Shown here piece by piece: positions 1 to 64,000 of a DNA stretch of 64,000 nt. Location of the stretch: the NCBI GenBank assembly GCA_963748165.1, contig CAVVIM010000004.1, positions 1,318 to 65,317 on the forward strand, read 5' to 3'. This stretch comes from an uncultured Alphaproteobacteria bacterium (GTDB taxonomy: Bacteria > Pseudomonadota > Alphaproteobacteria > Rhizobiales > Xanthobacteraceae). Made by a program: the position numbers and the translations under genes. Numbering within the stretch: position 1 is the stretch's first letter; each line of letters starts with the position of its first letter. Under the pieces are notes generated by a model that saw nothing but the letters and a program-made list of their open reading frames with translations, was not told the DNA's origin and ran no database searches.

Positions 1-1208
1 CGAATTGGGTCGCCAGCATTACGGCGGCGATCTCGGGGGCAAGTGGATTCTCACCGCCGGGCTTGGCGGCATGGGCGGCGCGCAGCCGCTCGCGGCGGTG
101 ATGGCCGGCGCGTCGTGTCTTGCCGTCGAATGCCAGCCGTCGCGCATCGAGATGCGGCTGCGTACACGCTATCTCGACCGCCAGGCCTCGACCCTCGACG
201 AAGCGCTGGCGATCATGGCGCGGGCGAGCCGCGACCGCAAACCGGTCTCGGTCGGCCTGCTCGGCAATGCCGCCGAGATTTTTCCGGAGCTGGTGCGGCG
301 TGGCGTGCGCCCGGACGTGGTGACCGACCAGACGTCGGCACACGATCCCGTCAATGGCTATCTGCCGAAAGGCTGGACCACCGGCGATTGGGAGGCCCGC
401 CGCGAGACCGATCCCAAAAGCGTGGCGAGCGCGGCGCGTCGCTCGATGGCGGAACACGTCCGCGCCATGCTGGATTTTCATCGCATGGGCATTCCGGTGG
501 TCGATTACGGCAACAACATCCGCCAGATGGCGTTTGAGGAAGGCGTCACCGACGCGTTCGATTTTCCGGTTTCGTGCCGGCCTATATCAGGCCGCTATTC
601 TGCCGCGGCGTCGGTCCGTTTCGCTGGGCGGCGCTGTCCGGCGATCCCGAGGATATTTACCGCACCGACGCCAAGGTCAAGGAACTGCTGCCGGATCACG
701 CGGCCCTGCACCACTGGCTCGACATGGCGCGCGAGCGCATTGCGTTCCAGGGCCTGCCGGCGCGGATATGCTGGGTCGGGCTCGGCGACCGTCACCGTCT
801 CGGCCTTGCCTTCAACGACATGGTGGCGAAGGGCGAGTTGAAGGCGCCGGTTGTGATCGGTCGGGATCATCTCGACTCCGGATCGGTCGCCTCGCCCAAC
901 CGCGAGACCGAGGCGATGCGGATGGCTCCGACGCCGTCTCCGACTGGCCGCTGCTCAACGCGCTGCTCAATTGCGCCAGCGGCGCCACCTGGGTCTCGCT
1001 GCACCATGGCGGCGGCGTCGGCATGGGTTTTTCCCAACACGCCGGCATGGTGATCGTTTGCGACGGCACCCCGGAGGCCGGGGCGCGAATCGGCCGCGTG
1101 TTGTGGAACGACCCGGCCAGCGGCGTGATGCGCCATGCCGATGCCGGCTACGACATCGCGATCGACTGCGCCCGGCAACACCATCTCGACCTGCCGGGCC
1201 TGGCCTGA
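1..1208 (+). pseudogene. hutU: urocanate hydratase; 5' end lies outside the window and the reading frame is interrupted twice
   Basis: ORFs 5..841, 574..1053 and 354..1208 read colinearly as urocanase: [27 protein letters not shown]; AFDFP|(G)[30 protein letters not shown]; [10 protein letters not shown]|[38 protein letters not shown]; [14 protein letters not shown]. The frame changes near 568-569 and near 920-921. Stop TGA at 1206-1208. Confidence 0.85.
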
Positions 1209-1216
1209 AGACGGCC

Positions 1217-1849
1217 GTGCGGATCATTCGCGCCAACGCGTGCAAGACGGCACCGTGGAAGAACGGCGGAGGCTCGACCACCGAGATCGCCATCGGACCG
1301 CCCGGCGCCTCGCTGGAAAACTTCGACTGGCGCGTCAGCCTGGCGCTGGTGGCGTCTGACGGACCGTTTTCCGCGTTCGCCGGCATCGACCGCACCCTCG
1401 CCGTCGTCAGGGGAAGCGGCCTGGTGCTGACGATCGGCGACGCCGCACCGCTGACACTGTCCAGCGGAGCCGACCCGGTGCATTTTCCAGGCGACACGCC
1501 GACGTCCGCGCGGCTGACCGCGGGCGAGATCACCGACCTCAATGTGATGACGCGACGCGGCCGGTTCCAGCACCGCCTGTTGCGGATCGCGCAGCCGACC
1601 TCCTGCGATTTTGGCGACGACGACATCGCCCTGGCGCTGTCGCTCGACGGCATGACGACGGTGATCTCGGGACCAGACAGCACCATGCTCGATCACGGCG
1701 ACGCGGCTGTTGTCAGCCGAACCACCATGACGGGCTTTCGGATCGTGCCCACAGCGAACCCCTGCTATCTGGTTTGGCTGAGGCGTCAGCCGGGATGCGC
1801 ATATCCCGCCACGCGCGCTTCGACGTCCCAACGCAGCATCAAATCGTAA
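1217..1849 (+). CDS. hutD: HutD/Ves-family protein
   Basis: Lies in the frame of ORF 971..1849, with a GTG at 1217 directly after the hutU stop. The sequence APWKNGGGSTTEIA...FDWRVSLA...GPFSAFAGIDRTLAVV resembles HutD proteins encoded after hutU. The last 64 nt overlap the convergent gene. The start codon is uncertain. Confidence 0.6.
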   Translation: MRIIRANACKTAPWKNGGGSTTEIAIGPPGASLENFDWRVSLALVASDGPFSAFAGIDRTLAVVRGSGLVLTIGDAAPLTLSSGADPVHFPGDTPTSARLTAGEITDLNVMTRRGRFQHRLLRIAQPTSCDFGDDDIALALSLDGMTTVISGPDSTMLDHGDAAVVSRTTMTGFRIVPTANPCYLVWLRRQPGCAYPATRASTSQRSIKS

Positions 1850-2598
1850 TCCCCGATCGCAACCGGCGCGAAGCCCTGCAGGCAGAGCCGTTGCCTGAGA
1901 TCGCCGCAAGCGGCAAGGCCGCCAAATTCCATCAGCGCCGTCCGCAACGATGCAGCAATGTGCTCGGGACATTCGCGGCTCGCGACCAGAAATGGAATCG
2001 GGGCTGTATCCGTCGTTGCGACGACCCTGATCTGCGCGGCGAGCGCCGGTTCATGACGCTGGAGCAGATCCAGCACATAACTGTCGAGCGGCCCGACATC
2101 GATATCGCCGGCCACAACAGCCTCGATCACGCGCCGCGGTGTGGTCAGCGGTCCGATGCTCGCACGATAGAGGTTGCCGCCCGCGGCCTGCCGATACGGC
2201 AGCAAATGATGCCGCAACGCGTTGTAGCCGGAATGGGAGTCCTCGACCGTAAAGCCTGCTCGGCCGCCAAAGGTGTCTTGCAGCGACCGAAAGGAGGAAT
2301 CCGCCTTCACGACCAGACGCGTCGCATAGACCGGCTTTCCAGGCACCGGGCCGCTCAGCGGGACCGGCGCCGCAACCGGCCGTGGCGGATGTTTCGAGAG
2401 CTTGTAGGGAAAGCCGCACATGAAGGCGCAGCCGAGATCGGGGCGAGACCACAGTTCGGCCAGCGGCGCCGGAAACGCGTGATCGATCACGCGCAGATCG
2501 ACCCCGCTTGCGCGCGCGAGCCATTCGAACAATTCCTTCCAGGCCGACGCCGCGCCGGGATCGACCGAATACATCCGCGCATTCGCCACATAGGCCAT
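1786..2598 (-). CDS. PhnD/SsuA-like periplasmic-binding-fold protein (phosphonate/phosphate ABC substrate-binding-like); no obvious signal peptide
   Basis: Full 270-aa ORF with an ATG start and normal composition. Assigned by family-level resemblance only. It lies 9 nt downstream of the OCD-family gene, so the two are probably an operon. Confidence 0.55.
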   Translation of the reverse strand: MAYVANARMYSVDPGAASAWKELFEWLARASGVDLRVIDHAFPAPLAELWSRPDLGCAFMCGFPYKLSKHPPRPVAAPVPLSGPVPGKPVYATRLVVKADSSFRSLQDTFGGRAGFTVEDSHSGYNALRHHLLPYRQAAGGNLYRASIGPLTTPRRVIEAVVAGDIDVGPLDSYVLDLLQRHEPALAAQIRVVATTDTAPIPFLVASRECPEHIAASLRTALMEFGGLAACGDLRQRLCLQGFAPVAIGDYDLMLRWDVEARVAGYAHPG

Positions 2599-2607
2599 GC
2601 TGTCAGC

Positions 2608-3609
2608 TCACGCGAAGCGAAGCCGCTGCCCGATGCCGAGCCGTTTCGATTTCTCCAGCAGCGCGTGACCCAGAGCGATATCGGACAGCGACAGGCCGCG
2701 GTGCCATAACAGATTGGTCTCGGCATCATTTTCCCGTCCCGGCTTCAGGCCGGCGACGATCTGCCCGAGTTCGGCATGCAGGGTTGCCTCCGAAAGCTTG
2801 CCGGCCTCGACATGCGCCCGCAGGCTGCCGAACTTGCCGCCCTTGCACTGCCCCCAATCATCGACGACGAGCTTGGTCATGATGTCGGTCAGCGACAATT
2901 CGATCGCGCTCATGGTGCCGTAAGGAACCACGAACGCGCCGGGCTTGATCCAGGATGTTTTCAGCAGCGGCGTCGGCTCCGAAAGCCGCGAGGCCTCGAC
3001 CACGATGTCGGCGCCTTCGACGCAGCTCTGCCAGTCGGCGGTCGCCACCACTTTCTTGCCGAGGTCCTGGCTCAGGCGCTCGGCGAATGCGTCGCGGCTT
3101 TCCTGGCGGCGGGAATGAACGCGGATGTCGTCGAAATCGAACAGATGATCGAGCAGCCGCACGTTCCAATAGGCGGTCCCGCGCGCCCCGATATGTCCGA
3201 GCACCCGGGAGTTTTTCCGCGCCAGATGCTTGGCACCGATCGCGGTGACCGCGCCGGTGCGCATGTCGGTGATGCCGCTCGCATCGAGGATCGCCCTGGG
3301 CGCGCCGGTGCGTGGATCGAACAAGGCCAGGATCGCCAGTTCGGAAGGAAAGCCGAGCTTGTAATTGTCGACGAAGTCGCCGACCACCTTGACGCCTGCG
3401 CTGTCGACCGGCGCCTTGATCGCGCCGCGCAGCACGTTGAAATGGCCGTTGGCGACACCGGGCTCGAGGTGCATGCGCGGTTCGATCACGGTCTCGCCGC
3501 GCCCCTGGCTGGCAAGGCTGCCCTCAATGGCCGACAGGATTTCGTCGTCGGTGATCTTGAGCTCTTCGATGTCGAGGCGGTTCAGATAGGCGATGTAAAT
3601 CGGCGGCAA
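2608..3609 (-). CDS. ornithine cyclodeaminase / mu-crystallin family protein
   Basis: 333-aa ORF. The Rossmann-type segment VLGHIGARGTAYWNV and the overall pattern are typical of the OCD/mu-crystallin family. TTG start at 3609, preceded by GAGGAGG. Confidence 0.8.
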   Translation of the reverse strand: MPPIYIAYLNRLDIEELKITDDEILSAIEGSLASQGRGETVIEPRMHLEPGVANGHFNVLRGAIKAPVDSAGVKVVGDFVDNYKLGFPSELAILALFDPRTGAPRAILDASGITDMRTGAVTAIGAKHLARKNSRVLGHIGARGTAYWNVRLLDHLFDFDDIRVHSRRQESRDAFAERLSQDLGKKVVATADWQSCVEGADIVVEASRLSEPTPLLKTSWIKPGAFVVPYGTMSAIELSLTDIMTKLVVDDWGQCKGGKFGSLRAHVEAGKLSEATLHAELGQIVAGLKPGRENDAETNLLWHRGLSLSDIALGHALLEKSKRLGIGQRLRFA

Positions 3610-3738
3610 CGGCGGACCTCCTCGCCAAAGCGGCCGCGACGGTCGGCGGCGATCGGCGCGTTATGTCTATACATAATTGCGCCACCCAGCGAAGTCAACA
3701 AAGCGGCCGGGGCTACCGATGTTTTCAGCCGTCATGTA

Positions 3739-5100
3739 TGGACGGCCTCCTCTCGGCAAGGGCTTGTTTGGTGTTTCGGCAAACGGATCGGGGTGCGGTC
3801 ATGTATACGGCCTCTGAATGCGGTCGCTGACCGCGGGCCCTGATGGAGATCGCGGATCGAATTCCAATCATTCCGGCGTGCTGTGACGCGCGATGACGGT
3901 ACGGAGTGTTTCGATCCCGGTTTCCTGACCATTTTGCCATCACACCATAGTTGCCCTTTCCGACAGATGAGCGCGAGCGCGGCGGCTGTCGCCCTCCAAT
4001 CAGGCAGCAGCCGACGCGCTCGCGCGAGCCCGGTACTTCTCTCCTTTGGCCAGCATGGCCCAGATGATACGCGCGGTCTTGGCGGCGAGCGCCACCATGA
4101 CGACCTTATAGGGACGACGCGCCAGCAGCTCGCGCAGCCACGGGTCGCTGACACCGCGCCGCTTCTGGTGGCGCAGATAGCCGCTCGCCCCACTGATCAG
4201 CAGGGCTCGCAGCATGCGGTCGCCCCGTTTGGAGATGCGGCCTGGACGATGCTTGCCGCCGGTGCCGTGATCGCGGCCGGTCAGTCCGATCCAGGCCGCA
4301 AAATCGCGGCCCGAGCGGAACACCTTCGCATCAGCCACCTTGGCCATAACCGTGCTGGCGATGATCGGGCCGACGCACGGCACCTCCATCAGCCGGCGCG
4401 CCTCGCGATCGGCGCGGGCGGCTTGCGTAATCTGTCGCTCCAGCGCGCGCTCATCGGCATCGAGCGCCTGCCAATGCCTGGCCAGAACCAGCAACGTGCC
4501 CCGCATCAGCTCCGGGATCTCCGCGTTTGCCGTTTCGAGCCGGGCCATCAGCTCGCGCAATCCCCTGATGCCCTGCGCCGCCACGATCCCGAGTTCGCCC
4601 AGCGCAGCCCGCAGCGCATTCGCCGCCATCGTGCGCTGCCGCACCAGCAGCGCCCGCGTGGTATGAACCGCCATCGTCGCTTGCTGCTCCACGCTCTTTA
4701 CCGCCACGAACCGCATCGTCGGCCGGCCCACCGCCTCGCAGATCGCCTCCGCGTCGCGGCCATCGTTCTTGTTGCGCTTCAGGTAGGGTTTCACATAGGC
4801 CGGCGGCATCAGCCGCACCTCGTGGCCATAACGGCCGATCACCCGCGCCCAATGGTGCGCGCTGCCACAGGCCTCCATCCCCACCAGGCACGGCGGCAGT
4901 TGCGCAAAAAACTTCTCCACCGCACCACGCCGAAGCTGACGCCGCACCACCACCCCTCCCGACGCGTCAATCCCGTGAACCTGGAACACGTTCTTCGCCA
5001 AATCCAAACCAATCATGCTAATCTCGCCCATGGACGGCTCCCTTGTCTGGTCGAATCGATATCACCAGTCTGGCACACTGATGCCGTCGGGGGCCGTCCA
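3739..5100 (-). mobile_element. IS110-family insertion sequence (boundaries tentative)
   Basis: Contains the single transposase ORF 4000..5031. The only terminal symmetry found is a 9-bp inverted core, TGGACGGCC (3739-3747) paired with GGCCGTCCA (5092-5100), with partial flanking matches. The right end abuts REP family A copy 5107-5186. Confidence 0.5.
4000..5031 (-). CDS. IS110 family transposase
   Basis: 343 aa. The N-terminus MIGLDLAKNVFQVHG...GMEACGSAHHWAR (DEDD-type domain) and the C-terminal part PCVGPIIASTVMAKVADAKVFRSGRDFAAWIGLTGRDHGTGGKHRPGRISKRGDRMLR are typical of IS110/IS1111 transposases. AAGGGAG precedes the ATG. Confidence 0.92.
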   Translation of the reverse strand: MGEISMIGLDLAKNVFQVHGIDASGGVVVRRQLRRGAVEKFFAQLPPCLVGMEACGSAHHWARVIGRYGHEVRLMPPAYVKPYLKRNKNDGRDAEAICEAVGRPTMRFVAVKSVEQQATMAVHTTRALLVRQRTMAANALRAALGELGIVAAQGIRGLRELMARLETANAEIPELMRGTLLVLARHWQALDADERALERQITQAARADREARRLMEVPCVGPIIASTVMAKVADAKVFRSGRDFAAWIGLTGRDHGTGGKHRPGRISKRGDRMLRALLISGASGYLRHQKRRGVSDPWLRELLARRPYKVVMVALAAKTARIIWAMLAKGEKYRARASASAAA

Positions 5101-5106
5101 CACCAT

Positions 5107-5186
5107 CATTCCGGGGCGCGCGTGAGCGCGAACCCGGAATCTCGAGATTCCGGGTTCGATGCTTCCGCATCGTCCGGGAATGACGG
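5107..5186. repeat. REP family A copy 1 (nested palindrome CATTCCGGGG...AACCCGGAATCTCGAGATTCCGGGTT...CCGGGAATGACGG)
   Basis: Palindrome centred on CTCGAG. The same element recurs at 16512-16612, 34561-34677 and, in short form, at 40308-40348. Confidence 0.85.
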
Positions 5187-5214
5187 ATGGGATGGAGCGT
5201 CCGTGACGGCGAAA

Positions 5215-7257
5215 TCAGGCCGCGCGGATGTTCGCCATGAAGCGGTCGAGTTCGGCGCGCAGGCGCTTGCTTTCGCTCGAGAGCGACCGCGCCGAATTCA
5301 GCACGTCTTCCGAGGCAGACCCGGTTTCGGTGGCGCCGCGATTGACCTGCATGATGTTGGCGGCTGCCTGCCGGGTGCCTTGCGCGACGCTCTGGACGCT
5401 GCGCGCGATCTCCTGGGTGGCCGAGCCCTGCTGCTCGACGGCGGTGGCGATCGACGAGGCGATTTCCGAAATCTGGCCGATGGTGCCGCCGATTTCCTTG
5501 ATGGCGGCGACCAATTCCTGCGTTGCGCCCTGCATGCCGGAAATATGCGACGATATTTCGTCGGTCGCCCTGGCGGTCTGGCTGGCGAGCGACTTGACCT
5601 CGGATGCGACCACGGCGAAGCCACGGCCGGCCTCGCCGGCGCGAGCGGCCTCGATGGTGGCGTTCAGCGCCAGCAGATTGGTCTGCTCGGCGATCGCCGT
5701 GATCAGCTTGACCACGTCGCCGATCTGCTGCGCGGCGCGCGACAATTTGCCGATCCGGCCGTCGGTCTGCTCCGCCTGCAGCACGGCGGCCTCCGCGATC
5801 CGGTTGGATTCGCGCACCCGCTTGCCGATTTCATCGACCGAGGCGGAAAGCTGCTCGGTGGCACTGGCAACCGACTGCATGTTCTGGGAAGCTTCTTCCG
5901 AAGCGCCGGCGACCTGGTTGGACAGGCTCTGGGTGGTGTCCGCGGTCCGGGTCAGGGTGCCGGCGGCGGATTCAAGCTGAACCGCCGACGCCGAGACGTT
6001 GGAGACGATGGCGCCCACCGCGGCTTCGAATTCATCGGCAAAGCGGATCAGTTCGCTGCGGCGCGCGGCGCTGCTCGCCTTGTTGTGAGCATCCTGCGCC
6101 GCGGCATCGCGTTCGGCCTTGGCAACGGCCTGGACCTTGAATTCCTCCACCGCGGCGGCCATCTCGCCGAGTTCGTCGTTGCGGCCAAGGCCGGGCAATA
6201 CGACATCGAACCTGCCGCCGGCGAGCTCGCGCATGGCCTGGCACATCGCGGTCATCGGCCGCGAGATTCCCTTGCCCAGCAGCAACGCCAGCACGGCGCC
6301 GAGCAGGAAGCCGCCGCCCGCCAGCGTCACCAGCAGGCGCTCGGTCTCGCCAATGATCGCATTGGACTCCGCTTCCAGCCGCTGCTGATCGGACAGCAGG
6401 GCGGCTTTCATCGCGCTCGAGCCCTGCATGATCGCGTCCGCAGAACCGCCCATCGCGGTCGTCAATTGGTCGATCGACCTGGCGTTGTCGACCAACTGGC
6501 TGAAGGCCTTCCGGTAATCCGCCAGCAGCTCAAACGCCTCCGTGATCGTCTGCAGGATTTTTTCGTCGGTTGCGGATATCGCATGCAGCGAGTTCTGAAC
6601 GAAGGAGAGGCGCGCCAGCGTGCTGGTGGCGGCCGCCGGGTCGGAGCTGATGACGAAATTGTCGGCCATCGCGGTGGCCGCCTGATATTGCGACTGCACC
6701 TGCTTGGCGCCGAGTTCGACCGCCGGCAGTTCCGCGTCGGCGGCGCTGCCGGCGAGATCGTCGAGCTTGTAACGCAGCATGCTGCCGCCGCGCGTAATCT
6801 GCCGCTCTACCAACAGCGCGTTCGCGCGCTTGAGCTTGAGGATATCGGCGAAAATCCTGCTGAAGGCCTGGAATTCCTTGCCGAGGCGGGCGACCTGGTC
6901 GAGCCGCGCCGCATTGGTGGTGCCCTTCATCGCGCGGTCGATGGCGTCTTTCAGGCTGGCTTGGGCGGCCAGCGCCGCCTTGCCGTCATCTTCCTTGCCG
7001 GTGACCACAAAATAGCGTGCCAGCCCGCGGTACGAAATCAGTTCACGGTCGATGTTGCGCGCCAGATCGGCTTCCGACACGCTGTTCCGATATGACGACA
7101 CGCCGGCGGAGACCCGCTCAAAGCCGAAATAGGCGATGCCCATGCTGACCGCCGAGATCGCCAGCACGACGGAAAAGCCCAGCATGATTTTTGCGCGAAA
7201 CCGCAAGGCCGGGAGCTTTGGGGACAGTGATCGCGGCCAAATACCCTTCAATCCCAC
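5215..7257 (-). CDS. methyl-accepting chemotaxis protein (two TM segments, HAMP, MCP signalling domain)
   Basis: 680 aa. The conserved signalling hairpin [43 protein letters not shown] is present, with an N-terminal TM segment and a HAMP-like region. GTG start at 7257. Confidence 0.92.
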
Positions 7258-7489
7258 CTCAATCCCCCGCTTTTCTTTCGCAAAACACAGCCAAACCGGG
7301 GGCCCGGGCTCCCGACTCGGCCGGAAGCTAGAACCAAATGGATAAAACGCCGTAAATTTACCGCGACTCCTTCCCGAGGCGCGGCTTTGGGCGCGACCGG
7401 GTCCGTGGCCAATCGGCAGGATGGCAAGCCCAAAGGACGCCAGTCACGATTGTGACACGCACCGTCAAAGTGTCGCCCAGACGACCGCC

Positions 7490-7590
7490 AAAGCCGGTTC
7501 GGTCTGATTGAATCAGAACCGGGCTTGGTTTGCTGTTTTGACGCGTTTTCTGCACGCGAACCGGGACCCGCTTCGCTCGAAAACGCTCTG
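7490..7590. repeat. intergenic repeat family B copy 1 (hairpin GGTCTGATTGAATCAGAACC followed by GCTGTTTTGACGCGTTTTC..CGCGAACCGGGACCC)
   Basis: Related copies occur at 46505-46580 (inverted), 49895-49975 and 53236-53295 (truncated). Confidence 0.8.
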
Positions 7591-7650
7591 GTTCGCAGCG
7601 CCGGGATTGGCGGCCGGCGTCGGCAAGTCCCTCCGCGACGAAAATCGTAG

Positions 7651-7680
7651 TTGCAAAGTCGGGGTCCTCTGTCTCTAATT
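7651..7680 (+). promoter_or_regulatory. candidate sigma70-type promoter for the cox cluster (TTGCAA-N17-TCTAAT)
   Basis: TTGCAA at 7651-7656 and TCTAAT at 7674-7679, about 35 nt upstream of the coxS GTG. Based on the sequence pattern only. Confidence 0.25.
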
Positions 7681-7713
7681 GGACTAACTAAAATCGATCG
7701 GGAGGGACGACGC

Positions 7714-8199
<486 letters not shown>

Positions 8200-8285
8200 C
8201 GGGCTGCGGGCCCGCGCCCGCGGTCAAGACCGCCGAATTTCGATGGAAATGGCGGACAGCAAAACTCCGGTAGGGAGACTGAAAG

Positions 8286-10625
8286 ATGGGCGTTGAAGGC
8301 ATTGGCGCACGGGTGCTGCGCAAGGAAGACAAGCAATTCATCACCGGCAAGGGCCGCTACGTCGACGATATCCGCCTGCACGGCATGACCTATGCCGCCT
8401 TCGTGCGCAGTCCGCACGCCCACGCAAAGGTCGCAGGCATCGACACCACCGAAGCCATCAAGCTGCCGGGCGTGGTTGCGGTGCTCACCGGCAAGGAGCT
8501 GGTCGAGGACAAGATCGGCAACCTGATCTGCGGCTGGATGATTCATTCCAAGGACGGCGCGCCGATGAAGATGGGCGCCTGGCCGGCGATGGCGCCGGAT
8601 ACCGTGCGCTTTGTCGGACAGGCGGTCGCGGTCGTGATCGCCGAGACCCGCAATCAGGCGCGCGACGGCGCCGAAGCGGTCGCCGTCAAATATCAGGAGC
8701 TTCCCGCCGCCGCCGATATCAAGGCCGCGATCGCACCGGGGGCGCCGCAGCTTCATCCGGAAGCGCCGGGCAACGTGATCTATGACTGGACCATCGGCGA
8801 CGAAGCCGCGACCGATGCAGCGTTCAAGTCGGCGGCACATGTTGTCGGGCTCGACATCACCAACAACCGGCTGGTTCCGAACCCGATGGAGCCCCGCGCG
8901 GCCATCGCCGATTACGATGCCGCGGAGGAGCATTTCACGCTCTACACGACCTCGCAGAACCCGCATGTCGCCCGCCTCGTGCTGTCGGCGTTTTACAACA
9001 TCGCGCAGGAGCACAAGCTGAGGGTGATCGCGCCCGATGTCGGCGGCGGCTTTGGCTCGAAGATCTTCATCTATCCCGAGGAAATGGTCGCGCTGTGGGC
9101 CTCGAAGAAGGTCGGACGTCCGGTGAAGTGGACCAGCGACCGCACCGAGGCCTTCCTGACCGACGCGCACGGCCGCGACCACCTGACCAAGGCCGAGCTG
9201 GCGCTCGACAAGGACCACAAGGTCACCGGCTTGCGGGTCAAGACCTACGCCAATCTGGGCGGCTACATGTCGCTGTTCTCCTCCTCGGTGCCGACCTATC
9301 TCTACGCCACGCTGCTGTCGGGCCAGTACAACATTCCCAATATCTTCGCCGAGGTGATCAGCGTCTACACCAATACGACGCCGGTCGACGCCTATCGCGG
9401 CGCCGGCAGGCCCGAAGCAAGCTTCGTGGTCGAGCGGCTGATGGAGACGGCGGCCCGAGAACTCAAGGTCGATCCCGCCGAATTGCGTCGCAAGAACTTC
9501 ATCACCAGCTTCCCGCACCAGACCCCGGTGATCATGGCCTACGACATCGGGGACTTTAATGCGTCGCTGGATGCGGCGATGAAGGCGATCGACTATGCCG
9601 GCTTCGCCTCCCGCAAGGAAAAGGCCAAAAAGGACGGCAAGCTGCGCGGCATCGGCGTCTCCTGCTACATCGAGGCCTGCGGCATCGCGCCCTCGAAAGC
9701 GGTCGGCAGCCTCGGCGCCGGCGTCGGGCTGTGGGAATCCGCCGAAGTCCGCGTCAATCCGGTCGGCACCATCGAAATCCTGACGGGATCGCACAGCCAC
9801 GGCCAGGGCCATGAGACGAGCTTCTGTCAGGTGATCGCCGAACGGCTTGGCGTACCCATCAGCCAGGTGTCGATCGTGCACGGCGACACCGACAAGGTGC
9901 AGTTCGGCATGGGCACCTATGGTTCGCGTTCGGCCGCGGTCGGCCTCACCGCGATCGTCAAGGCGATGGAGAAGATGGAGGCCAAGGCCAAGAAGATTGC
10001 CGCCCATCAGATGGAAGCCTCCGAGGACGACATCGTCATCGAGAACGGCCAGTTCAAGGTCACCGGCACCGACAAGGCGCTGGCGTTGCCGATGGTGGCG
10101 CTCGCGGCCTATACCGCGCACAATTTGCCCGACGGCATGGAGCCCGGCCTGAAGGAGACCGCGTTCTACGACCCGACCAATTTCACCTTCCCGGCCGGGT
10201 CCTACATCTGCGAAGTCGAGGTCGATTCCGGTACCGGCAAGACCTCGTTCGTCAACTTCGTTGCGGCGGATGATTTCGGCCGGCTGATCAATCCGATGAT
10301 CGTCGAAGGCCAGGTCCATGGCGGTCTCGCCCAGGGGATCGGGCAGGCGCTCATGGAAAACACCGTTTACGACCAGAGCGGCCAGCTCGTGACCGCGAGC
10401 TTCATGGACTATGCGATGCCGCGGGCCGAGGATCTGCCCTCGTTCAACGTCTCGCACACCACGACGCTGTGTCCGGGCAATCCGCTCGGCGTCAAGGGCT
10501 GCGGCGAGGCCGGCGCGATCGGTGCGGCGGCCGCCGTCATCAACGCCATCACCGACGCCATCGGCAACAACAAACTGGAGATGCCGGCATCTCCCGACCG
10601 CGTCTGGCACGCGATCCACGGCTGA
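8286..10625 (+). CDS. coxL: molybdopterin-binding large subunit, form-II CoxL-like
   Basis: 779 aa with aldehyde oxidase/xanthine dehydrogenase family architecture. The active-site loop reads AYRGAGR (9390-9410), not the form I motif AYxCSFR. Confidence 0.9.
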
Positions 10626-10639
10626 GAGGGAGAACGATC

Positions 10640-11440
10640 ATGCACGAGACCACCTATCACCGGCCCTCCAGCGTCGACGAAGCGGCGGCGCTGTTCGCCA
10701 AGGGTTCCGACGCCAAATATCTCGCCGGCGGCCATACGCTGCTGCCGGTGATGAAACAGCGCCTCGCCTCGCCCTCGGACGTGATCGACCTCGCCCGGAT
10801 CAAGGACCTGGTCGGAATCGAATCCTCCGGCGACACGCTTACCATCAAGGCGGCAACCACCTACTTCGCCATTCTGAGCAGCGCGGAGGTCAAGAAGGCG
10901 ATTCCGGCGCTGGTTTCGCTGACCACTGTGCTCGGCGATCCGGCGGTGCGCTATCGCGGCACCATCGGCGGCTCGATCGCCAACAACGATCCGGCCGCGG
11001 ATTACCCGGCCGCGGTGCTGGCGCTGGGCGCGACGATCAAGACCAACAAGCGCGCCATCGCCGCGGACCAGTTCTTCCAGGGCCTGTTCTCGACCGCGCT
11101 GGAGGACGGCGAAATCATCACCCAGATTTCGTTCCCGATCCCCGCCAAGGCCGGTTACTCGAAAATGCGGCACCCGGCCTCGCGCTTCGCGCTGACCGCG
11201 GTGTTCGTGGCGAAGACCAAGGCGGGCGATGTGCGCGCCGCCGCCACCGGCGCCTCGCAGAACGGCGTGATGCGCCTGCCGGCGATCGAGGCCGCACTGA
11301 AGGCCAATTGGTCGCCGGGCGCGCTCGACAGCGTCAAGATCGCCGCCGATGGCCTGCTCGCCGATATTCACGGCTCGGCGGCCTATCGCGCCAACCTGAT
11401 CAAGGTGATGGCACAGCGCGCGGTCGCCGACGCCGGCTGA
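10640..11440 (+). CDS. coxM: FAD-binding medium subunit (CoxM-like)
   Basis: ATG at 10640 follows GAGGGAGAA. HRPSSVDEAAALF...AGGHTLLPVMKQRL and GTIGGSIANNDPAADYP are typical of the FAD-binding molybdopterin dehydrogenase subunit. Confidence 0.88.
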   Translation: MHETTYHRPSSVDEAAALFAKGSDAKYLAGGHTLLPVMKQRLASPSDVIDLARIKDLVGIESSGDTLTIKAATTYFAILSSAEVKKAIPALVSLTTVLGDPAVRYRGTIGGSIANNDPAADYPAAVLALGATIKTNKRAIAADQFFQGLFSTALEDGEIITQISFPIPAKAGYSKMRHPASRFALTAVFVAKTKAGDVRAAATGASQNGVMRLPAIEAALKANWSPGALDSVKIAADGLLADIHGSAAYRANLIKVMAQRAVADAG

Positions 11441-11469
11441 CCGCGCGTCCCGCGCAAGATGCGGCAAGC

Positions 11470-11500
11470 GGCGCGCAACCCTGCGCGCCGTTTTGCATTT
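11470..11500 (+). terminator. rho-independent terminator after coxM
   Basis: GGCGCGCA-ACCC-TGCGCGCC stem-loop (11470-11489) followed by GTTTTGCATTT. Confidence 0.7.
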
Positions 11501-11607
11501 GGCCGCAGGCGCCGGGCAAAAGCCGCTTGCCAGCTTTCCTGCAAGGCGTAACGTTTTGACCAGCAGAAATCGGTACGCCGCCCCTTTTCATCACCGGGAA
11601 ACCCAAC

Positions 11608-12720
11608 GTGCTCGACAAGCCAGCTCCTCAGTCCGCCACCCGCATTTCCGGCCCGCTCGCCGGTTTTCGCATTGTCGAATTTGCCGGCATCGGACCGGGG
11701 CCGTTCGCCTGCATGATGCTGGCCGACATGGGCGCCGATGTCGTCACGCTGGACCGGATCGGCGCCAAGAAAACCCTCAAATCGGTGGCCGGTCGCGGCC
11801 GCAAGGTGATCGAACTCGACCTCAAGGACAAGGCCGCCATCGCGCAGGCGCTCGATCTGCTCGGCCATGCCGATGCGCTGATCGAGGGTTTTCGTCCCGG
11901 CGTGATGGAGCGGCTCGGGCTCGGGCCTGAACCGGTGCTGGCGCGCAATCCGCGCCTGGTCTACGGCCGCATGACCGGATGGGGCCAAGAGGGTCCGCTG
12001 GCACAGGCCGCCGGCCACGACATCAACTACATTTCGGTCACCGGCGCGCTGGCCGCGATCGGCGGCAAGGACAAGCCGGTGCCGCCGCTCAATCTGGTCG
12101 GCGATTTCGGCGGCGGCGCGCTTTACCTCGTGGTCGGCGTGCTCGCCGCACTGCTGGAAGCCGCGCAATCCGGCAAGGGCCAGGTGGTCGACGCCGCAAT
12201 GTGCGACGGTGCGGCCTCGCTGATGTCGATGTTTTTCGACATGGCGGCGGCCGGCCGCTGGACCGAGCAGCGCGACAGCAATTTCCTCGACGGCGGCGCG
12301 CATTTCTATGGCGTCTACGAATGCTCCTGCGGCCGGTTCATTTCGATCGGCTCGATCGAGCCGCAATTCTACGCACTGCTGCGCCAGCATGCCGGCCTTT
12401 CCGACGCCGACTTCGACGCGCAGATGGACCGCGACGCCTGGCCGGCGCTGAAACAAAGACTGGCGCAGGTGTTCAAGACCAAATCCCGCGACGAGTGGTG
12501 CGGCATCATGGAAGGCAGCGACATCTGCTTCGCGCCGGTGCTCACCATGAGCGAGGCGCCCGGCCATCCGCACATGGCCGCGCGCGAGATCTTCGTCACC
12601 CGCCACGGCGTCACCCAGCCCGCCCCGGCACCGCGCTTCTCGCGCACGCCATCGGCGATCCGCGATGCCGCCAAGGCCGATATCGCCGAGGTGGCGGCGG
12701 CGTGGAAGACGAAGAGGTAG
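11608..12720 (+). CDS. family III CoA-transferase (CaiB/BaiF; alpha-methylacyl-CoA racemase-like)
   Basis: 370 aa. [32 protein letters not shown]...[15 protein letters not shown]...[17 protein letters not shown] is the typical N-terminal pattern of the family. GTG start. Confidence 0.85.
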
Positions 12721-12723
12721 CCG

Positions 12724-12800
12724 TAGTAGTAGGGTGGGCCAAGCGCAGCGTGCCCACCGTTTCAGTCGCGGTGGGCACGCTTCGCTTTGTCTACCCTACC
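12724..12800. repeat. REP family C copy 1 (GGGTGGGC...GTGCCCACC...GGTGGGCACGC...GCTTTGTCTACCCTAC)
   Basis: A second, longer copy in the same orientation lies at 14960-15086. It contains the inverted GTGCCCACC / GGTGGGCAC arms. Confidence 0.8.
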
Positions 12801-12825
12801 GTCTGGTGCTAACGCACCGTCCCGG

Positions 12826-13944
<1,119 letters not shown>

Positions 13945-14066
13945 GGCGAATCTCCTGCTGCTGGCGTTGGCGTATTTTCGGCCATTTTGGGCGCAAAGTG
14001 CGTGCAAAACGGCAGCAAATTCGCTAGAATGATGCATGTTCTGTGCATGGATTGCGATGTTTACGC

Positions 14067-14543
14067 ATGATCCCGGTAGACGCCTTTGACCTGAAAATGC
14101 TGGCGGCGCTGCAGGATGACGGCCGCCTGACCAACCAGCAATTGGCCGATCTCGTCGGGCTGTCGGCCTCGCAATGCTCGCGGCGCCGCATGCGGCTCGA
14201 AGCCGAGCAGGTGATCGCCGGCTATCATGCCGATCTCGCCGCCGAGGCGCTCGGCTTCAACCTGATCGCCTTCATCCACATTACGCTGGCGACCCATTCG
14301 CCCGACAATGCCAAGCGGTTTCGCGCGCTGGTCAACCGTGTCGACGAAATCCAGGAGGCCTATTCGCTCACCGGCGACGCCGACTATGTGCTGAAGGTGG
14401 TGCTGCGCGACCTCAAGAGCCTGTCCGATATCGTCAACAATGTGCTGATGCCGCACCCGAGCGTGGCGCATGTGCGCTCCTCGATCGTGCTGGATCGCCT
14501 GAAGCAAAGCGCCAGGCTGCCGCTTGCGGCGCTGCCGCGCTAG
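14067..14543 (+). CDS. Lrp/AsnC family transcriptional regulator
   Basis: DAFDLKMLAALQDDGRLTNQQLADLVGLSASQCSRRRMRLE (HTH) followed by an AsnC-type ligand domain. It is divergent from hppD. Confidence 0.88.
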   Translation: MIPVDAFDLKMLAALQDDGRLTNQQLADLVGLSASQCSRRRMRLEAEQVIAGYHADLAAEALGFNLIAFIHITLATHSPDNAKRFRALVNRVDEIQEAYSLTGDADYVLKVVLRDLKSLSDIVNNVLMPHPSVAHVRSSIVLDRLKQSARLPLAALPR

Positions 14544-14636
14544 CATCGGCATGTCCGGAAACGAGGGAGATTTGTCATTCGCATGCCGAGGCGGATTTGC
14601 CATGATCGGCTTCGGCTGACCCGGCGAGAGACGTCC

Positions 14637-14948
14637 ATGGCGCTGCAACTCCGACCGAACTGCGAATTTTGCGACCGCGACCTGCCGCCGAATGCAACGG
14701 AGGCCCGCATCTGCAGCTATGAGTGCACGTTCTGCGCCGACTGCGTCGAGAACAGGCTCGACAATGTCTGCCCGAACTGCGGCGGCGGCTTCGCGCCACG
14801 GCCGATCCGTCCGGCCAGGGAGTGGCGGCCGGGCGCGTCGGCCGCCAAGCAGCCGCCGTCCGAGAAGCGCGTCCATCTGAAGTACGGCCGTGACGACGTC
14901 GCCGCGCATTCCGCCCGCATTCGCGGCATTGCGCCGCAGGATCGGTGA
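14637..14948 (+). CDS. DUF1272 domain protein (Cys-rich, zinc-ribbon-like)
   Basis: MALQLRPNCEFCDRDLPPNATEARICSYECTFCADCVENRLDNVCPNCGGGFAPRPIRP matches the DUF1272 pattern as I recall it. ATG at 14637. Confidence 0.75.
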   Translation: MALQLRPNCEFCDRDLPPNATEARICSYECTFCADCVENRLDNVCPNCGGGFAPRPIRPAREWRPGASAAKQPPSEKRVHLKYGRDDVAAHSARIRGIAPQDR

Positions 14949-14959
14949 GCGAGGAGTCG

Positions 14960-15086
14960 GTCGGGTGGGCCAAGGCGCTCTTGCGCCGTGCCCACCGATC
15001 CTTCGTTTAAGCCGACCGTTGGTGGGCACGCGGAGTCTGTCATCGGGCGCGCATTCGCGCGACCCGTTGGCTTTGTCTACCCTACG
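14960..15086. repeat. REP family C copy 2
   Basis: GGGTGGGCCAAGG...GTGCCCACC...GGTGGGCACGC...GGCTTTGTCTACCCTAC, in the same orientation as the copy at 12724-12800. Confidence 0.8.
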
Positions 15087-15200
15087 CACCAAACGCTGGC
15101 ATTGCGAGCGCAAGCAAAGCAACCCATCGTCAGGGACGAAGAGCGTGGATTGCTTCGTCGCTTACGCTCCTCGCAATAACGGGGAGGCGAGCGACGCCAA

Positions 15201-16514
15201 TCACTCCGCCGGCAGGATGGTGCCCTCGACCTCGCCGAACCCGATGCGGTAGCCGTTGCCCTGGCACCAGCCGCGCATCGCAAGCGAATCGCCGTCCTCG
15301 AGAAATGTTCGCCTGATGCCGTCGGCGAGTTCGACCGGCTCGGCGCCGTTCCAGCTAATTTCGAGCAGGCTGCCGCGCTGATGCTTTTCCGGTCCGCTGA
15401 TGGTGCCGCTGCCCAGGAGATCACCGACATTCATGGCGCAGCCGCTGGAGGCGTGGTGCACCAATTGCTGGACCGACGACCAGTACATGTATTTGAAATT
15501 GGTGCGGCAGATATTGGCGGCCGCGTTCATGGTCGCCGCACGCAAGACCACCTCGAGCTCGAGATCGTAATTGTTGGGCTGCGCCTGCCTCAGATACGGC
15601 AACGGCACCGGATCCTGCGCCGGCCCCGGCATCCGGAACGGCTGCAGCGCCTCGCGCGTCACGATCCAGGGACTGATCGAGGTCGCGAACGCCTTGGCCT
15701 GGAACGGTCCGAGCGGCACATATTCCCATTGCTGGATATCGCGCGCGCTCCAGTCGTTGAGCAGCGTGAAGCCGAAGATCATCCGCTCCGCCTGCGCCTC
15801 GCTGAGCATCTCGCCGATCGCCGACGATTGTCCGATCACCACACCCATTTCGAGTTCGAAGTCGAGACGCTTGCACGGCCCGAAGCTCGGCAGCTCGACA
15901 TTCGGCGGTTTCAACTGGCCGCGCGGCCGGCGTACCGCGGTGCCGCTGACCACCACGGTGGAGGCGCGCCCGTTATACCCGATCGGCATATGCAGCCAGT
16001 TCGGCTGCAGCGCGTTGTCCTTGCCGCGGAACATGACGCCGACATTGGTGGCGTGCTCCTTCGACGAATAGAAGTCGGTGTAACCGGCGACGGCAATCGG
16101 CAGATGCAGCTTCGCATCCGCCATCGGCACCAGCGCACGCGCGCGCAATTCCGCATTGTCGCGCAGTTCCGGGTTGTCATGGCGCAGCAACTCGCTGATC
16201 CGCGCCCGGGTGCGCGACCACGCGTTCGGCCCCAGTGCCATGAACGGATTGAGCATCGGCGCCGAAAACACCCCGAGTTCGCCGACATCCAGCCGCCCGT
16301 CCTGCTCGAGCTCCCAGAGGTCGAGCACATGGTCGCCGATCGCGACCCCGACCCGCGGCGCCAGGCCGTCCCTGGACGAAAACACGCCATAGGGAAGATT
16401 CTGGATCGGGAAATCGGAGGCGGGATCGACCTCGACGAAGGAACGAAGCGCGGGATCGTTGGGATGGGGCAAGATTTCTGGTCCTTGTGTTTCGAGGAAC
16501 CCATTCACCATCAT
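15201..16514 (-). CDS. fahA: fumarylacetoacetase
   Basis: DFPIQNLPYGVF...GYTDFYSSKEHATNVG...HMPIGYNGRASTVVVSG...FGFTLLNDWSARDIQQWEYVPLGPF are FAH hallmarks. The start is ambiguous. ATG-ATG at 16514/16511 lies inside the REP A arm, and an alternative TTG at 16472 (MPHPNDPALRSF) follows AAGGA. Confidence 0.9.
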   Translation of the reverse strand: MMVNGFLETQGPEILPHPNDPALRSFVEVDPASDFPIQNLPYGVFSSRDGLAPRVGVAIGDHVLDLWELEQDGRLDVGELGVFSAPMLNPFMALGPNAWSRTRARISELLRHDNPELRDNAELRARALVPMADAKLHLPIAVAGYTDFYSSKEHATNVGVMFRGKDNALQPNWLHMPIGYNGRASTVVVSGTAVRRPRGQLKPPNVELPSFGPCKRLDFELEMGVVIGQSSAIGEMLSEAQAERMIFGFTLLNDWSARDIQQWEYVPLGPFQAKAFATSISPWIVTREALQPFRMPGPAQDPVPLPYLRQAQPNNYDLELEVVLRAATMNAAANICRTNFKYMYWSSVQQLVHHASSGCAMNVGDLLGSGTISGPEKHQRGSLLEISWNGAEPVELADGIRRTFLEDGDSLAMRGWCQGNGYRIGFGEVEGTILPAE

Positions 16515-16612
16515 TCCGGGATGGTCCGAAGGACCAGACCTCAGATGCGCAATCGCGCAGCGGGGAATCTCGAGATTCCGGGCTCGACGCTGGCGCGTCG
16601 CCCCGGAATGTC
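16512..16612. repeat. REP family A copy 2, in the hmgA-fahA intercistronic region
   Basis: CATTCCGGG...GGGGAATCTCGAGATTCCGGGCTCGACGC...CCCCGGAATG. It fills almost the whole gap between the hmgA stop (16621) and the fahA start. Confidence 0.85.
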
Positions 16613-16620
16613 GTGGAAAA

Positions 16621-17967
16621 TCACCGCCGGTTCGGATCGAAGCGCTTTTCCAGGCCCTTCCAGCAATCGGCGTAATCGTCCTGCAGGGTCGGCGAATTGG
16701 CGGCATGGGCGGTGATGCGTTGCGGATAGCGCGTCTCGAACATGAAGGCCATGGTCCCTGTCAGCTTGACCGGCTTGAGCTCGGTGTTGCTGGCGTGATC
16801 GAAGGCCTCGCGATCCGGGCCATGCGGCAGCATGCAATTATGCAGCGAGATGCCGCCGGGGGTAAAACCCTGCGGCTTGGCGTCATAGACCCCGTAGATC
16901 AGCCCCATGAACTCCGACATGATGTTCATGTGGTACCAGGGCGGACGGAACGTGTTCTCCGCCACCGCCCAGCGCTCCGGAAAGATCACGAAATCGATAT
17001 TGGCGGTGCCCGCGGTTTCCGACGGCGAGGTCAGCACGGTGAAGATCGAGGGATCGGGATGGTCGAAGCCGATCGCGCCGATCGGCGAAAAGCTCCGCAG
17101 GTCGTATTTGTAGGGCGCATAATTGCCGTGCCAGGCCACCACATCGATCGGCGAGTGCGGCAGCCTGGTCGCAAACAGCGCGCCGCCCCATTTCACGAAC
17201 AGTTCGGTCGGCGTGTCCTTGTCCTCATAGGCCGCGACCGGGGTGAGGAAGTCGCGCGCATTGGCCAGGCAATTGGCGCCGATCGGTCCGCGCTCCGGCA
17301 GCGTGAAGGCGCCGCCATAATTCTCGCAGAGATAGCCGCGCGCGGGGCCGGAGGGAATCTCGACCCGGAATTTCACCCCGCGCGGAATCACCGCGATTTC
17401 GCCGGGCTCGGCGTCAATGCGGCCGAACTCGGTGACGAAGCGCAGATTGCCCTGCTGCGGCACGAACAGCATCTCGCCGTCGGCATTGTAGAAATGCTGA
17501 TCGACCATCGAGCGGGTGATCAGATAGACATGCGCGGCCATCCCGGCCTGGGTGTTGACGTCGCCGGCCGTGGTCATGGTCTGCACGCCGTGCAGGAAAG
17601 TCAGGTCCGCTTTCGGGATCGGCGCCGGATCCCAGCGCAGTTGCGCGATCGGCAGTTCGACCTCGTGACACGGCGCCGAGCGCCACAGCCCGGCATCGAC
17701 CTTGGCAAAGCGACCCGAATGCCGGACCGACGGACGGATCCGATACAGCCATGAGCGCTCGTTGCTGCCGCGCGGCGCCGTGAAGGGCGAGCCGGACAAT
17801 TGCTCGGCGTAAAGCCCGTAGGCGCAGCGCTGCGGCGAATTGCGTCCGATCGGCAGGGCGCCCGGCAGCGCCTCGGTCTCAAAGCTGTTGCCGAAGCCGG
17901 ACATGTAGCCCGGCGTGATGCTGACGACGCTGCGGTTGATGGTGTCCGGCGAGGCGTTGATATTCAT
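16621..17967 (-). CDS. hmgA: homogentisate 1,2-dioxygenase
   Basis: [46 protein letters not shown]...[24 protein letters not shown]...[15 protein letters not shown] are HGD hallmarks. The ATG at 17967 lies 6 nt after AAGGAGG, so the long ORF start at 18585 is rejected. Confidence 0.93.
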
Positions 17968-17969
17968 GG

Positions 17970-18923
17970 TCATCCTCCTTGCAGGCTGGCCCACATTTCG
18001 CGGTCGCGCGTGTCGGTCCAGATCACGGGATCGTCGATACCCGAGGCTTCGTCGAAGGCGCGCGAGACGTTGAACGGCAGGCAATGCTCGTAGATGGCGA
18101 AGCCGGAAAACTTCGGATCCATCACCTCGCGGGCCGCCGCCATGGTATCCCTGAGAGTGCGTCCCTTCGCCACCGCGGTTTCCGCCGCGCCGTACAGGGT
18201 GGTGACAAAGTCGCGCGTCATCGCGATGGCTTCGCGCCCGGTTGCCAGCCCCTTCAGCGCATCGCCCCGCCCCGGCGCGATCGCCCTGGGATTGAAGGCG
18301 CGAATTTCGTTCAGCGTCGCCGGCCATTCGCGCAGATGCGCGTCGCCGCAATAACAGGCCGAATGATATTCGATCAGGTCGCCGGAAAACATCACCTCGG
18401 CGTCCGGCACCCACGCCACGATATCGCCGGAGGTGTGCCCGGCACCGAGCTGCAGCAGCCGCACTTCGCGCTTTCCCAGATAGATCGACATCTCGCCTTC
18501 GAAGGTCAGGGTCGGCCAGGTCAGGCCGGGAATGCTGCCGGCATCCTGGAACAGGCGCGGAAAGCGGCCATATTCGGAATCCCAATCCTGCTGGCCACGC
18601 TCCCCGACCAGCCGGTAGGTTTCCTGCGAGGCGACGATCGCCTGGGCCTGGTAGGCGGACGCGCCCAGCACCCGCACCGCATGATAGTGCGACAGCACGA
18701 CATATTTGATCGGCTTGTCGGTGACCGTGCGCACCCGCTCGATCACCTTGTTGGCCATCGCCGGCGTCGCCTGCGCGTCGAACACCATGCAGCCGTCGTC
18801 GCCGACGATCACCGCGGAATTGGGATCGCCTTCGGCGGTGAAAGCGTAGAGGTCGGTGCCGATCTCGGAGAAGGTGACTTTCTTCTCCGCCATGTCGGAG
18901 GTCGATGCAAATCCCTTGGCCAT
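17970..18923 (-). CDS. MBL-fold metallo-hydrolase
   Basis: The HxHxD-like motif is [10 protein letters not shown], followed later by GAGHTSGD. Its stop lies 2 nt before the hmgA ATG, and the hmgA RBS sits inside its 3' end. The start is ATG 18923 or TTG 18926. Confidence 0.8.
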
Positions 18924-18944
18924 CAATTGGATTTCCCTCTGGCT

Positions 18945-19172
18945 TTATTGCTGTTGCTGTTGCTGCTGCTGGCTCGGATCGAGCGTCCGCCGCCGTGCCA
19001 GCGCGATCGCCTCGCGCAGCACGTCGAGGTCGCCGATGTGATTGGCGAGGATCAGGACCAGGGCGGCGTCGAGATCGGCGCTCTCGGAGTCGCTCAGTCC
19101 ACGATGGGCTTCGACGATGGCGCGAAACGCGTCATCGGGCCGGGCGAAATTCGAACTGGTCGACAATGCCAT
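18945..19172 (-). CDS. DUF2783-type small protein with a C-terminal Q8 tract
   Basis: 75 aa ([62 protein letters not shown]...). GAGGTG precedes the ATG at 19172. It starts 10 nt after the monooxygenase stop. Confidence 0.7.
18948..18971 (-). repeat. (CAG/CAA)x8 trinucleotide tract encoding the terminal QQQQQQQQ
   Basis: The plus strand reads TTGCTGTTGCTGTTGCTGCTGCTG immediately before the stop codon. Confidence 0.95.
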
Positions 19173-19182
19173 GGGCGTCACC

Positions 19183-20799
19183 TCAGATCGTGCCGGTCGC
19201 CCGCGCCAGCGCGGCGTCGAGCGCGGCCCGCGTCGGCTGCCGGAAACGCGCGGCGACATAGCCGTCGGGCCGCAACAGATAGGCGGTGCCCGGTTTGGCG
19301 TCGTAGCGCGCGGCCGCCAGCCCCGCGCAATCGGAAAAGCCGTCGCTGCCGCCGATCCGGATCACTCCGACGCCAGCAGGCGGATCGACCGCGGCGCCAT
19401 TGCTGAATTCCAGCAGCGTGAACCGCGTTCCAGCCCTGATAAAGGCTTCCGTCAAAAATGTAGCGGCTCCGGCAGCCCCGGCAAGGGGCGCATCGAGCAT
19501 CGAAGCTCCGGCCTGCGGGCCGCCGCGCCAGTCGTCGCGGTCCGCCGTCGACAGCGGCGAGTGATAGATCGAGGGCACCGACAGCCGCCCGGCATTGATC
19601 ATGCGCTTGCCGAATTCGGTTTCTCTCGCCAGCGACAGCACCGCCTTGCGCAGCCGCGCCTCCTGGGCGGAAACCGGCGCCATGAAATCGGTCGAGCGGG
19701 TCGATTCGCGGATGTTCTCGTCGGCGGCAGTGCCGCGTTCGACATGGTAACTGTCGAGCAGGGTTTCCGGCGACGTCCGCCGCAGCACGCGGTCGAGCTT
19801 CCAGGCCAGATTCTCGGCGTCCTCCAGCCCCGAATTGGCGCCCCTCGCCCCGAACGGCGAGACCTGATGCGCCGCGTCGCCAGCAAACATCACCCGGCCA
19901 TGGATGAATTTTTCCATCCGGCGGCACTGGAACTTGTAGAGCGATATCCATTCGAAATCGAACTGATCGTGGCCCAGCATGCGCGCGATCCGCGGCCGCA
20001 CCTGGTCCGGGCGCTTCTCGATCGCCGGATCCGCATCCGGATCGAGTTGCAGATCGATCCGCCAGATGTTGTCAGGCTGCTTGTGCAGCAAAGCGGAGCG
20101 CCCGGCATGAAACGGCGGATCGAACCAGAACCACCGCTCGGTGGGAAACTCCGCCGTCATCCTGACGTCGGCGATCAGGAACTGATCCTCGAACACCTGC
20201 CCGGTGAATTCCGCGCCCACCATTTGCCGCAGCGACGACCGCGCGCCGTCGCAAGCCACGACATAGTTCGCGCGCACCCGGTACGACCCCTCCGGGGTTT
20301 CGATCGCCAGCACCACGTGGTCGTTGCGCTGTTGCAGTGCGGTCACCTTGTTGCGCCAGCGCAGGTCGATCGCGGCAAGTTGCTGCGTGCGGTCCACCAG
20401 ATAGGCTTCGGCGTAGAATTGCTGGAGATTGATGAAGGCCGGCCGCCGGTGCCCGTCCTCCGGCAGCAGGTTGAATTGGTAAAGCTGGGAGTTGCCGTGA
20501 AAGATCCTGCCGACGCTCCACACCACGCCCTTCTCGACCATGCGGCTGCCAACCCCCAGCCGGTCCCAGAATTCGAGCGAACGTTTGGAAAAGCAGATCG
20601 CGCGCGACCCTTCGCCGATCCGGTCGGCGTCGTCGAGCAGCAGAACCGGCTGGCCGCGCTGCGCCAGATCGATCGCAAGCGACAGCCCGACCGGCCCGGC
20701 ACCCACCACCACCACCGGATGTTCAGCCGCATCGGCGGCATCGCGATCCTGATCGCGATGTCGCCGGTAGCCGAACTGGATGTTGGATGGCTGCGTCAT
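19183..20799 (-). CDS. FAD-dependent aromatic-ring monooxygenase (group A flavoprotein hydroxylase, PheA/TfdB/MhpA-like)
   Basis: Contains GxGxxG (VVVVGAGPVGLSLAIDLAQRG), the DG motif (ACDGARSSLRQ) and the GD motif (FAGDAAHQVSPFGARGANSGLEDAENLAWKL). ATG at 20799. Confidence 0.88.
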   Translation of the reverse strand: MTQPSNIQFGYRRHRDQDRDAADAAEHPVVVVGAGPVGLSLAIDLAQRGQPVLLLDDADRIGEGSRAICFSKRSLEFWDRLGVGSRMVEKGVVWSVGRIFHGNSQLYQFNLLPEDGHRRPAFINLQQFYAEAYLVDRTQQLAAIDLRWRNKVTALQQRNDHVVLAIETPEGSYRVRANYVVACDGARSSLRQMVGAEFTGQVFEDQFLIADVRMTAEFPTERWFWFDPPFHAGRSALLHKQPDNIWRIDLQLDPDADPAIEKRPDQVRPRIARMLGHDQFDFEWISLYKFQCRRMEKFIHGRVMFAGDAAHQVSPFGARGANSGLEDAENLAWKLDRVLRRTSPETLLDSYHVERGTAADENIRESTRSTDFMAPVSAQEARLRKAVLSLARETEFGKRMINAGRLSVPSIYHSPLSTADRDDWRGGPQAGASMLDAPLAGAAGAATFLTEAFIRAGTRFTLLEFSNGAAVDPPAGVGVIRIGGSDGFSDCAGLAAARYDAKPGTAYLLRPDGYVAARFRQPTRAALDAALARATGTI

Positions 20800-20854
20800 G
20801 CGCTCACATCGCTTCCCGGAGGACTTCGCGCTGGCCAAGCGACCGCGGCCCCGC

Positions 20855-20882
20855 TAAGATAGTCTCATCTGCAACTATCTAA
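20855..20882. promoter_or_regulatory. palindromic candidate MarR operator (TAAGATAGT-N10-ACTATCTAA)
   Basis: A 9-bp inverted repeat with one mismatch, located in the 113-bp divergent region between the monooxygenase operon and the MarR gene. Confidence 0.4.
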
Positions 20883-20912
20883 ACTCCGCGGGCGTTCCGG
20901 CGTCAACTCAAA

Positions 20913-21401
20913 TTGGAGCGATTTTTGCCAAAACTCGACCTCTTCAGGTTCGTGCCCTTCCGCCTCAACCGGCTCGCGGCCGAGGTCAGCGCGGCACTTT
21001 CGGTCGAATATCAGCAGCGATACGGGCTCGATATCCCGGAATGGCGGGTACTGGCCACGCTCGGTTTCCGCCAGGATGCCTGCAGCGCGCAATTCATCGC
21101 CCATTGCACCCGGACCCACAAATCCACCATCAGCCGCGCCGTCACCGCGCTGACGCGGCGGCAATTGGTGGAACGCGTCGCCAATGCGGATGACCGCCGC
21201 GAATTCCGGCTGCGCATGACGCGCAAGGGCCGCGCGCTCTACGAGGAACTGATCCCGCGCCTGCTGCGCCGGGAACAGCAGATCCTGTCCTGCCTGTCCG
21301 CACGCGAACGCCGGGAGTTCGCGCTGCTGCTGGGCAAGATCGAGCATAGCCTCGATCTGGTGCAGACCAGCGCGGCCGCCAGCGCGAAAGAGGCGTATTG
21401 A
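20913..21401 (+). CDS. MarR family transcriptional regulator
   Basis: LDIPEWRVLATLG...STISRAVTALTRRQLVERVANADDRREFRLRMTRKGRALYE is a winged-helix MarR pattern. The start is TTG at 20913 or TTG at 20925. Confidence 0.88.
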   Translation: MERFLPKLDLFRFVPFRLNRLAAEVSAALSVEYQQRYGLDIPEWRVLATLGFRQDACSAQFIAHCTRTHKSTISRAVTALTRRQLVERVANADDRREFRLRMTRKGRALYEELIPRLLRREQQILSCLSARERREFALLLGKIEHSLDLVQTSAAASAKEAY

Positions 21402-21420
21402 GGTTTATCCGTCACCAGCG

Positions 21421-22227
21421 CTATTTCACGAACGAGCGCGAGGGTTTCAGGTGCAGTGCGAAGGCATCGACCTTGTCGCTGGCGCGCGGGTAGATTTCGC
21501 TCACGATCGGATCGTGACCGGGAATGAAGCGGTCGGGATGGCCGGCGAGCCGCTCGACGGTTTCCCAGCCCTGCGCCATGTCGCCGACATTGTAGACGAT
21601 CGGAAACGGGCTGCGGCGATGCAGATTGCCATAGTAATGAGCCGCATCCGAGGCCAGCACCACCGGTCCACGCCCGGTCTCGACCCGCACCACCTGCAAG
21701 CCATCGGAATGACCGCCGACGCGATGCACCGTCACGCCCGGCGCGATCTCGCCATCGCCGGAATGGAAGGTAACGCGCTCGCCATAGACATGGCGCACCA
21801 TCAGCGTCACGTGCTCGATCGAGAACGGATGCCGCAGCATGCCGTTGCACATGCAACGTCCGGTGGCATAGCTCATCTCGCGTTCCTGCAGATGAAAACG
21901 CGCCTGGGGAAAGCGATCGAGATTGCCGGCGTGGTCATAATGCAAATGGGTGACAATGATGTCCTTGATGCCGTCGGCCTTGACGCCGAAGCGATCGAGC
22001 GCATCGACGGGATTGAGCGTCAGCTTGCGCGCCCGCGCCCTGGCTTCTTCGGCGTTGAAACCGGTATCGACCAGAATATCGCGGCCCGGTGCTCGGATCA
22101 GCCAGACGAAATAATCGAGGTCCTGGGCGGCGGTCTCGTGCGGATCGGGCAGCAGATAATTCAATTGCGGCGTGCGCGGCGACATGGTGGCGTAGCGGAG
22201 CGCATAGATTTCGTGGAGGTTTGCCAT
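21421..22227 (-). CDS. MBL-fold hydrolase, N-acyl-homoserine-lactonase-like family
   Basis: The THLHYDHAGN motif (HxHxDH) plus a later GHSDG...D..H. ATG at 22227 (MANLHEIYALRYA). Confidence 0.8.
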   Translation of the reverse strand: MANLHEIYALRYATMSPRTPQLNYLLPDPHETAAQDLDYFVWLIRAPGRDILVDTGFNAEEARARARKLTLNPVDALDRFGVKADGIKDIIVTHLHYDHAGNLDRFPQARFHLQEREMSYATGRCMCNGMLRHPFSIEHVTLMVRHVYGERVTFHSGDGEIAPGVTVHRVGGHSDGLQVVRVETGRGPVVLASDAAHYYGNLHRRSPFPIVYNVGDMAQGWETVERLAGHPDRFIPGHDPIVSEIYPRASDKVDAFALHLKPSRSFVK

Positions 22228-22467
22228 CGGTTTCGCTTTTGCTGGTGGCGGGACGGATCGACGGCACCACCAAGCCACCGTCACCCGCAAAGGTCAAACC
22301 TCGGAGCGCGCATGTCACCGCCGATCCATGTGGGGTCCATCACATCGATGCTGATCCGAGCGGCGTGGGGCCGGTGATCGTGCGGCATCATTGCCGTGCG
22401 GTCTATTCCCCGGAAAAACGCGCTGGCGTGGCGTTAATTGCCGCGATATCCGCGAGTCCGCAAGGAG

Positions 22468-22506
22468 TTGACGGTTTGCGGGTCCGGTTTGATAATGCGG
22501 TTTGCG
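22468..22506 (+). promoter_or_regulatory. near-consensus sigma70 promoter (TTGACG-N17-GATAAT) interleaved with three CGGTTTG direct repeats at 13-bp spacing
   Basis: -35 at 22468-22473 and -10 at 22491-22496. GGTTTG occurs at 22473-22478, 22486-22491 and 22499-22504. It lies about 65 nt upstream of the ATG at 22568. Confidence 0.45.
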
Positions 22507-22567
22507 TAGAGTAAGGTCGCCGAGGCGCGTGCTGGGATCGGCGCCTTGCGGGCTGGACTGCCGTCAC

Positions 22568-24019
22568 ATGAGAATTTACCTCGCGTTGCTTGTGACCCTG
22601 ATTTTTTCGGTTGCGCCGCTCAGCCGGTCGATCGCCGCAGACGGTCATGCCGACCGGTTCGCACTGGTCATCGGCAACGCCAAATATCCCGATGCCGAGG
22701 CGCCGCTCAAGGAGCCGATCAACGACGCCCATGACGTCGCCGACGAGCTCAGGCGTGACGGCTTCAATGTCGAGGTCGGAGAAAACCTGAACATCGACGG
22801 CATGCGGCGCGCCTTCGATCGCCTCTACGGACGCATCAAGCCCGGATCGGTGGTGCTGCTCTTCTTCAGCGGCTTCGGCGTCCAGGCCGCCCGGCAGAGC
22901 TACATGATCCCGGTCGACGCCCAGATCTGGACCGAACCCGACGTTCGCCGCGACGGCTTCAGCCTCGAAACAGTTCTCGGCGAAATCAACAACCGCGGTG
23001 CCGGTGTCAAGATCGCCCTGCTCGACGCCAGCCGCCGCAACCCGTTCGAGCGCCGGTTCCGCAGCTTTTCGGCCGGCCTTGCGCCGGTGATTGCACCGAA
23101 CGGAACGCTGGTGATGTATTCGGCGGCACTGGGCTCGGTGATATCAGACAATGGCGGAGACCACAGCCTGTTCGTGCAGGAACTGCTCAAGGAGATTCGC
23201 GTCCCCGACTTGATGGCGGAGGAGACGCTGAACCGGACCCGCGTCGGCGTTACCCGGGCTTCGCGAAGGGAACAGATGCCGTGGATCTCGTCGTCGCTGG
23301 CTGAGGATTTTTCGTTTATCCCGGGTAGCGGCGCGCGACCGCCCGGCCCGTCGGTGGCGACGCTCCCCCCGCCTGCGCCATTGCCGCAAATCGACAATCC
23401 GCCGCCTGCGCCGCAACCCCCGCCATTGCCGCGAGTCGACAACCCGCAGCCGGCCGGACCGGCCGCGATCCCTCCGGCCGCGCGACCCGCGCAACCCGAA
23501 CCCGCGCCGGTGGTCGCGCTGGCCGACGACCCGACCATCAAGAACCTGACCAGCAGGCTCGCCAGCAATCCCGACGACGCCAACGCGTATTATCGGCGCG
23601 GCCAGGTCTATGCCAGCAAGGGCGCCTACAACCTCGCGATCAACGACTTCAACGACACGCTGCGGCTCAATCCAAGGGACGTGGAAGCCTACAACAACCG
23701 CTGCTGGACCCGCACGGTGATCGGCGAACTGCAGGCCGCCTTGAAGGATTGCAACGAGGCGCTGCGGCTGCGTCCGAACTTTGTCGATGCACTGGACAGC
23801 CGCGGCCTGCTGAACTTGAAATACGGCCAGGCCAGAAACGCGATTGCCGATTTCGACGCCGCCCTCAGGATCAATCCGAGACTGACGTCGTCGCTGTACG
23901 GGCGCGGGCTTGCCAGACAGCGCAACGGCGCGATTTCCGAGGGCGAATTGGACATCTCGAACGCCAAGGCGATGGATCCGAATATAGTCAAGGAGTTCGC
24001 CAGTTACGGCGTCAACTGA
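22568..24019 (+). CDS. secreted caspase-fold (peptidase C14-like) protein lacking the catalytic dyad, with a Pro-rich linker and C-terminal TPR repeats
   Basis: Signal peptide MRIYLALLVTLIFSVAPLSRSIA|AD. C14-like core FALVIGNAKYPDAEAPLKEPINDAHDVADELRRDGF...VVLLFFSGFGVQ...IALLDASRRNPF. Phe replaces the His and Ser replaces the Cys. The TPR region reads AYYRRGQVYASKGAYNLAINDFNDTLRLNPRDVEAYNNR... Confidence 0.85.
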   Translation: MRIYLALLVTLIFSVAPLSRSIAADGHADRFALVIGNAKYPDAEAPLKEPINDAHDVADELRRDGFNVEVGENLNIDGMRRAFDRLYGRIKPGSVVLLFFSGFGVQAARQSYMIPVDAQIWTEPDVRRDGFSLETVLGEINNRGAGVKIALLDASRRNPFERRFRSFSAGLAPVIAPNGTLVMYSAALGSVISDNGGDHSLFVQELLKEIRVPDLMAEETLNRTRVGVTRASRREQMPWISSSLAEDFSFIPGSGARPPGPSVATLPPPAPLPQIDNPPPAPQPPPLPRVDNPQPAGPAAIPPAARPAQPEPAPVVALADDPTIKNLTSRLASNPDDANAYYRRGQVYASKGAYNLAINDFNDTLRLNPRDVEAYNNRCWTRTVIGELQAALKDCNEALRLRPNFVDALDSRGLLNLKYGQARNAIADFDAALRINPRLTSSLYGRGLARQRNGAISEGELDISNAKAMDPNIVKEFASYGVN

Positions 24020-24161
24020 CGGCAATTTGAGCCGGACCGCAGGTTTCCTCGAACCCTGGGCAGGGTCCCGAGACCAATGAGAAGCCATGCGGTGATCGGG
24101 TGACCCGCGGCTGGTTTGAGAATTGATTGGAACCGCGCAGATTGCGCAGGAGGATGGGGCT

Positions 24162-24821
24162 ATGACAAAAATCTCTGGAATGAGAAACCTGACCGCGATG
24201 CTCGCGGTCGTGGCCATGGGTGCGGTATTTTCCGTCGCCGCGGGACAAGCTCGCGCCGGCGACGATGTCACCGAGGATCAGATCGTGCGGGCGCTGGCCC
24301 CGGCCAAGAAGCCCTTGACCCGGAGCCTGTCGGTCGGGCCGCAGGCCGATCCCGCGGCGGTCGCCGCCGAGGGCAAGTTCGTTCAGACCATTCGCAACCG
24401 GACCACGCGCTCGCTCTCGGCCGGCGAACGCGAGGAAATCGCCACCATCGCCAAGGACAAGCCCAATATCGATCTGGAGATCAACTTCGACTACAATTCC
24501 GCCGACATCAGCGCGAAGTCGCTGCCCTCGGTGCAGGCGCTGGGACGCGCGCTGATCAATCCGGATCTCAAGGGCTCGACCTTCCTCGTCGCCGGCTACA
24601 CCGACGCCGCCGGCGGCGAGGCCTACAATCAGGACTTGTCCGAACGGCGGGCCGATTCGATCAAGCATTTTCTGGTCGACAAATTCGGTATCGCCGGCAC
24701 CGACCTTGTGACCGTCGGATATGGCAAGACCAAGCTCAAGGATCCGAGCCAACCGATGGCGGAAGCGAACCGCCGGGTGCAGGTCGTCAACATGACGAAC
24801 AAGGCCACCGCCTCGAAGTGA
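24162..24821 (+). CDS. OmpA-family (OmpA_C peptidoglycan-binding) periplasmic protein
   Basis: Signal peptide ...AAGQARA|GD. The C-terminal domain INFDYNSADISAKSLPSVQALGRAL...LVAGYTDAAGGEAYNQDLSERRADSIKHFLV...GYGKTKL...ANRRVQV is OmpA_C-like. AGGAGGA precedes the ATG at 24162. Confidence 0.88.
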   Translation: MTKISGMRNLTAMLAVVAMGAVFSVAAGQARAGDDVTEDQIVRALAPAKKPLTRSLSVGPQADPAAVAAEGKFVQTIRNRTTRSLSAGEREEIATIAKDKPNIDLEINFDYNSADISAKSLPSVQALGRALINPDLKGSTFLVAGYTDAAGGEAYNQDLSERRADSIKHFLVDKFGIAGTDLVTVGYGKTKLKDPSQPMAEANRRVQVVNMTNKATASK

Positions 24822-24859
24822 GATCGGTCGTGGCTCAAGCCGGATTTTGCCGTTACAGT

Positions 24860-24883
24860 GCGTCCCGCCCCCTTGCGGGACGC
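24860..24883 (+). terminator. stem-loop after the OmpA-like gene (possible weak terminator)
   Basis: GCGTCCCGC-CCCCTT-GCGGGACGC followed by CGTTCGT, so the T tract is poor. Confidence 0.3.
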
Positions 24884-24964
24884 CGTTCGTGGCGGAGCCC
24901 GGCCTGACCCTTCCGGACAACCAAAGCCGCGTCCCCGGCGCCACAGTTCTGGATTGATCCGGCG

Positions 24965-25885
24965 ATGACGCTCTCCGAATACCTCAAACCTGCGTTGGCG
25001 GTGGGCGGCGTTGTCGTCCTTGGGGCCGGCTATTACTGGAACGAACACCGTTCCCATCATGCGGACGAGGGCACGCCGAGCAGCGCCCTTGTGGTGGTCA
25101 CCAAGGCGACCAATGCCTGCTTCTCCGATCTGGTGCGGGTCACCGGATTTATCGTGCCACGCCGGGAAGCCGTGGTCGGCGTCGAACAGGAAGGATCCAG
25201 GGTTACCGATCTCATGGTCCATGAAGGCGACATGGTCACGGAGAACCAGGAGCTGGCCCGGCTCACCCCGCCGACAGCACAGCCCGGAAGCAATGCGAGG
25301 TCGGCGCCGGTTTCACTGCGCGCCCCGGCGCCCGGGCTGGTCACCCAGGTCAACACCATCGTGGGGGCGGCCGCCTCGCCCCAGGCCGGGCCGTTGTTTC
25401 GCATTTCCATCAACAACGAGGTCGAACTGGATGCCGAAGTACCGGCCATCCACATGCTGAAGCTCAATCCGGGGGCGACGGCGCGGATCAGCCGGGACGA
25501 TGCGCCGGATATGGTCGGGCGCGTCAGGCTGATCTCGCCGCAAATCGATCGCGCCAACCAGCTCGGCCATGTCAGGATATCGATGAGCTACAATCCTTCG
25601 CTCAAGGTCGGCATGTTCGCGCGCGCCAATATCGACGCCAAGCGCAGTTGCGGGGTCGCCATTCCCCGCACCGCCATTGACCATCTGACGGTTCAGGTGG
25701 TCAAAGGAACCACCGTGGAGACGCGCAACGTCCGGGTCGGACTGGTGTCCGACACCAGCATCGAAATCCTCGAAGGCCTCGACGTCGGCGAAATCGTGGT
25801 GGCCGACGCCGGCAGTTCGCTGCACGACGGCGACCAGATCAAGACCATGTTCGCCGAGGACCTCGATCGGACGCGGGTACGCTGA
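24965..25885 (+). CDS. short HlyD/MFP-type efflux adaptor subunit
   Basis: 306 aa with an N-terminal TM segment. Lipoyl and beta-barrel motifs are visible (RVTDLMVHEGDMVTENQELARL; APAPGLVTQVNTIVG; GRVRLISPQIDRANQLGHVRI). Its stop overlaps the RND ATG (TGATG). Confidence 0.85.
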   Translation: MTLSEYLKPALAVGGVVVLGAGYYWNEHRSHHADEGTPSSALVVVTKATNACFSDLVRVTGFIVPRREAVVGVEQEGSRVTDLMVHEGDMVTENQELARLTPPTAQPGSNARSAPVSLRAPAPGLVTQVNTIVGAAASPQAGPLFRISINNEVELDAEVPAIHMLKLNPGATARISRDDAPDMVGRVRLISPQIDRANQLGHVRISMSYNPSLKVGMFARANIDAKRSCGVAIPRTAIDHLTVQVVKGTTVETRNVRVGLVSDTSIEILEGLDVGEIVVADAGSSLHDGDQIKTMFAEDLDRTRVR

Positions 25886-28800
25886 TGGCTCTGAATATCT
25901 CGGCATGGTCGATCCGCAATCCACTTCCGTCCGTGGTGTTTTCGATCATCCTCCTGGTGCTCGGCTGGGTCAGCTTCACCAAGCTGGCGGTGACACGGCT
26001 GCCCAGCGCCGACATCCCGGTGATCTCGGTCGCGGTGTCGCAATTCGGCGCCGCCCCGGCCGAACTCGAATCGCAGGTCACCAAGACCATCGAAGACGGC
26101 GTCTCCGGCGTCGAGGGCGTGCGGCATATTTCATCCTCGATTACCGACGGCCTGTCGCTGACGACGATCCAGTTCGCGCTCGAGACCAACACCGACCGCG
26201 CGCTGAACGACGTCAAGGACGCGGTGACCCGCGTGCGCGCCAACCTGCCGCAAAACGTCAATGAGCCGCTGATCCAGCGCGTCGACGTGATCGGCCTGCC
26301 GATCGTGACCTATGCCGCGATATCGCCTGGCAAGACGCCCGAGCAATTATCCTACTTCGTCGACGACGTCGTTAAACGCGCCCTGCAGGGGGTGCGCGGC
26401 GTCGCCCAGGTCGAGCGTATCGGCGGTGTCGAGCGCGAAATCCTGGTCTCGCTCGATCCCGACCGGCTGCAGGCCGCCGGCCTCACCGCCGTCAACGTCA
26501 GCCAGAGCCTGCGCGGCACCAATGTCGACCTCGCCGGCGGCCGCGCCGAGATCGGCAAGAACGATCAGGCGATCCGCACGCTGGCCGGCGCCAAGACGCT
26601 CAACGAGCTCGCCGGGACCATGATCCCGCTGTTCACCGGCGGCGAAGTTCGGCTCGACGATCTCGGTACCGTCACCGACACCATCGCCGACCGCCGCACC
26701 TTTGCCCGCTTCAACGGCGAGCCGGTGGTGGCGCTCGGCATCAAGCGCTCCAAGGGTGCGAGCGACGTGGTGGTGGCGGGCCTCGTGCAGAAGCGGATCG
26801 ACGCGCTCAAGGTGGCCTATCCCGACGTCGACCTCAAGCTGATCGACACCTCGGTCGAATTCACCCACGGCAATTACGAGGCCGCGATCTCGACCCTGTT
26901 CGAGGGCGCCATCCTCGCCGTCATCGTCGTGCTGCTGTTCCTGCGCGATATTCGCGCCACCATCATCGCCGCGATCTCGCTGCCGCTGTCGATCTTCCCG
27001 GCATTCTGGGCGATGGATCTGCTCGGATTCTCGCTCAACCTGGTCAGCTTCCTGGCCATCACGCTGTCGACCGGCATCCTGGTCGACGACGCCATTGTCG
27101 AGATCGAGAACATCGTGCGCCATATGCGGATGGGCAAGTCGCCCTACCGCGCGGCGCTGGAGGCGGCCGACGAAATCGGGCTCGCGGTGATCGCGATCAG
27201 CCTCACCATCATCGCGATCTTCGCGCCGGCCAGCTTCATGTCGGGCATCGCCGGCCAGTTCTTCAAGCAATTCGGCATCACGGTTTCGGTGCAGGTGTTC
27301 TTCTCGCTGCTCGCCGCGCGCTTCGTCACGCCGGTGCTGGCCGCCTATTTCCTGAAGGATAGTCCGCATCACGATCCGCCGCCGGGGCGCGTGCTGCAGG
27401 GCTATACCAGGCTCGTCACCTGGTCGGTTCGGCACCATTTCATCACCGTCCTGATCGGGTTCGGCATTTTTGCCGCCTCGATCTGGAGCATCACGCTGTT
27501 GCCGCAGGGCTTCCTGCCGGCGCAGGACACCGCGCGCTCGCTGCTCGCGATGGAACTGCCGCCCGGTTCGCAACTCGCCTACACCGAAAAGGTTACCGAG
27601 GAGATCGTGGCTCGGCTGCGCAAGCATCCCGAGGTCCGGAGCGTGTTCGTCGATGGCGGCCGGGTGCCGCCGGGAACCTTCGAGGTCCGCCGCGCGGCGC
27701 TGATCATCAATTACACCCCGAAGACCGAACGCAAGATCACCCAGCGCGAGCTCGAGCTCGAGATCAGCAAGGAGCTCGAGAACGTCCCGGATATCCGGTT
27801 CTGGTTCCTCGACGAAAACGGCCTGCGCGCGATCTCGCTGGTCGTGACCGGCGCCGACAGCGGCATCGTCGGCAATGTCGCGAGCGAGCTGGCGACCCAG
27901 ATGAAGCGCATTCCGATCATCGCCAACGTGATTTCCGAGACCTCGCTCGACCGGCCCGAATTGCGGATCCAGCCGCGGGCCGATCTCGCCGCGCGTCTCG
28001 GCGTCTCCACCGAAAGCCTGTCGCAGACCATCCGCGTCGCCACCATCGGCGACGTCGGCCCGGCGCTCGCCAAGTTCGACGCCGGCGACCGGCTGGTGCC
28101 GATCCGGGTCCAGCTCGAGGATGCCGCGCGCGGCGACCTGCCGCTGCTCGAGGAGCTGCGGGTGCCGCTCGGCGAACACGGCGAAAAGGGTGGCGTGCCG
28201 CTCTCGGTGGTCGCCGACATCAAGCTCGACCAGGGCCCGACCAGCATCAACCGCTATGACCGGGAGCGCCAGGCCACCGTCGCTGCCGATCTGGTCGGCA
28301 CCGCCGCGCTCGGCGATGCCACCAAGAAGATCTACGATCTGCCGGTGATGAAAAGCCTGCCCAAGGGCGTCAAGGTGAGCCCGTCCGGCGACGCCGAAAG
28401 CCTCAACGAATTGTCGGATGGTTTTGCGACCGCGATTACCGCCGGCCTGATGATGGTCTATGCGGTGCTGGTGCTGCTGTTCGGCACCTTCCTGCAGCCG
28501 ATCACCATCCTGTTCTCGCTGCCGCTCTCGATCGGCGGCGCGATCGTGGCCCTGCTCGTCACCGGCAAGCAGCTCACGACGCCGGTGTGGATCGGCATTT
28601 TGATGCTGATGGGCATCGTCACCAAGAACGCCATCATGCTGGTGGAATTCGCGGTCGAATCGATTCGCGACGGCAAGCCCCGCGACGAAGCCATCATCGA
28701 CGCCGGCATGAAGCGCGCGCGCCCCATTGTCATGACCACCATTGCGATGGCCGCCGGCATGATGCCGAGCGCGCTGGCGTTCGGCGCCGGCGGCGAATTC

Positions 28801-29034
28801 CGCTCGCCGATGGCGCTCGCCGTGATCGGCGGGCTGTTGTTCTCCACCGTGCTGTCGCTGGTGTTCGTGCCGGCGATGTTCATGATGATGGACGATCTCG
28901 GCGCGCTGATCTGGCGTTTCGGCAGCAAGCTGATCGTCTCCACCGGCGATGCCGAGCATCCGCCGGCCGGACATGGCGATCACAGGCAGCCGCCGACACC
29001 CCCGGCGATCGTGCGGTCGCCGGCCGCGGAATAG
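25885..29034 (+). CDS. RND efflux permease (AcrB/HAE family)
   Basis: 1049 aa. The N-terminus ISAWSIRNPLPSVVFSIILLVLG, the 12-TM layout with two large loops, and LSTGILVDDAIVEIENIVRHM are all typical of RND permeases. Confidence 0.93.
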   Translation: MALNISAWSIRNPLPSVVFSIILLVLGWVSFTKLAVTRLPSADIPVISVAVSQFGAAPAELESQVTKTIEDGVSGVEGVRHISSSITDGLSLTTIQFALETNTDRALNDVKDAVTRVRANLPQNVNEPLIQRVDVIGLPIVTYAAISPGKTPEQLSYFVDDVVKRALQGVRGVAQVERIGGVEREILVSLDPDRLQAAGLTAVNVSQSLRGTNVDLAGGRAEIGKNDQAIRTLAGAKTLNELAGTMIPLFTGGEVRLDDLGTVTDTIADRRTFARFNGEPVVALGIKRSKGASDVVVAGLVQKRIDALKVAYPDVDLKLIDTSVEFTHGNYEAAISTLFEGAILAVIVVLLFLRDIRATIIAAISLPLSIFPAFWAMDLLGFSLNLVSFLAITLSTGILVDDAIVEIENIVRHMRMGKSPYRAALEAADEIGLAVIAISLTIIAIFAPASFMSGIAGQFFKQFGITVSVQVFFSLLAARFVTPVLAAYFLKDSPHHDPPPGRVLQGYTRLVTWSVRHHFITVLIGFGIFAASIWSITLLPQGFLPAQDTARSLLAMELPPGSQLAYTEKVTEEIVARLRKHPEVRSVFVDGGRVPPGTFEVRRAALIINYTPKTERKITQRELELEISKELENVPDIRFWFLDENGLRAISLVVTGADSGIVGNVASELATQMKRIPIIANVISETSLDRPELRIQPRADLAARLGVSTESLSQTIRVATIGDVGPALAKFDAGDRLVPIRVQLEDAARGDLPLLEELRVPLGEHGEKGGVPLSVVADIKLDQGPTSINRYDRERQATVAADLVGTAALGDATKKIYDLPVMKSLPKGVKVSPSGDAESLNELSDGFATAITAGLMMVYAVLVLLFGTFLQPITILFSLPLSIGGAIVALLVTGKQLTTPVWIGILMLMGIVTKNAIMLVEFAVESIRDGKPRDEAIIDAGMKRARPIVMTTIAMAAGMMPSALAFGAGGEFRSPMALAVIGGLLFSTVLSLVFVPAMFMMMDDLGALIWRFGSKLIVSTGDAEHPPAGHGDHRQPPTPPAIVRSPAAE

Positions 29035-29051
29035 CCGCGCCGGCGCGGCCG

Positions 29052-29726
29052 TCACTCGTTGCGCGCCACCGCGGTCAGCTTGTTGATGTTCTGCAGCAGG
29101 ATGCGGCCGCGCTGCAGGTCCAGGATGCCCTCCTTGCGCCAGCTCTGAAGCTGGCGATTGACGCTTTCGCGCGCCGCGCCGACGAATATGCCGAGTTGCT
29201 CCTGCGAGATGTGCACCTCGGAGCCGAAATCGGAGGCCAGCGCGCACAGCCGGCGCGCCAGCCGGACCGGCAGCGGCTGCAGCACCGATTCCTCCATCCG
29301 CTCGCTCATCCAGCGAATCCGCTGGCACAATAGCTGGATCAGTTTGACCGCGACGCGCGGTTCGCGCTCGAGATGGGCGAGGAAATCCTCGCGCCGCAGC
29401 ACGAACAGTTCCGACGGCTCGCCCGCCATCGCGTCCGCGGTGCGGCTCTCGCCGTCGAGCACCGCGACCTCGCCGAACAGGTCGCCCGGGCCCATGAAAT
29501 TCAGGGTCAGACGGCTGCCGTCGGAAGCGCCGGTTTCGATCCGGATCTGGCCGCGGCGCACCCCGTACAGGGCATTGCCGGGGTCGCCCTTTTGAAACAG
29601 CATTTCGCCCAGCGCGAGCTGCTGGGTGTGGCAAAGGCCGGAGATCCGCTGCAGTTCGTCGGCGCCGAGGTCCGCGAACATCGGATTCATCTTCAGCATC
29701 ACCGCGAATTCGGTCTGCTTGCTCAT
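29052..29726 (-). CDS. Crp/Fnr family transcriptional regulator (cNMP-binding domain plus HTH)
   Basis: 224 aa. The cNMP-binding beta-roll (LFQKGDPGNALYGVRRGQIRI...GPGDLFGEVAVLDGESRTADA) is followed by a C-terminal HTH (ISQEQLGIFVGAARESVNRQLQSWRKEGIL). There is no N-terminal Cys cluster, so it is not FNR-like. Confidence 0.9.
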   Translation of the reverse strand: MSKQTEFAVMLKMNPMFADLGADELQRISGLCHTQQLALGEMLFQKGDPGNALYGVRRGQIRIETGASDGSRLTLNFMGPGDLFGEVAVLDGESRTADAMAGEPSELFVLRREDFLAHLEREPRVAVKLIQLLCQRIRWMSERMEESVLQPLPVRLARRLCALASDFGSEVHISQEQLGIFVGAARESVNRQLQSWRKEGILDLQRGRILLQNINKLTAVARNE

Positions 29727-29781
29727 GGCATTGCCTTTCGGGATGTCAAAACAGGCGTATCAAGATCTGGCTGCCGGGAAG

Positions 29782-29797
29782 TGTGTCATAAGTCACA
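29782..29797. promoter_or_regulatory. CRP-like box TGTGT-CATAAG-TCACA
   Basis: Matches the TGTGA-N6-TCACA core at 9 of 10 positions. It lies in the divergent crp-like/asmA intergenic region, centred about 63 bp from the crp ATG and about 143 bp from the asmA ATG. Confidence 0.45.
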
Positions 29798-29931
29798 TAT
29801 CTTTGCAGTAGCTTCGGATTATTTTGGCGTCCTTTGAGCTGTTCCGCTATTCCGGGATAAGCTTGAGCCATCGGCCGCGCCCAAACACGCGCCGCCGCCA
29901 TCGATGCCGCGTGCCGGTCTGGAATGTCGTC

Positions 29932-31851
29932 ATGAGAGCCTTGAAAATCATCGGGACCGCCACCGCTGCCGTGATTGTCGTGATCGGACTGCTGCTGGTG
30001 ATCGGGATTCCCTTCAACTTCCTGACCTCGACCATCCAGGCGCGGGTCGAGCAACAGACCGGCTATCGGCTGGCGGTCGGGGGCAACACCCGCATCGGGG
30101 TCTGGCCGTCGCTCAACGTGACCCTGAACGACGTCACGCTGCAGGACCCGAAAGACCGCGGCAGCAGCGATCGCCTGACCGTGACCCGGGTCCAGGCCGA
30201 CATCACCCTGAAGAGCCTGTGGTCGGGGCAGCCCGAGATCACCGAACTCGCCATCGTCCGCCCGATCCTGAACGTGCCGTTGCGGCGCGAACGCAGCGCG
30301 CAGCCTTTGCCGTCCTCGCAGCCCGCGGCGTCCACCGGCGACAGCGACGCCCCGGCATTCTCGATCGATCGCGTCACGGTGAGCGACGGCACCATGGTGT
30401 TTTCCAATCTGCGCGACCGCGTCGAGAATCGCATCGAGGGCATCGGTGCCACCGCCGTGATCGCGGCCGACCGCGCCATCGCGATCACCGGTCATGCCCG
30501 CGCCGGCGGGCAGCCGCTGACGGTCGAGATCAAGGCGGTGGCGCCGCCTCCGCCACTGGGGCGGCAGAACATTCCGGTCGACCTCAGGTTCGAGGCGCCC
30601 GGCGTGCTGCCAAGCCCGCTGTCGGCCAAGGCCGAGCTGCGGCTCAACGGTGCGGTGGTGATGATCAACGGCCTTAGCGGCGCGCTTGGCGACGGGGCGT
30701 TCAACGGCTGGGCCTCGGTCGATATCGCGAGCAAGCCGCTGGTGAAGCTCGACCTCGATTTCCAGCGCCTGGAGCTCGCCTTGGCGGGGGATCGTCCGGC
30801 GCCGGCGGCATCGCAGCCCTGGAGCAATGCACCGTTCGACTTCACCGGACTGAATTATGTCGACGCCCAGGCCAGGATCTCCGCGGCCGAGCTGATTGTC
30901 GGCGACGAGCATTTCGCGCCGGCCGAGATCGAGGCGACGCTGGCCGGGGGCATTGTCAAACTCGGCGTTGCCAATCTCGGCGCCTATGGCGGTCAGGCCA
31001 GCGGCGAGCTCGTCATCGACGCCTCGGCGGCCAGCCCCGCTTACGCGCTGCACAGCGACTTCGCCGGGGTGCGCGCGCTGCCGCTGCTGCAGAGCGCCGC
31101 TGGCTTCGACAAGCTCGACGGCAAGTTGCAGGCGAAACTGACGCTGCATGCCGCCGGCGCCAGCCCGCATGCCATCATGTCGAGCCTCGACGGCACCGTG
31201 TTCGCGGTGTTGCAGGATGGCGCGGTGCGCGGCCTCAACGTCGCCCAGATGATCCGCTCGCTCACTTCCAGCACGCTGTCGGGATGGCAGGAGGGCAAGA
31301 AGCAGGCCACCGATCTGAGCCAGCTCGGCGCCTCGTTCCGGGTCGACAAGGGCCAGGCGGTGACCAACGATCTCAACCTGGTCGGCCCGCTGGTGCGGGT
31401 GACCGGCGCCGGCACGGTCGACCTGGCCGGCAAGGCGCTGGCGTTCCGGGTCGAGCCCAAGCTCGTCATGACCACCGAGGGCCAGGGCCGCGCCGCCGAC
31501 CCGGTCGGGCTCGGCATCCCCGTGGTGATCGACGGCCCCTGGGACCAGCCGCGGATCTATCCCGACATGGCCGGCATGCTGGACAATCCCGATGCCGCCT
31601 ATGCCAAGCTCAAGGAAATGGGCACCGGCCTGTTCGGCGCCAATGCCGCGCTCGGCGGCCTGGGCGGCAGCGCGACCGGCGGCGCCGGTACGTCCGACGC
31701 CCTCGGCGGCAAGCTCGGCGAGACCCTCGGCAACCTGCTGCAGCAGGGCATCGGCCGCAGCCGCGATGTCTCGACGACGACGCCCGGCGCGCCGCCGTCC
31801 CCCCGGTCCAGCCCGATCCCAATGCGGCGGCGCCGGAAAGCCAGCCGATGA
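29932..31851 (+). CDS. AsmA family protein
   Basis: N-terminal anchor MRALKIIGTATAAVIVVIGLLLVIG, an AsmA-like beta-rich body, and a C-terminal AsmA_2-like region (FRVDKGQAVTNDLNLVGPLVRVTGAGTVDL). The last ~15 codons look off-frame, and an alternative frame ends ...QPMNDVLRQLFNR at 31883 (see findings). Confidence 0.85.
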   Translation: MRALKIIGTATAAVIVVIGLLLVIGIPFNFLTSTIQARVEQQTGYRLAVGGNTRIGVWPSLNVTLNDVTLQDPKDRGSSDRLTVTRVQADITLKSLWSGQPEITELAIVRPILNVPLRRERSAQPLPSSQPAASTGDSDAPAFSIDRVTVSDGTMVFSNLRDRVENRIEGIGATAVIAADRAIAITGHARAGGQPLTVEIKAVAPPPPLGRQNIPVDLRFEAPGVLPSPLSAKAELRLNGAVVMINGLSGALGDGAFNGWASVDIASKPLVKLDLDFQRLELALAGDRPAPAASQPWSNAPFDFTGLNYVDAQARISAAELIVGDEHFAPAEIEATLAGGIVKLGVANLGAYGGQASGELVIDASAASPAYALHSDFAGVRALPLLQSAAGFDKLDGKLQAKLTLHAAGASPHAIMSSLDGTVFAVLQDGAVRGLNVAQMIRSLTSSTLSGWQEGKKQATDLSQLGASFRVDKGQAVTNDLNLVGPLVRVTGAGTVDLAGKALAFRVEPKLVMTTEGQGRAADPVGLGIPVVIDGPWDQPRIYPDMAGMLDNPDAAYAKLKEMGTGLFGANAALGGLGGSATGGAGTSDALGGKLGETLGNLLQQGIGRSRDVSTTTPGAPPSPRSSPIPMRRRRKASR

Positions 31852-31890
31852 ATGACGTGCTGCGGCAATTGTTCAACCGCTGACGCCGTT

Positions 31891-31950
31891 GCCCCCACCC
31901 CCAACCCCTCCCCGCGCCCTCCCCCCTTGCGGGAGGGTCGGGGTGGGGGG
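31891..31950. repeat. GC-rich stem-loop element (CCCCCACCCCCAACCCCTCCCC...CCCTCCCCCCTTGCGGGAGGGTCGGGGTGGGGGG)
   Basis: A long imperfect palindrome directly after the AsmA gene with no T tract. It resembles the poly-C/poly-G REP-type hairpins common in rhizobial intergenic DNA. Confidence 0.6.
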
Positions 31951-32094
31951 TGCCGCACGCGATATCTCTGCCATCGGCAGCGCGGCTAACCACGCCGGCA
32001 GGCGCCCGGGCCAAGCCCGCTCGATTTGTGCTACAGAGGCCACGGCTGAGACGACCATGGCTGCCGCCGTCCGGCGGTGCTTCCGAGGGTTTGG

Positions 32095-34554
32095 ATGATC
32101 GGGGTCAGGGATAAAATCCGGCGTCTGGGCGAGGGCCTGTTTGCCAAATACGTCCTCGCGCTGGTCGGCCTTGTGGTGTTCGTGCTGGCCGTCAACGGCG
32201 CGATCGAGACCTTTATCAGCTACCGCGCCACCAAGACCACGCTGACCGATGCGATGTCGGAAAAGGCCGAGGCGACGGCGCGGCGGATCGAGCAATCGGT
32301 CAGCGATCTCGGCCGGCAGATCAGTTGGGTGACCCGCGCCAGCGCCCAGACCCTGGAGCAGCACCGGGCCGACTACACGCAACTGCTGAACCAGGTGCCG
32401 GCGGTCAGCCAGCTCCGGCTCTTGAACGGCAGCGGCCGCGAGCAGCTCCGGCTGTCGCGCACCACGATCACGGTAAATGACGGCAGCGATTTTTCCCGCG
32501 ACCCGCGCTTTACCGAAACCGTGATCCGGGGCGTCAGCTACGCGCCGGCCTATTTCACGGATTCGCAACCCCTGATGTCGATCGCGGTGTCGCAGTCGGG
32601 CTTCAACGCCGGCGTGACCATCGCCGACATCGACCTCAGCTTCCTGAGCGATTTCCTCGGCGACACCCAGGTCGGCAAGGCCACCTTCGCCTATGTGGTC
32701 GACGGGCGCGGCCAGGTGCTGGCGACCTCGTCGAAGGGCCCGCAGATCGGCAAGAGCCTGTCGGCGCTGCCGCAGGTCGCCGCGGTGCTGGCGCCGAACG
32801 GCCAGCCCCAGGCGTCGGGCCGCAACGCCGACGGCGATGCGGTGCTGACCGCGGCGAGCGAAGTGCCGAAGCTCGGCTGGTACGTGTTCTTCGAGCAGCC
32901 GACCGCGCAGGCGCTGGCGCCGATCCGTGACCAGGTGCTGCGGGTGGCGCTGTTGATCGCGCTCGGTCTCGTGGTGGCGATCCTCGCCGGTTCGCTGCTG
33001 GCGCGGCGGATGCTGATCCCGATCACCGCGCTGCGCACCGGCGCGCGGCGGCTCGGCGCCGGCGAGTTCAGCCACCGCATCGACGTCCGCACCGCCGACG
33101 AACTGCAGGAGCTGGCCGACCAGTTCAACAGCATGGCCGGCCAGTTGCAGGAAACCTATTCCGGGCTCGAATCCAAGGTGCAGGAGCGGACCCGCGACCT
33201 CGCGCAGTCGATCAACGAGCTCAAGGTGCTGGAGGAAGTCGGGCGCGCGGTCGCCTCCTCGCTCGATCTCAACGCGGTGCTGCCGACGGTGGCGGCCCGC
33301 GCGCTCGAAATCACCCATGCCGATGCGGTGCTGATCTACGGCTATGACGCCGCCCGGCAGCAGTTCAACCTGACCGAGGCGATCGGCATCGACCGCGGCG
33401 CCGAAGGCCAGCATCTGGTGATCGACCGCGATTCCAGCGTGCTCGGCGAGGCCGCGACCAAGGGCGAGCCGATCGCGATCCCGGAGCTTGCCGCCACCGC
33501 CGACCATTTGCTGCGCGACGCCGCGGTCGGCGCCGGCTTTCATTCGGTGCTGGTGGTGCCGCTGGTCGACCAGCAGGGCATTCTGGGCTCGCTGGTGGTG
33601 CTGCGGCGCAGCACCGGCGCCTTCTCGCCGAACCTGATCGGCTTGATGCGGACCTTTGCGCATCAATCGGCGCTGGCGATGCGCAACGCCCGGCTGTTCA
33701 CCGAGGTCGACCAGAAGGGCCGCGAACTGGCGTCGGCGCACAGCACGGTGCAGCAGCAGGCCGGCAAGCTGCAGGAACAGACCGACCAGCTCCTGAACTG
33801 GAACCGGTCGCTGGAGGAACGGGTCGAGAAGCAGCTCGCGGAAATCGAGCGCATCCGCAGGCTCGAGCGCTTCCTCGCGCCGCAGGTGGCGCAACTGATC
33901 GCCTCCTCCGACGGCCACGATGCGCTGCTCGACAGCCACCGCCGCGAGGTCACCGTGGTGTTCTGCGACCTGCGTGGCTTCACCGCCTTCACCGAGAGCA
34001 CCGAGCCCGAAGAGGCGATGAATGTGCTGCGCGAATATCACGCCGCGCTCGGCGAACTGATCTTCCGCTACGAGGGCACGCTCGACCGCTATGCCGGCGA
34101 CGGCGTCATGATCCTGTTCAACGCGCCGATCCAGTTTGCCGATCACACCAGGCGCGCGGTCAAGATGGCGGTGGAAATGCGCGACACCATCGGGCTTCTG
34201 ACCGAGAAGTGGCGCAACCGCGGCCACAGCCTCGGCTTCGGCGTCGGCGTCGCGCTCGGCTATGCCACGCTCGGCCAGATCGGTTTCGAGCAGCGGCTGG
34301 AATATGCCGCGATCGGCAGCGTCACCAACCTCGCCTCGCGGCTGTGCGACGAAGCCAAGGCGAACCAGATCGTGGTCGGCCGCCGCGTCTACGGCATGGT
34401 CGAGCAATGGGTCGAGGGCCGCGCGATCGACGATCTGCATCTCAAGGGCTTCAACCATCCGATCCTCGCCGCCGAGATCCTGCGCTGGCGCGAGGACGCC
34501 GACATCGTCGACATCGCCGCCACCCCCGCCCGCCGCCGCCAGCGCCCGTCGTGA
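32095..34554 (+). CDS. membrane sensor class III adenylate/guanylate cyclase (Cache-like periplasmic domain, HAMP, GAF, coiled coil, cyclase)
   Basis: Two TM segments flank a ~250-aa periplasmic region. HAMP: ITALRTGARRLGAGEFSHRIDVRTADELQELADQFNSMAGQL. A GAF-like segment follows. Cyclase core: REVTVVFCDLRGFTAF...GTLDRYAGDGVMILFNAP...LGFGVGVALGYATLGQIG...YAAIGSVTNLASRL. Start is ATG 32095 or GTG 32077. Confidence 0.9.
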   Translation: MIGVRDKIRRLGEGLFAKYVLALVGLVVFVLAVNGAIETFISYRATKTTLTDAMSEKAEATARRIEQSVSDLGRQISWVTRASAQTLEQHRADYTQLLNQVPAVSQLRLLNGSGREQLRLSRTTITVNDGSDFSRDPRFTETVIRGVSYAPAYFTDSQPLMSIAVSQSGFNAGVTIADIDLSFLSDFLGDTQVGKATFAYVVDGRGQVLATSSKGPQIGKSLSALPQVAAVLAPNGQPQASGRNADGDAVLTAASEVPKLGWYVFFEQPTAQALAPIRDQVLRVALLIALGLVVAILAGSLLARRMLIPITALRTGARRLGAGEFSHRIDVRTADELQELADQFNSMAGQLQETYSGLESKVQERTRDLAQSINELKVLEEVGRAVASSLDLNAVLPTVAARALEITHADAVLIYGYDAARQQFNLTEAIGIDRGAEGQHLVIDRDSSVLGEAATKGEPIAIPELAATADHLLRDAAVGAGFHSVLVVPLVDQQGILGSLVVLRRSTGAFSPNLIGLMRTFAHQSALAMRNARLFTEVDQKGRELASAHSTVQQQAGKLQEQTDQLLNWNRSLEERVEKQLAEIERIRRLERFLAPQVAQLIASSDGHDALLDSHRREVTVVFCDLRGFTAFTESTEPEEAMNVLREYHAALGELIFRYEGTLDRYAGDGVMILFNAPIQFADHTRRAVKMAVEMRDTIGLLTEKWRNRGHSLGFGVGVALGYATLGQIGFEQRLEYAAIGSVTNLASRLCDEAKANQIVVGRRVYGMVEQWVEGRAIDDLHLKGFNHPILAAEILRWREDADIVDIAATPARRRQRPS

Positions 34555-34560
34555 CGCCTC

Positions 34561-34677
34561 CGTCATTCCGGGGCGATGCGGAGCAACCCATCCTTTGTCA
34601 TTCCGGGGCGATGCGAAAGCATCGAACCCGGAATCTCGAGATTCCGGGTTCGTGCTTCGCACGCCGCGGAATGACGG
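34561..34677. repeat. REP family A copy 3 (one partial arm plus one complete palindrome)
   Basis: CGTCATTCCGGGGCGATGCGGAGC...GTCATTCCGGGGCGATGCGAAAGCATCGAACCCGGAATCTCGAGATTCCGGGTTCGTGCTTCGCACGCCGCGGAATGACGG. It lies between convergent genes. Confidence 0.88.
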
Positions 34678-34680
34678 GCG

Positions 34681-35448
34681 TCACGGTTTGTCCTGCTGGG
34701 TGTTGATGGCACGGAGCGCCAGCGGGATGCGGAAGATCCGGTATCCCGCGATGTCGGGAAACGAGCCCGCCGCTTCCGCCGATACCAGGGTGAGCACTGC
34801 GGCCGGGACGTCGCCGCCGATCAGCCGGTCGACCGGCTTTGCCTCGCTATCGCTCAACAGCACCCGTGCCGCTCCCGCGGCCACCATCGCGATCCAGACC
34901 TTGTTCCTGGACGCGACCTGCCGTTGGTCGATCGCCACGGTCCTTCCGCTGAGATCGGCGATCGACTTGATCTCCGGACGCGCCAGGATCAGGGCGACCC
35001 GGGAGTCGGGTTCGCCGGGCAACGCGGCGACGCCCGGCGCCGCCGCGATGCGCTCGGCGACTGCCGTCGCGGCCTCGACCTGTTGTTGGATCGTGAGGGT
35101 CTTGGGGCTCGCGACGGCGCCGCCTCCGGAATGTGAGTCCGCGATTGCCGCGCGCGCCGAACCGGCGGCGACGTTGCGTGCGGGCGGCAAGGGTGTCTTC
35201 GATGAACCGGACGAGGGCCGATGGCGAGCCGACGACGCCCTTTTGATCTTTGCCGCGGTGCCGGCGTGAATTTTCGCGCTCACGGATGGGGTCTTGAGCG
35301 GAGCCGGCTCCGCTTCGACCGGCCGAGCGGCAGCCGTCTCGGAACAGGCCACCCGGTCCGCATCCGAGACCAGGTTCGCGTGCGGCGGCATGCGGTTGCT
35401 GCAGCCGGCCATGGTCACGGCCAGCGCGCCGATGATAAGCGTTCTCAT
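34681..35448 (-). CDS. hypothetical lipoprotein
   Basis: Lipobox MRTLIIGALAVTMAG|C. AGAGGA precedes the ATG. It has an Ala/Pro/Ser-rich linker and then a ~120-aa globular C-terminal part. No family was recognised. Confidence 0.65.
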   Translation of the reverse strand: MRTLIIGALAVTMAGCSNRMPPHANLVSDADRVACSETAAARPVEAEPAPLKTPSVSAKIHAGTAAKIKRASSARHRPSSGSSKTPLPPARNVAAGSARAAIADSHSGGGAVASPKTLTIQQQVEAATAVAERIAAAPGVAALPGEPDSRVALILARPEIKSIADLSGRTVAIDQRQVASRNKVWIAMVAAGAARVLLSDSEAKPVDRLIGGDVPAAVLTLVSAEAAGSFPDIAGYRIFRIPLALRAINTQQDKP

Positions 35449-35902
35449 GCAATCCTCTGTGGAGGCTTGAGTTCCGCTGGCAATTCTTGCCGCGTCATCC
35501 TGTTTCGCGCTGGGTCCGCTATCTCTTGTGCAAAATTATTAAACGCCCATTAAGCGTCCGGGCTTTGCGGCGCGAAGCAAGTGCATGGTTAAGATCGTCG
35601 CAACGCCGCTGGCGTCGTCATGCGCGTCACCACGCACGGCGGCGCCATCTCGCGGCGCGATGCGCCGGAGTCGCTGACCAATTCCTTCGCCTCGAACCAA
35701 ACAGAGGGCGCAGGAGAGAGCACACGACTTCGCCGTCCGCGAGCTCGGCCAGGGGCGGTCTCAGCACGACTTTGCCGGCGCTGGAATGCAGTTCCATATC
35801 GGTATAGAGCATTGCTGGATCACAGCGATAACTTCGACACGTCGGGATGATATCGCGCCTGAAGCCCGTTTCCGATAGACCCGTACAATTCCAGGAACGA
35901 AC

Positions 35903-36103
35903 ATGAGCAACGACAATTCGTCCTCGCTTCCCGAACTCAACGACCGCATCGCGGTACTTCGGGACAATATCCGACAGTTGGTAGAACAAGCGGCTGCATC
36001 TTCGGGCGCGCAGGATGAAGAGCGAACCTCCGAGCGGATTGCCCAGCAGCAGCAGGAACTCGAAAAGCTGGTCGAACAGCGTGACGCCATGTTGAAAAAA
36101 TAG
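35903..36103 (+). CDS. small coiled-coil hypothetical protein (66 aa)
   Basis: ATG preceded by AGGAA. The composition is non-GC-biased (LPELNDRIAVLRDNIRQLVEQAA...QQQQELEKLVEQRDAMLKK). No family was recognised. Confidence 0.5.
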   Translation: MSNDNSSSLPELNDRIAVLRDNIRQLVEQAAASSGAQDEERTSERIAQQQQELEKLVEQRDAMLKK

Positions 36104-36243
36104 CGGCGAGGCGCGGAGCAGATTTTTGCGCGCGGGCAATCCTGCGGGAAATCGGCAGCAGGTGCCGACTTCGATCGCTCCTCCCGCTTGGCCCGCCACC
36201 TGCCCTTCTGCTATCGATAGCCCATCAAAGAGATGGAATCCCG

Positions 36244-37146
36244 ATGCCCACCCACCCCGCGCGCAGGCCTTCACGGCGACTGCCCCTCTTTCTCGCCGCG
36301 ACCCTGTTCTGCCTCGCCTCGCATCACGCCCTCGCCGCCGACGATGCCATGGACGCGGCGCGCAAGGGTGCCGCGGTCTCGGTGCTGAAGGCCACAAAAT
36401 CCTGCTTTGACGCCATTGTCGAAGTCTCCGGCATTGTGCGGCCGCGGGAGGAGACGTTTGTGCGGCCGGAGCGGCAGGGGCTCAAGGTGACGGACATCCT
36501 GGCCGACGCCGGCGATGCCGTGACGCCGGGGCAGACGCTGGCGCGGCTGGCGCTGCCGGAAGGTGGCGTGGTGCAGGTGCAGGCCCCGGTGGCCGGGCTG
36601 ATTTCCGTCTCCACCGCCACGATCGGCGCGGTGGCCTCGGCCAAGGGCGAGGCGCTGTTCACCATCATCGCGCGCAGCGAATTCGACCTGATCGGCCTGG
36701 TGCCGACCCGCGACCTGCCCAAGCTGAAGGTAGGGCAGCCGGCCAAGATCCGGATCATCGGCGCCACCCTGCTCGACGGCAGGGTGACCCGGGTGGCGCC
36801 GACCGTCGAGCCCAACAGCCAGCTCGGCCAGGCCACGATCGCGGTGACCTCGAGCCAGCGGCTGCTGGTCAATTCGTCGGCGCGGGCACTGATCAAGACC
36901 GGCCAGAGCTGCGGCAATGTCGGGGTGCCGCTCACCGCCGTGCTCTATGGCAGCGCCGGCACCATCGTGCAGGTGGTGAAGCGCGACCGGATCGAGACCA
37001 GGCGGGTCGAGGTCGGATTGATGTCGGGCGGCCAGGTCGAAATCCGCGACGGCCTTTCCGAAGGCGACGTCGTGGTGGCGCGGGCCGGCGCGCTATTGCG
37101 CGAAGGCGATCCGGTGCGGCCGGTCACCAGCGCCGACGCGAAATAG
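36244..37146 (+). CDS. short HlyD/MFP-type adaptor paralog with signal peptide; no cognate pump gene adjacent
   Basis: Aligns along its full length with 24965..25885 (VLKATKSCFDAIVEVSGIVRPREE...KVTDILADAGDAVTPGQTLARL...APVAGLISVSTATIG...GRVTRVAPTVEPNSQLGQATI...). Signal peptide ...SHHALA|AD. Confidence 0.8.
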   Translation: MPTHPARRPSRRLPLFLAATLFCLASHHALAADDAMDAARKGAAVSVLKATKSCFDAIVEVSGIVRPREETFVRPERQGLKVTDILADAGDAVTPGQTLARLALPEGGVVQVQAPVAGLISVSTATIGAVASAKGEALFTIIARSEFDLIGLVPTRDLPKLKVGQPAKIRIIGATLLDGRVTRVAPTVEPNSQLGQATIAVTSSQRLLVNSSARALIKTGQSCGNVGVPLTAVLYGSAGTIVQVVKRDRIETRRVEVGLMSGGQVEIRDGLSEGDVVVARAGALLREGDPVRPVTSADAK

Positions 37147-37175
37147 CGGGGTTGCGGGGCCGGATCGGCCTCGTG

Positions 37176-37270
37176 GTTCGAGACGCGCGGCGTTGCCGCG
37201 CTCCTCACCATGAGGGTTTGGCACGGACCTCATCCTGAGGAGGCGCGAAGCGCCGTCTCGAAGGATGAAG
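37176..37270. repeat. REP family D (nested palindrome TTCGAGACGCGC...CTCCTCACCATGAGG...CCTCATCCTGAGGAGG...GCGCCGTCTCGAAGGATGAAG)
   Basis: Single copy in this window, between convergent genes. The outer arms TTCGAGACGCGC / GCGCCGTCTCGAA and the inner arms CTCCTCA / TGAGGAG are both visible. Confidence 0.7.
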
Positions 37271-37280
37271 CTGCGGCCGG

Positions 37281-38138
37281 CTAGCCGCCGGCCTTGTCGT
37301 CGGATCCGAGCTGGACGTCGTCGAGCAGCGACGAGGATACCGACGGCACCTGTTCGCCCTCGGAGGCGCGGGCGACGACGCCGCGGGTCTTGTTGAAGGC
37401 GGCCTCGGCACCGGCGCGGGAATTGAGGTTGTTGAGCAGCTCGGCCACCAGCACGCTGTACTGGCCGCTGGAATCGTCGACCACCTTGCCCGGCGTCGCC
37501 GACGACAGGATCAGCGTGTTGTCGGGCGCGTCGATCGGGGCGAGGCCGTGGGAAAAGGTGCGGAAGCGGCGCTCATAGGGATTGCGCCGCGACGCGTCGA
37601 TGACGACGAGCTTGGCGCGGGCGCCGCGCTCGGTCATGACGTCAAGCACCTGCTCGACGCTGATCCCGTCGCGGCGGACGTCGGCGGCCTTCCAGATCGT
37701 CGCATCGACCGGGATCATGTAGCTCTCGCGGCCGACCTGGACGCCATAGCCGCCGAAAAACAGCATCACCACGGAATTGGGCCGCACCTTCGATTGCAGC
37801 CGGGCGACCGCGCGGCGCATGTCGTCCTTGCTGGCATCCTCCACCACGTCGACGTCGAAACCGTCACGCCGCAGCGCCGCGCCCAGCGCCCTGGCGTCGT
37901 TGATCGGCTGGGTCAGCGGCGCACTGGCGTCGGGGTAGTGTCCGTTGCCGATCACCAGCGCCACCTTGGTGGCCTGGCTGGTGATGTCGCTGCCCTGCTC
38001 GGTGGCGATGGTCTTGGCCGCATCCAGTGCCCGCATGTTCAGCGCCGCGTGGGCGCCGATCGCCAGCGACAGCATGCCGACCAGCACCGCGGCCGCGGCC
38101 ACCGGTCGGCGAGAGATGCGAAGCTTCCAGACTTTCAT
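37281..38138 (-). CDS. secreted caspase-fold (peptidase C14-like) protein lacking the catalytic dyad; paralog of 22568..24019 without TPR
   Basis: Signal peptide ...LAIGAHA|A. Core VALVIGNGHYPDASAPLTQPINDARALGAALRRDGF...VVMLFFGGYGVQ...LVVIDASRRNPYERRF. Tyr replaces the His and Ser replaces the Cys, and the mature protein has no cysteine. ATG at 38138 after AGGAA. Confidence 0.85.
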   Translation of the reverse strand: MKVWKLRISRRPVAAAAVLVGMLSLAIGAHAALNMRALDAAKTIATEQGSDITSQATKVALVIGNGHYPDASAPLTQPINDARALGAALRRDGFDVDVVEDASKDDMRRAVARLQSKVRPNSVVMLFFGGYGVQVGRESYMIPVDATIWKAADVRRDGISVEQVLDVMTERGARAKLVVIDASRRNPYERRFRTFSHGLAPIDAPDNTLILSSATPGKVVDDSSGQYSVLVAELLNNLNSRAGAEAAFNKTRGVVARASEGEQVPSVSSSLLDDVQLGSDDKAGG

Positions 38139-38404
38139 CGCGGTTCGTTCCTGGCCGTCGTCATGGGCGCGCGAATTGGTCGCGCCAATGCCGTCGATGG
38201 TTTGAGGGGTTGCCGGTGGTGTGCCGCCCAATTGCGATCAATTTGCGGCACCGCAACAAACAACCCTTAACCCTCAACGCCCGGCCCGGCAACCTCATTC
38301 GCCGAATGCCGCCCTGCGGCGGATGCTTATGGTTTCCTGAATGATTACAAGCACTCGGCGCCGCAGCCGGGGCTTTACCATGGCACCAGCAAGCCGGGCC
38401 CCGC

Positions 38405-38420
38405 CGTGACCTGGGTCACA
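38405..38420. promoter_or_regulatory. CRP-like box cGTGA-CCTGGG-TCACA
   Basis: Matches TGTGA-N6-TCACA at 9 of 10 positions and is a perfect GTGACC/GGTCAC palindrome. A -10-like TATAGG lies at 38442-38447. It is 137 bp upstream of the ATG at 38550. Confidence 0.45.
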
Positions 38421-38549
38421 TTTGTGTTTCCCTTCTATTCGTATAGGTTTTCAAGGGCTTGCAGGCCGGCCGGAGGGACGGACGGCCGCCGCGGCGGGGT
38501 GGGACGGGGTGCTGCGCGGCCTTTTTGGGGACGCCCGGAAAGACATGGG

Positions 38550-40286
38550 ATGGATTTTCAACAGATCGCCGGGGCGGCTTTCCGCGCCTTGACGGCCCGG
38601 AAGGACGGCCCGTCGCTGTACGAGGTGTGCGACCCCGTGCTGCAGAAATACCGCGGCGGCGACCCCCATCTCGGCCAGTTCTACCGGACCGCGCTCGGCA
38701 ATCCGGCGCTGCGCGCGCTGCTGCGCGGCGCCGGGCTGGCCGAATTGCGCGACGAGTCCGCGCTGTGCGCGCTGCGCCACGCGCTGGTGCGGGCGCGCGA
38801 CGATGAGGCGCCGGACTGGACCGCGATCGGCCAGCCGGTGGCGGCGCTGCTCGATACCATCGAGCCGTCGCACCCCGCGCCGGCGCCGGTTGCGCCGCCG
38901 GGACCCGCGCCGGGCCTCGCCGAAATCGAACAAATGATCCGCATCGCCGGCGCGCATCTGCTGCGCGCGTTCGGCAGCAACGGCTTCATCCCGACCTATG
39001 CCGCCTTCAACCTGATCGGCGATGCCGATCTGCGCGGCCGCGAATTGCTGATGGCGCTGACCGGGCTCACTTCGCGCGGCTACAAGAACTCGACGCTGCT
39101 GTTCAACCTGGCGCGGATCTTCATCGCCCGCTCGCCGGCCCGCGCGGCGATCAATCCGCCCTGGACCGGCATTGCCGAGCCGATGTGGCAGCCGATGCAG
39201 ATCCGCCATCGCTCCGCCTATTACGACGCCTTCTTCACCGAGGCGCTGCTCGGCTTTGTCGAAACCGGGCTTGCCTCGGCCGAAGAGACCCGCGCCGCCA
39301 AGCGCGCCATTGCCGACATGGTCGATTTCTGCCTCGTCACCAGCCGCGAGGACGTACGCGGGCGCGACGACCGCCTTGTCAGCGTCATCACCGCACTGGC
39401 GCCGCTGCCGCATCCGCGGTTTTCGCGGTTCTTCTCCGAGATCAAGCGGGACCTCGGCTTCGGCATCTATGTGCCGGATTGCGACACCACGGCCTGTTCG
39501 TTCTCGGCGGCGACCCAGGCCGGCTCGACCGATCCGATCCTGAGCCAGCCGCTGCTCGACTTCTATGCCGGCTACCAGGTCGACGGCGGCGCCAACGCGC
39601 CGCTGGTCACGGTGCCGATCAACGACAACATCGATTACGAAGGCGGCGTCGTCACCTGGATCGACAACCTCGCCGGCGAGCGGCCGTTCGGCAACGATCT
39701 CGATCCGACGCTCAACCTCGACATCCTCGAAGTCAGCTTTCGCAATGTGAGCCGATGGAAGATCATCGAGACGCCGCAGCGGCTCGCCACCATTCACCGC
39801 ATCATCGGCTTCCAGAAGCGGCTGGTCCTGAGCGGCGCCTTCCGCCTGCCGCGCTCGCACATCTATTATCTGCCGGAGCTTTATTGCGCCTATTTCGGCC
39901 GCTGCCATGCCGCGTTCGCCGCATTGCCGGAGGCTGCGCGCCGCGCGATCGATCCCGAAGGCAGCTTTGCGCTGATCCGGCAGCGCGTGCTCGGCTATGT
40001 CGAGGGCGAATTGATCGTGGCCGAGATGAACCCGTTCGACGCCGCGCTGGCGCTGATCGCGCTCGGCCATCTCGGCGCCAGCCTCGCGAGCTTCACCCCG
40101 GCCCTGCACTGCATCATCCGCCAGCTCGGCGAAGGCGGCCGGCACGGGCCGTTCAAGGCCTATGAATGGAACAAGATGAAAACCCCGACCCGCATCCTGG
40201 TCGGCGGCCCCGAGGTCACCTCCGCCTTTGTGCTGATGGGCCTCGCGCTGGCCCGCCGGGCGCTGCAGCGTGGCGGGCACCGGTAG
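38550..40286 (+). CDS. orphan hypothetical protein (578 aa, apparently helical, no signal peptide)
   Basis: Normal amino-acid composition, in contrast to the Arg/Ala/Gly-rich antisense ORF 38451..40472. ATG at 38550. Contains YVPDCDTTACSFSAA (39477-39494 encodes DCDTTA). I cannot assign a family with confidence. Confidence 0.7.
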   Translation: MDFQQIAGAAFRALTARKDGPSLYEVCDPVLQKYRGGDPHLGQFYRTALGNPALRALLRGAGLAELRDESALCALRHALVRARDDEAPDWTAIGQPVAALLDTIEPSHPAPAPVAPPGPAPGLAEIEQMIRIAGAHLLRAFGSNGFIPTYAAFNLIGDADLRGRELLMALTGLTSRGYKNSTLLFNLARIFIARSPARAAINPPWTGIAEPMWQPMQIRHRSAYYDAFFTEALLGFVETGLASAEETRAAKRAIADMVDFCLVTSREDVRGRDDRLVSVITALAPLPHPRFSRFFSEIKRDLGFGIYVPDCDTTACSFSAATQAGSTDPILSQPLLDFYAGYQVDGGANAPLVTVPINDNIDYEGGVVTWIDNLAGERPFGNDLDPTLNLDILEVSFRNVSRWKIIETPQRLATIHRIIGFQKRLVLSGAFRLPRSHIYYLPELYCAYFGRCHAAFAALPEAARRAIDPEGSFALIRQRVLGYVEGELIVAEMNPFDAALALIALGHLGASLASFTPALHCIIRQLGEGGRHGPFKAYEWNKMKTPTRILVGGPEVTSAFVLMGLALARRALQRGGHR

Positions 40287-40307
40287 GAGCGACGCGACCA
40301 GCCTCCG

Positions 40308-40348
40308 CGTCATTCCGGGGCGCGCGCAGCGCGAACCCGGAATGACGT
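40308..40348. repeat. REP family A copy 4 (short form: single hairpin CGTCATTCCGGG...CCCGGAATGACG)
   Basis: A perfect 12-bp stem with a 17-nt GC-rich loop, just after the stop of the 578-aa gene. Confidence 0.8.
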
Positions 40349-40490
40349 CGGAAGCGCGACGGCGCCTGAGCGGTCTTTCTCGCGTTAAGTTGAAAGCGGC
40401 GGTCCGCTCAAGCGCTGGTGCATCGGGCCGATCCGCACCACAATCCGGCCCCCTGTTGCGACCACCTCCCATTGAACGCGGCCCCTTTGC

Positions 40491-41217
40491 ATGTTGATGA
40501 AATTCCTGCTGGCGATTTTGCTCGCTTCTCTACCGGCACTGGCCCGCGCGGCCGACATCACCGGGGTTCCCAAGATCCATGATGGCGATCAGGTCGCGAT
40601 CGGCAGCAGCAAGATCCGGCTGGCCGGGATCGATGCGCCGTCGGTGGACCAGCTTTGCCTCAACCACAAGGGCGAACGCTGGACCTGCGGCGTCGCCGCG
40701 CGCGACGAACTGATGCACCATGTCGGCACCAAGAGCTGGACCTGTCACATCGACCCGCACCGACCGCCGCGGCCGCGCGCTGGCCAAATGCGAGGTCGAC
40801 GGCGAGGACATCCAGAAATGGCTGGTGACGAGCGGATGGGCGCTGGCCTATGTGCGCTTTTCCCATGATTACGACGCCGACGAAAAGGCCGCGCGCGAGG
40901 CCAAGGCCGGCATGTGGCAGGGCGCTTTCATCGCGCCCTGGGACTGGCGCATCCGCAACAAGAAGACGGTGATCCTCGGCGCCACCAAGCCGCCCCCCAA
41001 TGCCCATGCGATCCTGCTGGCGTCGGCGTCGGGCCCGGTCGCGCCCTCACCCGACTGCACCATCAAGGGCAACGTCAACAGCGCCGGCGAGTGCATCTAT
41101 CACACCCGCGCCAGCCGCTGGTACGCCCAGATCAAGATGCAGATCAGCAAGGGCACGCGCTGGTTCTGTTCGGTCGACGAGGCCGAAGCCGCCGGCTGCC
41201 GCGAGACCCGACGATAG
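40491..41217 (+). pseudogene. secreted thermonuclease (SNase)-like protein with a C-terminal Cys-containing domain; frame broken once
   Basis: ORF 40491..40868 carries the signal peptide MLMKFLLAILLASLPALARA and SNase-like KIRLAGIDAPSVDQLC...GERWTCG. ORF 40720..41217, in the +1 frame, continues with DRRGRALAKCEVDGEDIQKWLVTSGWALAY...AREAKAGMWQGAFIAPWDWR and ends IKGNVNSAGECIYHTRASRWY...RWFCSVDEAEAAGCR. The joint lies around 40745-40765. Confidence 0.75.
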
Positions 41218-41312
41218 CCTTCCCCTCCCGAATTCCGCGCATGCCCCCGATGCGCTTTGATTTCGCACCCGGCCATGCCAGCATGGCCGTCCACCAGCAA
41301 GGAACAGCAACC

Positions 41313-42500
41313 ATGGTCGTTCGCGCCGGCCGGGAATTTCTCGCGATCCCCGGTCCCACCACAATGCCCGACGAAGTGCTGCAGGCGATGCATCGTCCGG
41401 CGCTCGACATCTATTCCGACCAGATGGTGGAGCTGACCGACAGCCTGCTGCGCGATCTCGGCCGGCTGTTTGCCACCACCGGCCATTGCTACGTCTACAT
41501 CGCCAATGGTCATGGCGCCTGGGAAGCCACCATCAGCAATGTGCTGTCGCGCGGCGACAAGGTGCTGGTGCTGGAGAGCGGGCGCTTTGCCGTCAACTGG
41601 GGCAACGCTGCAGCCGCGATGGGCGCCGATGTCGAGGTGCTGAACGGCGACTGGCGCCGCGCGGTGCGGCCGGCCGAGGTCGAAGCCCGGCTGCGCCAGG
41701 ACAGGGATCACCGCATCAAGGCGATCATGGTGGCGCAGGTCGACACCGCCTCGGGCGCCGTCAACGACATCGAGGCGATCGGCAAGGCGATCCGCGCCAG
41801 CGGCCATCCCGCGCTGTTCATGGTCGATACGGTGGCCTCGCTCGGCTGCATGCCGTTCGAGATGGATGGCTGGGGCATCGACGTCGCCATGTCGGGCTCG
41901 CAGAAGGGCCTGATGTCGCCACCCGGCCTCGGCTTCGTCGCCGCCAACGACCGCGCCCGCGCCGTGCACAAGAATGCCGGATTGCGCACGCCCTATTGGG
42001 ACTGGACCGAGCGCGAAGGCCACGAGCATTACCGCAAATATGCCGGCACCGCGCCGATACACCTGTTGTTCGCGCTGCGCCGGGCCTTCGACATGCTGTT
42101 CGACGAAGGGCTCGACAACGTGTTCCGGCGCCATCGCCTGCTCGGCGAAGCGGTGCGCCGCGCGGTCGCGGCCTGGGCCGAGGGCCAGGTGCTCGGCTTC
42201 AACATCGCCGAAGCCGGCGAGCGCGCCGACACCGTCACCACCGTGACGATGTCGAACGGCCACGATCCGGTGGCGCTGCAACGCTACTGCAAGGAGAAAT
42301 GCGGCCTGGTGCTCGGGGTCGGCATCGGCGAACTGACCGGCCAGGCGTTCCGGATCGCCCATATGGGGCATGTCAACGCCCCGATGATCCTGGGCACGCT
42401 GGGGGTGATCGAGGTCGGGCTGAACGCGCTTGCCATCCCGCATGGCAAGGGCGGCACCGAGGCCGCGATCGAATGGCTCGGCGAAAAGGTCGGTGCCTGA
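41313..42500 (+). CDS. class V pyridoxal-phosphate aminotransferase (serine/alanine-glyoxylate aminotransferase-like)
   Basis: LAIPGPTTMPDEVLQAM...HGAWEATISNVL...VAQVDTASGAVNDI...VDTVASLGCMPFEMDGWGIDVAMSGSQKGLMSPPGLGF, where SQK carries the PLP lysine. ATG at 41313 after AAGGAA. Confidence 0.88.
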   Translation: MVVRAGREFLAIPGPTTMPDEVLQAMHRPALDIYSDQMVELTDSLLRDLGRLFATTGHCYVYIANGHGAWEATISNVLSRGDKVLVLESGRFAVNWGNAAAAMGADVEVLNGDWRRAVRPAEVEARLRQDRDHRIKAIMVAQVDTASGAVNDIEAIGKAIRASGHPALFMVDTVASLGCMPFEMDGWGIDVAMSGSQKGLMSPPGLGFVAANDRARAVHKNAGLRTPYWDWTEREGHEHYRKYAGTAPIHLLFALRRAFDMLFDEGLDNVFRRHRLLGEAVRRAVAAWAEGQVLGFNIAEAGERADTVTTVTMSNGHDPVALQRYCKEKCGLVLGVGIGELTGQAFRIAHMGHVNAPMILGTLGVIEVGLNALAIPHGKGGTEAAIEWLGEKVGA

Positions 42501-42566
42501 CGGCCTGCATGGCAATCGGCGCGTTCGAGCCCATATCACCAGATCACGGCACCGAACGAGGATCGA

Positions 42567-44684
42567 GTGACACAAGCAAGCAACGAGACCGCGTCGCGGC
42601 CGGCCCCGGTCGCGCCGCGCCGGCCGCATTCGTTCACCGCCCACGGCATCGCGGTGCGCGACGACTATGCCTGGCTGAAGGACGAAAACTGGCAGGACGT
42701 GCTGCGCGACCCTTCGATCCTGAACCCGGATATCCGGAGCTATCTGGAGGCGGAGAACGCCTACACCGACAGCCTGCTCGGCCATACCGCCGGCCTGCAA
42801 AAAACGCTGGTGGCGGAAATGCGCGGCCGGATCAAGGAGGACGATTCCAGCGTCCCCGCGCCGGATGGCCGCTATGCCTATTTTCGCAAATTCCGCGACG
42901 GCGGTCAGCACGAACTGTTCGGCCGCATGCCGCGCGACGGCGGCAAGAGCGAGATCGTCCTCGATGGCGATCATCTGGCAGCCGACCACGACTACTTCAA
43001 GTTCGGTGACGCGCGGCATTCACCCGATCATCGGCTCGAGGCCTGGAGCGCCGACATCAAGGGTTCGGAATACTTCTCGGTCCGGGTGCGCGACTGGGCC
43101 GACGGCAAGGACCGTGACGATCTGGTCGAGGAGACCGACGGCACCGTGGTGTGGAGCGCGGATTCGCGCGCCTTCTTCTATGTCAGGCTCGACGACAATC
43201 ACCGCCCGATGCAGGTCTGGCGCCACCGCCTCGGCACGGCCCAGGCGGATGACGTGCTCGTCCACCAGGAACAGGATGCCGGCTGGTTCACCCATATCCA
43301 TGAGAGCGCCAGCGGCCGTTTCTGCGTGATCGCCGGCGGCGACCACGAAACCTCGGAGCAGCGGCTGATCGACCTTGCCGATCTCGAAGCGCCGCCGCGC
43401 CTGGTCGCGGCGCGCGAGACCGGCGTGCAGTATTCGATCGCGGACCGCGGCGAGCAACTGTTCATTCTTACCAACGCCGATGGCGCCATCGACTTCAAGA
43501 TCGCCACCGCGCCGCTGGCTTCGCCGCAACGCATCCACTGGCGCGACCTGATCGCGCACCGCGCCGGCGTCTTCATCATCGACATCGAACTCTATGCCGG
43601 CCATCTGGTGCGGCTGGAGCGCGCCAACGCGCTGCCGGCCATCATCATCCGCGATCTCGAACGTGGCGACGAGCACGCCATCGCGTTCGACGAGACCGCC
43701 TATTCGCTCGACACCATGGGCGGCTACGAATTCGACACCACCAACCTGCGCTTTGCCTATTCGTCGATGACGACGCCGTCGGAAGTCTATGACTATGACA
43801 TGGCGAGCCGCGCGCGCAGCTTGCGCAAGCGCCAGGAAATTCCTTCCGGCCATGATCCGGCCGACTATGTCACCACCCGCATCATGGCGAAGTCCCATGA
43901 CGGCGCCGAGGTGCCGGTGTCGATCCTGCATCGCCGCGATCTCCGACGCGACGGCACCGCGCCGCTGCTGCTGTACGGCTACGGCTCCTACGGCATGGCG
44001 ATCCCGGCGTCGTTCTCCGCCAACCGGCTATCGCTGGTCGACCGCGGCTTCGTCTATGCCATCGCCCATATCCGCGGCGGCTCCGACAAGGGCTGGGGCT
44101 GGTATCTCGACGGCAAGCGCGCCAGAAAGACCAACAGCTTCGATGATTTCGCGGCCTCCGCGCGCGCGCTGATCGAGGCCGGATATAGCGGCGTCCAGCG
44201 CATCGTCGGCCATGGCGGCAGCGCCGGCGGCATGCTGATGGGCGCGGTCGCCAATCGCGCCGGCGAGCTGTTTGCCGGCATCGTCGCCGAAGTGCCGTTC
44301 GTCGACGTGCTCAACACCATGCTCGACGACAGCCTGCCGCTGACGCCGCCGGAATGGCCGGAATGGGGCAACCCGATCGAAAGCGCCGCCGATTTCCGCA
44401 CCATCCTGTCCTACTCGCCCTACGACAATGTCGCCGCCAAGGATTATCCGGCGATCCTGGCGATGGGCGGGCTGACCGATCCGCGCGTGACCTATTGGGA
44501 GCCGGCGAAATGGATTGCGCGGCTGCGCCCGACCATGACCGGCGGCGGCCCGGTGTTGTTGCGCACCAATATGGGCGCCGGCCATGGCGGTGCCTCCGGC
44601 CGCTTCGACCGTCTCGACGAAGTCGCGATCGCCTATGCGTTCGCGCTATGGGCGGTCGGATTGGCGAAAAAGCGAGCGGCTTGA
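42567..44684 (+). CDS. ptrB: S9 family serine peptidase, oligopeptidase B type
   Basis: 705 aa with an N-terminal beta-propeller and a C-terminal hydrolase domain. Contains GHGGSAGGMLMGAV (GxSxGG nucleophile elbow) and later D and H contexts (GGLTDPRVTYWEPAKW; GAGHGG). GTG start after GAGGA. Confidence 0.88.
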   Translation: MTQASNETASRPAPVAPRRPHSFTAHGIAVRDDYAWLKDENWQDVLRDPSILNPDIRSYLEAENAYTDSLLGHTAGLQKTLVAEMRGRIKEDDSSVPAPDGRYAYFRKFRDGGQHELFGRMPRDGGKSEIVLDGDHLAADHDYFKFGDARHSPDHRLEAWSADIKGSEYFSVRVRDWADGKDRDDLVEETDGTVVWSADSRAFFYVRLDDNHRPMQVWRHRLGTAQADDVLVHQEQDAGWFTHIHESASGRFCVIAGGDHETSEQRLIDLADLEAPPRLVAARETGVQYSIADRGEQLFILTNADGAIDFKIATAPLASPQRIHWRDLIAHRAGVFIIDIELYAGHLVRLERANALPAIIIRDLERGDEHAIAFDETAYSLDTMGGYEFDTTNLRFAYSSMTTPSEVYDYDMASRARSLRKRQEIPSGHDPADYVTTRIMAKSHDGAEVPVSILHRRDLRRDGTAPLLLYGYGSYGMAIPASFSANRLSLVDRGFVYAIAHIRGGSDKGWGWYLDGKRARKTNSFDDFAASARALIEAGYSGVQRIVGHGGSAGGMLMGAVANRAGELFAGIVAEVPFVDVLNTMLDDSLPLTPPEWPEWGNPIESAADFRTILSYSPYDNVAAKDYPAILAMGGLTDPRVTYWEPAKWIARLRPTMTGGGPVLLRTNMGAGHGGASGRFDRLDEVAIAYAFALWAVGLAKKRAA

Positions 44685-44779
44685 GCCAGTTCGCTTGGTC
44701 GCAGGGCCTGGATCCTACCCCTCTGTTGACGGCGAAACGCCATCGGACCCCGGCCCTCCAAAAAGTCTGTCCCCGGACC

Positions 44780-44817
44780 GGGAACCTTTGCGGCAGCTTC
44801 GCGTTCCCACGGGAACG
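44780..44817. promoter_or_regulatory. GGGAAC / GTTCCC-AC-GGGAAC inverted-repeat cluster upstream of the MFS gene
   Basis: GGGAAC at 44780-44785, GTTCCC at 44803-44808 and GGGAAC at 44811-44816. The core CGTTCCC-AC-GGGAACG is a perfect 16-bp palindrome 40-55 bp upstream of the ATG at 44858. Confidence 0.25.
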
Positions 44818-44857
44818 CCTCTTCCGCCTGGAAGTGGCGGTTGGGGAGGAAGCAGCC

Positions 44858-46219
44858 ATGGCAACCCTTGGGGTCGACGTCACTCCGCTCACCGCATCCG
44901 AACATCAGGTCCAGCTCCGCCGCGCCGTGATCGCGTCCACGATCGGCACCGCGATCGAGTGGTACGATTTCTTCCTCTACAGCACCGTCACCGGCCTCGT
45001 CTTCGCCAAGCTGTTTTTCCCGCATTCCGATCCCTGGGTCGGCACGCTTGAGGCCTTTGCCATCTATGCCGTCGGCTTTGTGGCACGCCCGATCGGCGCC
45101 GCCATTTTCGGGCATTATGGCGACCGCATCGGCCGCAAATCGACCCTGATCGCGACCTTGCTGCTGATGGGCCTGGCGACCTTCGCGGTGGCGCTGGTTC
45201 CGACCTATCAGAGCATCGGCATCTGGGGCGCGGTGCTCCTGACCATATTGCGGTTCATCCAGGGCGTCGGCGTCGGCGGCGAATGGGGCGGCTCGGTGCT
45301 GATGTCGATGGAGTGGGCGCGCACCGACAACTCGCGCGGGCTGGTCGCGTCCTGGCCGCAATTCGGCGTGCCCTGCGGGCTCTTCCTCGCCAATCTGGCG
45401 GTGCTTGCCTTCAGCCAGATGTCGGGCGATCAGTTTCTCGCCTGGGGCTGGCGCATCCCGTTCGCGCTCAGCCTCGTCCTCGTCGGCGTCGGGCTCTATA
45501 TCCGGCTCGGCATTCTGGAGACGCCGGTGTTCACCAAGCTGCTTGCGGAGCAAAAGGTCGACCGCACCCCGATGCTGACCGTCATTCGACAGCATCCGAG
45601 GGAGATCCTGCTGTCGGCGTTTGCCCGCATGGCCGAACAGGCGCCGTTCTATATCTTCACCGCCTTCATCTTTTCCTACGGGATCGGCACGCTGCACGTC
45701 TCGCGCGACTTCCTGCTCACCGCCGTGCTGGCGGCCTCACTGGTGTCGTTCATCTCGATTCCGTTGTTCGGTCATCTGTCCGACCGCATCGGCCGCAAGA
45801 ACATGTACATGATCGGCGCGGTGGTGATGGGCATTTTCGGCTTCATCTATTTCGCGATGCTGAACACCGGCTCGGAAGCGGTGATCTTCCTGGCAGTGAT
45901 ACTCTCACTGATTCCCCACGACATGTTGTACGGTCCGCAGGCCGCGCTGATTGCCGAAAGCTTTACCGGGCGGCTGCGCTACAGCGGCGCTTCGCTGGGG
46001 TACCAGCTCGCATCGATCATCGCGGGCGGCCCGGCGCCGCTGATCGCTACCTGGCTGTTCGCCAGCTATCATTCGCCCTACGCCATTGCGATCTATATCG
46101 CCATTTGCGCCGTCATCACCCTGGTCGCAACCGCCCTGATGACCGACTACACCGGCAGGGATATCTCCGGAGAATATCAGACGAAGGCGATGGCGGGTGG
46201 CAGCGGGGCCGGTCGCTGA
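44858..46219 (+). CDS. MFS transporter, metabolite:H+ symporter (MHS) family
   Basis: GTAIEWYDFFLYSTVTGLVFAKLFFP...RPIGAAIFGHYGDRIGRKSTLI...ILRFIQGVGVGGEWGG is the MHS signature pattern (ProP/KgtP/ShiA-like). GGGGAGGA precedes the ATG at 44858. Confidence 0.9.
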   Translation: MATLGVDVTPLTASEHQVQLRRAVIASTIGTAIEWYDFFLYSTVTGLVFAKLFFPHSDPWVGTLEAFAIYAVGFVARPIGAAIFGHYGDRIGRKSTLIATLLLMGLATFAVALVPTYQSIGIWGAVLLTILRFIQGVGVGGEWGGSVLMSMEWARTDNSRGLVASWPQFGVPCGLFLANLAVLAFSQMSGDQFLAWGWRIPFALSLVLVGVGLYIRLGILETPVFTKLLAEQKVDRTPMLTVIRQHPREILLSAFARMAEQAPFYIFTAFIFSYGIGTLHVSRDFLLTAVLAASLVSFISIPLFGHLSDRIGRKNMYMIGAVVMGIFGFIYFAMLNTGSEAVIFLAVILSLIPHDMLYGPQAALIAESFTGRLRYSGASLGYQLASIIAGGPAPLIATWLFASYHSPYAIAIYIAICAVITLVATALMTDYTGRDISGEYQTKAMAGGSGAGR

Positions 46220-46242
46220 AACCCAGCGAAGCGCTGGCCGGA

Positions 46243-46449
46243 TCAGTCCAGCCGGCTGATCTGTTCCTCGGTTACCACGCGTTCGATATTTTCGGTCTTG
46301 CTCTTGATGCGGTAGCGCGGGCGTCCATCGGACTCGATCGGCAGGCATGTGACAATGGTGTAGACGCTGCGCTGCTTGATGTCGGCGCGACCCTGCGGAC
46401 CCTGCAACTGATGATGAACGTCGTCATTGATCGCGAAATGATGGACCAT
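46243..46449 (-). CDS. small hypothetical protein (68 aa)
   Basis: ATG start and balanced composition (YTIVTCLPIESDGRPRYRIKSKTENIERVVTEEQISRLD). No family was recognised. Confidence 0.5.
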   Translation of the reverse strand: MVHHFAINDDVHHQLQGPQGRADIKQRSVYTIVTCLPIESDGRPRYRIKSKTENIERVVTEEQISRLD

Positions 46450-46504
46450 CTTCTGTCTTTCCGTTGAAGACGGGCTTTTATGGCGCTTTCGGGCGAAGCG
46501 GCTA

Positions 46505-46580
46505 CCGGGTCGCGCGAAGAAAGCGTGTCAAAACAGCAACTAAAGCCCGGTTCTGATTCAATCAGGACCGCATAGGCTTT
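46505..46580. repeat. intergenic repeat family B copy 2 (inverted orientation)
   Basis: CCGGGTCGCGCGAAGAAAGCGTGTCAAAACAGCAACTAAAGCCCGGTTCTGATTCAATCAGGACCG is the reverse complement of the family B consensus. Confidence 0.8.
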
Positions 46581-46748
46581 AATCGCAACCGCCCTGTGAC
46601 GCAACCGATCTGATCGGCTAGCGGCGCCGCGGCGGTTAGATTCCGTCAGACCGTAGCGTCGCGGCATCACCATGCGCGGGCGTCCGCCGGATAGCTTCGG
46701 CAACCGCCGTCTTGCCGGGTCAGATGTCCGGATCGGGTCTCCGGATGG

Positions 46749-47210
46749 TCAGCTACCGGTCAGCGTCCTGGCTCCGGCCTCGTAGACGCCGTCGATTGCT
46801 TTCTTGGCCTCGGCATCCGGCGCGCCCTCGGCATCGTAGGTGCCCTCCCATTTCAGGACGGATCCCTTGGCGTCATCGGTCACGCTGATGGTCGAGTGAT
46901 AGTTCGTGACCGGCAGCGAGCCTGACAGCATGGTGTACACGTAGCTGTGATTGGCGTTGTCCCAGCTCTCCAGCGCCTCGACAAGAGTTCCGCCACCCTT
47001 GAGCGACAGCGTGCGCTGCTTGCCGTCCGCACTGAGGACGCACTTCTCGATCGCCGGATGCCACGCGGCGATCCCGCAGAAATCGCCGACTTTTTTCCAC
47101 AACGCGTCGGTCGACATCGACGATGTCATGATCACGGTCGAGTCCAATGCGAGAGCGGGAAGGGTCGAAATGCCGAGCGCCGCCATCGCGGCCAGAGCCG
47201 TATAATGCAT
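46749..47210 (-). CDS. SRPBCC-superfamily protein (polyketide cyclase/dehydrase-like) with signal peptide
   Basis: 153 aa. Signal peptide MHYTALAAMAALGISTLPALA|LD. WKKVGDFCGIAAWHPAIEKC...ESWDNANHSYVYTM... is typical of the SRPBCC fold family. Confidence 0.75.
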   Translation of the reverse strand: MHYTALAAMAALGISTLPALALDSTVIMTSSMSTDALWKKVGDFCGIAAWHPAIEKCVLSADGKQRTLSLKGGGTLVEALESWDNANHSYVYTMLSGSLPVTNYHSTISVTDDAKGSVLKWEGTYDAEGAPDAEAKKAIDGVYEAGARTLTGS

Positions 47211-47347
47211 CGCTTGTATCCTTGCTGGGCCGTTTGTCGTGGATTCTTCCGATCCAATCGGGCGATTTTACGCCTTGTGCCTGCCACATCTCGCCCCAAA
47301 ACGGGCCCTCCGAGCCAGCATCGCCACCCGCCATCGCCGCCGTCCGA

Positions 47348-47638
47348 TCAGGACCGGCCGACAGCGCCTCGTCGGCCAAGGATCAGCTTCAGCCAAAGCG
47401 GCGAATGGAACGCGCTCATGAGCAGGTACATGGTGACCATTCCATCAAGCGCCGTCCCCGACCCCGACGAACAGAGCCTGTCCATCGGGCTCCCGCCCAG
47501 ACCCGTCAACAGGGCCATGATCGCGAAAATGGGGGTTGCGGCCAGGCCCAGCCATTCGGCCAGGCCGACGGCCGTCCCGGCACCCCCGTCATCACGGCTC
47601 GCGCCGCCGGTTGGGCGGGCGGGATGGGCCCCGGTCAT
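47348..47638 (-). CDS. small hypothetical membrane protein
   Basis: Its ATG at 47638 overlaps the upstream DUF899 stop (ATGA overlap). Two hydrophobic segments are present (WLGLAATPIFAIMALLTGL; MVTMYLLMSAFHSPLWL). Confidence 0.45.
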   Translation of the reverse strand: MTGAHPARPTGGASRDDGGAGTAVGLAEWLGLAATPIFAIMALLTGLGGSPMDRLCSSGSGTALDGMVTMYLLMSAFHSPLWLKLILGRRGAVGRS

Positions 47639-48384
47639 GCTTTCGTCTCCGAGTCGGGCTTTCGGAAGGCGGCTTCTCCAGCGTCGGAAACGTCGACCCA
47701 TTTCGGGTCAGGCGAGGCCTCGGCGTGGTAGTTGTCGTGCCAGTTCCACCACTTGTACGGCGGGGTCTGGGGGTAACCCTCCGGCGAGTCCTCCCAAATC
47801 TCCTGGCGGCCGAGCGGCGTGATATCGAGGTAGCTCCAAATGGTCCCCATCGCCTCGTCACCGCGGCTGTTAATGAGATAGCAGCGGAACACCTTGTCGC
47901 CGTCGTGGAAGAACACATTGTGGCCGTGCCATTCGTCGACGCCGAAGTCGGCGTCGAAGCTGTCGGTGATGCTGTACCAGGGCATCTCCCAGCCCATCCG
48001 CGCCTTCAGGCGCGCGATGTCCGCCTGCGGCGCCCGCGAGGCGTAAGCGAGGGTGGTGTTGCGGGCGTTCAGATGGGCCAGGTGAGCGACCTGGTCGGCC
48101 CCCAGGGAGCAGCCGCGGCAGGCATGCTCGGGCCACCCGAACACCCCCGGCTCGAAGAAGGCGCGGTAGACAATGAGCTGACGGCGGCCCTCGAACAGGT
48201 CGAGCAGGCTCACTTTGCCCTGCGGCCCGCCGAATTCGTACGCCTTCTCCACCGCCATCCACGGCATCCGCCGGCGCTCGGCGGCGAGCGCGTCATGGGC
48301 GCGCATCGCGGCCTTCTCCTTCACAAGCAGTTGGTCGCGCGCAGCCGCCCATTGCTGTGGCGACACGATCGGCGGGGTGTTCAT
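47635..48384 (-). CDS. DUF899 family thioredoxin-like protein
   Basis: SPQQWAAARDQLLVKEKAAMRAHDALAAERRRMPW...YEFGGPQGKVSLLDLFEGRRQLIVY...CRGCS...FHDGDKVFRCY matches the DUF899 pattern as I recall it. ATG at 48384. Confidence 0.8.
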   Translation of the reverse strand: MNTPPIVSPQQWAAARDQLLVKEKAAMRAHDALAAERRRMPWMAVEKAYEFGGPQGKVSLLDLFEGRRQLIVYRAFFEPGVFGWPEHACRGCSLGADQVAHLAHLNARNTTLAYASRAPQADIARLKARMGWEMPWYSITDSFDADFGVDEWHGHNVFFHDGDKVFRCYLINSRGDEAMGTIWSYLDITPLGRQEIWEDSPEGYPQTPPYKWWNWHDNYHAEASPDPKWVDVSDAGEAAFRKPDSETKA

Positions 48385-48674
48385 GGCGAGCGGTCCGCCT
48401 TTCCGGCCGCTGTCAGATGATGTCGACATTGGTGATCTCCTCTGTTCTGTCATTGCTGCTCTCCGTCAGGTTCCCTGGTCGACTGGTCTGGGCCGACGGC
48501 AAGCACCGTCACAACGGCTCCAGCCCATTCGACCATGGCTGTGAGAAACGTTGGGGAAAGGATCGTCCAGTCAACCATGGCTGAGCCTTCTCGCTGCGAC
48601 GCACGGTTTGTCGTCGTGTGATAGATTAGGGCGGGATATCGAACGGTGAGAGTGACAAGTGTGACGGGATTCCA

Positions 48675-49895
48675 ATGGACTCGCTGATCACGGCTGCGGC
48701 GCGTGCGTTGGCGGCAGGCGATCCCCTCGGCGCATTGAAGCGGGTGGCCTTGCGCGACGACGCGCCGGCGCTCGCGCTGCGAGGCATCGCGATGGCGCAG
48801 CTCGGCGATCTCGTTCGAGCAAAGGCGCTGCTGCGAAGAGCTGCGCGCGCGTTCGGTCCGAAAGAGACCGTGGCCCGCGCCAGATGTATTGTCGCCGAGA
48901 CCGAGATCGCCCTGGTGTCGCGCGACCTCACCTGGCCTGCGAAGGCGCTCGACGCAGCGCGGGCGACGCTCGAAGCGCACGGCGATCGCGTCAATGGCGC
49001 GCATGCGCGCAATCTTGAGGTCCGGCGCCTGCTGCTGATCGGGCACCTCGACGAGGCGGAACGCGCGCTCGCCGGGCTTGATCCCGCGCCCTTCCCGCCC
49101 GCGTCGCGGGCCGCCCACGAACTGGTCGTTGCCGGGATCGCGATGCGGCGCCTCCGGACCAGAACGGCGCGCGACGCGCTGGCGCGGGCCGAGCGCGCGG
49201 CGCGGGCCGCGGATATCCCTGCGCTGAGAGCGGAGGTCGAAAGCGCATTCCTCGTCCTGAACACGCCGGCGGCGCGCCTGATTGCGCGTGGCGAGCAACG
49301 ACTGCTGCTGCTCGAGGATGTTGAAGCGCTGCTGGCGTCGAACACGCTCGTGGTGGACGCGTGCCGTTATGTCGTGCGCGATGCACGCACGGTGGTTTCG
49401 CTGGCGACCCGGCCGGTATTGTTCGCGCTGGCACGCACGCTGGCCGAAGCCTGGCCGGCGGACGTGCCGAGGAGCACGCTTGTCGCCCGCGCCTTCCGGG
49501 GGAAGCACGCCGATGAATCGCATCGCGCCCGGTTGCGGGTCGAGATCGGGCGGCTTCGCGCGCAGCTTCGGGCGCTGGCCGACGTGAACGCGACCAAGCG
49601 AGGCTTTGCGCTGGCACCGCGCCACCGCTGCGAGGTCGTCGTGCTGACGCCGCCGGTCGAAGAGCAGCACGCCACGGTGCTCGCCTTCCTCGCCGACGGC
49701 GAGTCGTGGTCGAGCTCGGCGCTGGCGCTGGCGCTGGGAGCGAGCCCGCGCACCGTGCAGCGGGCGCTCGATTGGCTTGCCAGCGCCGGCAAGGTGCAGT
49801 CGCTCGGCCGCGGGCGGGCGCGTCGCTGGATAACCCCGCCGGGCCCGGGATTCACGACAACCTTGTTACTCCCAGGTCCACTGCCGAGCGACTAA
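48675..49895 (+). CDS. putative transcriptional regulator (helical repeat N-terminal half, OmpR-like winged helix, C-terminal HTH)
   Basis: 406 aa. ATRPVLFALARTLAEAWPADVPRSTLVARAFRGKHADESHRARLRVEIGRLRAQL resembles a trans_reg_C-type wHTH. The C-terminal SSSALALALGASPRTVQRALDWLASAGKV resembles an HTH. Confidence 0.6.
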   Translation: MDSLITAAARALAAGDPLGALKRVALRDDAPALALRGIAMAQLGDLVRAKALLRRAARAFGPKETVARARCIVAETEIALVSRDLTWPAKALDAARATLEAHGDRVNGAHARNLEVRRLLLIGHLDEAERALAGLDPAPFPPASRAAHELVVAGIAMRRLRTRTARDALARAERAARAADIPALRAEVESAFLVLNTPAARLIARGEQRLLLLEDVEALLASNTLVVDACRYVVRDARTVVSLATRPVLFALARTLAEAWPADVPRSTLVARAFRGKHADESHRARLRVEIGRLRAQLRALADVNATKRGFALAPRHRCEVVVLTPPVEEQHATVLAFLADGESWSSSALALALGASPRTVQRALDWLASAGKVQSLGRGRARRWITPPGPGFTTTLLLPGPLPSD

Positions 49896-49975
49896 AGCCT
49901 GTTCGGTCCTGACTGAATCAGAACCGGGCTTTGGCTTGCTGTTTTGACACGTTTTCTTCGCGCGAACCGGGACCC
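49895..49975. repeat. intergenic repeat family B copy 3
   Basis: AAAGCCTGTTCGGTCCTGACTGAATCAGAACCGGGCTTTGGCTTGCTGTTTTGACACGTTTTCTTCGCGCGAACCGGGACCC. Confidence 0.85.
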
Positions 49976-49993
49976 AGTTTATAGGATGCACGC

Positions 49994-50719
49994 ATGAAAC
50001 GTTCCGCCGCCGAAATCCTCCGTGAATACGGCCCCTTTCCCGGGGCCGACCGCGTCAATGGGGTGACGTTTGATGGTCAACACGTCTGGTTTGCCAGCGG
50101 AGCACAGCTCAAGGCGTTCGATCCCGAAAGTGGAAACGCGCTGCGCTCGATCGATGTCGCCGCGCATGCGGGAACGGCGTTCGACGGCCGGCATTTGTAT
50201 CAGATCGCCGAGGATCGCATCCACAAGATCGATCCGAACACCGGCCATGTGCTGGCGACGATCCCCGCGCCCGGCGGCGGCGGCGATTCGGGGCTCGCAT
50301 GGGCCGAAGGAACGCTGTGGGTGGGACAGGGGCGGGGCCGCAAGATTTATCAAATCGATCCGCAAACGGGGGCGATCCTTCGGACCATCGAGTCCGACCG
50401 CGTCGTCACCGGGGTGACCTGGGTCGACGGCGAGCTGTGGCACGGCACCTGGGAAGGTGACGAGAGCGATTTGAGACGACTCGATCCTGCAACGGGGGAG
50501 GCCCTCGAGAGGCTCGAGATGCCCCCTGGAATGGGCGTGTCGGGACTGGAGTCCGATGGCGGCGATCAGTTCTTCTGCGGAGGCGGAAGCAGCGGTAAGG
50601 TCCGGGCCGTCCGCCGGCCCAGGCGCGGCACTGCCACCGGCCGTCGCTCCGAGACCACGGTCGAATCCAGCCGCAAGTCGTCGACGCGGTCGTCACGGGA
50701 GGCAAGCCGGGGAGATTGA
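49994..50719 (+). CDS. glutamine-cyclotransferase-like beta-propeller protein
   Basis: A repeated blade-like pattern is visible (GVTFDGQHVWF; GTAFDGRHLYQI; GLAWAEGTLWVG; GVTWVDGELWHGTW). The basic Ser/Arg-rich tail after ...KVRAVRRP is unusual. No signal peptide was seen. Confidence 0.6.
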   Translation: MKRSAAEILREYGPFPGADRVNGVTFDGQHVWFASGAQLKAFDPESGNALRSIDVAAHAGTAFDGRHLYQIAEDRIHKIDPNTGHVLATIPAPGGGGDSGLAWAEGTLWVGQGRGRKIYQIDPQTGAILRTIESDRVVTGVTWVDGELWHGTWEGDESDLRRLDPATGEALERLEMPPGMGVSGLESDGGDQFFCGGGSSGKVRAVRRPRRGTATGRRSETTVESSRKSSTRSSREASRGD

Positions 50720-50768
50720 CCATCCTCTGGATCGACGCGCGGGAGTTTCCGCGCACCGCATCCGAACT

Positions 50769-53060
50769 CTATCGCTCGTTCCCGGCGAATTGGGGTAGCG
50801 CTTCGCGGACCCGCATGATCACGCTGCCCCACTCCCGCATCTCGCACTGCCGAAACAACCGCGCGCTTGGGTACCAGGGGCTGTCGTCCCGGTCGAGCAG
50901 CCAGCGCCAATCGGGAGCGTGGGTCAACAGGATCCAGACCGGCTTCCCCAGAGCGCCGGCGAGATGCGCGACGCTGGTGTCAACGGATATGACGAGATCG
51001 AGCTGCGATACCAGCGCGGCCGTGTCGGAAAAGTCGCCGAGTTCGTTGCCGAACTGGGCCACATCGCAGCTCTGCAGTGTCTCGATATCGCCCGAGCGCA
51101 CCTCCTTTTGCAGGCTTACAAAGGTCGCGTCGGCGTCCAAAAGCGGCAGGAGATCGCACAGCCTGATCGACCGCTCCCGATCCCTGGCATGTTTGGTATT
51201 GCCGGCCCACGCAAGCCCAATTTTCAAGGAGCGTTTCCCAGGCAGCGCGGCCCAATGTTCCTGGGCTGGCTTTGGCACGCGCAGATAAGGCGTGCGCGAG
51301 GGAATCGTCTGCAGACGGGTCCTGAATGCCAGCGGCAGGCTGGGAAGGGGGCATTGGAAGTCGACATCCGGCAGCGGATCGCCCTTGGCGATCACCTGCG
51401 TCGTGCCGGCAAGACCGCGCATAAGCTCGCGGAGCGGCTCTTCGACTTCCAGAATGACGCGTGCGCCACGCTCCGCGACCAGTGGTACGTAGCGGCAGAA
51501 TTGAATCGTGTCGCCAAATCCCTGTTCGCTGTGGAGCAGAATTGTCTTGCCGGAGATAGACTCATCTCCGAGCCAGCGCGGCTGCGGAAGATCGCGCTCG
51601 GTGATTCTTGCGGCTGGAGCCCTGCGGCGCCACTCATATTCGATCCAGCCACGATCGAAGTCGCCGGTGACAAGGTTCGACAGGCCCTTGAAAAAATGCG
51701 CGTCGGCACAGTCAGGGCGCAGCGCAATCGCGCGGTCGTAACTCGCCGAAGCCTCATCGAACCGCTTCAGATCATGCAGCGTGACACCACGATCGGTAAG
51801 TGCCTTGACATGATCGCGCTCGAAGCCAAGCGCAGCATCGTGGCTTGCCAGCGCTTCCTCGAGTTGCCGCAGCTTGTGCAAGGTTACGCCGCGATTGTTG
51901 AGCACGGCGGCGTCGCCTGGCCGCACGGCGATGGCATGTTCGTGATCCGCCAACGCCTCGTCGTATCGCGCGAGATCACACAATGCGACGCCGCGATTGG
52001 TAAGTGCCTCGACATTGTCCGGTTCCAGGCCAAGCGCCCGCTCAAAGCTTCCCAGCGCCTCGTCGGATCGCCCCAGTTCATGCAGCGTGGCGCCGCGATT
52101 GACGAAAGCCAGGGGGCAATCCGGATATAGCGCGATGGCGCGGTCGTAGCTCTTCAGTGCTTCATCGAATTTCCTCTGGTCGTGCAGCGTGGCGCCGCGA
52201 CCGGCGAGCGCCTCAGGACAATCCGGGCGCAGGCCCAGCGCATCATCGTAACTCGCCAGCGCGTCATCGAACCGCCGGAGCTTGCGCAGAATCATGCCAC
52301 GATTGCAGAGCGCATCGACGTGGTGCGGCTGCAGATCAAGCGCGCCGTCGTAGCTGGCCAATGCCTGTTCGCGGCGTCCCAGTTGGTCCAGCGTGTTTCC
52401 GCGATTGTTGAGCGCATCGGCGTTGTCGGGCCGTAGCGCGATGGCGCGATCGTAGTCTGCGAGCGCATCGTGGAATTGCCTCAGCTCGTGGCGGGCGATG
52501 CCGCGATTGACCAGCGCCTCGACAAAGTCGGGATTGAAGGCGAGCGCATCGTCGTAGCTTTTCAGCGCTTCGGTGTGCCGCCGCAACGCCTGCAGGGTTA
52601 CGCCGCGATTGTTGAGCGCCTCCGGATAGTCCGGCCGGAGGGCGAGCACATGCTCATAGCCGGCCAGCGCCTCGCAGGGTCGGCCGAGTTCCTGCAGCAC
52701 GCCTGCGCGATTGTTGAGCACTTCGACCTGGTCCGGTCCAAGGGCGAGCGCACGGTCATAGCTTTCCAGAGCCTCGTGATACCGCCTCATCGCCTTCAGC
52801 ACCGCACCGCGGTTATTCAGCGCCTGGATAAAGTCCGGCTGCCGTGAGAGCGCGCGATCAAAGTTGGAAAGCGCCGCGTCGTTGTTGCCGAGCGACGTGT
52901 TGATGACCGCCAGCAGGTTCAGCGTGGCAACGGAATCGGCATCGCCGGATAGTATTCTAAGGCAGACTTGTTCAGCTTCCGCGAGCTTTCCTGCGCAATA
53001 GAATTTCAGGGCGACATCGAAGGCTTGCGATAGCGTCAGTGCGACCGTCGTCATTCCCAT
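50769..53060 (-). CDS. TPR-repeat protein fused to a GT9-like (heptosyltransferase-fold) glycosyltransferase domain
   Basis: 763 aa. It carries a long regular array of 34-residue repeats (...EALxSYDRALALxPDxxEALNNRGxxL...). The C-terminal domain has GKTILLHSEQGFGDTIQFCRYVPL and ISVDTSVAHLAGALGKPVWILL motifs. Confidence 0.85.
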   Translation of the reverse strand: MGMTTVALTLSQAFDVALKFYCAGKLAEAEQVCLRILSGDADSVATLNLLAVINTSLGNNDAALSNFDRALSRQPDFIQALNNRGAVLKAMRRYHEALESYDRALALGPDQVEVLNNRAGVLQELGRPCEALAGYEHVLALRPDYPEALNNRGVTLQALRRHTEALKSYDDALAFNPDFVEALVNRGIARHELRQFHDALADYDRAIALRPDNADALNNRGNTLDQLGRREQALASYDGALDLQPHHVDALCNRGMILRKLRRFDDALASYDDALGLRPDCPEALAGRGATLHDQRKFDEALKSYDRAIALYPDCPLAFVNRGATLHELGRSDEALGSFERALGLEPDNVEALTNRGVALCDLARYDEALADHEHAIAVRPGDAAVLNNRGVTLHKLRQLEEALASHDAALGFERDHVKALTDRGVTLHDLKRFDEASASYDRAIALRPDCADAHFFKGLSNLVTGDFDRGWIEYEWRRRAPAARITERDLPQPRWLGDESISGKTILLHSEQGFGDTIQFCRYVPLVAERGARVILEVEEPLRELMRGLAGTTQVIAKGDPLPDVDFQCPLPSLPLAFRTRLQTIPSRTPYLRVPKPAQEHWAALPGKRSLKIGLAWAGNTKHARDRERSIRLCDLLPLLDADATFVSLQKEVRSGDIETLQSCDVAQFGNELGDFSDTAALVSQLDLVISVDTSVAHLAGALGKPVWILLTHAPDWRWLLDRDDSPWYPSARLFRQCEMREWGSVIMRVREALPQFAGNER

Positions 53061-53235
53061 GCGCCTTCACTTGGCGAAGGCGATCCCGGTGGCCGGATGC
53101 AACTCGTCGCAGCGCCAGGCAAACGCGGATCGCCATCGCGAATGCCCGCGAAGCCGAACGACGTTGCTTTATCTGACTCGGCTGGATTCTGGCCAGCCCG
53201 AAACCTGGCGCCGGGAATGCGGACTCGCCAGACCC

Positions 53236-53295
53236 CGTTCGGTTCCGATTGAATCAGAGCCGGGCTGGTTTCTTGTTTTGACGCGTCTTCGCCAA
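53236..53295. repeat. intergenic repeat family B copy 4 (truncated)
   Basis: CCGTTCGGTTCCGATTGAATCAGAGCCGGGCTGGTTTCTTGTTTTGACGCGTCTTCGCC. Confidence 0.75.
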
Positions 53296-53359
53296 CAGCC
53301 ATCCGCTGGTGGCAACGACCACCAGCGGGAGCTGACGTGAGCGCGCGGCGGCGCGCGGA

Positions 53360-53929
53360 TCAGGCGGCCTTGGCTTTGGATTTCGCCACATGGGTGGCGA
53401 TCGCATCCATCAGCGCCGGCGACAGGCAGTCATAGGGCTCAAGCCCGAGTTCCCTGAGCCGGGTCCGGATCCCGCCCATCGCGGACGGCTCGACCCCGGA
53501 CTCGATCACCGAGGACACGAACGCGGCAAAGCCCGGCGCCGCCGAGCCGGCTTCGGTGAACAGTTCGGGATGGATGAAATCCAGCCCGTAGAACGGATGC
53601 GCCTTGTTCTCGATGCGGCCGAACATATGGGTTCCGCACACCTTGCAGGCGTGGCGCTGGATCGCCGCCGAGGCGTCGACGACGTGCAGCTTGTCGCCGT
53701 TCTCGAGCACGCTCACGCTGTCGCGCGGAACCACCGCGACCACCGAAAAGATGGCGCCGTCCGGTTTCCAGCATTTGGTGCAGCCGCAGGCATGGTTGTG
53801 GGCGACGTCGCCCTTGATGCCGACCTTGACCGGCTTGTCCTTGCACTTGCAGACCAGCGTGCCGCCGGCAAAGCTGCCCGAACCCTTCTTCACTCCCTGG
53901 TCAACCGATGGGTGGATATGAACAGTCAT
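53360..53929 (-). CDS. gfa: S-(hydroxymethyl)glutathione synthase (glutathione-dependent formaldehyde-activating enzyme)
   Basis: [24 protein letters not shown]...[19 protein letters not shown]...[34 protein letters not shown]...[47 protein letters not shown] is near-colinear with Paracoccus Gfa. AAGGAGGA precedes the ATG at 53929. Confidence 0.93.
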
Positions 53930-53981
53930 AGGCCTATCCTCCTTGGTGTTTGACGTTTTTGATTGCAACGACGCGCTTGCT

Positions 53982-55091
53982 CTAGAATACCACAACCGAA
54001 CGGATCGACTTGCCTTCGTGCATCAGCTCGAAGCCCCGGTTGATCTCCTCCAGCTTGAGAACGTGGGTGATCATCGGGTCGATCTGGATCTTGCCGTTCA
54101 TGTACCAGTCGACGATCTTGGGCACATCGGTACGGCCGCGGGCGCCGCCGAACGCGGTGCCCTTCCAGACCCGCCCGGTCACGAGCTGGAACGGCCGGGT
54201 GGCGATCTCCTTGCCGGCTTCCGCCACCCCGATCACCACCGATACCCCCCAGCCGCGATGACAGGCTTCCAGCGCCTGGCGCATCACGTGGGTGTTGCCG
54301 GTGCAGTCGAAGGTGAAGTCGGCGCCGCCGTCGGTCAGCGTCACCAGATGCGCGACGATGTCGCCGCCGAGCTTCGTCGGGTTGACGAAATGCGTCATGC
54401 CGAACTTGCGGCCCCAGGCCTCCTTGGAATCGTTGAGGTCGACGCCGATGATCTTGTCGGCGCCCACCATCCTCGCACCCTGAATGACATTGAGCCCGAT
54501 GCCGCCGAGGCCGAACACCACCACATTGGCGCCCGGCGTCACCTTGGCGGTGTTGACCACCGCGCCGACCCCCGTGGTCACGCCGCAGCCGATGTAACAG
54601 CTCTTGTCGAACGGCGCGTCCTGCCGGATTTTCGCCACCGCGATCTCCGGCAGCACGGTAAAATTCGAAAACGTCGAGCAGCCCATGTAATGGAAGATGG
54701 TCTTGCCCTTGTGGCTGAAGCGCGAACTGCCGTCCGGCATCACGCCCTTGCCCTGGGTGGCGCGGATCGCGGTGCACAGATTGGTCTTCTGGCTGAGGCA
54801 GCTTTTGCACTGCCGGCATTCCGGCGTGTACAGCGGGATCACATGGTCGCCGGGCTTCACCGACGTGACCCCCGCGCCCACCTCGCGGACAATGCCGGCG
54901 CCCTCGTGCCCGAGGATCGAGGGGAAAATTCCCTCGCTGTCGAAGCCATCCAGCGTGTAGGCGTCGGTATGGCAAATGCCCGTCGCCCTGATCTCGACCA
55001 GCACCTCGCCGGCTCTCGGACCCTCCAGATCAAGCTCGACAATCTCAAGCGGCTTCTTCGCCTCGAACGCAACGGCGGCGCGTGTCTTCAT
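53982..55091 (-). CDS. frmA: S-(hydroxymethyl)glutathione dehydrogenase / class III alcohol dehydrogenase
   Basis: [68 protein letters not shown]...[15 protein letters not shown]...[15 protein letters not shown] are class III ADH hallmarks. Confidence 0.93.
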
Positions 55092-55169
55092 CTTGCACTC
55101 CTGTTGCGCACTTCAACACCACCAAACAAGGTCCTCACCCGCGCGCTCATCGCCGACTTTCCCACGCCG

Positions 55170-55709
55170 TCATTTGATACCTGTGCAACTGGTCTCGGCC
55201 TGTGCGGCGGCTTCGGGCTTGTCTTCATGGCTGGGCGGTCGGCCGCCCGGAATGGCATTGTTGGCGCGGGCGCGCAGGTAGACGTAGATGTCGTCGAGAT
55301 AGCACATCACATTGACGTTGGTGGCGAAGGACGGCATCACCTTGTCATTGGCGGCATCGACATTCTTGCGGCCGTTGGTGACGACATTGACGAAGTCCGA
55401 ATAGTTCAGCGTCTTGAGCGATTTGGCCAGCGCCGGCGCATAGCTCGAGCCCTCGCCATTGGGGCCATGGCAGACATGGCAGTCCGAATGATAGCGGCGA
55501 AAGCCGGAGAAGGTGTACCAGTCGACGGTGCCGTCCGGGCTGATCTTGTAGGTCGGGTTGCCATCCTTATCGACATATTTGCCGTTGTCGGAGGAGGCGA
55601 CCGCCGGATCGCCCGGCGCCTCGGCACCGGCGGCTCCGGCCGCGGCGAGGCTCGCCAGCACGGCGAGCGCGAATTTCCAGGCCGCGAATTTCCAGGATGT
55701 GAGCTTCAC
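55170..55709 (-). CDS. mono-haem c-type cytochrome, XoxG/cytochrome cL-like partner of the PQQ dehydrogenase
   Basis: Signal peptide VKLTSWKFAAWKFALAVLASLAAAGAAGA. Single CxxCH site (SDCHVCHG). GTG at 55709 follows AAGGA. It lies downstream of xoxF. Confidence 0.8.
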   Translation of the reverse strand: MKLTSWKFAAWKFALAVLASLAAAGAAGAEAPGDPAVASSDNGKYVDKDGNPTYKISPDGTVDWYTFSGFRRYHSDCHVCHGPNGEGSSYAPALAKSLKTLNYSDFVNVVTNGRKNVDAANDKVMPSFATNVNVMCYLDDIYVYLRARANNAIPGGRPPSHEDKPEAAAQAETSCTGIK

Positions 55710-55751
55710 GAAGACTGTCCTTGTGGCGCGGTGCCGCGTCGAAACGTGGCG

Positions 55752-55821
55752 CACTGCAACAAAACCGGCGAAACAAAGTCGGCGAAACAAAGCCGGTGCA
55801 ACAAAGTCGGCGAAACAAAAT
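55752..55821. repeat. five tandem copies of a 14-bp unit (CGGCGAAACAAAGT-like) in the xoxF-cytochrome c spacer
   Basis: Units start at 55752, 55766, 55780, 55794 and 55808: CACTGCAACAAAAC, CGGCGAAACAAAGT, CGGCGAAACAAAGC, CGGTGCAACAAAGT, CGGCGAAACAAAAT. Confidence 0.85.
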
Positions 55822-55849
55822 CGGCGCGCGGCAAGCCAGCAGCGCGCCG
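55808..55849 (-). terminator. intrinsic terminator/attenuator between xoxF and the cytochrome c gene
   Basis: On the minus strand CGGCGCGC-(12-nt loop)-GCGCGCCG is followed by ATTTTGTTTCG. It starts 30 nt after the xoxF stop. Confidence 0.5.
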
Positions 55850-55879
55850 ATTGACGTTGATCCCGGCGTCGTGCCGCTC

Positions 55880-57751
55880 CTACTCGCTCGGCAACGCGAA
55901 CACGGTCAGCGTGCCGCCCAGCGAGGTGTAGGAGGCGAGGCCGGCATAGCCGCCGACGGCGCCAAGGCCCGCGGTGTCGACGGTCTTGTCCTTGGTCGGC
56001 AGCTTGCCCTGGTCGACGGCGTCATGCCAGGCGGCGGCGTTTTCAGGCTGCAGCAGGCCGGCCGCTAGCCCAATGCCCGCCCAGCCGCCAACCCCCGAGA
56101 GCACGGCGACGTATTGCTTGCCGCCATGTTCGTAGGTCATGACGTTGCCGATGATGCCGGACGGGGTCTTGAACTTGTAGAGTTCCTTGCCGGTCTTGGC
56201 ATCGACCGCCTTCAGATAGCCTTCCAGCGTGCCGTAGAACACCACGTTGCCGGCGGTGGCCAGGGCGCCGCCCCAGGCCGAGAACTGCTCCTTGTTGGAC
56301 CACACGATCTTGCCGGTCTTGCCGTCCCAGGCGATGAAATTGCCCATGTTGGAATCGCCCTTGGGCGGATACATCGCCACCGCGGCACCGACATAGGCCT
56401 GGCCGGCGGTGTAGGCGACCTTGTAGGGCTCATAGTCCATGCAGACGTGGTTGGTCGGGACGTAGAACATCTGCGTCTCCGGGCTGTAGGCCGCCGGCTG
56501 TTCGTCCTTGGTGCCGAGCGCCGCCGGGCAGATACCCTTCGAGTTGTGGTCCTCGCCGCCATGCTGGGTCGAATAGGCATCGACCACCAGCGGACGGCCA
56601 TAGGTCTTGGACGACTTGTCCATGTCGACCTTGCTGGCCCAGTTCACCACCGGATCGTACTTCTGTGCGACCAGTAATTCGCCATCGGTCCGGTCGAGCG
56701 TGTAGCCGAAGCCGTTGCGGTCGAAATGCGTCAGCAGCTTGCGCGCCTTGCCGTCGATATTCTGATCGGTCAGGATCATCTCGTTGACGCCGTCATAGTC
56801 CCACTCGTCATGCGGGGTCATCTGGTAGATCCATTTGACCTTGCCGGTGTCGAGATCGCGCGCCCATATCGACATCGACCAGCGGTTGTCGCCGGGGCGC
56901 TGCACCGGGTTCCAGGTCGAGGGATTGCCCGATCCGTAATAAACCAGGTTCAGCTCGGGATCGTAGGAGTACCAGCCCCAGGTGCCGCCGCCGCCGATCT
57001 TCCATTGATCGCCCTCCCAGGTCGAGGTCGAGGAATCAGGTCCGACCGGCTTGCCGAGCGAGGTGGTCTTGACCGGGTCGATCAGGGTGTCGGCGTCCGG
57101 CCCTTCCGAATAGCCGCGCCAGGCGAGCTTGCCGTCCTTGATGTTGTAGGCGCTGACCCAGGCGCGAACCCCGAACTCGCCGCCGGACACGCCGACCAGA
57201 ACCTTGTCCTTGTAAACAAACGGCGCGTCGGTGCCGGACTGGCCCTTGCCGGCTTCGCCGTCCATCACCGACCAGACCTTCTCGCCGGTCTTGGCGTCGA
57301 GCGCCACCAGCGTCGTATCGGCCTGATGCAGGAAGATCTTGCCGTCGGCATAGGCGACGCCGCGGTTGACGGTGTCGCAGCACATGATCGGGATCACGTT
57401 CGGATCCTGCCGGGGCTCGTACTTCCACAGGATCTTGCCGTCATGATTGAGATCAAGCGCATAGACCGTGTTTGGAAACGGCGTGTGAACATACATCACG
57501 TCGCCCACCACCAGCGGGCCTCCTTCGTGACCGCGCAACACCCCGGTCGAGAAGGTCCAGGCCACCTGCAGCTTCCTGACGTTGGAGGCGTTGATCTGAC
57601 TGAGCCTGGAAAACCGCGTGTTGGCGTCGTCGCCCTGCTGCATCACCCACTGCTTCGGATCCTTGGCCGCCTTCTCCAACGCCTCGTCCGCGCGCGCCAG
57701 CGTTCCCTGCAGCGCCATCAGGCTAACGGTTGCGAGTAGCACCTTATGCAT
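55880..57751 (-). CDS. xoxF: PQQ-dependent methanol/alcohol dehydrogenase, XoxF (lanthanide-type)
   Basis: Signal peptide [21 protein letters not shown], vicinal CC ([12 protein letters not shown]), and eight-blade W-motif repeats. [12 protein letters not shown] carries the extra Asp (codon 56792-56794) that distinguishes XoxF from MxaF (DYAG). GGGAGGA precedes the ATG at 57751. Confidence 0.93.
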
Positions 57752-57848
57752 AGTCAATCCTCCCAATGATGAACGAAGGGTTCCGTCAAAACGGACCACT
57801 TTTCAGTTTTGTTCGTTGATATCCCTACCCGGTTCGGAAACAGGAAAC

Positions 57849-57886
57849 TTGCCCAAGAGGGAAACGCGTTTGCGCGGAAGCGAAAC
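57849..57886 (+). promoter_or_regulatory. pair of 17-bp direct repeats with a 21-bp period (TTGCCCAAGAGGGAAAC / TTGCGCGGAAGCGAAAC) in the xoxF-araC divergent region
   Basis: Copies at 57849-57865 and 57870-57886. The first matches the pqqA-upstream repeat TTGTCCAAGAGAGAAAT at 14 of 17 positions. Confidence 0.45.
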
Positions 57887-58169
57887 CCGGCGAACTTTTT
57901 GCCGAGCGCCCGCGACTTTCGCTGGCGGCGCGTCTCCATGCTGCGCAGCGTCAACCGTTTGCCCGCATCGGCCCGTCATGCGCGATCCCCTGGTCGAGGT
58001 TTCCCTTGACGGCGCCGAGACTAAGTCGGAGGATTATCAATGAGGTGTCAGCGAGGAGCGCCGCTCAAACCCAATGATCGCCTTAATTGAGGTAATAGTG
58101 GCTCGATCATGACTCGATGCCTCGCACGGCAAGCCGTCATGTTTTTGATCTCGAATCGGTGGCTGGATA

Positions 58170-59141
58170 ATGTCCGACACGGTCCGCTCACTTAGTACTT
58201 CCGGATTGGCGCCGAAGAAGCAGATCCAATGTTGGTCAGATGCACTGACCGATCTTTGCGGCCAATTCGACGTCGATCCGCTGGAGGCCTCGTCATTCGA
58301 AGGCCGGATCAACTACACGACGGTCTCGAAACTCAAGCTGTGTCAGATCGAGGCGAGCCAGCATCGGCTTGCGCATACCGCCTCGCGGGCAAAACTCGAT
58401 GCCCATCCGTTCGTCAAGATATTGTTTCAGACCTACGGGATCTCGCATTTCGAGCAGGAGGGCCGCCGCATCGAACTGATGCCCGGCGACTGTCTCGCCT
58501 ACGACGTATCCTGTCCGCACACCATCGTCAGCCCGACGCTGACGCGACACGAGGTCGTCATCGTGCCGAAGCAACTGCTGCAGGAACGCGGCTTCCGCTC
58601 GGCGAAGATGTCGGCATGCAAGCTCTCGGCGCGCACCGGCACCGGCCGGATCGCCTATGATTTTGTCCATGCCGCGTTCGACGAAGCGACCAAGCTGTCG
58701 CCGAACAACGCGATCGGAGTGGCCGATGCGCTGATCGACCTTCTGCTGTTGCCGCTGCGCGAGCCCTACGCGATGTTCGATCGTGTCGGGCCCGAGGCGA
58801 TGTATGTCCGGGCGCAGTTCTTCATCCGCGAACATCTGCGCGACCCGGACCTTTCCATCGACCAGATATCCGCGGCATTAAGCTGCACCAAGCGCTATCT
58901 GCACATGTTGTTCAGCGACAGGGGTACCACCATCAGCGACTATATCCGACGCGCCAGGTTGCAGAACTGCCGCCAGGAACTGGAGACCCAGGCCGGAAAG
59001 ACCATCACGGACGTGGCATTCTCGTGGGGCTTTTCGAGTTCGTCGCACTTCAGCCGCGTGTTCCGGGAGTATTTCGGAATTGTTCCGTCTGCGATTCACA
59101 AGGCGCAGCACGGTCTGTCCCCGGACTTTCCCTGCGAATAG
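58170..59141 (+). CDS. AraC family transcriptional regulator
   Basis: 323 aa. The C-terminal double HTH reads ISAALSCTKRYLHMLFSDRGTTISDYIRRARLQNCRQEL...ITDVAFSWGFSSSSHFSRVFREYFGIVPS. Its GC content is visibly lower than that of neighbouring genes. Confidence 0.9.
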   Translation: MSDTVRSLSTSGLAPKKQIQCWSDALTDLCGQFDVDPLEASSFEGRINYTTVSKLKLCQIEASQHRLAHTASRAKLDAHPFVKILFQTYGISHFEQEGRRIELMPGDCLAYDVSCPHTIVSPTLTRHEVVIVPKQLLQERGFRSAKMSACKLSARTGTGRIAYDFVHAAFDEATKLSPNNAIGVADALIDLLLLPLREPYAMFDRVGPEAMYVRAQFFIREHLRDPDLSIDQISAALSCTKRYLHMLFSDRGTTISDYIRRARLQNCRQELETQAGKTITDVAFSWGFSSSSHFSRVFREYFGIVPSAIHKAQHGLSPDFPCE

Positions 59142-59150
59142 AACTTCCGC

Positions 59151-59182
59151 TTCGGTGTGAACAGCATTCGGTGTGAACAGCA
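59151..59182. repeat. perfect tandem duplication 2 x TTCGGTGTGAACAGCA
   Basis: Copies at 59151-59166 and 59167-59182, immediately after the araC-family stop codon. Confidence 0.9.
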
Positions 59183-59220
59183 GATGTCAGCTATGCACGC
59201 TTGCTCGCTGTGTGCTCTCT

Positions 59221-59275
59221 CCCGAATCAAAGCGCGGCCCGGCTCGATGCGACAACTGCCGATCGAGCCGGGCCG
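59221..59275 (-). terminator. strong hairpin terminator downstream of pqqA (possibly bidirectional)
   Basis: A perfect 14-bp stem: CGGCCCGGCTCGAT (59235-59248) pairs with ATCGAGCCGGGCCG (59262-59275). On the minus strand it is followed by CGCTTTGATTC. It lies between the convergent araC-family gene and pqqA. Confidence 0.6.
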
Positions 59276-59291
59276 ACCGTTTCGATGCGTG

Positions 59292-59372
59292 TTATTTGCG
59301 CGCTGCGCAGGCGTACATGTTGATTTCCATGCCCACTGGCAGTTCGACAATTTTAGGAGTCTTCCAGCTCAT
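59292..59372 (-). CDS. pqqA: coenzyme PQQ precursor peptide PqqA (26 aa)
   Basis: MSWKTPKIVELPVGMEINMYACAARK carries the invariant Glu-X3-Tyr (E-INM-Y) and a W-x-x-P N-terminus. GGGAGGA lies 4 nt before the ATG at 59372. It is hidden inside the longer track ORF 59292..59480. Confidence 0.85.
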   Translation of the reverse strand: MSWKTPKIVELPVGMEINMYACAARK

Positions 59373-59495
59373 TCCATCCTCCCGATAAGTTTGACGCGAA
59401 CTCCACGTCGAGGCGGAAGCTAGGGCCGCGCCCGACCTCGCGCAAGTGCGGAAGATCAAGCATCGAACGCCTACAGGCAAGGTCTGACAGCCGAT

Positions 59496-59533
59496 ATTTC
59501 TCTATCGGACAATGCGATTTCTCTCTTGGACAA
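59496..59533 (-). promoter_or_regulatory. pair of 17-bp direct repeats with a 21-bp period upstream of pqqA (minus strand: TTGTCCAAGAGAGAAAT / TTGTCCGATAGAGAAAT)
   Basis: The plus-strand copies ATTTCTCTATCGGACAA (59496-59512) and ATTTCTCTCTTGGACAA (59517-59533) lie 124-161 bp upstream of the pqqA ATG. Confidence 0.5.
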
Positions 59534-59683
59534 GGTCAAACGGCTATCGGTGGATCGGCGTACGCGTGCACGCCGGCGCGTCGCACCGCCTTCCCGTATG
59601 TAACGTGCTCCTGCGCGGAAGACCCGCCAACTAGAGGATACCGCTGATTGGGTCAGGGCATGCCGCGACGACGCTTCGAGGGG

Positions 59684-61450
59684 TCAAGCTGGCAGGCCCG
59701 CCTTGAGAAGGCCAGCCTCGTGGTGCCGGCGGTCGACTTCGCGCTTGTAGTGCTGGGTCGCGAGATAAGCGGCTACCGAGAATTTCGGCTCGCGGTTCAG
59801 GACCTCTGCCGCATGCGCGGTAGCCGCGACCGCGTTGCCCATACGGGCGAACGTAGCGGCGAGGAAGGCATGATGCGTGTGGTCAGGCCGGGTGATCCGC
59901 GAAAAGGCCTCGGCGGCTTCGGCATATTTCCCGGCGCAATAGCAGGCACGCCCGAGGTGGCTCCAGAAACGTTCCGGGTGGTACGGATTAAGGCGCATCG
60001 CCTTCTTGATCCATTCGATGCCCTCTTCCGGGCGCCCCAACCACGTGAGAAGCTCGCCCTGTTGCACGACGACAAGGTCGTAGTTGGGGTTGAGCACCAG
60101 CGCCCGCTCCTGATGGTAGGCGGCCTTGTCATGATCATCGCGGTTCAAGTTCAATGCCGCGAGAATCCGATGCACGTCGCTGTCATTGTCATCGAGCGCG
60201 AGAGCGATCTCGACCTCCGCGGCCACCTTCTCGAAGGTGGCGTCGCGATCCGCACACCAGCCATAAGTCCATTGCTGACCCAGTACGCATCCCTTCCAGG
60301 CATGAGCGTGAGCATAGTTCGGGTCAAGCGCGAGGGCGCGGTCGAGCAGGCGCTGCGCCTCGGCGTTGTCCTCCCGGATCGAGCGGTGGTGGAGCACCTT
60401 GGCGGCCAGCACGCACTCATAGGCCGCCATGTTGTCCGTCGGCTTGCGCTTCGCACGGTCGTGCGTGGCGGCCTCGACGCGACCGGGTAGCGTCGCAACA
60501 ATCGCGCAGGTCATCTCGTCCTGGATGGCGAAGATATCCTCGAGTTTGCGATCGTAGCGTTCGGCCCAGACGTGCCGGTCGGTTTCTGCGTCGATCAACT
60601 GCACGGTGACGCGAATACGGTCGCCCGCCTTTCGCACGCTTCCCTCGAGGATATATTCGACGGCGAGTTCGCGCGCGACCTCCTGCACCTTCACTGCCTT
60701 GCCCTTGTACACAAAGGCCGAATTGCGCGAAATAACGAGCAGGCCGCGGAAGCGAGACAATTCGGTAATGATGTCCTCGGTCAGGCCGTCCGCGAAGAAC
60801 TCCTGCTCCGGATCGCCGCTCATGTTGACCAGCGGTAGCACAGCGACGGACGGCTTCTTGGCGATCGTTGTCGCTGCCGCGGCATCCCGCGCGCCCTCCG
60901 GCGGGGTGGATGCGTCTGGGTCAAGCCGGATCCGAAAGACGTGGATCGGACGGGCGATATTCTTCACGCTCTGGTCACCGAGATCCTCGAATGAAATGTC
61001 CTCCAGTCGGTCGCCGACCTGATCGCGCACCGCGCTCGAGACACAGATGCCGCCCGGCTCGGCAAGCATTTCAAGTCGCGCCGCTACGTTGACGCCGTCG
61101 CCAAAGATGTCATTCTCCTCAACGATCACGTCGCCCAAATTGATGCCGATGCGGAACTGTATCCACCGCGCCGGCGAGACGTCGGTGTTGCGTCGCGCCA
61201 TCCGGCGCTGGATCTCGGCAGCGCAAAGGACTGCGTCGGCGACGCTGTGGAATTCGAGCAGCATGCCGTCGCCGGTGGTCTTGATGATGCGGCCGCGGTT
61301 TCTGGCGATGGCCGGATCGATGAGCTCGATCCGATGGGTCTTGAGGCGCGCGAGCGTCCCGGTCTCGTCGACCTCCATCAGCCGACTGTAACCCACCATA
61401 TCAGCCGCGACGACGGCTGCGAGCCTGCGCTCAGGTCCGGGCACGGCCAT
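59684..61450 (-). CDS. class III adenylate/guanylate cyclase with a central TolB-N-like region and C-terminal TPR repeats
   Basis: The N-terminal cyclase core reads RRLAAVVAADMVGYSRLM...IKTTGDGMLLEFHSVADAV...FRIGINLGDVIVEENDIFGDGVNVAARLE. It continues with KPSVAVLPLVNMSGDPEQEFFADGLTEDIITELSR and TPR-like repeats. Confidence 0.88.
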   Translation of the reverse strand: MAVPGPERRLAAVVAADMVGYSRLMEVDETGTLARLKTHRIELIDPAIARNRGRIIKTTGDGMLLEFHSVADAVLCAAEIQRRMARRNTDVSPARWIQFRIGINLGDVIVEENDIFGDGVNVAARLEMLAEPGGICVSSAVRDQVGDRLEDISFEDLGDQSVKNIARPIHVFRIRLDPDASTPPEGARDAAAATTIAKKPSVAVLPLVNMSGDPEQEFFADGLTEDIITELSRFRGLLVISRNSAFVYKGKAVKVQEVARELAVEYILEGSVRKAGDRIRVTVQLIDAETDRHVWAERYDRKLEDIFAIQDEMTCAIVATLPGRVEAATHDRAKRKPTDNMAAYECVLAAKVLHHRSIREDNAEAQRLLDRALALDPNYAHAHAWKGCVLGQQWTYGWCADRDATFEKVAAEVEIALALDDNDSDVHRILAALNLNRDDHDKAAYHQERALVLNPNYDLVVVQQGELLTWLGRPEEGIEWIKKAMRLNPYHPERFWSHLGRACYCAGKYAEAAEAFSRITRPDHTHHAFLAATFARMGNAVAATAHAAEVLNREPKFSVAAYLATQHYKREVDRRHHEAGLLKAGLPA

Positions 61451-61886
61451 CTCTCCGGTTCCTTTCGCGGAGCAGCATAACAGATGATAGACCTTGGCCC
61501 AAGCTCGCGCGGGCCACTCGCCGAATTAACATTTCAGCTACACCTGTTTGACCAAGTCGCGCGATAATAGGCCCCCCATCGAACCGATCCAGCATCGGGT
61601 CTCTTCGAGCCCGAACGGGCAGCGACGCTTTCGAAATGGTCAAACTGATGAAGCGGTCTGGCTGGTCCTCTCGGCTACTTCACTTTGGGCCGCTCTGCAT
61701 CCTGTGGGAGCGCGAACAAAAACAACTGCGACGCCGCTTTGAAAGACTTGATTGCCGCGGCCGAACACCGCATGAGACCACCGCCATGAACGGACGTTAG
61801 CCTGGCCGAGCGGTAGGCATCGATCGGGTGTTGGCGCGGCAGTTCAGTTATTGTACAAAAATGGCGCGCGAAGGGACTTGCGTGCC

Positions 61887-63764
61887 ATGGTGCAAGAGCA
61901 ATCTAGTCGGGTCGGACGTAGGTTGTCGGCGATAGTGGCCGCCGACGTGGCTGGTTATTCACGGCTAATGGGTCTCGACGAAGTTGGCACTGCTCGCATT
62001 CTCCGCGAACATCGCGCCGTCTCCGACGCACTGGTGGCGAAGCACGGTGGTCGTATCGTCAAGACCACGGGCGACGGCCTCCTGATCGAGTTTGCATCGG
62101 TGGTCGATGCCGTCGAATGCGCGGTGGCGGTGCAGTCCGCGATGGCGGAGCGCAACGAAGGCATTCCGCAAGACCGGCGCATGTTGTTCCGGATGGGGAT
62201 CAACCTCGGTGACATCCTGATTGAGGGCGACGACATCCTGGGCGATGGCGTCAATGTTGCAGCACGGCTTGAGGGCGTCGCCAAACCCGGCGGCATCTGC
62301 ATATCGGCTTCGGCGTATGATCAGGTTCGCGGAAAGATCGCGGTCGAGTTCACCGATCTGGGCGAGCAGAGCCTCAAGAACATCGCACGTCCGGTACGAG
62401 CCTATACTGTCGTCCCGGACGGACTTGCCGCGGGGATACAGGCCGGCAGCACGACGTCGAGCCCATCATCAGCGCCACGCTTGTCCATCGTGGTTCTGCC
62501 GTTCGCGAACATCGGCGGCGATCCCGAACAAGATTATTTCGTCGATGGCGTGACCGAGAGCCTGACCACCGACCTGTCGCGCATCGGCGGCTCGTTCGTG
62601 ATCGGACGACACACCGCATTCACATTCAAGGGAAAAGCGGTCGATCTCAAACAGATCGGCCGCGAACTGAACGTCCGCTACGTGCTTGAAGGCTCGGTAC
62701 AGCGCGGCGGCAACCGGATTCGGGTTAACGTGCAGTTGATTGACGCGGAGACCGGCAACCACCTGTGGGCCGAGCGCTTCGATAAGCCCATCGCAGACCT
62801 GTTCGATATGCAGGACGAAATCGTATCGAGGCTCGCCAACACGCTCGGTACCCAACTCATAGCCGCGGAAGCGCGACGATCTGAACGTGCCCTGCATGTC
62901 GACGCAATGGACCTGTTTTTCCAGGGCGTCGCCAGCCTCTATAAAGGGATTACACCGGCACACATGTTACAAGCCCAGACCTTTTTCGAGCGAGCCTTGG
63001 CGCTCGATCCCGAAAATGCGGATGTGTTGGTCGGTTCGCTCGCCGTTGACCTTGCCAGGGGCCTCCACTTCTTCACCGACGACGGGACTCCTCTAATCGA
63101 AGCAGCTACAGCAAAATTGAATATGGTTCTTTCTATGGCGCCAGAGAACGCCCCGGCCCACATGTTTATGGGCCTTCTTCTGAGCGCGACGAAGCGCGCG
63201 ACCCAGGGCATTGCTGAATGCGAGAGGGCACTTGCATTGGATAGGAACCTAGCCAATGCGCATGCCTTCATTGGTTGGGCAAAGCATCTTCTTGGTCGCG
63301 GTATAGAAACAGAACGTCACGTAAACGAGGCGTTCCGCCTGTCTCCTCGCGATATTATGGCCTACAGTTGGATGTCTTATGTGGGCAGCGCCAAGATGCA
63401 GATGGAGGCCTACGATGAAGCGGTCGCCTGGTTCCGCCGAAGCAACGAGGCCAATCCAAACTATCCCGGCACGCTCTTCGGCCTCGCCGCTGCCCTGGCA
63501 AAAGCAGGTGAACTGAGCGAGGCGCGTTCGGCCACGAAGTCCGGACTTGCGCTTTTCCCAGAGTTCACTATCCGCCGTGTTCGGGCTCGCAATCCAAGCG
63601 ACAATCCGACGTACCTTGCAGCGCGCGAACACACCTATGAGGGCATGCGCTTGGCCGGCGTGCCGGAGGCTGATGTCTCGGATTCGGGCTCGTACACGGC
63701 AGCACATGGCATGTCGGCACGATCATTTCATCGGCTACTCACATCAATAGCCCAACGCGGCTAG
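61887..63764 (+). CDS. class III adenylate/guanylate cyclase with a TolB-N-like region and TPR repeats; paralog of 59684..61450
   Basis: RRLSAIVAADVAGYSRLM...VKTTGDGLLIEFASVVDAV...FRMGINLGDILIEGDDILGDGVNVAARLE...PRLSIVVLPFANIGGDPEQDYFVDGVTESLTTDLSR. ATG at 61887, though a TTG at 61851 is also possible. Confidence 0.88.
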   Translation: MVQEQSSRVGRRLSAIVAADVAGYSRLMGLDEVGTARILREHRAVSDALVAKHGGRIVKTTGDGLLIEFASVVDAVECAVAVQSAMAERNEGIPQDRRMLFRMGINLGDILIEGDDILGDGVNVAARLEGVAKPGGICISASAYDQVRGKIAVEFTDLGEQSLKNIARPVRAYTVVPDGLAAGIQAGSTTSSPSSAPRLSIVVLPFANIGGDPEQDYFVDGVTESLTTDLSRIGGSFVIGRHTAFTFKGKAVDLKQIGRELNVRYVLEGSVQRGGNRIRVNVQLIDAETGNHLWAERFDKPIADLFDMQDEIVSRLANTLGTQLIAAEARRSERALHVDAMDLFFQGVASLYKGITPAHMLQAQTFFERALALDPENADVLVGSLAVDLARGLHFFTDDGTPLIEAATAKLNMVLSMAPENAPAHMFMGLLLSATKRATQGIAECERALALDRNLANAHAFIGWAKHLLGRGIETERHVNEAFRLSPRDIMAYSWMSYVGSAKMQMEAYDEAVAWFRRSNEANPNYPGTLFGLAAALAKAGELSEARSATKSGLALFPEFTIRRVRARNPSDNPTYLAAREHTYEGMRLAGVPEADVSDSGSYTAAHGMSARSFHRLLTSIAQRG

Positions 63765-64000
63765 CAATGTCCGACCAGTCATGAAGATCAAGATTACCGA
63801 GCCCGCGGTCCATAGGGCGGCGCGGGTGTCATGGGTCCGCGCGGTAAAATAGGCAGCAAAGTGCAGGAGCCGCGATACGACGTAACCATAAAGAAGCCAA
63901 CGCGCGAGCAGCAGCGACGGCTCAGTCAGAACGAAAAGTAGGCCGGCGATGAGAAAGAACGGGAGGTTTTCGAGGTCGTTCAACTGAATTCGCCGAATCC
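63744..64000 (-). CDS. MAPEG-family membrane protein; 5' end lies outside the window
   Basis: The C-terminal part NDLENLPFFLIAGLLFVL...YVVSRLLHFAAYF...R resembles MAPEG/microsomal GST-like proteins. The ORF remains open to the window edge, and its stop overlaps the end of the convergent cyclase gene by 21 nt. Confidence 0.6.
   Translation of the reverse strand, partial: IRRIQLNDLENLPFFLIAGLLFVLTEPSLLLARWLLYGYVVSRLLHFAAYFTARTHDTRAALWTAGSVILIFMTGRTLLAALGY

Follow-up and report, generated by a model that had tools for sequence, protein, structure and literature searches.

What do two exported proteins with a caspase fold do once the catalytic residues of that fold are gone, and why is each encoded next to an adaptor of an efflux pump? 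The question is raised by a locus in the 64-kb stretch of DNA analysed here (the window), in which a sequence-only reading had seen a duplicated two-gene module of pseudo-caspase and short adaptor. Comparison with relatives shows that the region from 22.3 to 38.4 kb corresponds to one conserved, predicted envelope system. The core of this system runs from a C14-TPR gene through an adaptor of type a, an RND permease and an adaptor of type b to a convergent short C14 gene; in the source genome an OmpA-like peptidoglycan binder and a block of Crp, AsmA and dCache-HAMP-GAF-cyclase genes are inserted.

Two exported caspase-fold proteins without a catalytic dyad

The open reading frames of both C14 proteins and both adaptors lie where the sequence-only reading had placed them. 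The first exported pseudo-orthocaspase, of the FS type (22568..24019, plus strand), comprises a Sec-like signal peptide, a C14 domain, a Pro-rich linker and C-terminal TPRs (Pfam); the second, of the YS type (37281..38138, minus strand), carries a conserved SRR-containing signal peptide and no extra domain. The signal peptides and the C14 core ascribed earlier to both paralogs are borne out, with Pfam Peptidase_C14 matched at E 2e-36 and 1.5e-36, respectively, and the two C14 domains share 54% identity over 224 aa.

In the HMMER alignment of the first protein to MALT1, LLFFSGFGVQ falls on LLYYAGHGYE and LLDASR on LLDMCR, which places a Phe at the His position and a Ser at the Cys position. The corresponding codons are TTC at 22874-22876 (Phe103) and AGC at 23030-23032 (Ser155); in the second protein the dyad positions are taken by Tyr131 (37746-37748) and Ser183 (37590-37592). 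The proposed loss of the dyad was therefore confirmed by both the MALT1 alignment and the codon check. Cysteines are found in the first protein only at residues 379 and 395, both within the TPR part, and nowhere in the second, in line with the claim of a cysteine-free C14 region in the one and a cysteine-free mature protein in the other. An AlphaFold2 model of the second protein has a core pLDDT above 90, and its best matches in the PDB are MALT1 caspase domains (E 8e-16), followed by caspases 7, 3 and 9. Profile alignment and structure prediction, two of the checks proposed along with the earlier reading, return Phe or Tyr for His and Ser for Cys in a MALT1-like fold.

An alignment of 58 family members contains no His or Cys column that is invariant or close to it. 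In the best 150 representatives at 50% identity the residue in place of His is mostly F, Y, I or L, that in place of Cys is S or A, and no nucleophile/base pair is retained at the dyad positions. Invariant in the family are two Asp residues that align with the S1-pocket Asp of MALT1, and an Arg-rich loop in the C14 head; the tails vary (TPR, FGE-sulfatase, WD40 or none). Both window proteins are exported, have a caspase fold and lack its catalytic His and Cys; they belong to a large F/Y/I/L plus S/A pseudo-orthocaspase clade in Bradyrhizobium and related Xanthobacteraceae. Export together with a caspase fold devoid of the His/Cys dyad makes a non-catalytic binding role, as suggested earlier, the sensible reading.

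One RND permease and two hairpin-less adaptors

The first C14 gene is followed on the plus strand, as previously described, by genes for an OmpA_C-like periplasmic peptidoglycan-binding protein (24162..24821; signal peptide without lipobox, Pfam OmpA E 2e-19), a HlyD-type adaptor (MFP1, 24965..25885) and an RND permease (25885..29034; ACR_tran, HAE1-like, Pfam E 4e-228), whose start is overlapped by the MFP1 stop by one base. The permease scores below all NCBIfam cut-offs (RND_permease_2, 689 bits versus a cut-off of 1250), and the OmpA_C-like protein matches YiaD/YfiB/Pal-like NCBIfam models, all below cut-off. Searches of the major ORFs of the 64-kb window found no OEP/TolC-type domain, so the reported lack of an outer-membrane-factor gene holds here; another part of the genome may code for such a factor. 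The OmpA-like gene adjoins a C14 gene in the window and in related loci L085, L086, L088 and L171, and is absent at the corresponding position in L005, L031, L039 and L062. It is an accessory part, dispensable in relatives.

The second adaptor (MFP2, 36244..37146, plus strand) has, like MFP1, roughly 300 aa and matches HlyD_D23/HlyD_3 (Pfam) and TIGR01730 RND_mfp. The two align over essentially their full length, as had been noted (38% identity over 264 aa). In alignment with MexJ the segment equivalent to the alpha-hairpin is missing; the AlphaFold2 model of MFP2 residues 55-220 is all-beta with no hairpin, and the top Foldseek match of this model in the PDB is the hairpin-less BesA. MFP1 consists of lipoyl and beta-barrel (presumably also membrane-proximal) domains with a conserved Cys pair, and MFP2 has conserved Cys54 and Cys223. 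The adaptors are two distinct subtypes: type a is membrane-anchored (N-terminally in MFP1), and type b is made with a cleavable signal peptide. MFP1 is similar to MFP84a (47-49% identity) and MFP2 to MFP84b (46%), types a and b being about 38% identical to each other.

A single cluster, not two modules

The loci used for comparison are all from Bradyrhizobium or other Xanthobacteraceae, most of them from one genus or family. In L005, from a related Bradyrhizobium, one strand carries C14-TPR, MFP1, RND and MFP2 in succession, separated by 181, 2 and 107 bp, and the convergent C14 gene lies 30 bp beyond MFP2; no sensor, cyclase or Crp gene was found there within 10 kb. What had been read as a duplicated two-gene module must hence be revised: the pairs form opposite ends of a single cluster, which is contiguous in L005. 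Likewise, the second adaptor has no pump gene among its immediate neighbours, as stated, but the RND gene lies 7.2 kb upstream of it in the same locus. The pair at the right end of the window is convergent (adaptor plus, C14 minus) and therefore forms no operon.

Loci that do not have the OmpA gene show MFP1 115-181 bp after C14-TPR. The order C14-TPR, MFPa, RND, AsmA is retained in L089 and L171, the latter (64% identity) also retaining Crp. MFP2 adjoins the short C14 gene in 70 of 74 assessable Bradyrhizobium loci and is absent beside it in L038 and L045. A paralogous locus in other Xanthobacteraceae encodes a C14-FGE-sulfatase fusion, adaptor-a, a dCache-GAF kinase, a response regulator (RR), an RR-cyclase and adaptor-b, with RND and Crp genes close by; MFPa starts within a few bases downstream of the fusion ORF. 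In two paralogous families, then, a C14-X gene precedes adaptor-a on the same strand; together with the adaptor-b counts, this extends the caspase-adaptor adjacency beyond the source genome. Pseudo-C14 paralogs with no adaptor or pump nearby occur in L085, L088 and L170.

In assessable loci of the paralogous type MFPa and MFPb are both present (15 of 15) or both absent (6 of 6), and RND is present in 16 of 17 loci with MFPa and absent in all three without it, a pattern that may reflect only one or two evolutionary events. Given the gene order in L005, and adaptors that co-occur with RND following them with one exception, MFP2 is probably not pump-less; it is most likely a second adaptor of the same RND permease, as in TriAB.

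The flanking genes are a minus-strand MBL-fold gene (start 22290), left neighbour of C14-TPR, and a plus-strand gene for a conserved protein of ~578 aa (38550..40286), divergent from the short C14 gene, which has no match in Pfam, NCBIfam or PADLOC and whose membership in the system is uncertain. Synteny within one genus or family is weak evidence by itself, and this neighbour, present beside the short C14 gene in 80 of 81 assessable loci, is conserved like MFP2. A 255-aa protein of no assigned family with a lipoprotein-like N-terminus (..TMAGC; 34681..35448, minus strand) is present among 83 loci only in L004 and poorly conserved among relatives.

Cyclic nucleotide signalling genes and CRP boxes

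Between the RND and MFP2 genes lie those for a CRP-family regulator (29052..29726, minus strand; cNMP_binding and HTH_Crp_2, recognition helix RESVNR), an AsmA-family protein (29824..31851, plus strand; AsmA/DUF748/YhdP-like) and a dCache-HAMP-GAF membrane sensor fused to a class III nucleotidyl cyclase (32077..34554, plus strand). Over 535 aa the fusion protein shares 53% identity with the sensor part of the histidine kinase of the paralogous locus, and it is 62% identical to the RR-cyclase encoded there; the two locus types have paralogous sensor and cyclase parts. AsmA-family genes recur in L001, L085, L086, L089 and L171, and Crp, dCache-GAF cyclase or kinase and RR-cyclase genes in L001, L084, L085 and L090-L169; the recurrent Crp and dCache-GAF cyclase or kinase genes fit the earlier suggestion of envelope sensing.

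CRP-type palindromes are located between the MBL-fold and C14-TPR genes (TGTGGGGTCCATCACA, 22329..22344), in the divergent Crp/AsmA intergenic region (TGTGTCATAAGTCACA, 29782..29797) and in the divergent region between the short C14 gene and the ~578-aa gene (CGTGACCTGGGTCACA, 38405..38420). These are the only three boxes with at most one mismatch in 64 kb (0.81 expected), all intergenic within the locus; the background is 18 boxes in 553 kb. Many related loci contain the box at 29782..29797, read as TGTGACTTATGACACA on the opposite strand. In the ortholog locus L086 a perfect box precedes the C14-TPR gene by 228 bp, and 73 of 83 related loci have a box with one mismatch or none 228-329 bp ahead of the C14 start, with a variable spacer. 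Boxes lie in divergent intergenic regions, and at least the one at 38405..38420 suits the neighbouring promoter better, its spacing agreeing more with a class II promoter for the rightward gene than with one for the C14 gene.

Proposed role and alternatives

We tentatively propose, with a probability of roughly 0.45, that the pseudo-caspases are non-catalytic periplasmic binding subunits tied to the RND machine and to cNMP signalling. The RND permease would work with two different hairpin-less adaptors, one membrane-anchored and one soluble, as a TriAB-like hetero-oligomer. As the adaptors are hairpin-less and no outer-membrane-factor gene is nearby, the pump would probably not engage a TolC-type duct by the usual tip-to-tip contact. 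The pseudo-caspases, each a C14 head with a variable tail, would join the adaptor/pump assembly and, in loci that have one, the dCache sensor, and could tether the assembly or deliver a ligand. Expression of the locus would be tied to the local cNMP-CRP circuit.

The partner could instead be the signalling protein, with the pseudo-caspases as periplasmic partner or ligand-binding proteins of the dCache-HAMP-GAF cyclase or kinase, and the pump and adaptors only as co-regulated output or neighbours. Periplasmic binding proteins and YfiR-type regulators act on membrane sensors in a comparable way. Some members of the C14-FGE family lack the pump and both adaptors but keep the constant core of C14-FGE, dCache-GAF kinase, RR and RR-cyclase, which there points to the sensor, not the pump, as the partner. 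L085 has C14 and OmpA genes beside sensor, RR-cyclase and Crp genes with no adaptor or pump within 7 kb, and the recurrent OmpA-like neighbour of C14 genes also fits. L005, however, packs both C14 genes with the pump and both adaptors and has no sensor, cyclase or Crp gene within 10 kb, and in the window other genes and distances of 2.7 and 8 kb separate the cyclase from the two C14 genes. We regard this explanation as unlikely.

Somewhat less probable still is that active exported orthocaspases from other loci have the pseudo-caspases as decoys or dimerisation partners, as caspase-8 has cFLIP, and that the adjacency to adaptors is incidental. Secreted orthocaspases that keep the GHG and DAC motifs are indeed neighbours of pseudo-caspases in L171 (664 aa), L088 (677 aa) and L170 (298 aa), and P0122, P0135, P0136, P0166 and P0179 join a pseudo and an active domain in one polypeptide. 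Yet no active C14 gene was found anywhere in the 64-kb window, the conserved partners in the locus are adaptors, pump and signalling genes, and the C14-X/adaptor-a pair kept in two paralogous families would be left unexplained.

Two independent copies of a pseudo-caspase/adaptor module, the second working without any pump, would account for the paralogy of both gene families in the window and for an adaptor gene close to each C14 gene. This is improbable, as the pairs differ in orientation and order, the adaptors are of different subtypes co-occurring with one RND, and in L005 MFP2 lies directly 3' of the RND gene on the same strand. Slightly less probable again is the view that the adjacency is synteny inherited in one bacterial family and the periplasmic role of the pseudo-caspases unrelated to it: the loci are indeed all from that family, an unrelated-looking neighbour is equally conserved and some paralogs stand without all of the proposed partners, but the same parts list has been reassembled in the paralogous locus, in a different gene order, with proteins only 38-55% identical and with an FGE-sulfatase instead of a TPR tail. 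That the proteins are still proteases, pairing the Ser found for Cys in both of them with another base, is very improbable indeed given Ala at this position in close family members (YA, IA and LA variants), F, Y, I or L for His, and no conserved His column in 58 sequences.

Comparison with known systems

Envelope signalling of the YfiBNR type has three parts: an OmpA/Pal-like protein, a regulator in the periplasm and a nucleotide cyclase in the membrane. By analogy only, the window has an OmpA_C-like binder, a soluble protein of the periplasm and a membrane cyclase whose sensor domain is periplasmic; in contrast, the pseudo-caspase is not homologous to YfiR, the cyclase is of class III and not GGDEF, and the OmpA-like gene is dispensable in relatives. 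As in regulons of the CRP-cAMP type (E. coli CRP; rhizobial Clr, PMC10127613), the locus has a CRP-family regulator with a cNMP-binding domain and a recognition helix of the form RE..R, promoter regions with TGTGA-N6-TCACA boxes and a class III cyclase gene alongside, but here they would form a local circuit with a dCache-HAMP-GAF sensor cyclase and predicted target genes.

BesA, which serves the BesABC RND pump of Borrelia as a hairpin-less adaptor (PDB 4KKS/4KKT; PMC3807786, PMC4338810), shares with the window adaptors the lipoyl, beta-barrel and membrane-proximal domains and the missing alpha-hairpin at only about 20% identity. It works with the outer-membrane factor BesC, for which no counterpart gene is near the window locus, and differs from our locus with its two adaptor subtypes and conserved Cys pair. 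TriABC-OpmH of Pseudomonas aeruginosa, in the passage of PMC4338810 that cites Mima et al. 2007, is an RND pump needing two different adaptors, TriA and TriB, with 36% identity. Set against that passage, the likeness lies in one RND with two adaptor paralogs (~36-38% identical), in the three genes forming one string in L005, and in the RND following the adaptor-pair pattern in 19 of 20 assessable paralogous-type loci. TriA and TriB have hairpins and use OpmH, whereas the window adaptors are hairpin-less, a need for both is a candidate feature, and in the window 7.2 kb separate the second adaptor gene from that of the pump.

MALT1 paracaspase and animal caspases are the best sequence and structure match and have the single-chain caspase domain in common with the window proteins, which are bacterial, exported and devoid of death or Ig domains. 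The pseudo-caspase cFLIP is a dead paralog acting through binding; unlike in the animal systems, cFLIP included, an active partner gene is absent from the window.

Rhizobiales pseudo-orthocaspases of the FS+TPR and YS classes were catalogued by Klemencic, Asplund-Samuelsson, Dolinar and Funk in 2019 (PMC6426788), FS 'consistently' with C-terminal TPRs and YS with no recognisable extra domain; the 22568..24019 protein has the architecture of their FS+TPR class. Their set shares with ours the p20-type C14 domain with a replaced His-Cys dyad, the FS/YS classes and the Rhizobiales origin, and the acidic specificity pocket retained there is paralleled here by the invariant Asp pair. That census of sequence and phylogeny argues for a link to photosynthesis, and a term search of the paper returned no mention of operon, neighbour or efflux; the features seen here are signal peptides and an RND/adaptor/cNMP locus in a soil Bradyrhizobium-type genome. 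The earlier view that the arrangement matches no described system consequently stands in part: the pseudo-caspases themselves had already been catalogued, and only their genomic association appears to be undescribed. This locus context is the first concrete genomic clue to pseudo-caspase function.

Results

The gene order of the locus was derived from a GC3 analysis combined with an ORF listing. On the forward strand it begins with C14-TPR, the first pseudo-caspase (22568..24019; Pfam Peptidase_C14 plus TPR), an OmpA-like gene (24162..24821), adaptor MFP1 (24965..25885) and an RND permease (25885..29034; ACR_tran, E 4e-228), whose start is overlapped by the MFP1 stop. These are followed by a Crp-family regulator (29052..29726, reverse strand), an AsmA-family gene (29824..31851, forward), a dCache-HAMP-GAF-cyclase with a Guanylate_cyc domain (32077..34554, forward) and an unknown, lipoprotein-like protein (34681..35448, reverse). 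Next come adaptor MFP2 (36244..37146, forward), the second pseudo-caspase or short C14 (37281..38138, reverse) and its divergent neighbour (about 38550..40286, forward), a 578-aa protein with no Pfam, NCBIfam or PADLOC match. Among the Pfam-scanned ORFs of the 64-kb window there is no OEP/TolC-family gene, in line with the sequence-only reading; such an outer-membrane factor may be encoded elsewhere in the genome. An Rfam gathering scan of the window gave no match, and promoter and terminator consensus scans of it stayed at chance level.

Aromatic/homogentisate-type catabolic genes lie directly upstream (12826-22290: HPPD, fumarylacetoacetase, FAD aromatic hydroxylase, MarR and two MBL-fold proteins). 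The part nearest C14-TPR (hydroxylase, MarR and one MBL-fold gene) keeps its position in the comparison loci L005, L086 and L089, the last of which has a fumarylacetoacetase gene upstream as well. An IS110-family transposase (DEDD_Tnp_IS110 and Transposase_20) is located at 4000-5031 (reverse). A short ORF with a signal peptide (40491-40868, forward) shares, over its first ~114 residues, 50-87% identity with the ORFs that occupy this position in related loci; in one of these, L001, the counterpart is a 241-aa SNase-domain (thermonuclease-like) protein, and with its Arg/Pro-rich tail the window copy looks truncated or frameshifted. Further downstream, a second class III cyclase (59684-61450, reverse) has its N-terminal catalytic domain fused to TPRs, and a separate protein (51708-52898, reverse) consists of TPR repeats almost throughout. 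Together with the cyclase of the locus, these two genes suggest a region rich in cNMP and TPR signalling genes.

Both pseudo-caspases match Pfam PF00656 Peptidase_C14 (E 2e-36 and 1.5e-36), and their C14 domains are 54% identical; TPR matches (Pfam, residues 319-454) occur in C14-TPR only. HMMER alignment to MALT1 placed the Phe of FFSGFG on the catalytic His of YYAGHG and the Ser of LLDASR on the catalytic Cys of LLDMCR. The His position of the MALT1 AGHG strand is thus taken by Phe103 in C14-TPR and Tyr131 in short C14, the Cys position of the DMC motif by Ser155 and Ser183, respectively. The dead dyad reported from the sequence alone is thereby confirmed, the codon coordinates given for its residues are exact, and there is indeed no Cys in the C14 region of C14-TPR or anywhere in short C14. 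An AlphaFold2 model of short C14, built from a 58-sequence alignment (core pLDDT above 90), found MALT1 caspase domains as its best PDB matches (E 8e-16, TM 0.78 on target), followed by caspases 7, 3 and 9, and its alignment spans nearly the complete MALT1 caspase domain (about 229 of 234 residues). The structural check therefore also came out in favour of a caspase fold. In this model a p10-like half seems to be present, although orthocaspases are defined as having no p10 domain. The caspase-hemoglobinase fold is kept in the two proteins, and the His and the Cys of the active enzymes are both missing.

The same substitutions extend through the family. When 1.84 billion cluster representatives were searched with a profile, 11,417 scored at E below 1e-30, and among the best 150 of these almost all single-domain high scorers carry F/Y/I/L at the His position and S/A at the Cys position. 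No His or Cys column of the 58-sequence alignment is invariant or near-invariant. What is invariant is a pair of Asp residues, D81 and D181 (short-C14 numbering), aligned with Asp residues of MALT1 that we take to be those of the S1 pocket, and an Arg-rich loop, D-A-[SA]-R-R-N-P-[FY]-E-R-R-F-R. Judged by this conservation pattern, the Asp pair and the loop would seem to form a site retained for binding and not for catalysis. The tails behind the pseudo-C14 heads vary among the window proteins and the representatives, being TPR, FGE-sulfatase, WD40 or none.

The scan of genome contigs was filled by Bradyrhizobium orthologs of short C14 and gave depth in this genus only (80 species-level loci in the within-genus comparison); for a wider sample, eight further contigs were added to the 50%-identity representatives and the results of a profile search. 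MFP2 is convergent to short C14 in 70 of 74 assessable Bradyrhizobium loci, and the 578-aa gene is divergent from it in 80 of 81. Since this neighbour is equally conserved, the adjacency of MFP2 and short C14 is by itself weak evidence. Two Bradyrhizobium-type loci, L038 and L045, have no MFP2 beside short C14, with the rest of the left-hand synteny intact.

A compact form of the locus is found in L005 (81% identity). Here C14-TPR, MFP1, RND and MFP2 follow each other on a common strand, separated by 181, 2 and 107 bp, and the convergent short C14 lies 30 bp past MFP2. What had been taken for a duplicated two-gene module, its second copy without a pump, is here a single five-gene cluster with the pump gene directly before MFP2; a duplicated module is thus improbable, and the second adaptor probably has a pump. 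Relative to L005, the window carries an inserted OmpA-like gene (also absent in L031, L039 and L062) and an inserted 7.2-kb block of Crp, AsmA, cyclase and unknown genes. The more distant ortholog L171 (64% identity) keeps C14-TPR, OmpA, an MFP1-type adaptor (MFPa), RND, Crp and AsmA. The predicted adjacency of caspase and adaptor outside this genome holds for most of the Bradyrhizobium loci, for L005 and for those C14-FGE loci described below that have MFPa, but it fails in L085, which has OmpA genes, sensor, RR-cyclase, Crp and AsmA without an adaptor, and in L088 and L170, where no adaptor, pump or sensor lies near the pseudo-C14 gene and intact-motif secreted orthocaspases are next door.

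Secreted orthocaspases with intact GHG/DAC motifs adjoin pseudo genes at L171:6298-8292, L088:14014-16047 (reverse) and L170:491-1387 (reverse). In five family representatives (P0122, P0135, P0136, P0166 and P0179) one pseudo and one active C14 domain are fused in a single chain. Both arrangements hint that pseudo and active orthocaspases may work as pairs.

A second locus type, in other Xanthobacteraceae, was reached via a profile of distant family members, and one metagenome scan yielded 80 such C14-FGE loci (L090-L169, 73-100% identity). Their layout is RND, DUF4399 (opposite strand), the C14-FGE ORF, MFPa, a dCache-HAMP-GAF-histidine kinase, a response regulator, an RR-cyclase and an MFP2-type adaptor (MFPb), with Crp next door. 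The C14-FGE gene is a single ORF (L091:6812-8650; likewise throughout L090-L169) encoding a signal peptide, a pseudo-C14 domain (YS/YA), a Pro/Ala-rich linker and an FGE-sulfatase. It shares its head-linker-tail logic with C14-TPR of the window; other representatives have WD40 or TPR tails. The proteins of this locus type are 38-55% identical to those of the window. The window sensor-cyclase is 53% identical to the sensor part of the kinase and 62% identical to the RR-cyclase domain, which marks the two locus types as ancient paralogs with the same parts list. Within the C14-FGE family MFPa and MFPb are both present (15/15 loci) or both absent (6/6), and an upstream RND gene accompanies MFPa in 16 of 17 loci and is missing from the 3/3 without it; these counts overstate independence, as loss of adaptors and pump may be a single event.

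Both window adaptors match HlyD_D23/HlyD_3 and TIGR01730. They are 38% identical over 264 residues and hairpin-less, so that the description of two paralogous short adaptors is upheld. Residues 105-298 of MFP2 align to MexJ 142-338 with the lipoyl first half directly before them, from which it follows that the ~70-residue hairpin is missing. For MFP2, AlphaFold2 gave a model that is confident and all-beta at residues 55-220, without helices in residues 55-155, and poor in the membrane-proximal part; its best PDB matches are seven chains of BesA, the one known hairpin-less adaptor (PMC3807786, PMC4338810). Two subtypes can be distinguished: type a (MFP1) has an N-terminal membrane anchor and type b (MFP2) a cleavable Sec-type signal peptide. 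A Tat signal for MFP2 was rejected, the twin-Arg of the window copy not being conserved in orthologs. C54 and C223 (MFP2 numbering) are invariant in 32 hairpin-less adaptor homologs of both subtypes, and a periplasmic disulfide between them is possible.

Allowing one mismatch, the palindrome TGTGA-N6-TCACA has three occurrences in the window where 0.81 would be expected, and three are attained in only 2 of 100 shuffles. All three boxes are intergenic and inside this locus: upstream of C14-TPR (22329-22344), between Crp and AsmA (29782-29797) and between short C14 and its divergent neighbour (38405-38420). In 73 of 83 related loci (L001-L083) a box precedes the start of short C14 by 228-329 bp, with conserved half-sites and variable spacers; in L086 a perfect box is also located 228 bp ahead of the C14-TPR gene. 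As background, 553 kb of the C14-FGE locus type contain 18 boxes, none at a fixed position; boxes upstream of C14-FGE genes are not conserved, and the CRP link is therefore specific to the locus type of the window. No match to the FNR/FixK-type box TTGA-N6-TCAA occurs in the window. The recognition helix of the local Crp, RESVNR, is CRP-like and presumably corresponds to the RE..R helix of E. coli CRP. The boxes lie in divergent regions, so that the C14 genes are not the only candidate targets: the box at 22329 is only 39 bp from the start of an MBL-fold gene, and the one at 38405 shows class II-like spacing to the rightward 578-aa gene, with TATAGG about 30 bp downstream. The 578-aa gene is probably best placed to be driven by the latter. 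Read by eye, the substrate-specifying residues of the cyclase are ambiguous for cAMP versus cGMP.

Discussion

Our analysis tentatively favours (probability about 0.45) pseudo-caspases as 'hub' binding subunits, over a role as pure pump parts or pure co-sensors. In L005, which lacks the sensor, the C14 genes accompany the pump; in the part of the C14-FGE family that lacks the pump, they accompany the sensor. It is as the common denominator of pump-only and sensor-only loci that they qualify for the role of a hub. The RND pump would use both adaptors, with TriA and TriB as the precedent; these share 36% identity, and their pump needs the two of them (PMC4338810). Given the absence of hairpins and of an outer-membrane factor gene in the window, such a pump would probably work without the usual tip-to-tip duct. 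The pseudo-caspases, with their variable tails, would attach to the adaptor/pump assembly, to the dCache sensor or to both.

That they serve purely as partners of the dCache sensor is unlikely; the constancy of C14-FGE and sensor in the loci of that family speaks for it, the sensor-less L005 with its retained C14 genes against it. Rather doubtful is the bolder scenario of pseudo-caspases as structural subunits of a new envelope machine, replacing the TolC-type duct and signalling its state. In it, caspase-fold proteins would take the place of that duct and, through TPR, FGE-sulfatase or OmpA-like partners, cap or tether an RND permease together with a hetero-oligomer of the two hairpin-less adaptors. 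The cargo of the machine would be an envelope component (e.g. a lipid or lipopeptide), bound for the periplasm or the outer membrane, and the caspase-fold subunit would report its state to the dCache-GAF cyclase and hence to the CRP regulator. If true, caspase-fold proteins as structural parts of a pump without an outer-membrane duct would be of much greater interest. Just as doubtful is a role of pseudo-caspases as regulators of active orthocaspases, with neighbouring or fused active domains in some loci and chains on one side and pump or sensor partners in others on the opposite side. Two independently duplicated caspase and adaptor modules, as the sequence-only reading had it, would account for the paralogy of both gene pairs and are improbable in view of the five-gene cluster. 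Even less probable is the lack of any functional link between pseudo-caspases and their neighbours; loci without adaptor, pump and sensor would fit it, the shared parts list of two ancient paralogous locus types would not. A residual Ser protease using another base, or the displaced Ser/His pair named earlier as a possible refutation, is very improbable, as Ala alternates with Ser at the nucleophile position among relatives and no base is conserved.

An anti-phage conflict system was considered for the caspase, TPR and FGE-sulfatase parts and rejected: no defence model matched and the proteins carry signal peptides. In the search for known defence systems PADLOC gave weak generic caspase matches only (E 5e-6 and 8e-8) and none among the neighbouring genes, and with the NCBIfam EACC1-type caspase model the score fell far short of the cut-off. 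Orthologs on plasmids were likewise rejected; tblastn of a plasmid collection with the C14 domain gave only matches of <40% identity, labelled as ordinary caspase family proteins.

We know of no function for pseudo-orthocaspases. Taken together, the locus and its compact and paralogous counterparts assign them to the periplasm of soil Bradyrhizobium-type bacteria and give them a defined partner set, namely a pair of hairpin-less adaptors, an RND permease, a CRP regulator and a cyclase or kinase of the dCache-GAF type. The open question of their function is thereby reduced to a few experiments on pairwise interactions and deletions.

The catalogue of Klemencic et al. 2019 (PMC6426788) lists 582 alphaproteobacterial pseudo-orthocaspases, of which 96% belong to Rhizobiales; overall, pseudo-orthocaspases make up 8.6% of bacterial orthocaspases, mostly in Rhizobiales. 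Common dyads are YS, YA and FS, the FS variants 'consistently' with TPRs and the YS variants without an identifiable extra domain. The window proteins share the substituted-dyad classes FS and YS, the FS protein has C-terminal TPRs as catalogued, and the host order agrees, the closest genomic relatives being Bradyrhizobium and Xanthobacteraceae records. The pair thus represents textbook FS+TPR and YS members, and the pseudo-caspases themselves are not novel, since both types have already been catalogued. The only functional guess in print, put forward in the same paper, is a role in photosynthesis, and the genomic combination described here contradicts it; the terms operon, neighbour and efflux did not turn up in a search of that paper. 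None of the components is new by itself, since pseudo-caspases (PMC6426788), hairpin-less adaptors (BesA) and two-adaptor pumps (TriABC) have all been described. Their combination of pseudo-caspase and adaptor/pump, in compact, expanded or paralogous form, was not found in the literature searched.

With a CRP-family regulator, palindromic boxes and a nucleotide cyclase, the window resembles, as far as its genes and motifs indicate, a CRP-cNMP regulon. It shares with canonical AcrAB-TolC-type pumps an RND permease with an adjacent adaptor gene, but its adaptors lack the alpha-helical hairpin that docks to the outer-membrane factor, and the gene for that factor is absent within 64 kb. The locus therefore points to a type of RND pump with two adaptors, no adaptor hairpins and no outer-membrane factor gene in the 64-kb window, which bears on how tripartite pumps can be built. 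In gene content the locus resembles the TriABC type, in which two distinct adaptor paralogs likewise accompany one RND gene, and in L005 the three lie on one strand in the order MFP1, RND, MFP2.

Follow-up and report, generated by a model that had tools for sequence, protein, structure and literature searches.

Two pairs of 17-bp direct repeats, one upstream of xoxF and one upstream of pqqA in the 64-kb stretch of DNA analyzed here (the window), are, judged by their conservation, real operator-type sites that are under selection and specific to these promoters, and they are probably the operators of the FeaR-like AraC-family regulator that is encoded between them. The prediction that this regulator controls both the xoxF operon and pqqA is well supported by the sequence evidence; the identity of the binding protein, the sign of regulation, the positions of the promoters, and the effector are points that we infer.

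Two repeat pairs and the regulator gene between them

On the xoxF side, half-site 1 (TTGCCCAAGAGGGAAAC; 57849-57865, plus strand; PWM score 25.5 bits) lies nearest to xoxF and is followed by half-site 2 (TTGCGCGGAAGCGAAAC; 57870-57886, plus strand; 20.8 bits), which starts 21 bp past the start of half-site 1. On the pqqA side, both half-sites are on the minus strand, with half-site 3 (TTGTCCAAGAGAGAAAT; 59517-59533; 29.4 bits) distal and half-site 4 (TTGTCCGATAGAGAAAT; 59496-59512; 25.2 bits) proximal to pqqA. A sequence-only reading had singled out these four 17-mers, and a check against the sequence found their coordinates and strands to be exact to the base, as was the 21 bp between repeat starts in both pairs. 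The distances that it described were also correct (98-135 bp to the xoxF ATG at 57751 and 284-321 bp to the regulator ATG at 58170 for one pair, 124-161 bp to the pqqA ATG at 59372 for the other), and profile matches bear out its gene calls, i.e., a xoxF-type dehydrogenase, an AraC-family regulator, and pqqA. Only its consensus, TTGYCC.R.AGRGAAAY, required a minor correction, as half-site 2 departs from it with a G at position 5 and a C at position 12; across 102 distinct half-sites the consensus is TTG[CT]CC[AG][AG]GAG[ACG]GAA[AG][CT], with TTG.CC and AG.GAA as the informative blocks.

The paired pattern TTG-N9-GAAAY-N4-TTG-N9-GAAAY, with up to two mismatches, occurs twice in the window vs. 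0.02 expected occurrences, and none of 100 shuffled sequences reached two; a chance origin of the pairs is thus excluded. A PWM scan for pairs at a very low threshold found only the same two pairs in the window and none in the shuffles. Lone 17-mers with two mismatches are not above chance (6 found vs. 7.6 expected). Each pair represents a defined, predicted operator of 38 bp.

The candidate binder of the pairs is a FeaR-like AraC-family protein of 323 aa (58170-59141, plus strand). Its N-terminal domain matches AraC_binding_2 (PF14525; 53 bits vs. a cutoff of 27; residues 22-191) and its C-terminal domain (residues 234-309) matches HTH_18 (PF12833; E 1.6e-20) and PF00165 (E 1.4e-13), representing the two helix-turn-helix motifs that place the protein in the AraC/XylS family; the asymmetric direct repeats of approximately 17 bp with a 21-bp period have the layout expected of operators of that family. 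FeaR is by far the best NCBIfam match (NF007243; 176.9 bits; residues 16-308), and the protein aligns with Escherichia coli FeaR over its full length at 23% identity (E 8e-28). As the score remains below the cutoff of 199, the protein is classified, by profile, as FeaR-like and not as a FeaR equivalog; the QhpR profile scored 39.7 bits vs. a cutoff of 250. The proposal that the repeats are AraC-family sites is strengthened by these matches, since E. coli FeaR operators are 21-bp direct repeats as well.

Conservation across Bradyrhizobium-like genomes

The orthologue set, which was obtained by protein search, consists of relatives that are 84-93% identical, so that conservation as reported here covers Bradyrhizobium-like genomes. 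The xoxF-side pair is found in all 80 orthologous Bradyrhizobium loci, and an alignment of 81 orthologous regions shows near-invariant half-sites with a variable spacer and variable flanks. The pqqA-side pair is present in 46 of the 50 loci with an adjacent pqqA and has been retained through rearrangements; it tracks pqqA both where that gene converges with the regulator gene and where it lies 1-4.5 kb off on the other strand, and it is always located 101-148 bp from the ATG in the orientation of the gene. The sites thus stay linked to the regulator gene and to pqqA. Loci L027 and L052 lie in the complete Bradyrhizobium genomes NZ_CP188195.1 and NZ_CP136626.1. Spacing is conserved too: in the genome loci, the xoxF-side repeats are 21 bp apart in 78 of 80 cases and 22 bp apart in loci L045 and L076, and overall 139 of 142 xoxF-side and 79 of 81 pqqA-side pairs show the 21-bp spacing, the rest having 22 bp.

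Conservation in orthologous intergenic regions, which the sequence-only reading had put forward as a check, takes the form of a footprint in which half-sites are kept and the spacer drifts. Its concern that the motif may be a dispersed repeat is likewise settled by the numbers, with two pairs per 64 kb and, in 654 kb of related genome loci, 126 pairs that all fall into two contexts (80 between xoxF and the regulator gene and 46 at pqqA); no pair with at least 22 bits was found in other contexts in these 80 loci.

The xoxF operon and its promoter region

The gene xoxF (55880-57751, minus strand) encodes a lanthanide-type PQQ methanol dehydrogenase (TIGR03075; 765 bits vs. 480) and is the first gene of an operon that is divergent from the regulator gene. 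Its product is best matched in the PDB by Methylobacterium extorquens XoxF1 (6oc5; 1006 bits) and carries WDYDG at residue 317, i.e., the extra Asp two residues past the catalytic Asp (DYD) that identifies it as a XoxF protein; this extra Asp has a known role in lanthanide-type dehydrogenases. The operon continues, all on the minus strand, with a gene for a xoxG-like cytochrome c (55170-55709; NCBIfam TIGR03874), flhA/frmA (53982-55091; TIGR02818), and gfa (53360-53995; TIGR02820). In B. japonicum USDA 110, genes in the same xoxF-xoxG-flhA-gfa order are transcribed as a single unit (PMC4070659), and the genes of the operon are up 27- to 59-fold on methanol in Bradyrhizobium sp. 3456, a strain in which the PQQ genes are without methanol induction (PMC12628762). 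Neither of these two papers names a regulator of the operon or a promoter element for it, and blr6213, pqqA, and the neighbouring genes have zero occurrences in the USDA 110 dRNA-seq supplement.

The distance between half-site 1 and the xoxF ATG is constant at 91-101 bp (53 distinct loci), whereas that between the pair and the regulator ATG is long and varies from 242 to 321 bp. Read from TTG to GAAA, the pair is oriented toward the regulator gene and away from xoxF; the xoxF and pqqA promoters must therefore use opposite orientations and different promoter classes. A putative, weak xoxF promoter, GTTTCC-N17-GGGATA (57820-57848, minus strand), would abut half-site 1, and the GGAAAC at 57843-57848 is invariant. 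Inspection by eye of the spacer between xoxF and the regulator gene yielded no convincing sigma-54 promoter or conserved small ORF.

Both xoxF and pqqA are strongly expressed in soil metatranscriptomes. The RNA contigs used here, from two rounds, are fragmented, unstranded (Logan), and strain-mixed, with possible DNA carry-over, and their ends cannot stand for start sites. Three contigs on the xoxF side end at 57841, 57796, and 57778, all short of the pair; the one that reaches 57841, 8 bp from half-site 1, is an exact match at a depth of 2.4. This end argues against the placement of the xoxF promoter at GTTTCC-N17-GGGATA, and, taken as a true 5' end, it would mean that the pair and the core xoxF promoter overlap, which would point to repression. 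From the pair to approximately 58080, RNA depth is 0.9 vs. 13-30 in the regulator gene. The metatranscriptomes yielded no usable contigs over the pqqA leader.

The orphan pqqA and its helically phased leader

On the other side of the regulator gene, pqqA (59292-59372, minus strand; TIGR02107, 46.1 bits vs. a cutoff of 20) encodes a peptide of 26 aa (MSWKTPKIVELPVGMEINMYACAARK), which has the conserved E-X3-Y of PqqA in the form EINMY. No pqqBCDE and no lanthanide-uptake genes are present in the window, and this pqqA is an orphan copy. A strongly conserved block approximately 74 bp before the ATG suggests a core promoter, CTTGCG-N17-CTAGCT (59418-59446, minus strand). In 60 of 61 distinct pqqA leaders, the distance from the pair to the putative -35 is 26-28, 37-38, or 46-50 bp, and this spacing is periodic with a peak at 10.5 bp (R 0.89). 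The pair is thus one, two, or three helical turns upstream of CTTGCG-N17-CTAG(C/G)T, a pattern that reads as a signature of class I activation. Control of pqqA by the predicted operator appears not to be universal, since the pair has been lost at 3 of 50 adjacent pqqA genes, locus L038 retains just one good half-site, and a distal pqqA copy in L202 is without the pair; this distal copy retains the promoter block.

Search of metagenomes by the motif alone

A motif-only search, as proposed in the sequence-only reading, favors that reading, as do the other computational checks that it put forward: it recovers xoxF, pqqA, and further genes associated with PQQ dehydrogenases. In the metagenomes, this search gave 62 pairs located between xoxF and the regulator gene plus 35 ahead of pqqA; in 63 of the motif-found contigs the regulator gene comes directly after the pair, and 2 more contigs are too short to tell. 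Further intergenic pairs are located at genes of a quinoprotein relay system (L110, L176, L166) and at a gene for a LuxR-type response regulator of a two-component system (L156/L160), with pairs oriented toward the relay metallohydrolase and response regulator genes. In L160, a TTGACA-N17-TCTAAT promoter begins 28 bp past the pair; L110 has GTTTCC-N17-TAAGAT ahead of a MoxJ-like gene, and L166 shows xoxF, the pair geometry, and the promoter arrangement seen here without a regulator gene on that side. In one clade (22 genome loci), a gene for a two-component kinase is located at a distance of approximately 3.6 kb from the regulator gene; the window contains no such kinase or response regulator, though both pairs are present.

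A number of matches were set aside. Relay-system matches in L088, L127, L168, and L199 and a second match in L176 were rejected as they lie inside the coding sequence of a zinc metallohydrolase; these stretches encode 7-residue peptide repeats, so a coincidence of coding explains their 21-bp period. Exact tandem repeats of 21 bp (L083, L094, L100, L125, L147, L179, L184, L190) were regarded as noise of the loose pattern, and L151, L185, L191, and L196, in unrelated contexts, as probable chance matches. Whether L182 has an operator ahead of its paralogous AraC gene is left uncertain because the scores of the pair there are weak (17.6 and 17.0 bits) and the encoded protein is just 24% identical.

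Discussion

If the FeaR-like regulator binds the pairs, one monomer with its two helix-turn-helix motifs would contact TTG.CC and AG.GAA, approximately 10 bp apart, and two monomers on the 21-bp-spaced repeats would occupy one face of the DNA. At pqqA, the pair would act as a helically phased, class-I-like upstream activating site, with half-site centres at approximately -94 and -115 in the window and a predicted start near 59411; at xoxF, where it faces the other way and keeps a constant distance, it would abut the -35 of the xoxF-xoxG-flhA-gfa operon and act in a class-II-like manner from approximately -33 to -70, with a predicted start near 57813. The dehydrogenase operon and extra PQQ precursor peptide would then be induced together, and the signal, by analogy with FeaR, may be the aldehyde product or the alcohol substrate. 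Several points count against this explanation: one RNA contig reaches 57841, the regulator is only 23% identical to FeaR and scores below the cutoff of its profile, the PQQ genes of strain 3456 were not induced by methanol, some pqqA genes are without a full pair, and xoxF would need an orientation opposite to that of both pqqA and E. coli feaB.

The same orientation favors the idea that the xoxF-side pair mainly serves autoregulation, driving or limiting expression of the regulator, with xoxF controlled elsewhere and with pqqA and the same-orientation genes as the true activation targets. The pair faces the regulator gene as other pairs face pqqA, the relay metallohydrolase gene, and the response regulator gene, E. 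coli FeaR sites likewise face feaB, and self-control is common in the AraC family. We nevertheless regard autoregulation as the main role as rather unlikely, given that the distance is fixed to the xoxF ATG and variable to the regulator ATG, that conserved promoter-like hexamers are missing beyond the pair on the regulator side, that RNA depth is low between the pair and approximately 58080 compared to the gene itself, and that L166 keeps the geometry of pair and xoxF without a regulator gene there. A different role at xoxF itself, with the regulator as a repressor or dual regulator that occupies the core promoter and is released with its effector, would fit the RNA contig that reaches 57841, as a 5' end at this position would place the half-sites at approximately -8 to -45. 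However, this contig is of low depth (2.4), Logan contigs are strandless and may include DNA carry-over, the other two contigs end farther from the pair, and no -10/-35-like hexamers that suit a start at 57841 were seen by eye; with FeaR and most two-domain AraC proteins being activators, we consider repression very unlikely.

It is also quite improbable that a different protein, e.g., a LuxR/NarL-type response regulator, binds the pairs and that the AraC gene is merely a neighbour. NarL/LuxR-type proteins typically bind short, often inverted heptamers rather than 17-bp bipartite direct repeats with a 21-bp period, the layout fits that of E. coli FeaR operators, the AraC gene adjoins the pair in the 63 motif-found contigs, and the window has both pairs with neither a kinase nor a response regulator; what would speak for such a binder is that L156/L160 have a pair ahead of a response regulator gene, that 22 genome loci have the kinase close to the regulator gene, and that LuxR-type regulators reportedly control PQQ dehydrogenases in Pseudomonas (PMC6115532). 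Finally, a chance likeness or a repeat, dispersed or mobile, that serves no regulatory purpose, for which one may point to the chance-level count of lone 17-mers and to metagenome matches of the loose pattern to unrelated tandem repeats of 21 bp and to heptad repeats in coding sequence, is refuted by the rarity of the paired form (2 vs. 0.02 expected per window), the confinement of all 126 genome-locus pairs to two orthologous promoter contexts, the retention of half-sites while spacers drift, and the helical phasing of the promoter spacing, and is left with next to no probability.

Among known systems, FeaR of E. coli is the closest parallel to the FeaR-like regulator described here. The E. 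coli feaB and tynA promoters each contain TGNCA-N8-AAA twice, exactly 21 bp apart; Zeng and Spiro are said to have reported in 2013 that this is the FeaR operator motif and that an aldehyde acts as co-activator. Both proteins combine an AraC_binding_2 domain with two C-terminal helix-turn-helix motifs, both sets of sites are two direct repeats with starts 21 bp apart that have a 5' TG.C and a 3' AAA, both regulator genes are divergent from a known or predicted target, E. coli FeaR sites face their target gene, as the pqqA pair faces pqqA, and in both cases the known or predicted target enzyme is a periplasmic quinone-cofactor oxidoreductase that yields an aldehyde. By contrast, the half-site here is TTGYCC-N6-GAAA, with the AAA 1 bp closer than in TGNCA-N8-AAA and with C instead of A at position 5; the predicted targets are xoxF-xoxG-flhA-gfa and pqqA instead of tynA and feaB; and the pqqA pair is 26-50 bp upstream of the -35 and helically phased, whereas the FeaR site overlaps the -35. 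No tynA or feaB was found among the window genes scanned, and the promoters with the motif are those of xoxF, pqqA, the relay genes, and the two-component system. The 17-bp half-sites, 4-bp spacer, and 21-bp period are also shared with araI1-I2 of AraC and with Pm of XylS, which represent classical activation by two monomers on direct repeats, and the putative position of the xoxF half-sites, touching the -35 at approximately -33 to -70, resembles araI; unlike in the AraC system, there is no evidence of distal looping sites here, and the N-terminal domain is AraC_binding_2, not the arabinose-binding cupin of AraC. For MarA, SoxS, and Rob, Martin et al. reportedly found in 1999 that marbox orientation depends on promoter class. 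An asymmetric site in opposite orientations, apparently class-I-like at pqqA and class-II-like at xoxF, would be a similar arrangement, but these proteins bind single sites as monomers and here there are always two phased half-sites. With regard to function, MxbDM/MxcQE/MxaB of Methylobacterium, PedS2/PedR2 and PedR1/ErbR of Pseudomonas, and QhpR likewise control a quinoprotein dehydrogenase and sometimes pqq genes; the Methylobacterium and Pseudomonas regulators differ as two-component or LuxR-type systems, while QhpR is also AraC-type and serves a quinohemoprotein amine dehydrogenase. None of these regulators has been reported with the operator described here.

A broader proposal, which we put forward tentatively and consider possible rather than probable, casts the FeaR-like protein as the master activator that is still missing from the picture of lanthanide-dependent methylotrophy in Bradyrhizobium, with methanol or formaldehyde as its signal; sensing the aldehyde product, as FeaR does, and using one operator type in two orientations and promoter classes, it might act in concert on the operon for XoxF and formaldehyde oxidation, on an orphan pqqA that raises the supply of cofactor, on the quinoprotein relay system, which is uncharacterised, and on a LuxR-type two-component system. 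Bradyrhizobium ranks with the most abundant genera in soil; methanol strongly induces its XoxF operon, which also shows high expression in soil metatranscriptomes. The present analysis supplies a predicted operator, a candidate regulator, and a short list of predicted targets, among them the quinoprotein relay genes, whose function is obscure, and hence opens the way to direct tests of how rhizobia control lanthanide-dependent methanol oxidation. The pqqA phase series (28, 38, and 49 bp) amounts to an experiment by nature on how spacing affects class I activation by a dimer of the AraC family, and the promoter and regulator may be of use as a methanol- or aldehyde-responsive pair in biosensors. 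In soil Bradyrhizobium, the pairs are most likely conserved regulatory sites that are bound by the FeaR-like regulator, which makes this protein a candidate regulator of methanol use, a role for which none has been named so far in these bacteria.

Paired repeats and their gene context

The sequence-only reading had proposed that an AraC-family regulator gene (58170-59141, + strand) controls both xoxF and pqqA through a paired motif with 21-bp phasing. The four 17-mers it reported, 57849-57865 and 57870-57886 (+) on the xoxF side and 59533-59517 and 59512-59496 (-) upstream of pqqA, match exactly, with repeat starts 21 bp apart in both pairs. Across the 64 kb of the window the paired pattern is found twice, where 0.02 occurrences are expected, and a pair scan with a weight matrix of the half-site (PWM), its threshold set very permissively, returned just the same two pairs and no pairs in shuffled sequence. 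Single degenerate 17-mers were not enriched in the window; the signal resides in the phased pair.

The flanking genes are also as first described, namely a PQQ methanol/ethanol-family dehydrogenase gene (xoxF; 55880-57751, -; TIGR03075, 765 bits, cutoff 480), the AraC-family gene, and a gene for a 26-residue PqqA (59292-59372, -). On its sequence features the dehydrogenase is evidently a true XoxF: it carries WDYDG at residue 317, and among solved structures it matches M. extorquens XoxF1 best (1006 bits). Genes for a XoxG-like cytochrome c, flhA, and gfa all lie downstream of xoxF in the window, and in B. japonicum USDA 110 the same xoxF-xoxG-like-flhA-gfa order has been described as a single transcription unit (PMC4070659). 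A 2025 study of Bradyrhizobium sp. 3456, which mentions neither AraC nor a regulator or promoter, found that methanol induces xoxF, xoxG, frmA, and gfa 27- to 59-fold, with no methanol induction of PQQ genes (PMC12628762). In the literature covered, no regulator of the AraC type is assigned to either xoxF or pqqA, and pqqBCDE and lanthanide-uptake genes are absent within the 64-kb window.

Other features of the window include a 14-bp tandem repeat (AACAAAGTCGGCGA; 55758-55826, 4.9 copies, 83% matches) in the spacer that separates the stop codon of xoxF from the start of the xoxG-like cytochrome gene; directly beyond pqqA, the genes of two paralogues (59684-61450, -, and 61851-63764, +), each product having an adenylate/guanylate cyclase domain at its N-terminus and TPR repeats at its C-terminus; an IS110-family transposase gene (4000-5031, -); the homogentisate-pathway genes hppD (12826-14037) and hmgA (16621-18585); and genes for an RND efflux system and a molybdenum dehydrogenase.

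Conservation and motif-first search

A regulator-protein search retrieved 80 Bradyrhizobium loci (regulator identity 82-97%). Not one of them lacks the xoxF-side pair, whose spacing is 21 bp in 78 and 22 bp in 2. The intergenic alignment shows near-invariant half-sites (TTGCCCAAGAG.GAA and TTGC.C...AGCGAAA), the spacer and most flanking sequence being variable; this conservation in orthologous intergenic regions supports the sequence-only reading. pqqA was found in 50 of the 80 loci, and 46 of these 50 have a pair 101-148 bp upstream of its ATG in the same orientation as pqqA, both where pqqA is convergent to the regulator gene and where it is found on the other strand at a distance of 1-4.5 kb. 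In four loci the pair is lost from a pqqA that adjoins the regulator gene and is convergent to it, with one good half-site left in L038 and none in L005, L013, and L036; among close relatives, then, the operator turns over in evolution. An orphan pqqA in locus L202 (17079-17159), about 6 kb from a regulator of the 85%-identity clade, keeps its putative core promoter and has no pair; in the same locus a second PQQ dehydrogenase gene after the regulator gene (12119-13530) looks fragmented, perhaps through assembly frameshifts. Within the 654 kb of these loci, all pairs of at least 22 bits fall in an xoxF/regulator or pqqA context. We consider it nearly certain that the pairs are a real conserved cis-regulatory element.

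A loose 36-bp pattern matched at least 120 stretches of metagenome contigs, which were sorted by PWM and neighbouring genes. This motif-only search recovered both xoxF and pqqA: among the matches listed, 62 pairs lie between divergent xoxF and regulator genes and 35 upstream of pqqA, and by a separate count the regulator gene adjoins 63 xoxF-side pairs among the matches listed, two more contigs being too short to show it. Further intergenic pairs lie between an operon for "quinoprotein relay system zinc metallohydrolase 2" and a SoxYZ-like carrier and a gene for a MoxJ-like binding protein (contigs L110 and L176) or an xoxF-like gene (L166), and before a LuxR/NarL-type response regulator gene with adjoining kinase (L156/L160); in 22 of the genome loci the kinase gene of this system and the regulator gene are about 3.6 kb apart. 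A pair of 24.2 and 27.3 bits in L188 (3909-3946, -) lies just past the SoxYZ-like carrier stop in an xoxF-metallohydrolase-SoxYZ cluster, with no recognisable gene downstream in its orientation. Matches in L088, L127, L168, L199, and L176 (4835-4872) were rejected, as they lie inside the metallohydrolase coding sequence, where in-frame 7-residue repeats (LPESEPALPVSEI, APEGNSLAPERT) are encoded by DNA that mimics the operator pair, a caution for motif-only regulon scans. The remaining matches are either tandem repeats or lie in unrelated contexts, where they are probably due to chance.

Promoter geometry and alternative explanations

About 74 bp before the pqqA ATG lies a conserved block, CTTGCG-N17-CTAG(G/C)T, which we take to resemble the alphaproteobacterial sigma-70 consensus and which is retained in the pqqA copy without a pair. 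Across 61 distinct leaders (sequences before the ATG), which are phylogenetically related and thus represent fewer than 61 independent indel events, the distance from pair end to CTTGCG hexamer is, with one exception, 26-28 bp (10 leaders), 37-38 bp (9), or 46-50 bp (41), and a period scan peaks at 10.5 bp (R 0.89). Indels that add or remove complete helical turns are the hallmark of an upstream activator site that depends on the face of the helix, and the pair would act as such at pqqA. In L156/L160, a TTGACA-N17-TCTAAT promoter begins 28 bp past the pair.

The xoxF-side pair is inverted relative to xoxF and lies 91-101 bp from its ATG in 53 distinct loci, and 242 to 321 bp from the regulator ATG. 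Immediately next to the pair stands an invariant hexamer, GTTTCC when read in the direction of xoxF, and GGGATA follows it after 17 bp; the same arrangement recurs in L166, and L110 has GTTTCC-N17-TAAGAT before the MoxJ-like gene. Given the steady distance and the invariant abutting hexamer, we infer a class-II-like arrangement at xoxF. For MarA/SoxS/Rob, site orientation depends on promoter class, and the opposite orientations of one asymmetric site at xoxF and pqqA parallel that rule. On the other strand the hexamer reads GGAAAC (57843-57848), directly 5' of the first half-site, and resembles the 3' part of a half-site. The presumed xoxF leader also contains a conserved segment, GGGTTCCG..AAACGG.CCACTTTT (57780-57800).

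In soil metatranscriptomes, xoxF and pqqA RNA is abundant and regulator RNA scarce; the contigs fix no start sites. Three near-identical RNA contigs reach from xoxF as far as 57778, 57796, and 57841, and none covers the pair. The end at 57841, which does not fit the inferred xoxF -10, keeps alive the alternative that the regulator represses xoxF by promoter occlusion; this contig is unstranded, has a depth of 2.4, and may reflect DNA carry-over. That the xoxF-side pair instead directly drives a long regulator leader is argued against by the RNA depth, which is 0.9 from the pair to about 58080 and 13-30 within the regulator gene itself. The sequence 130-165 bp upstream of the regulator ATG (CCCTTGACGGCGCCGAGACTAAGTCGGAGGATTATCAA; 58003-58040) is strongly conserved; it contains a perfect CTTGAC with no obvious -10 at 16-18 bp and may be either the promoter of the regulator gene or a site for some other protein.

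A FeaR-like regulator as candidate binder

The regulator combines an AraC_binding_2 domain with a two-HTH AraC DNA-binding domain. Its best NCBIfam match is FeaR (176.9 bits, just below the cutoff of 199), it aligns over its full length with E. coli FeaR at 23% identity, and its orthologues bear the label "activator of tynA and feaB" in JGI pipelines. In E. coli, the promoters of feaB and tynA carry TGTCA-N8-AAA and TGGCA-N8-AAA/CAA, twice each and directed toward the gene, with starts exactly 21 bp apart as read from the promoter sequence; the FeaR operator motif was reportedly defined by Zeng and Spiro in 2013. The Bradyrhizobium half-site, TTG[CT]CC-N3-AG.GAA[AG][CT], has the same ends as the E. 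coli FeaR sites but 1 bp less between them, and one helical turn separates its two informative blocks, which fits the expectation for one AraC-family monomer. Since both the protein and the operator layout are FeaR-like, the adjacent regulator is the likeliest candidate, and we predict with reasonable confidence that it binds the pairs. That the xoxF operon and the orphan pqqA are jointly activated is predicted somewhat more tentatively, as the likelier outcome.

The prediction assigns a new regulon to an AraC activator of the FeaR type, whose direct-repeat operator is of the classical form. This regulon, topical if in kind unsurprising, would be useful for the study of lanthanide methylotrophy and rhizobial physiology.
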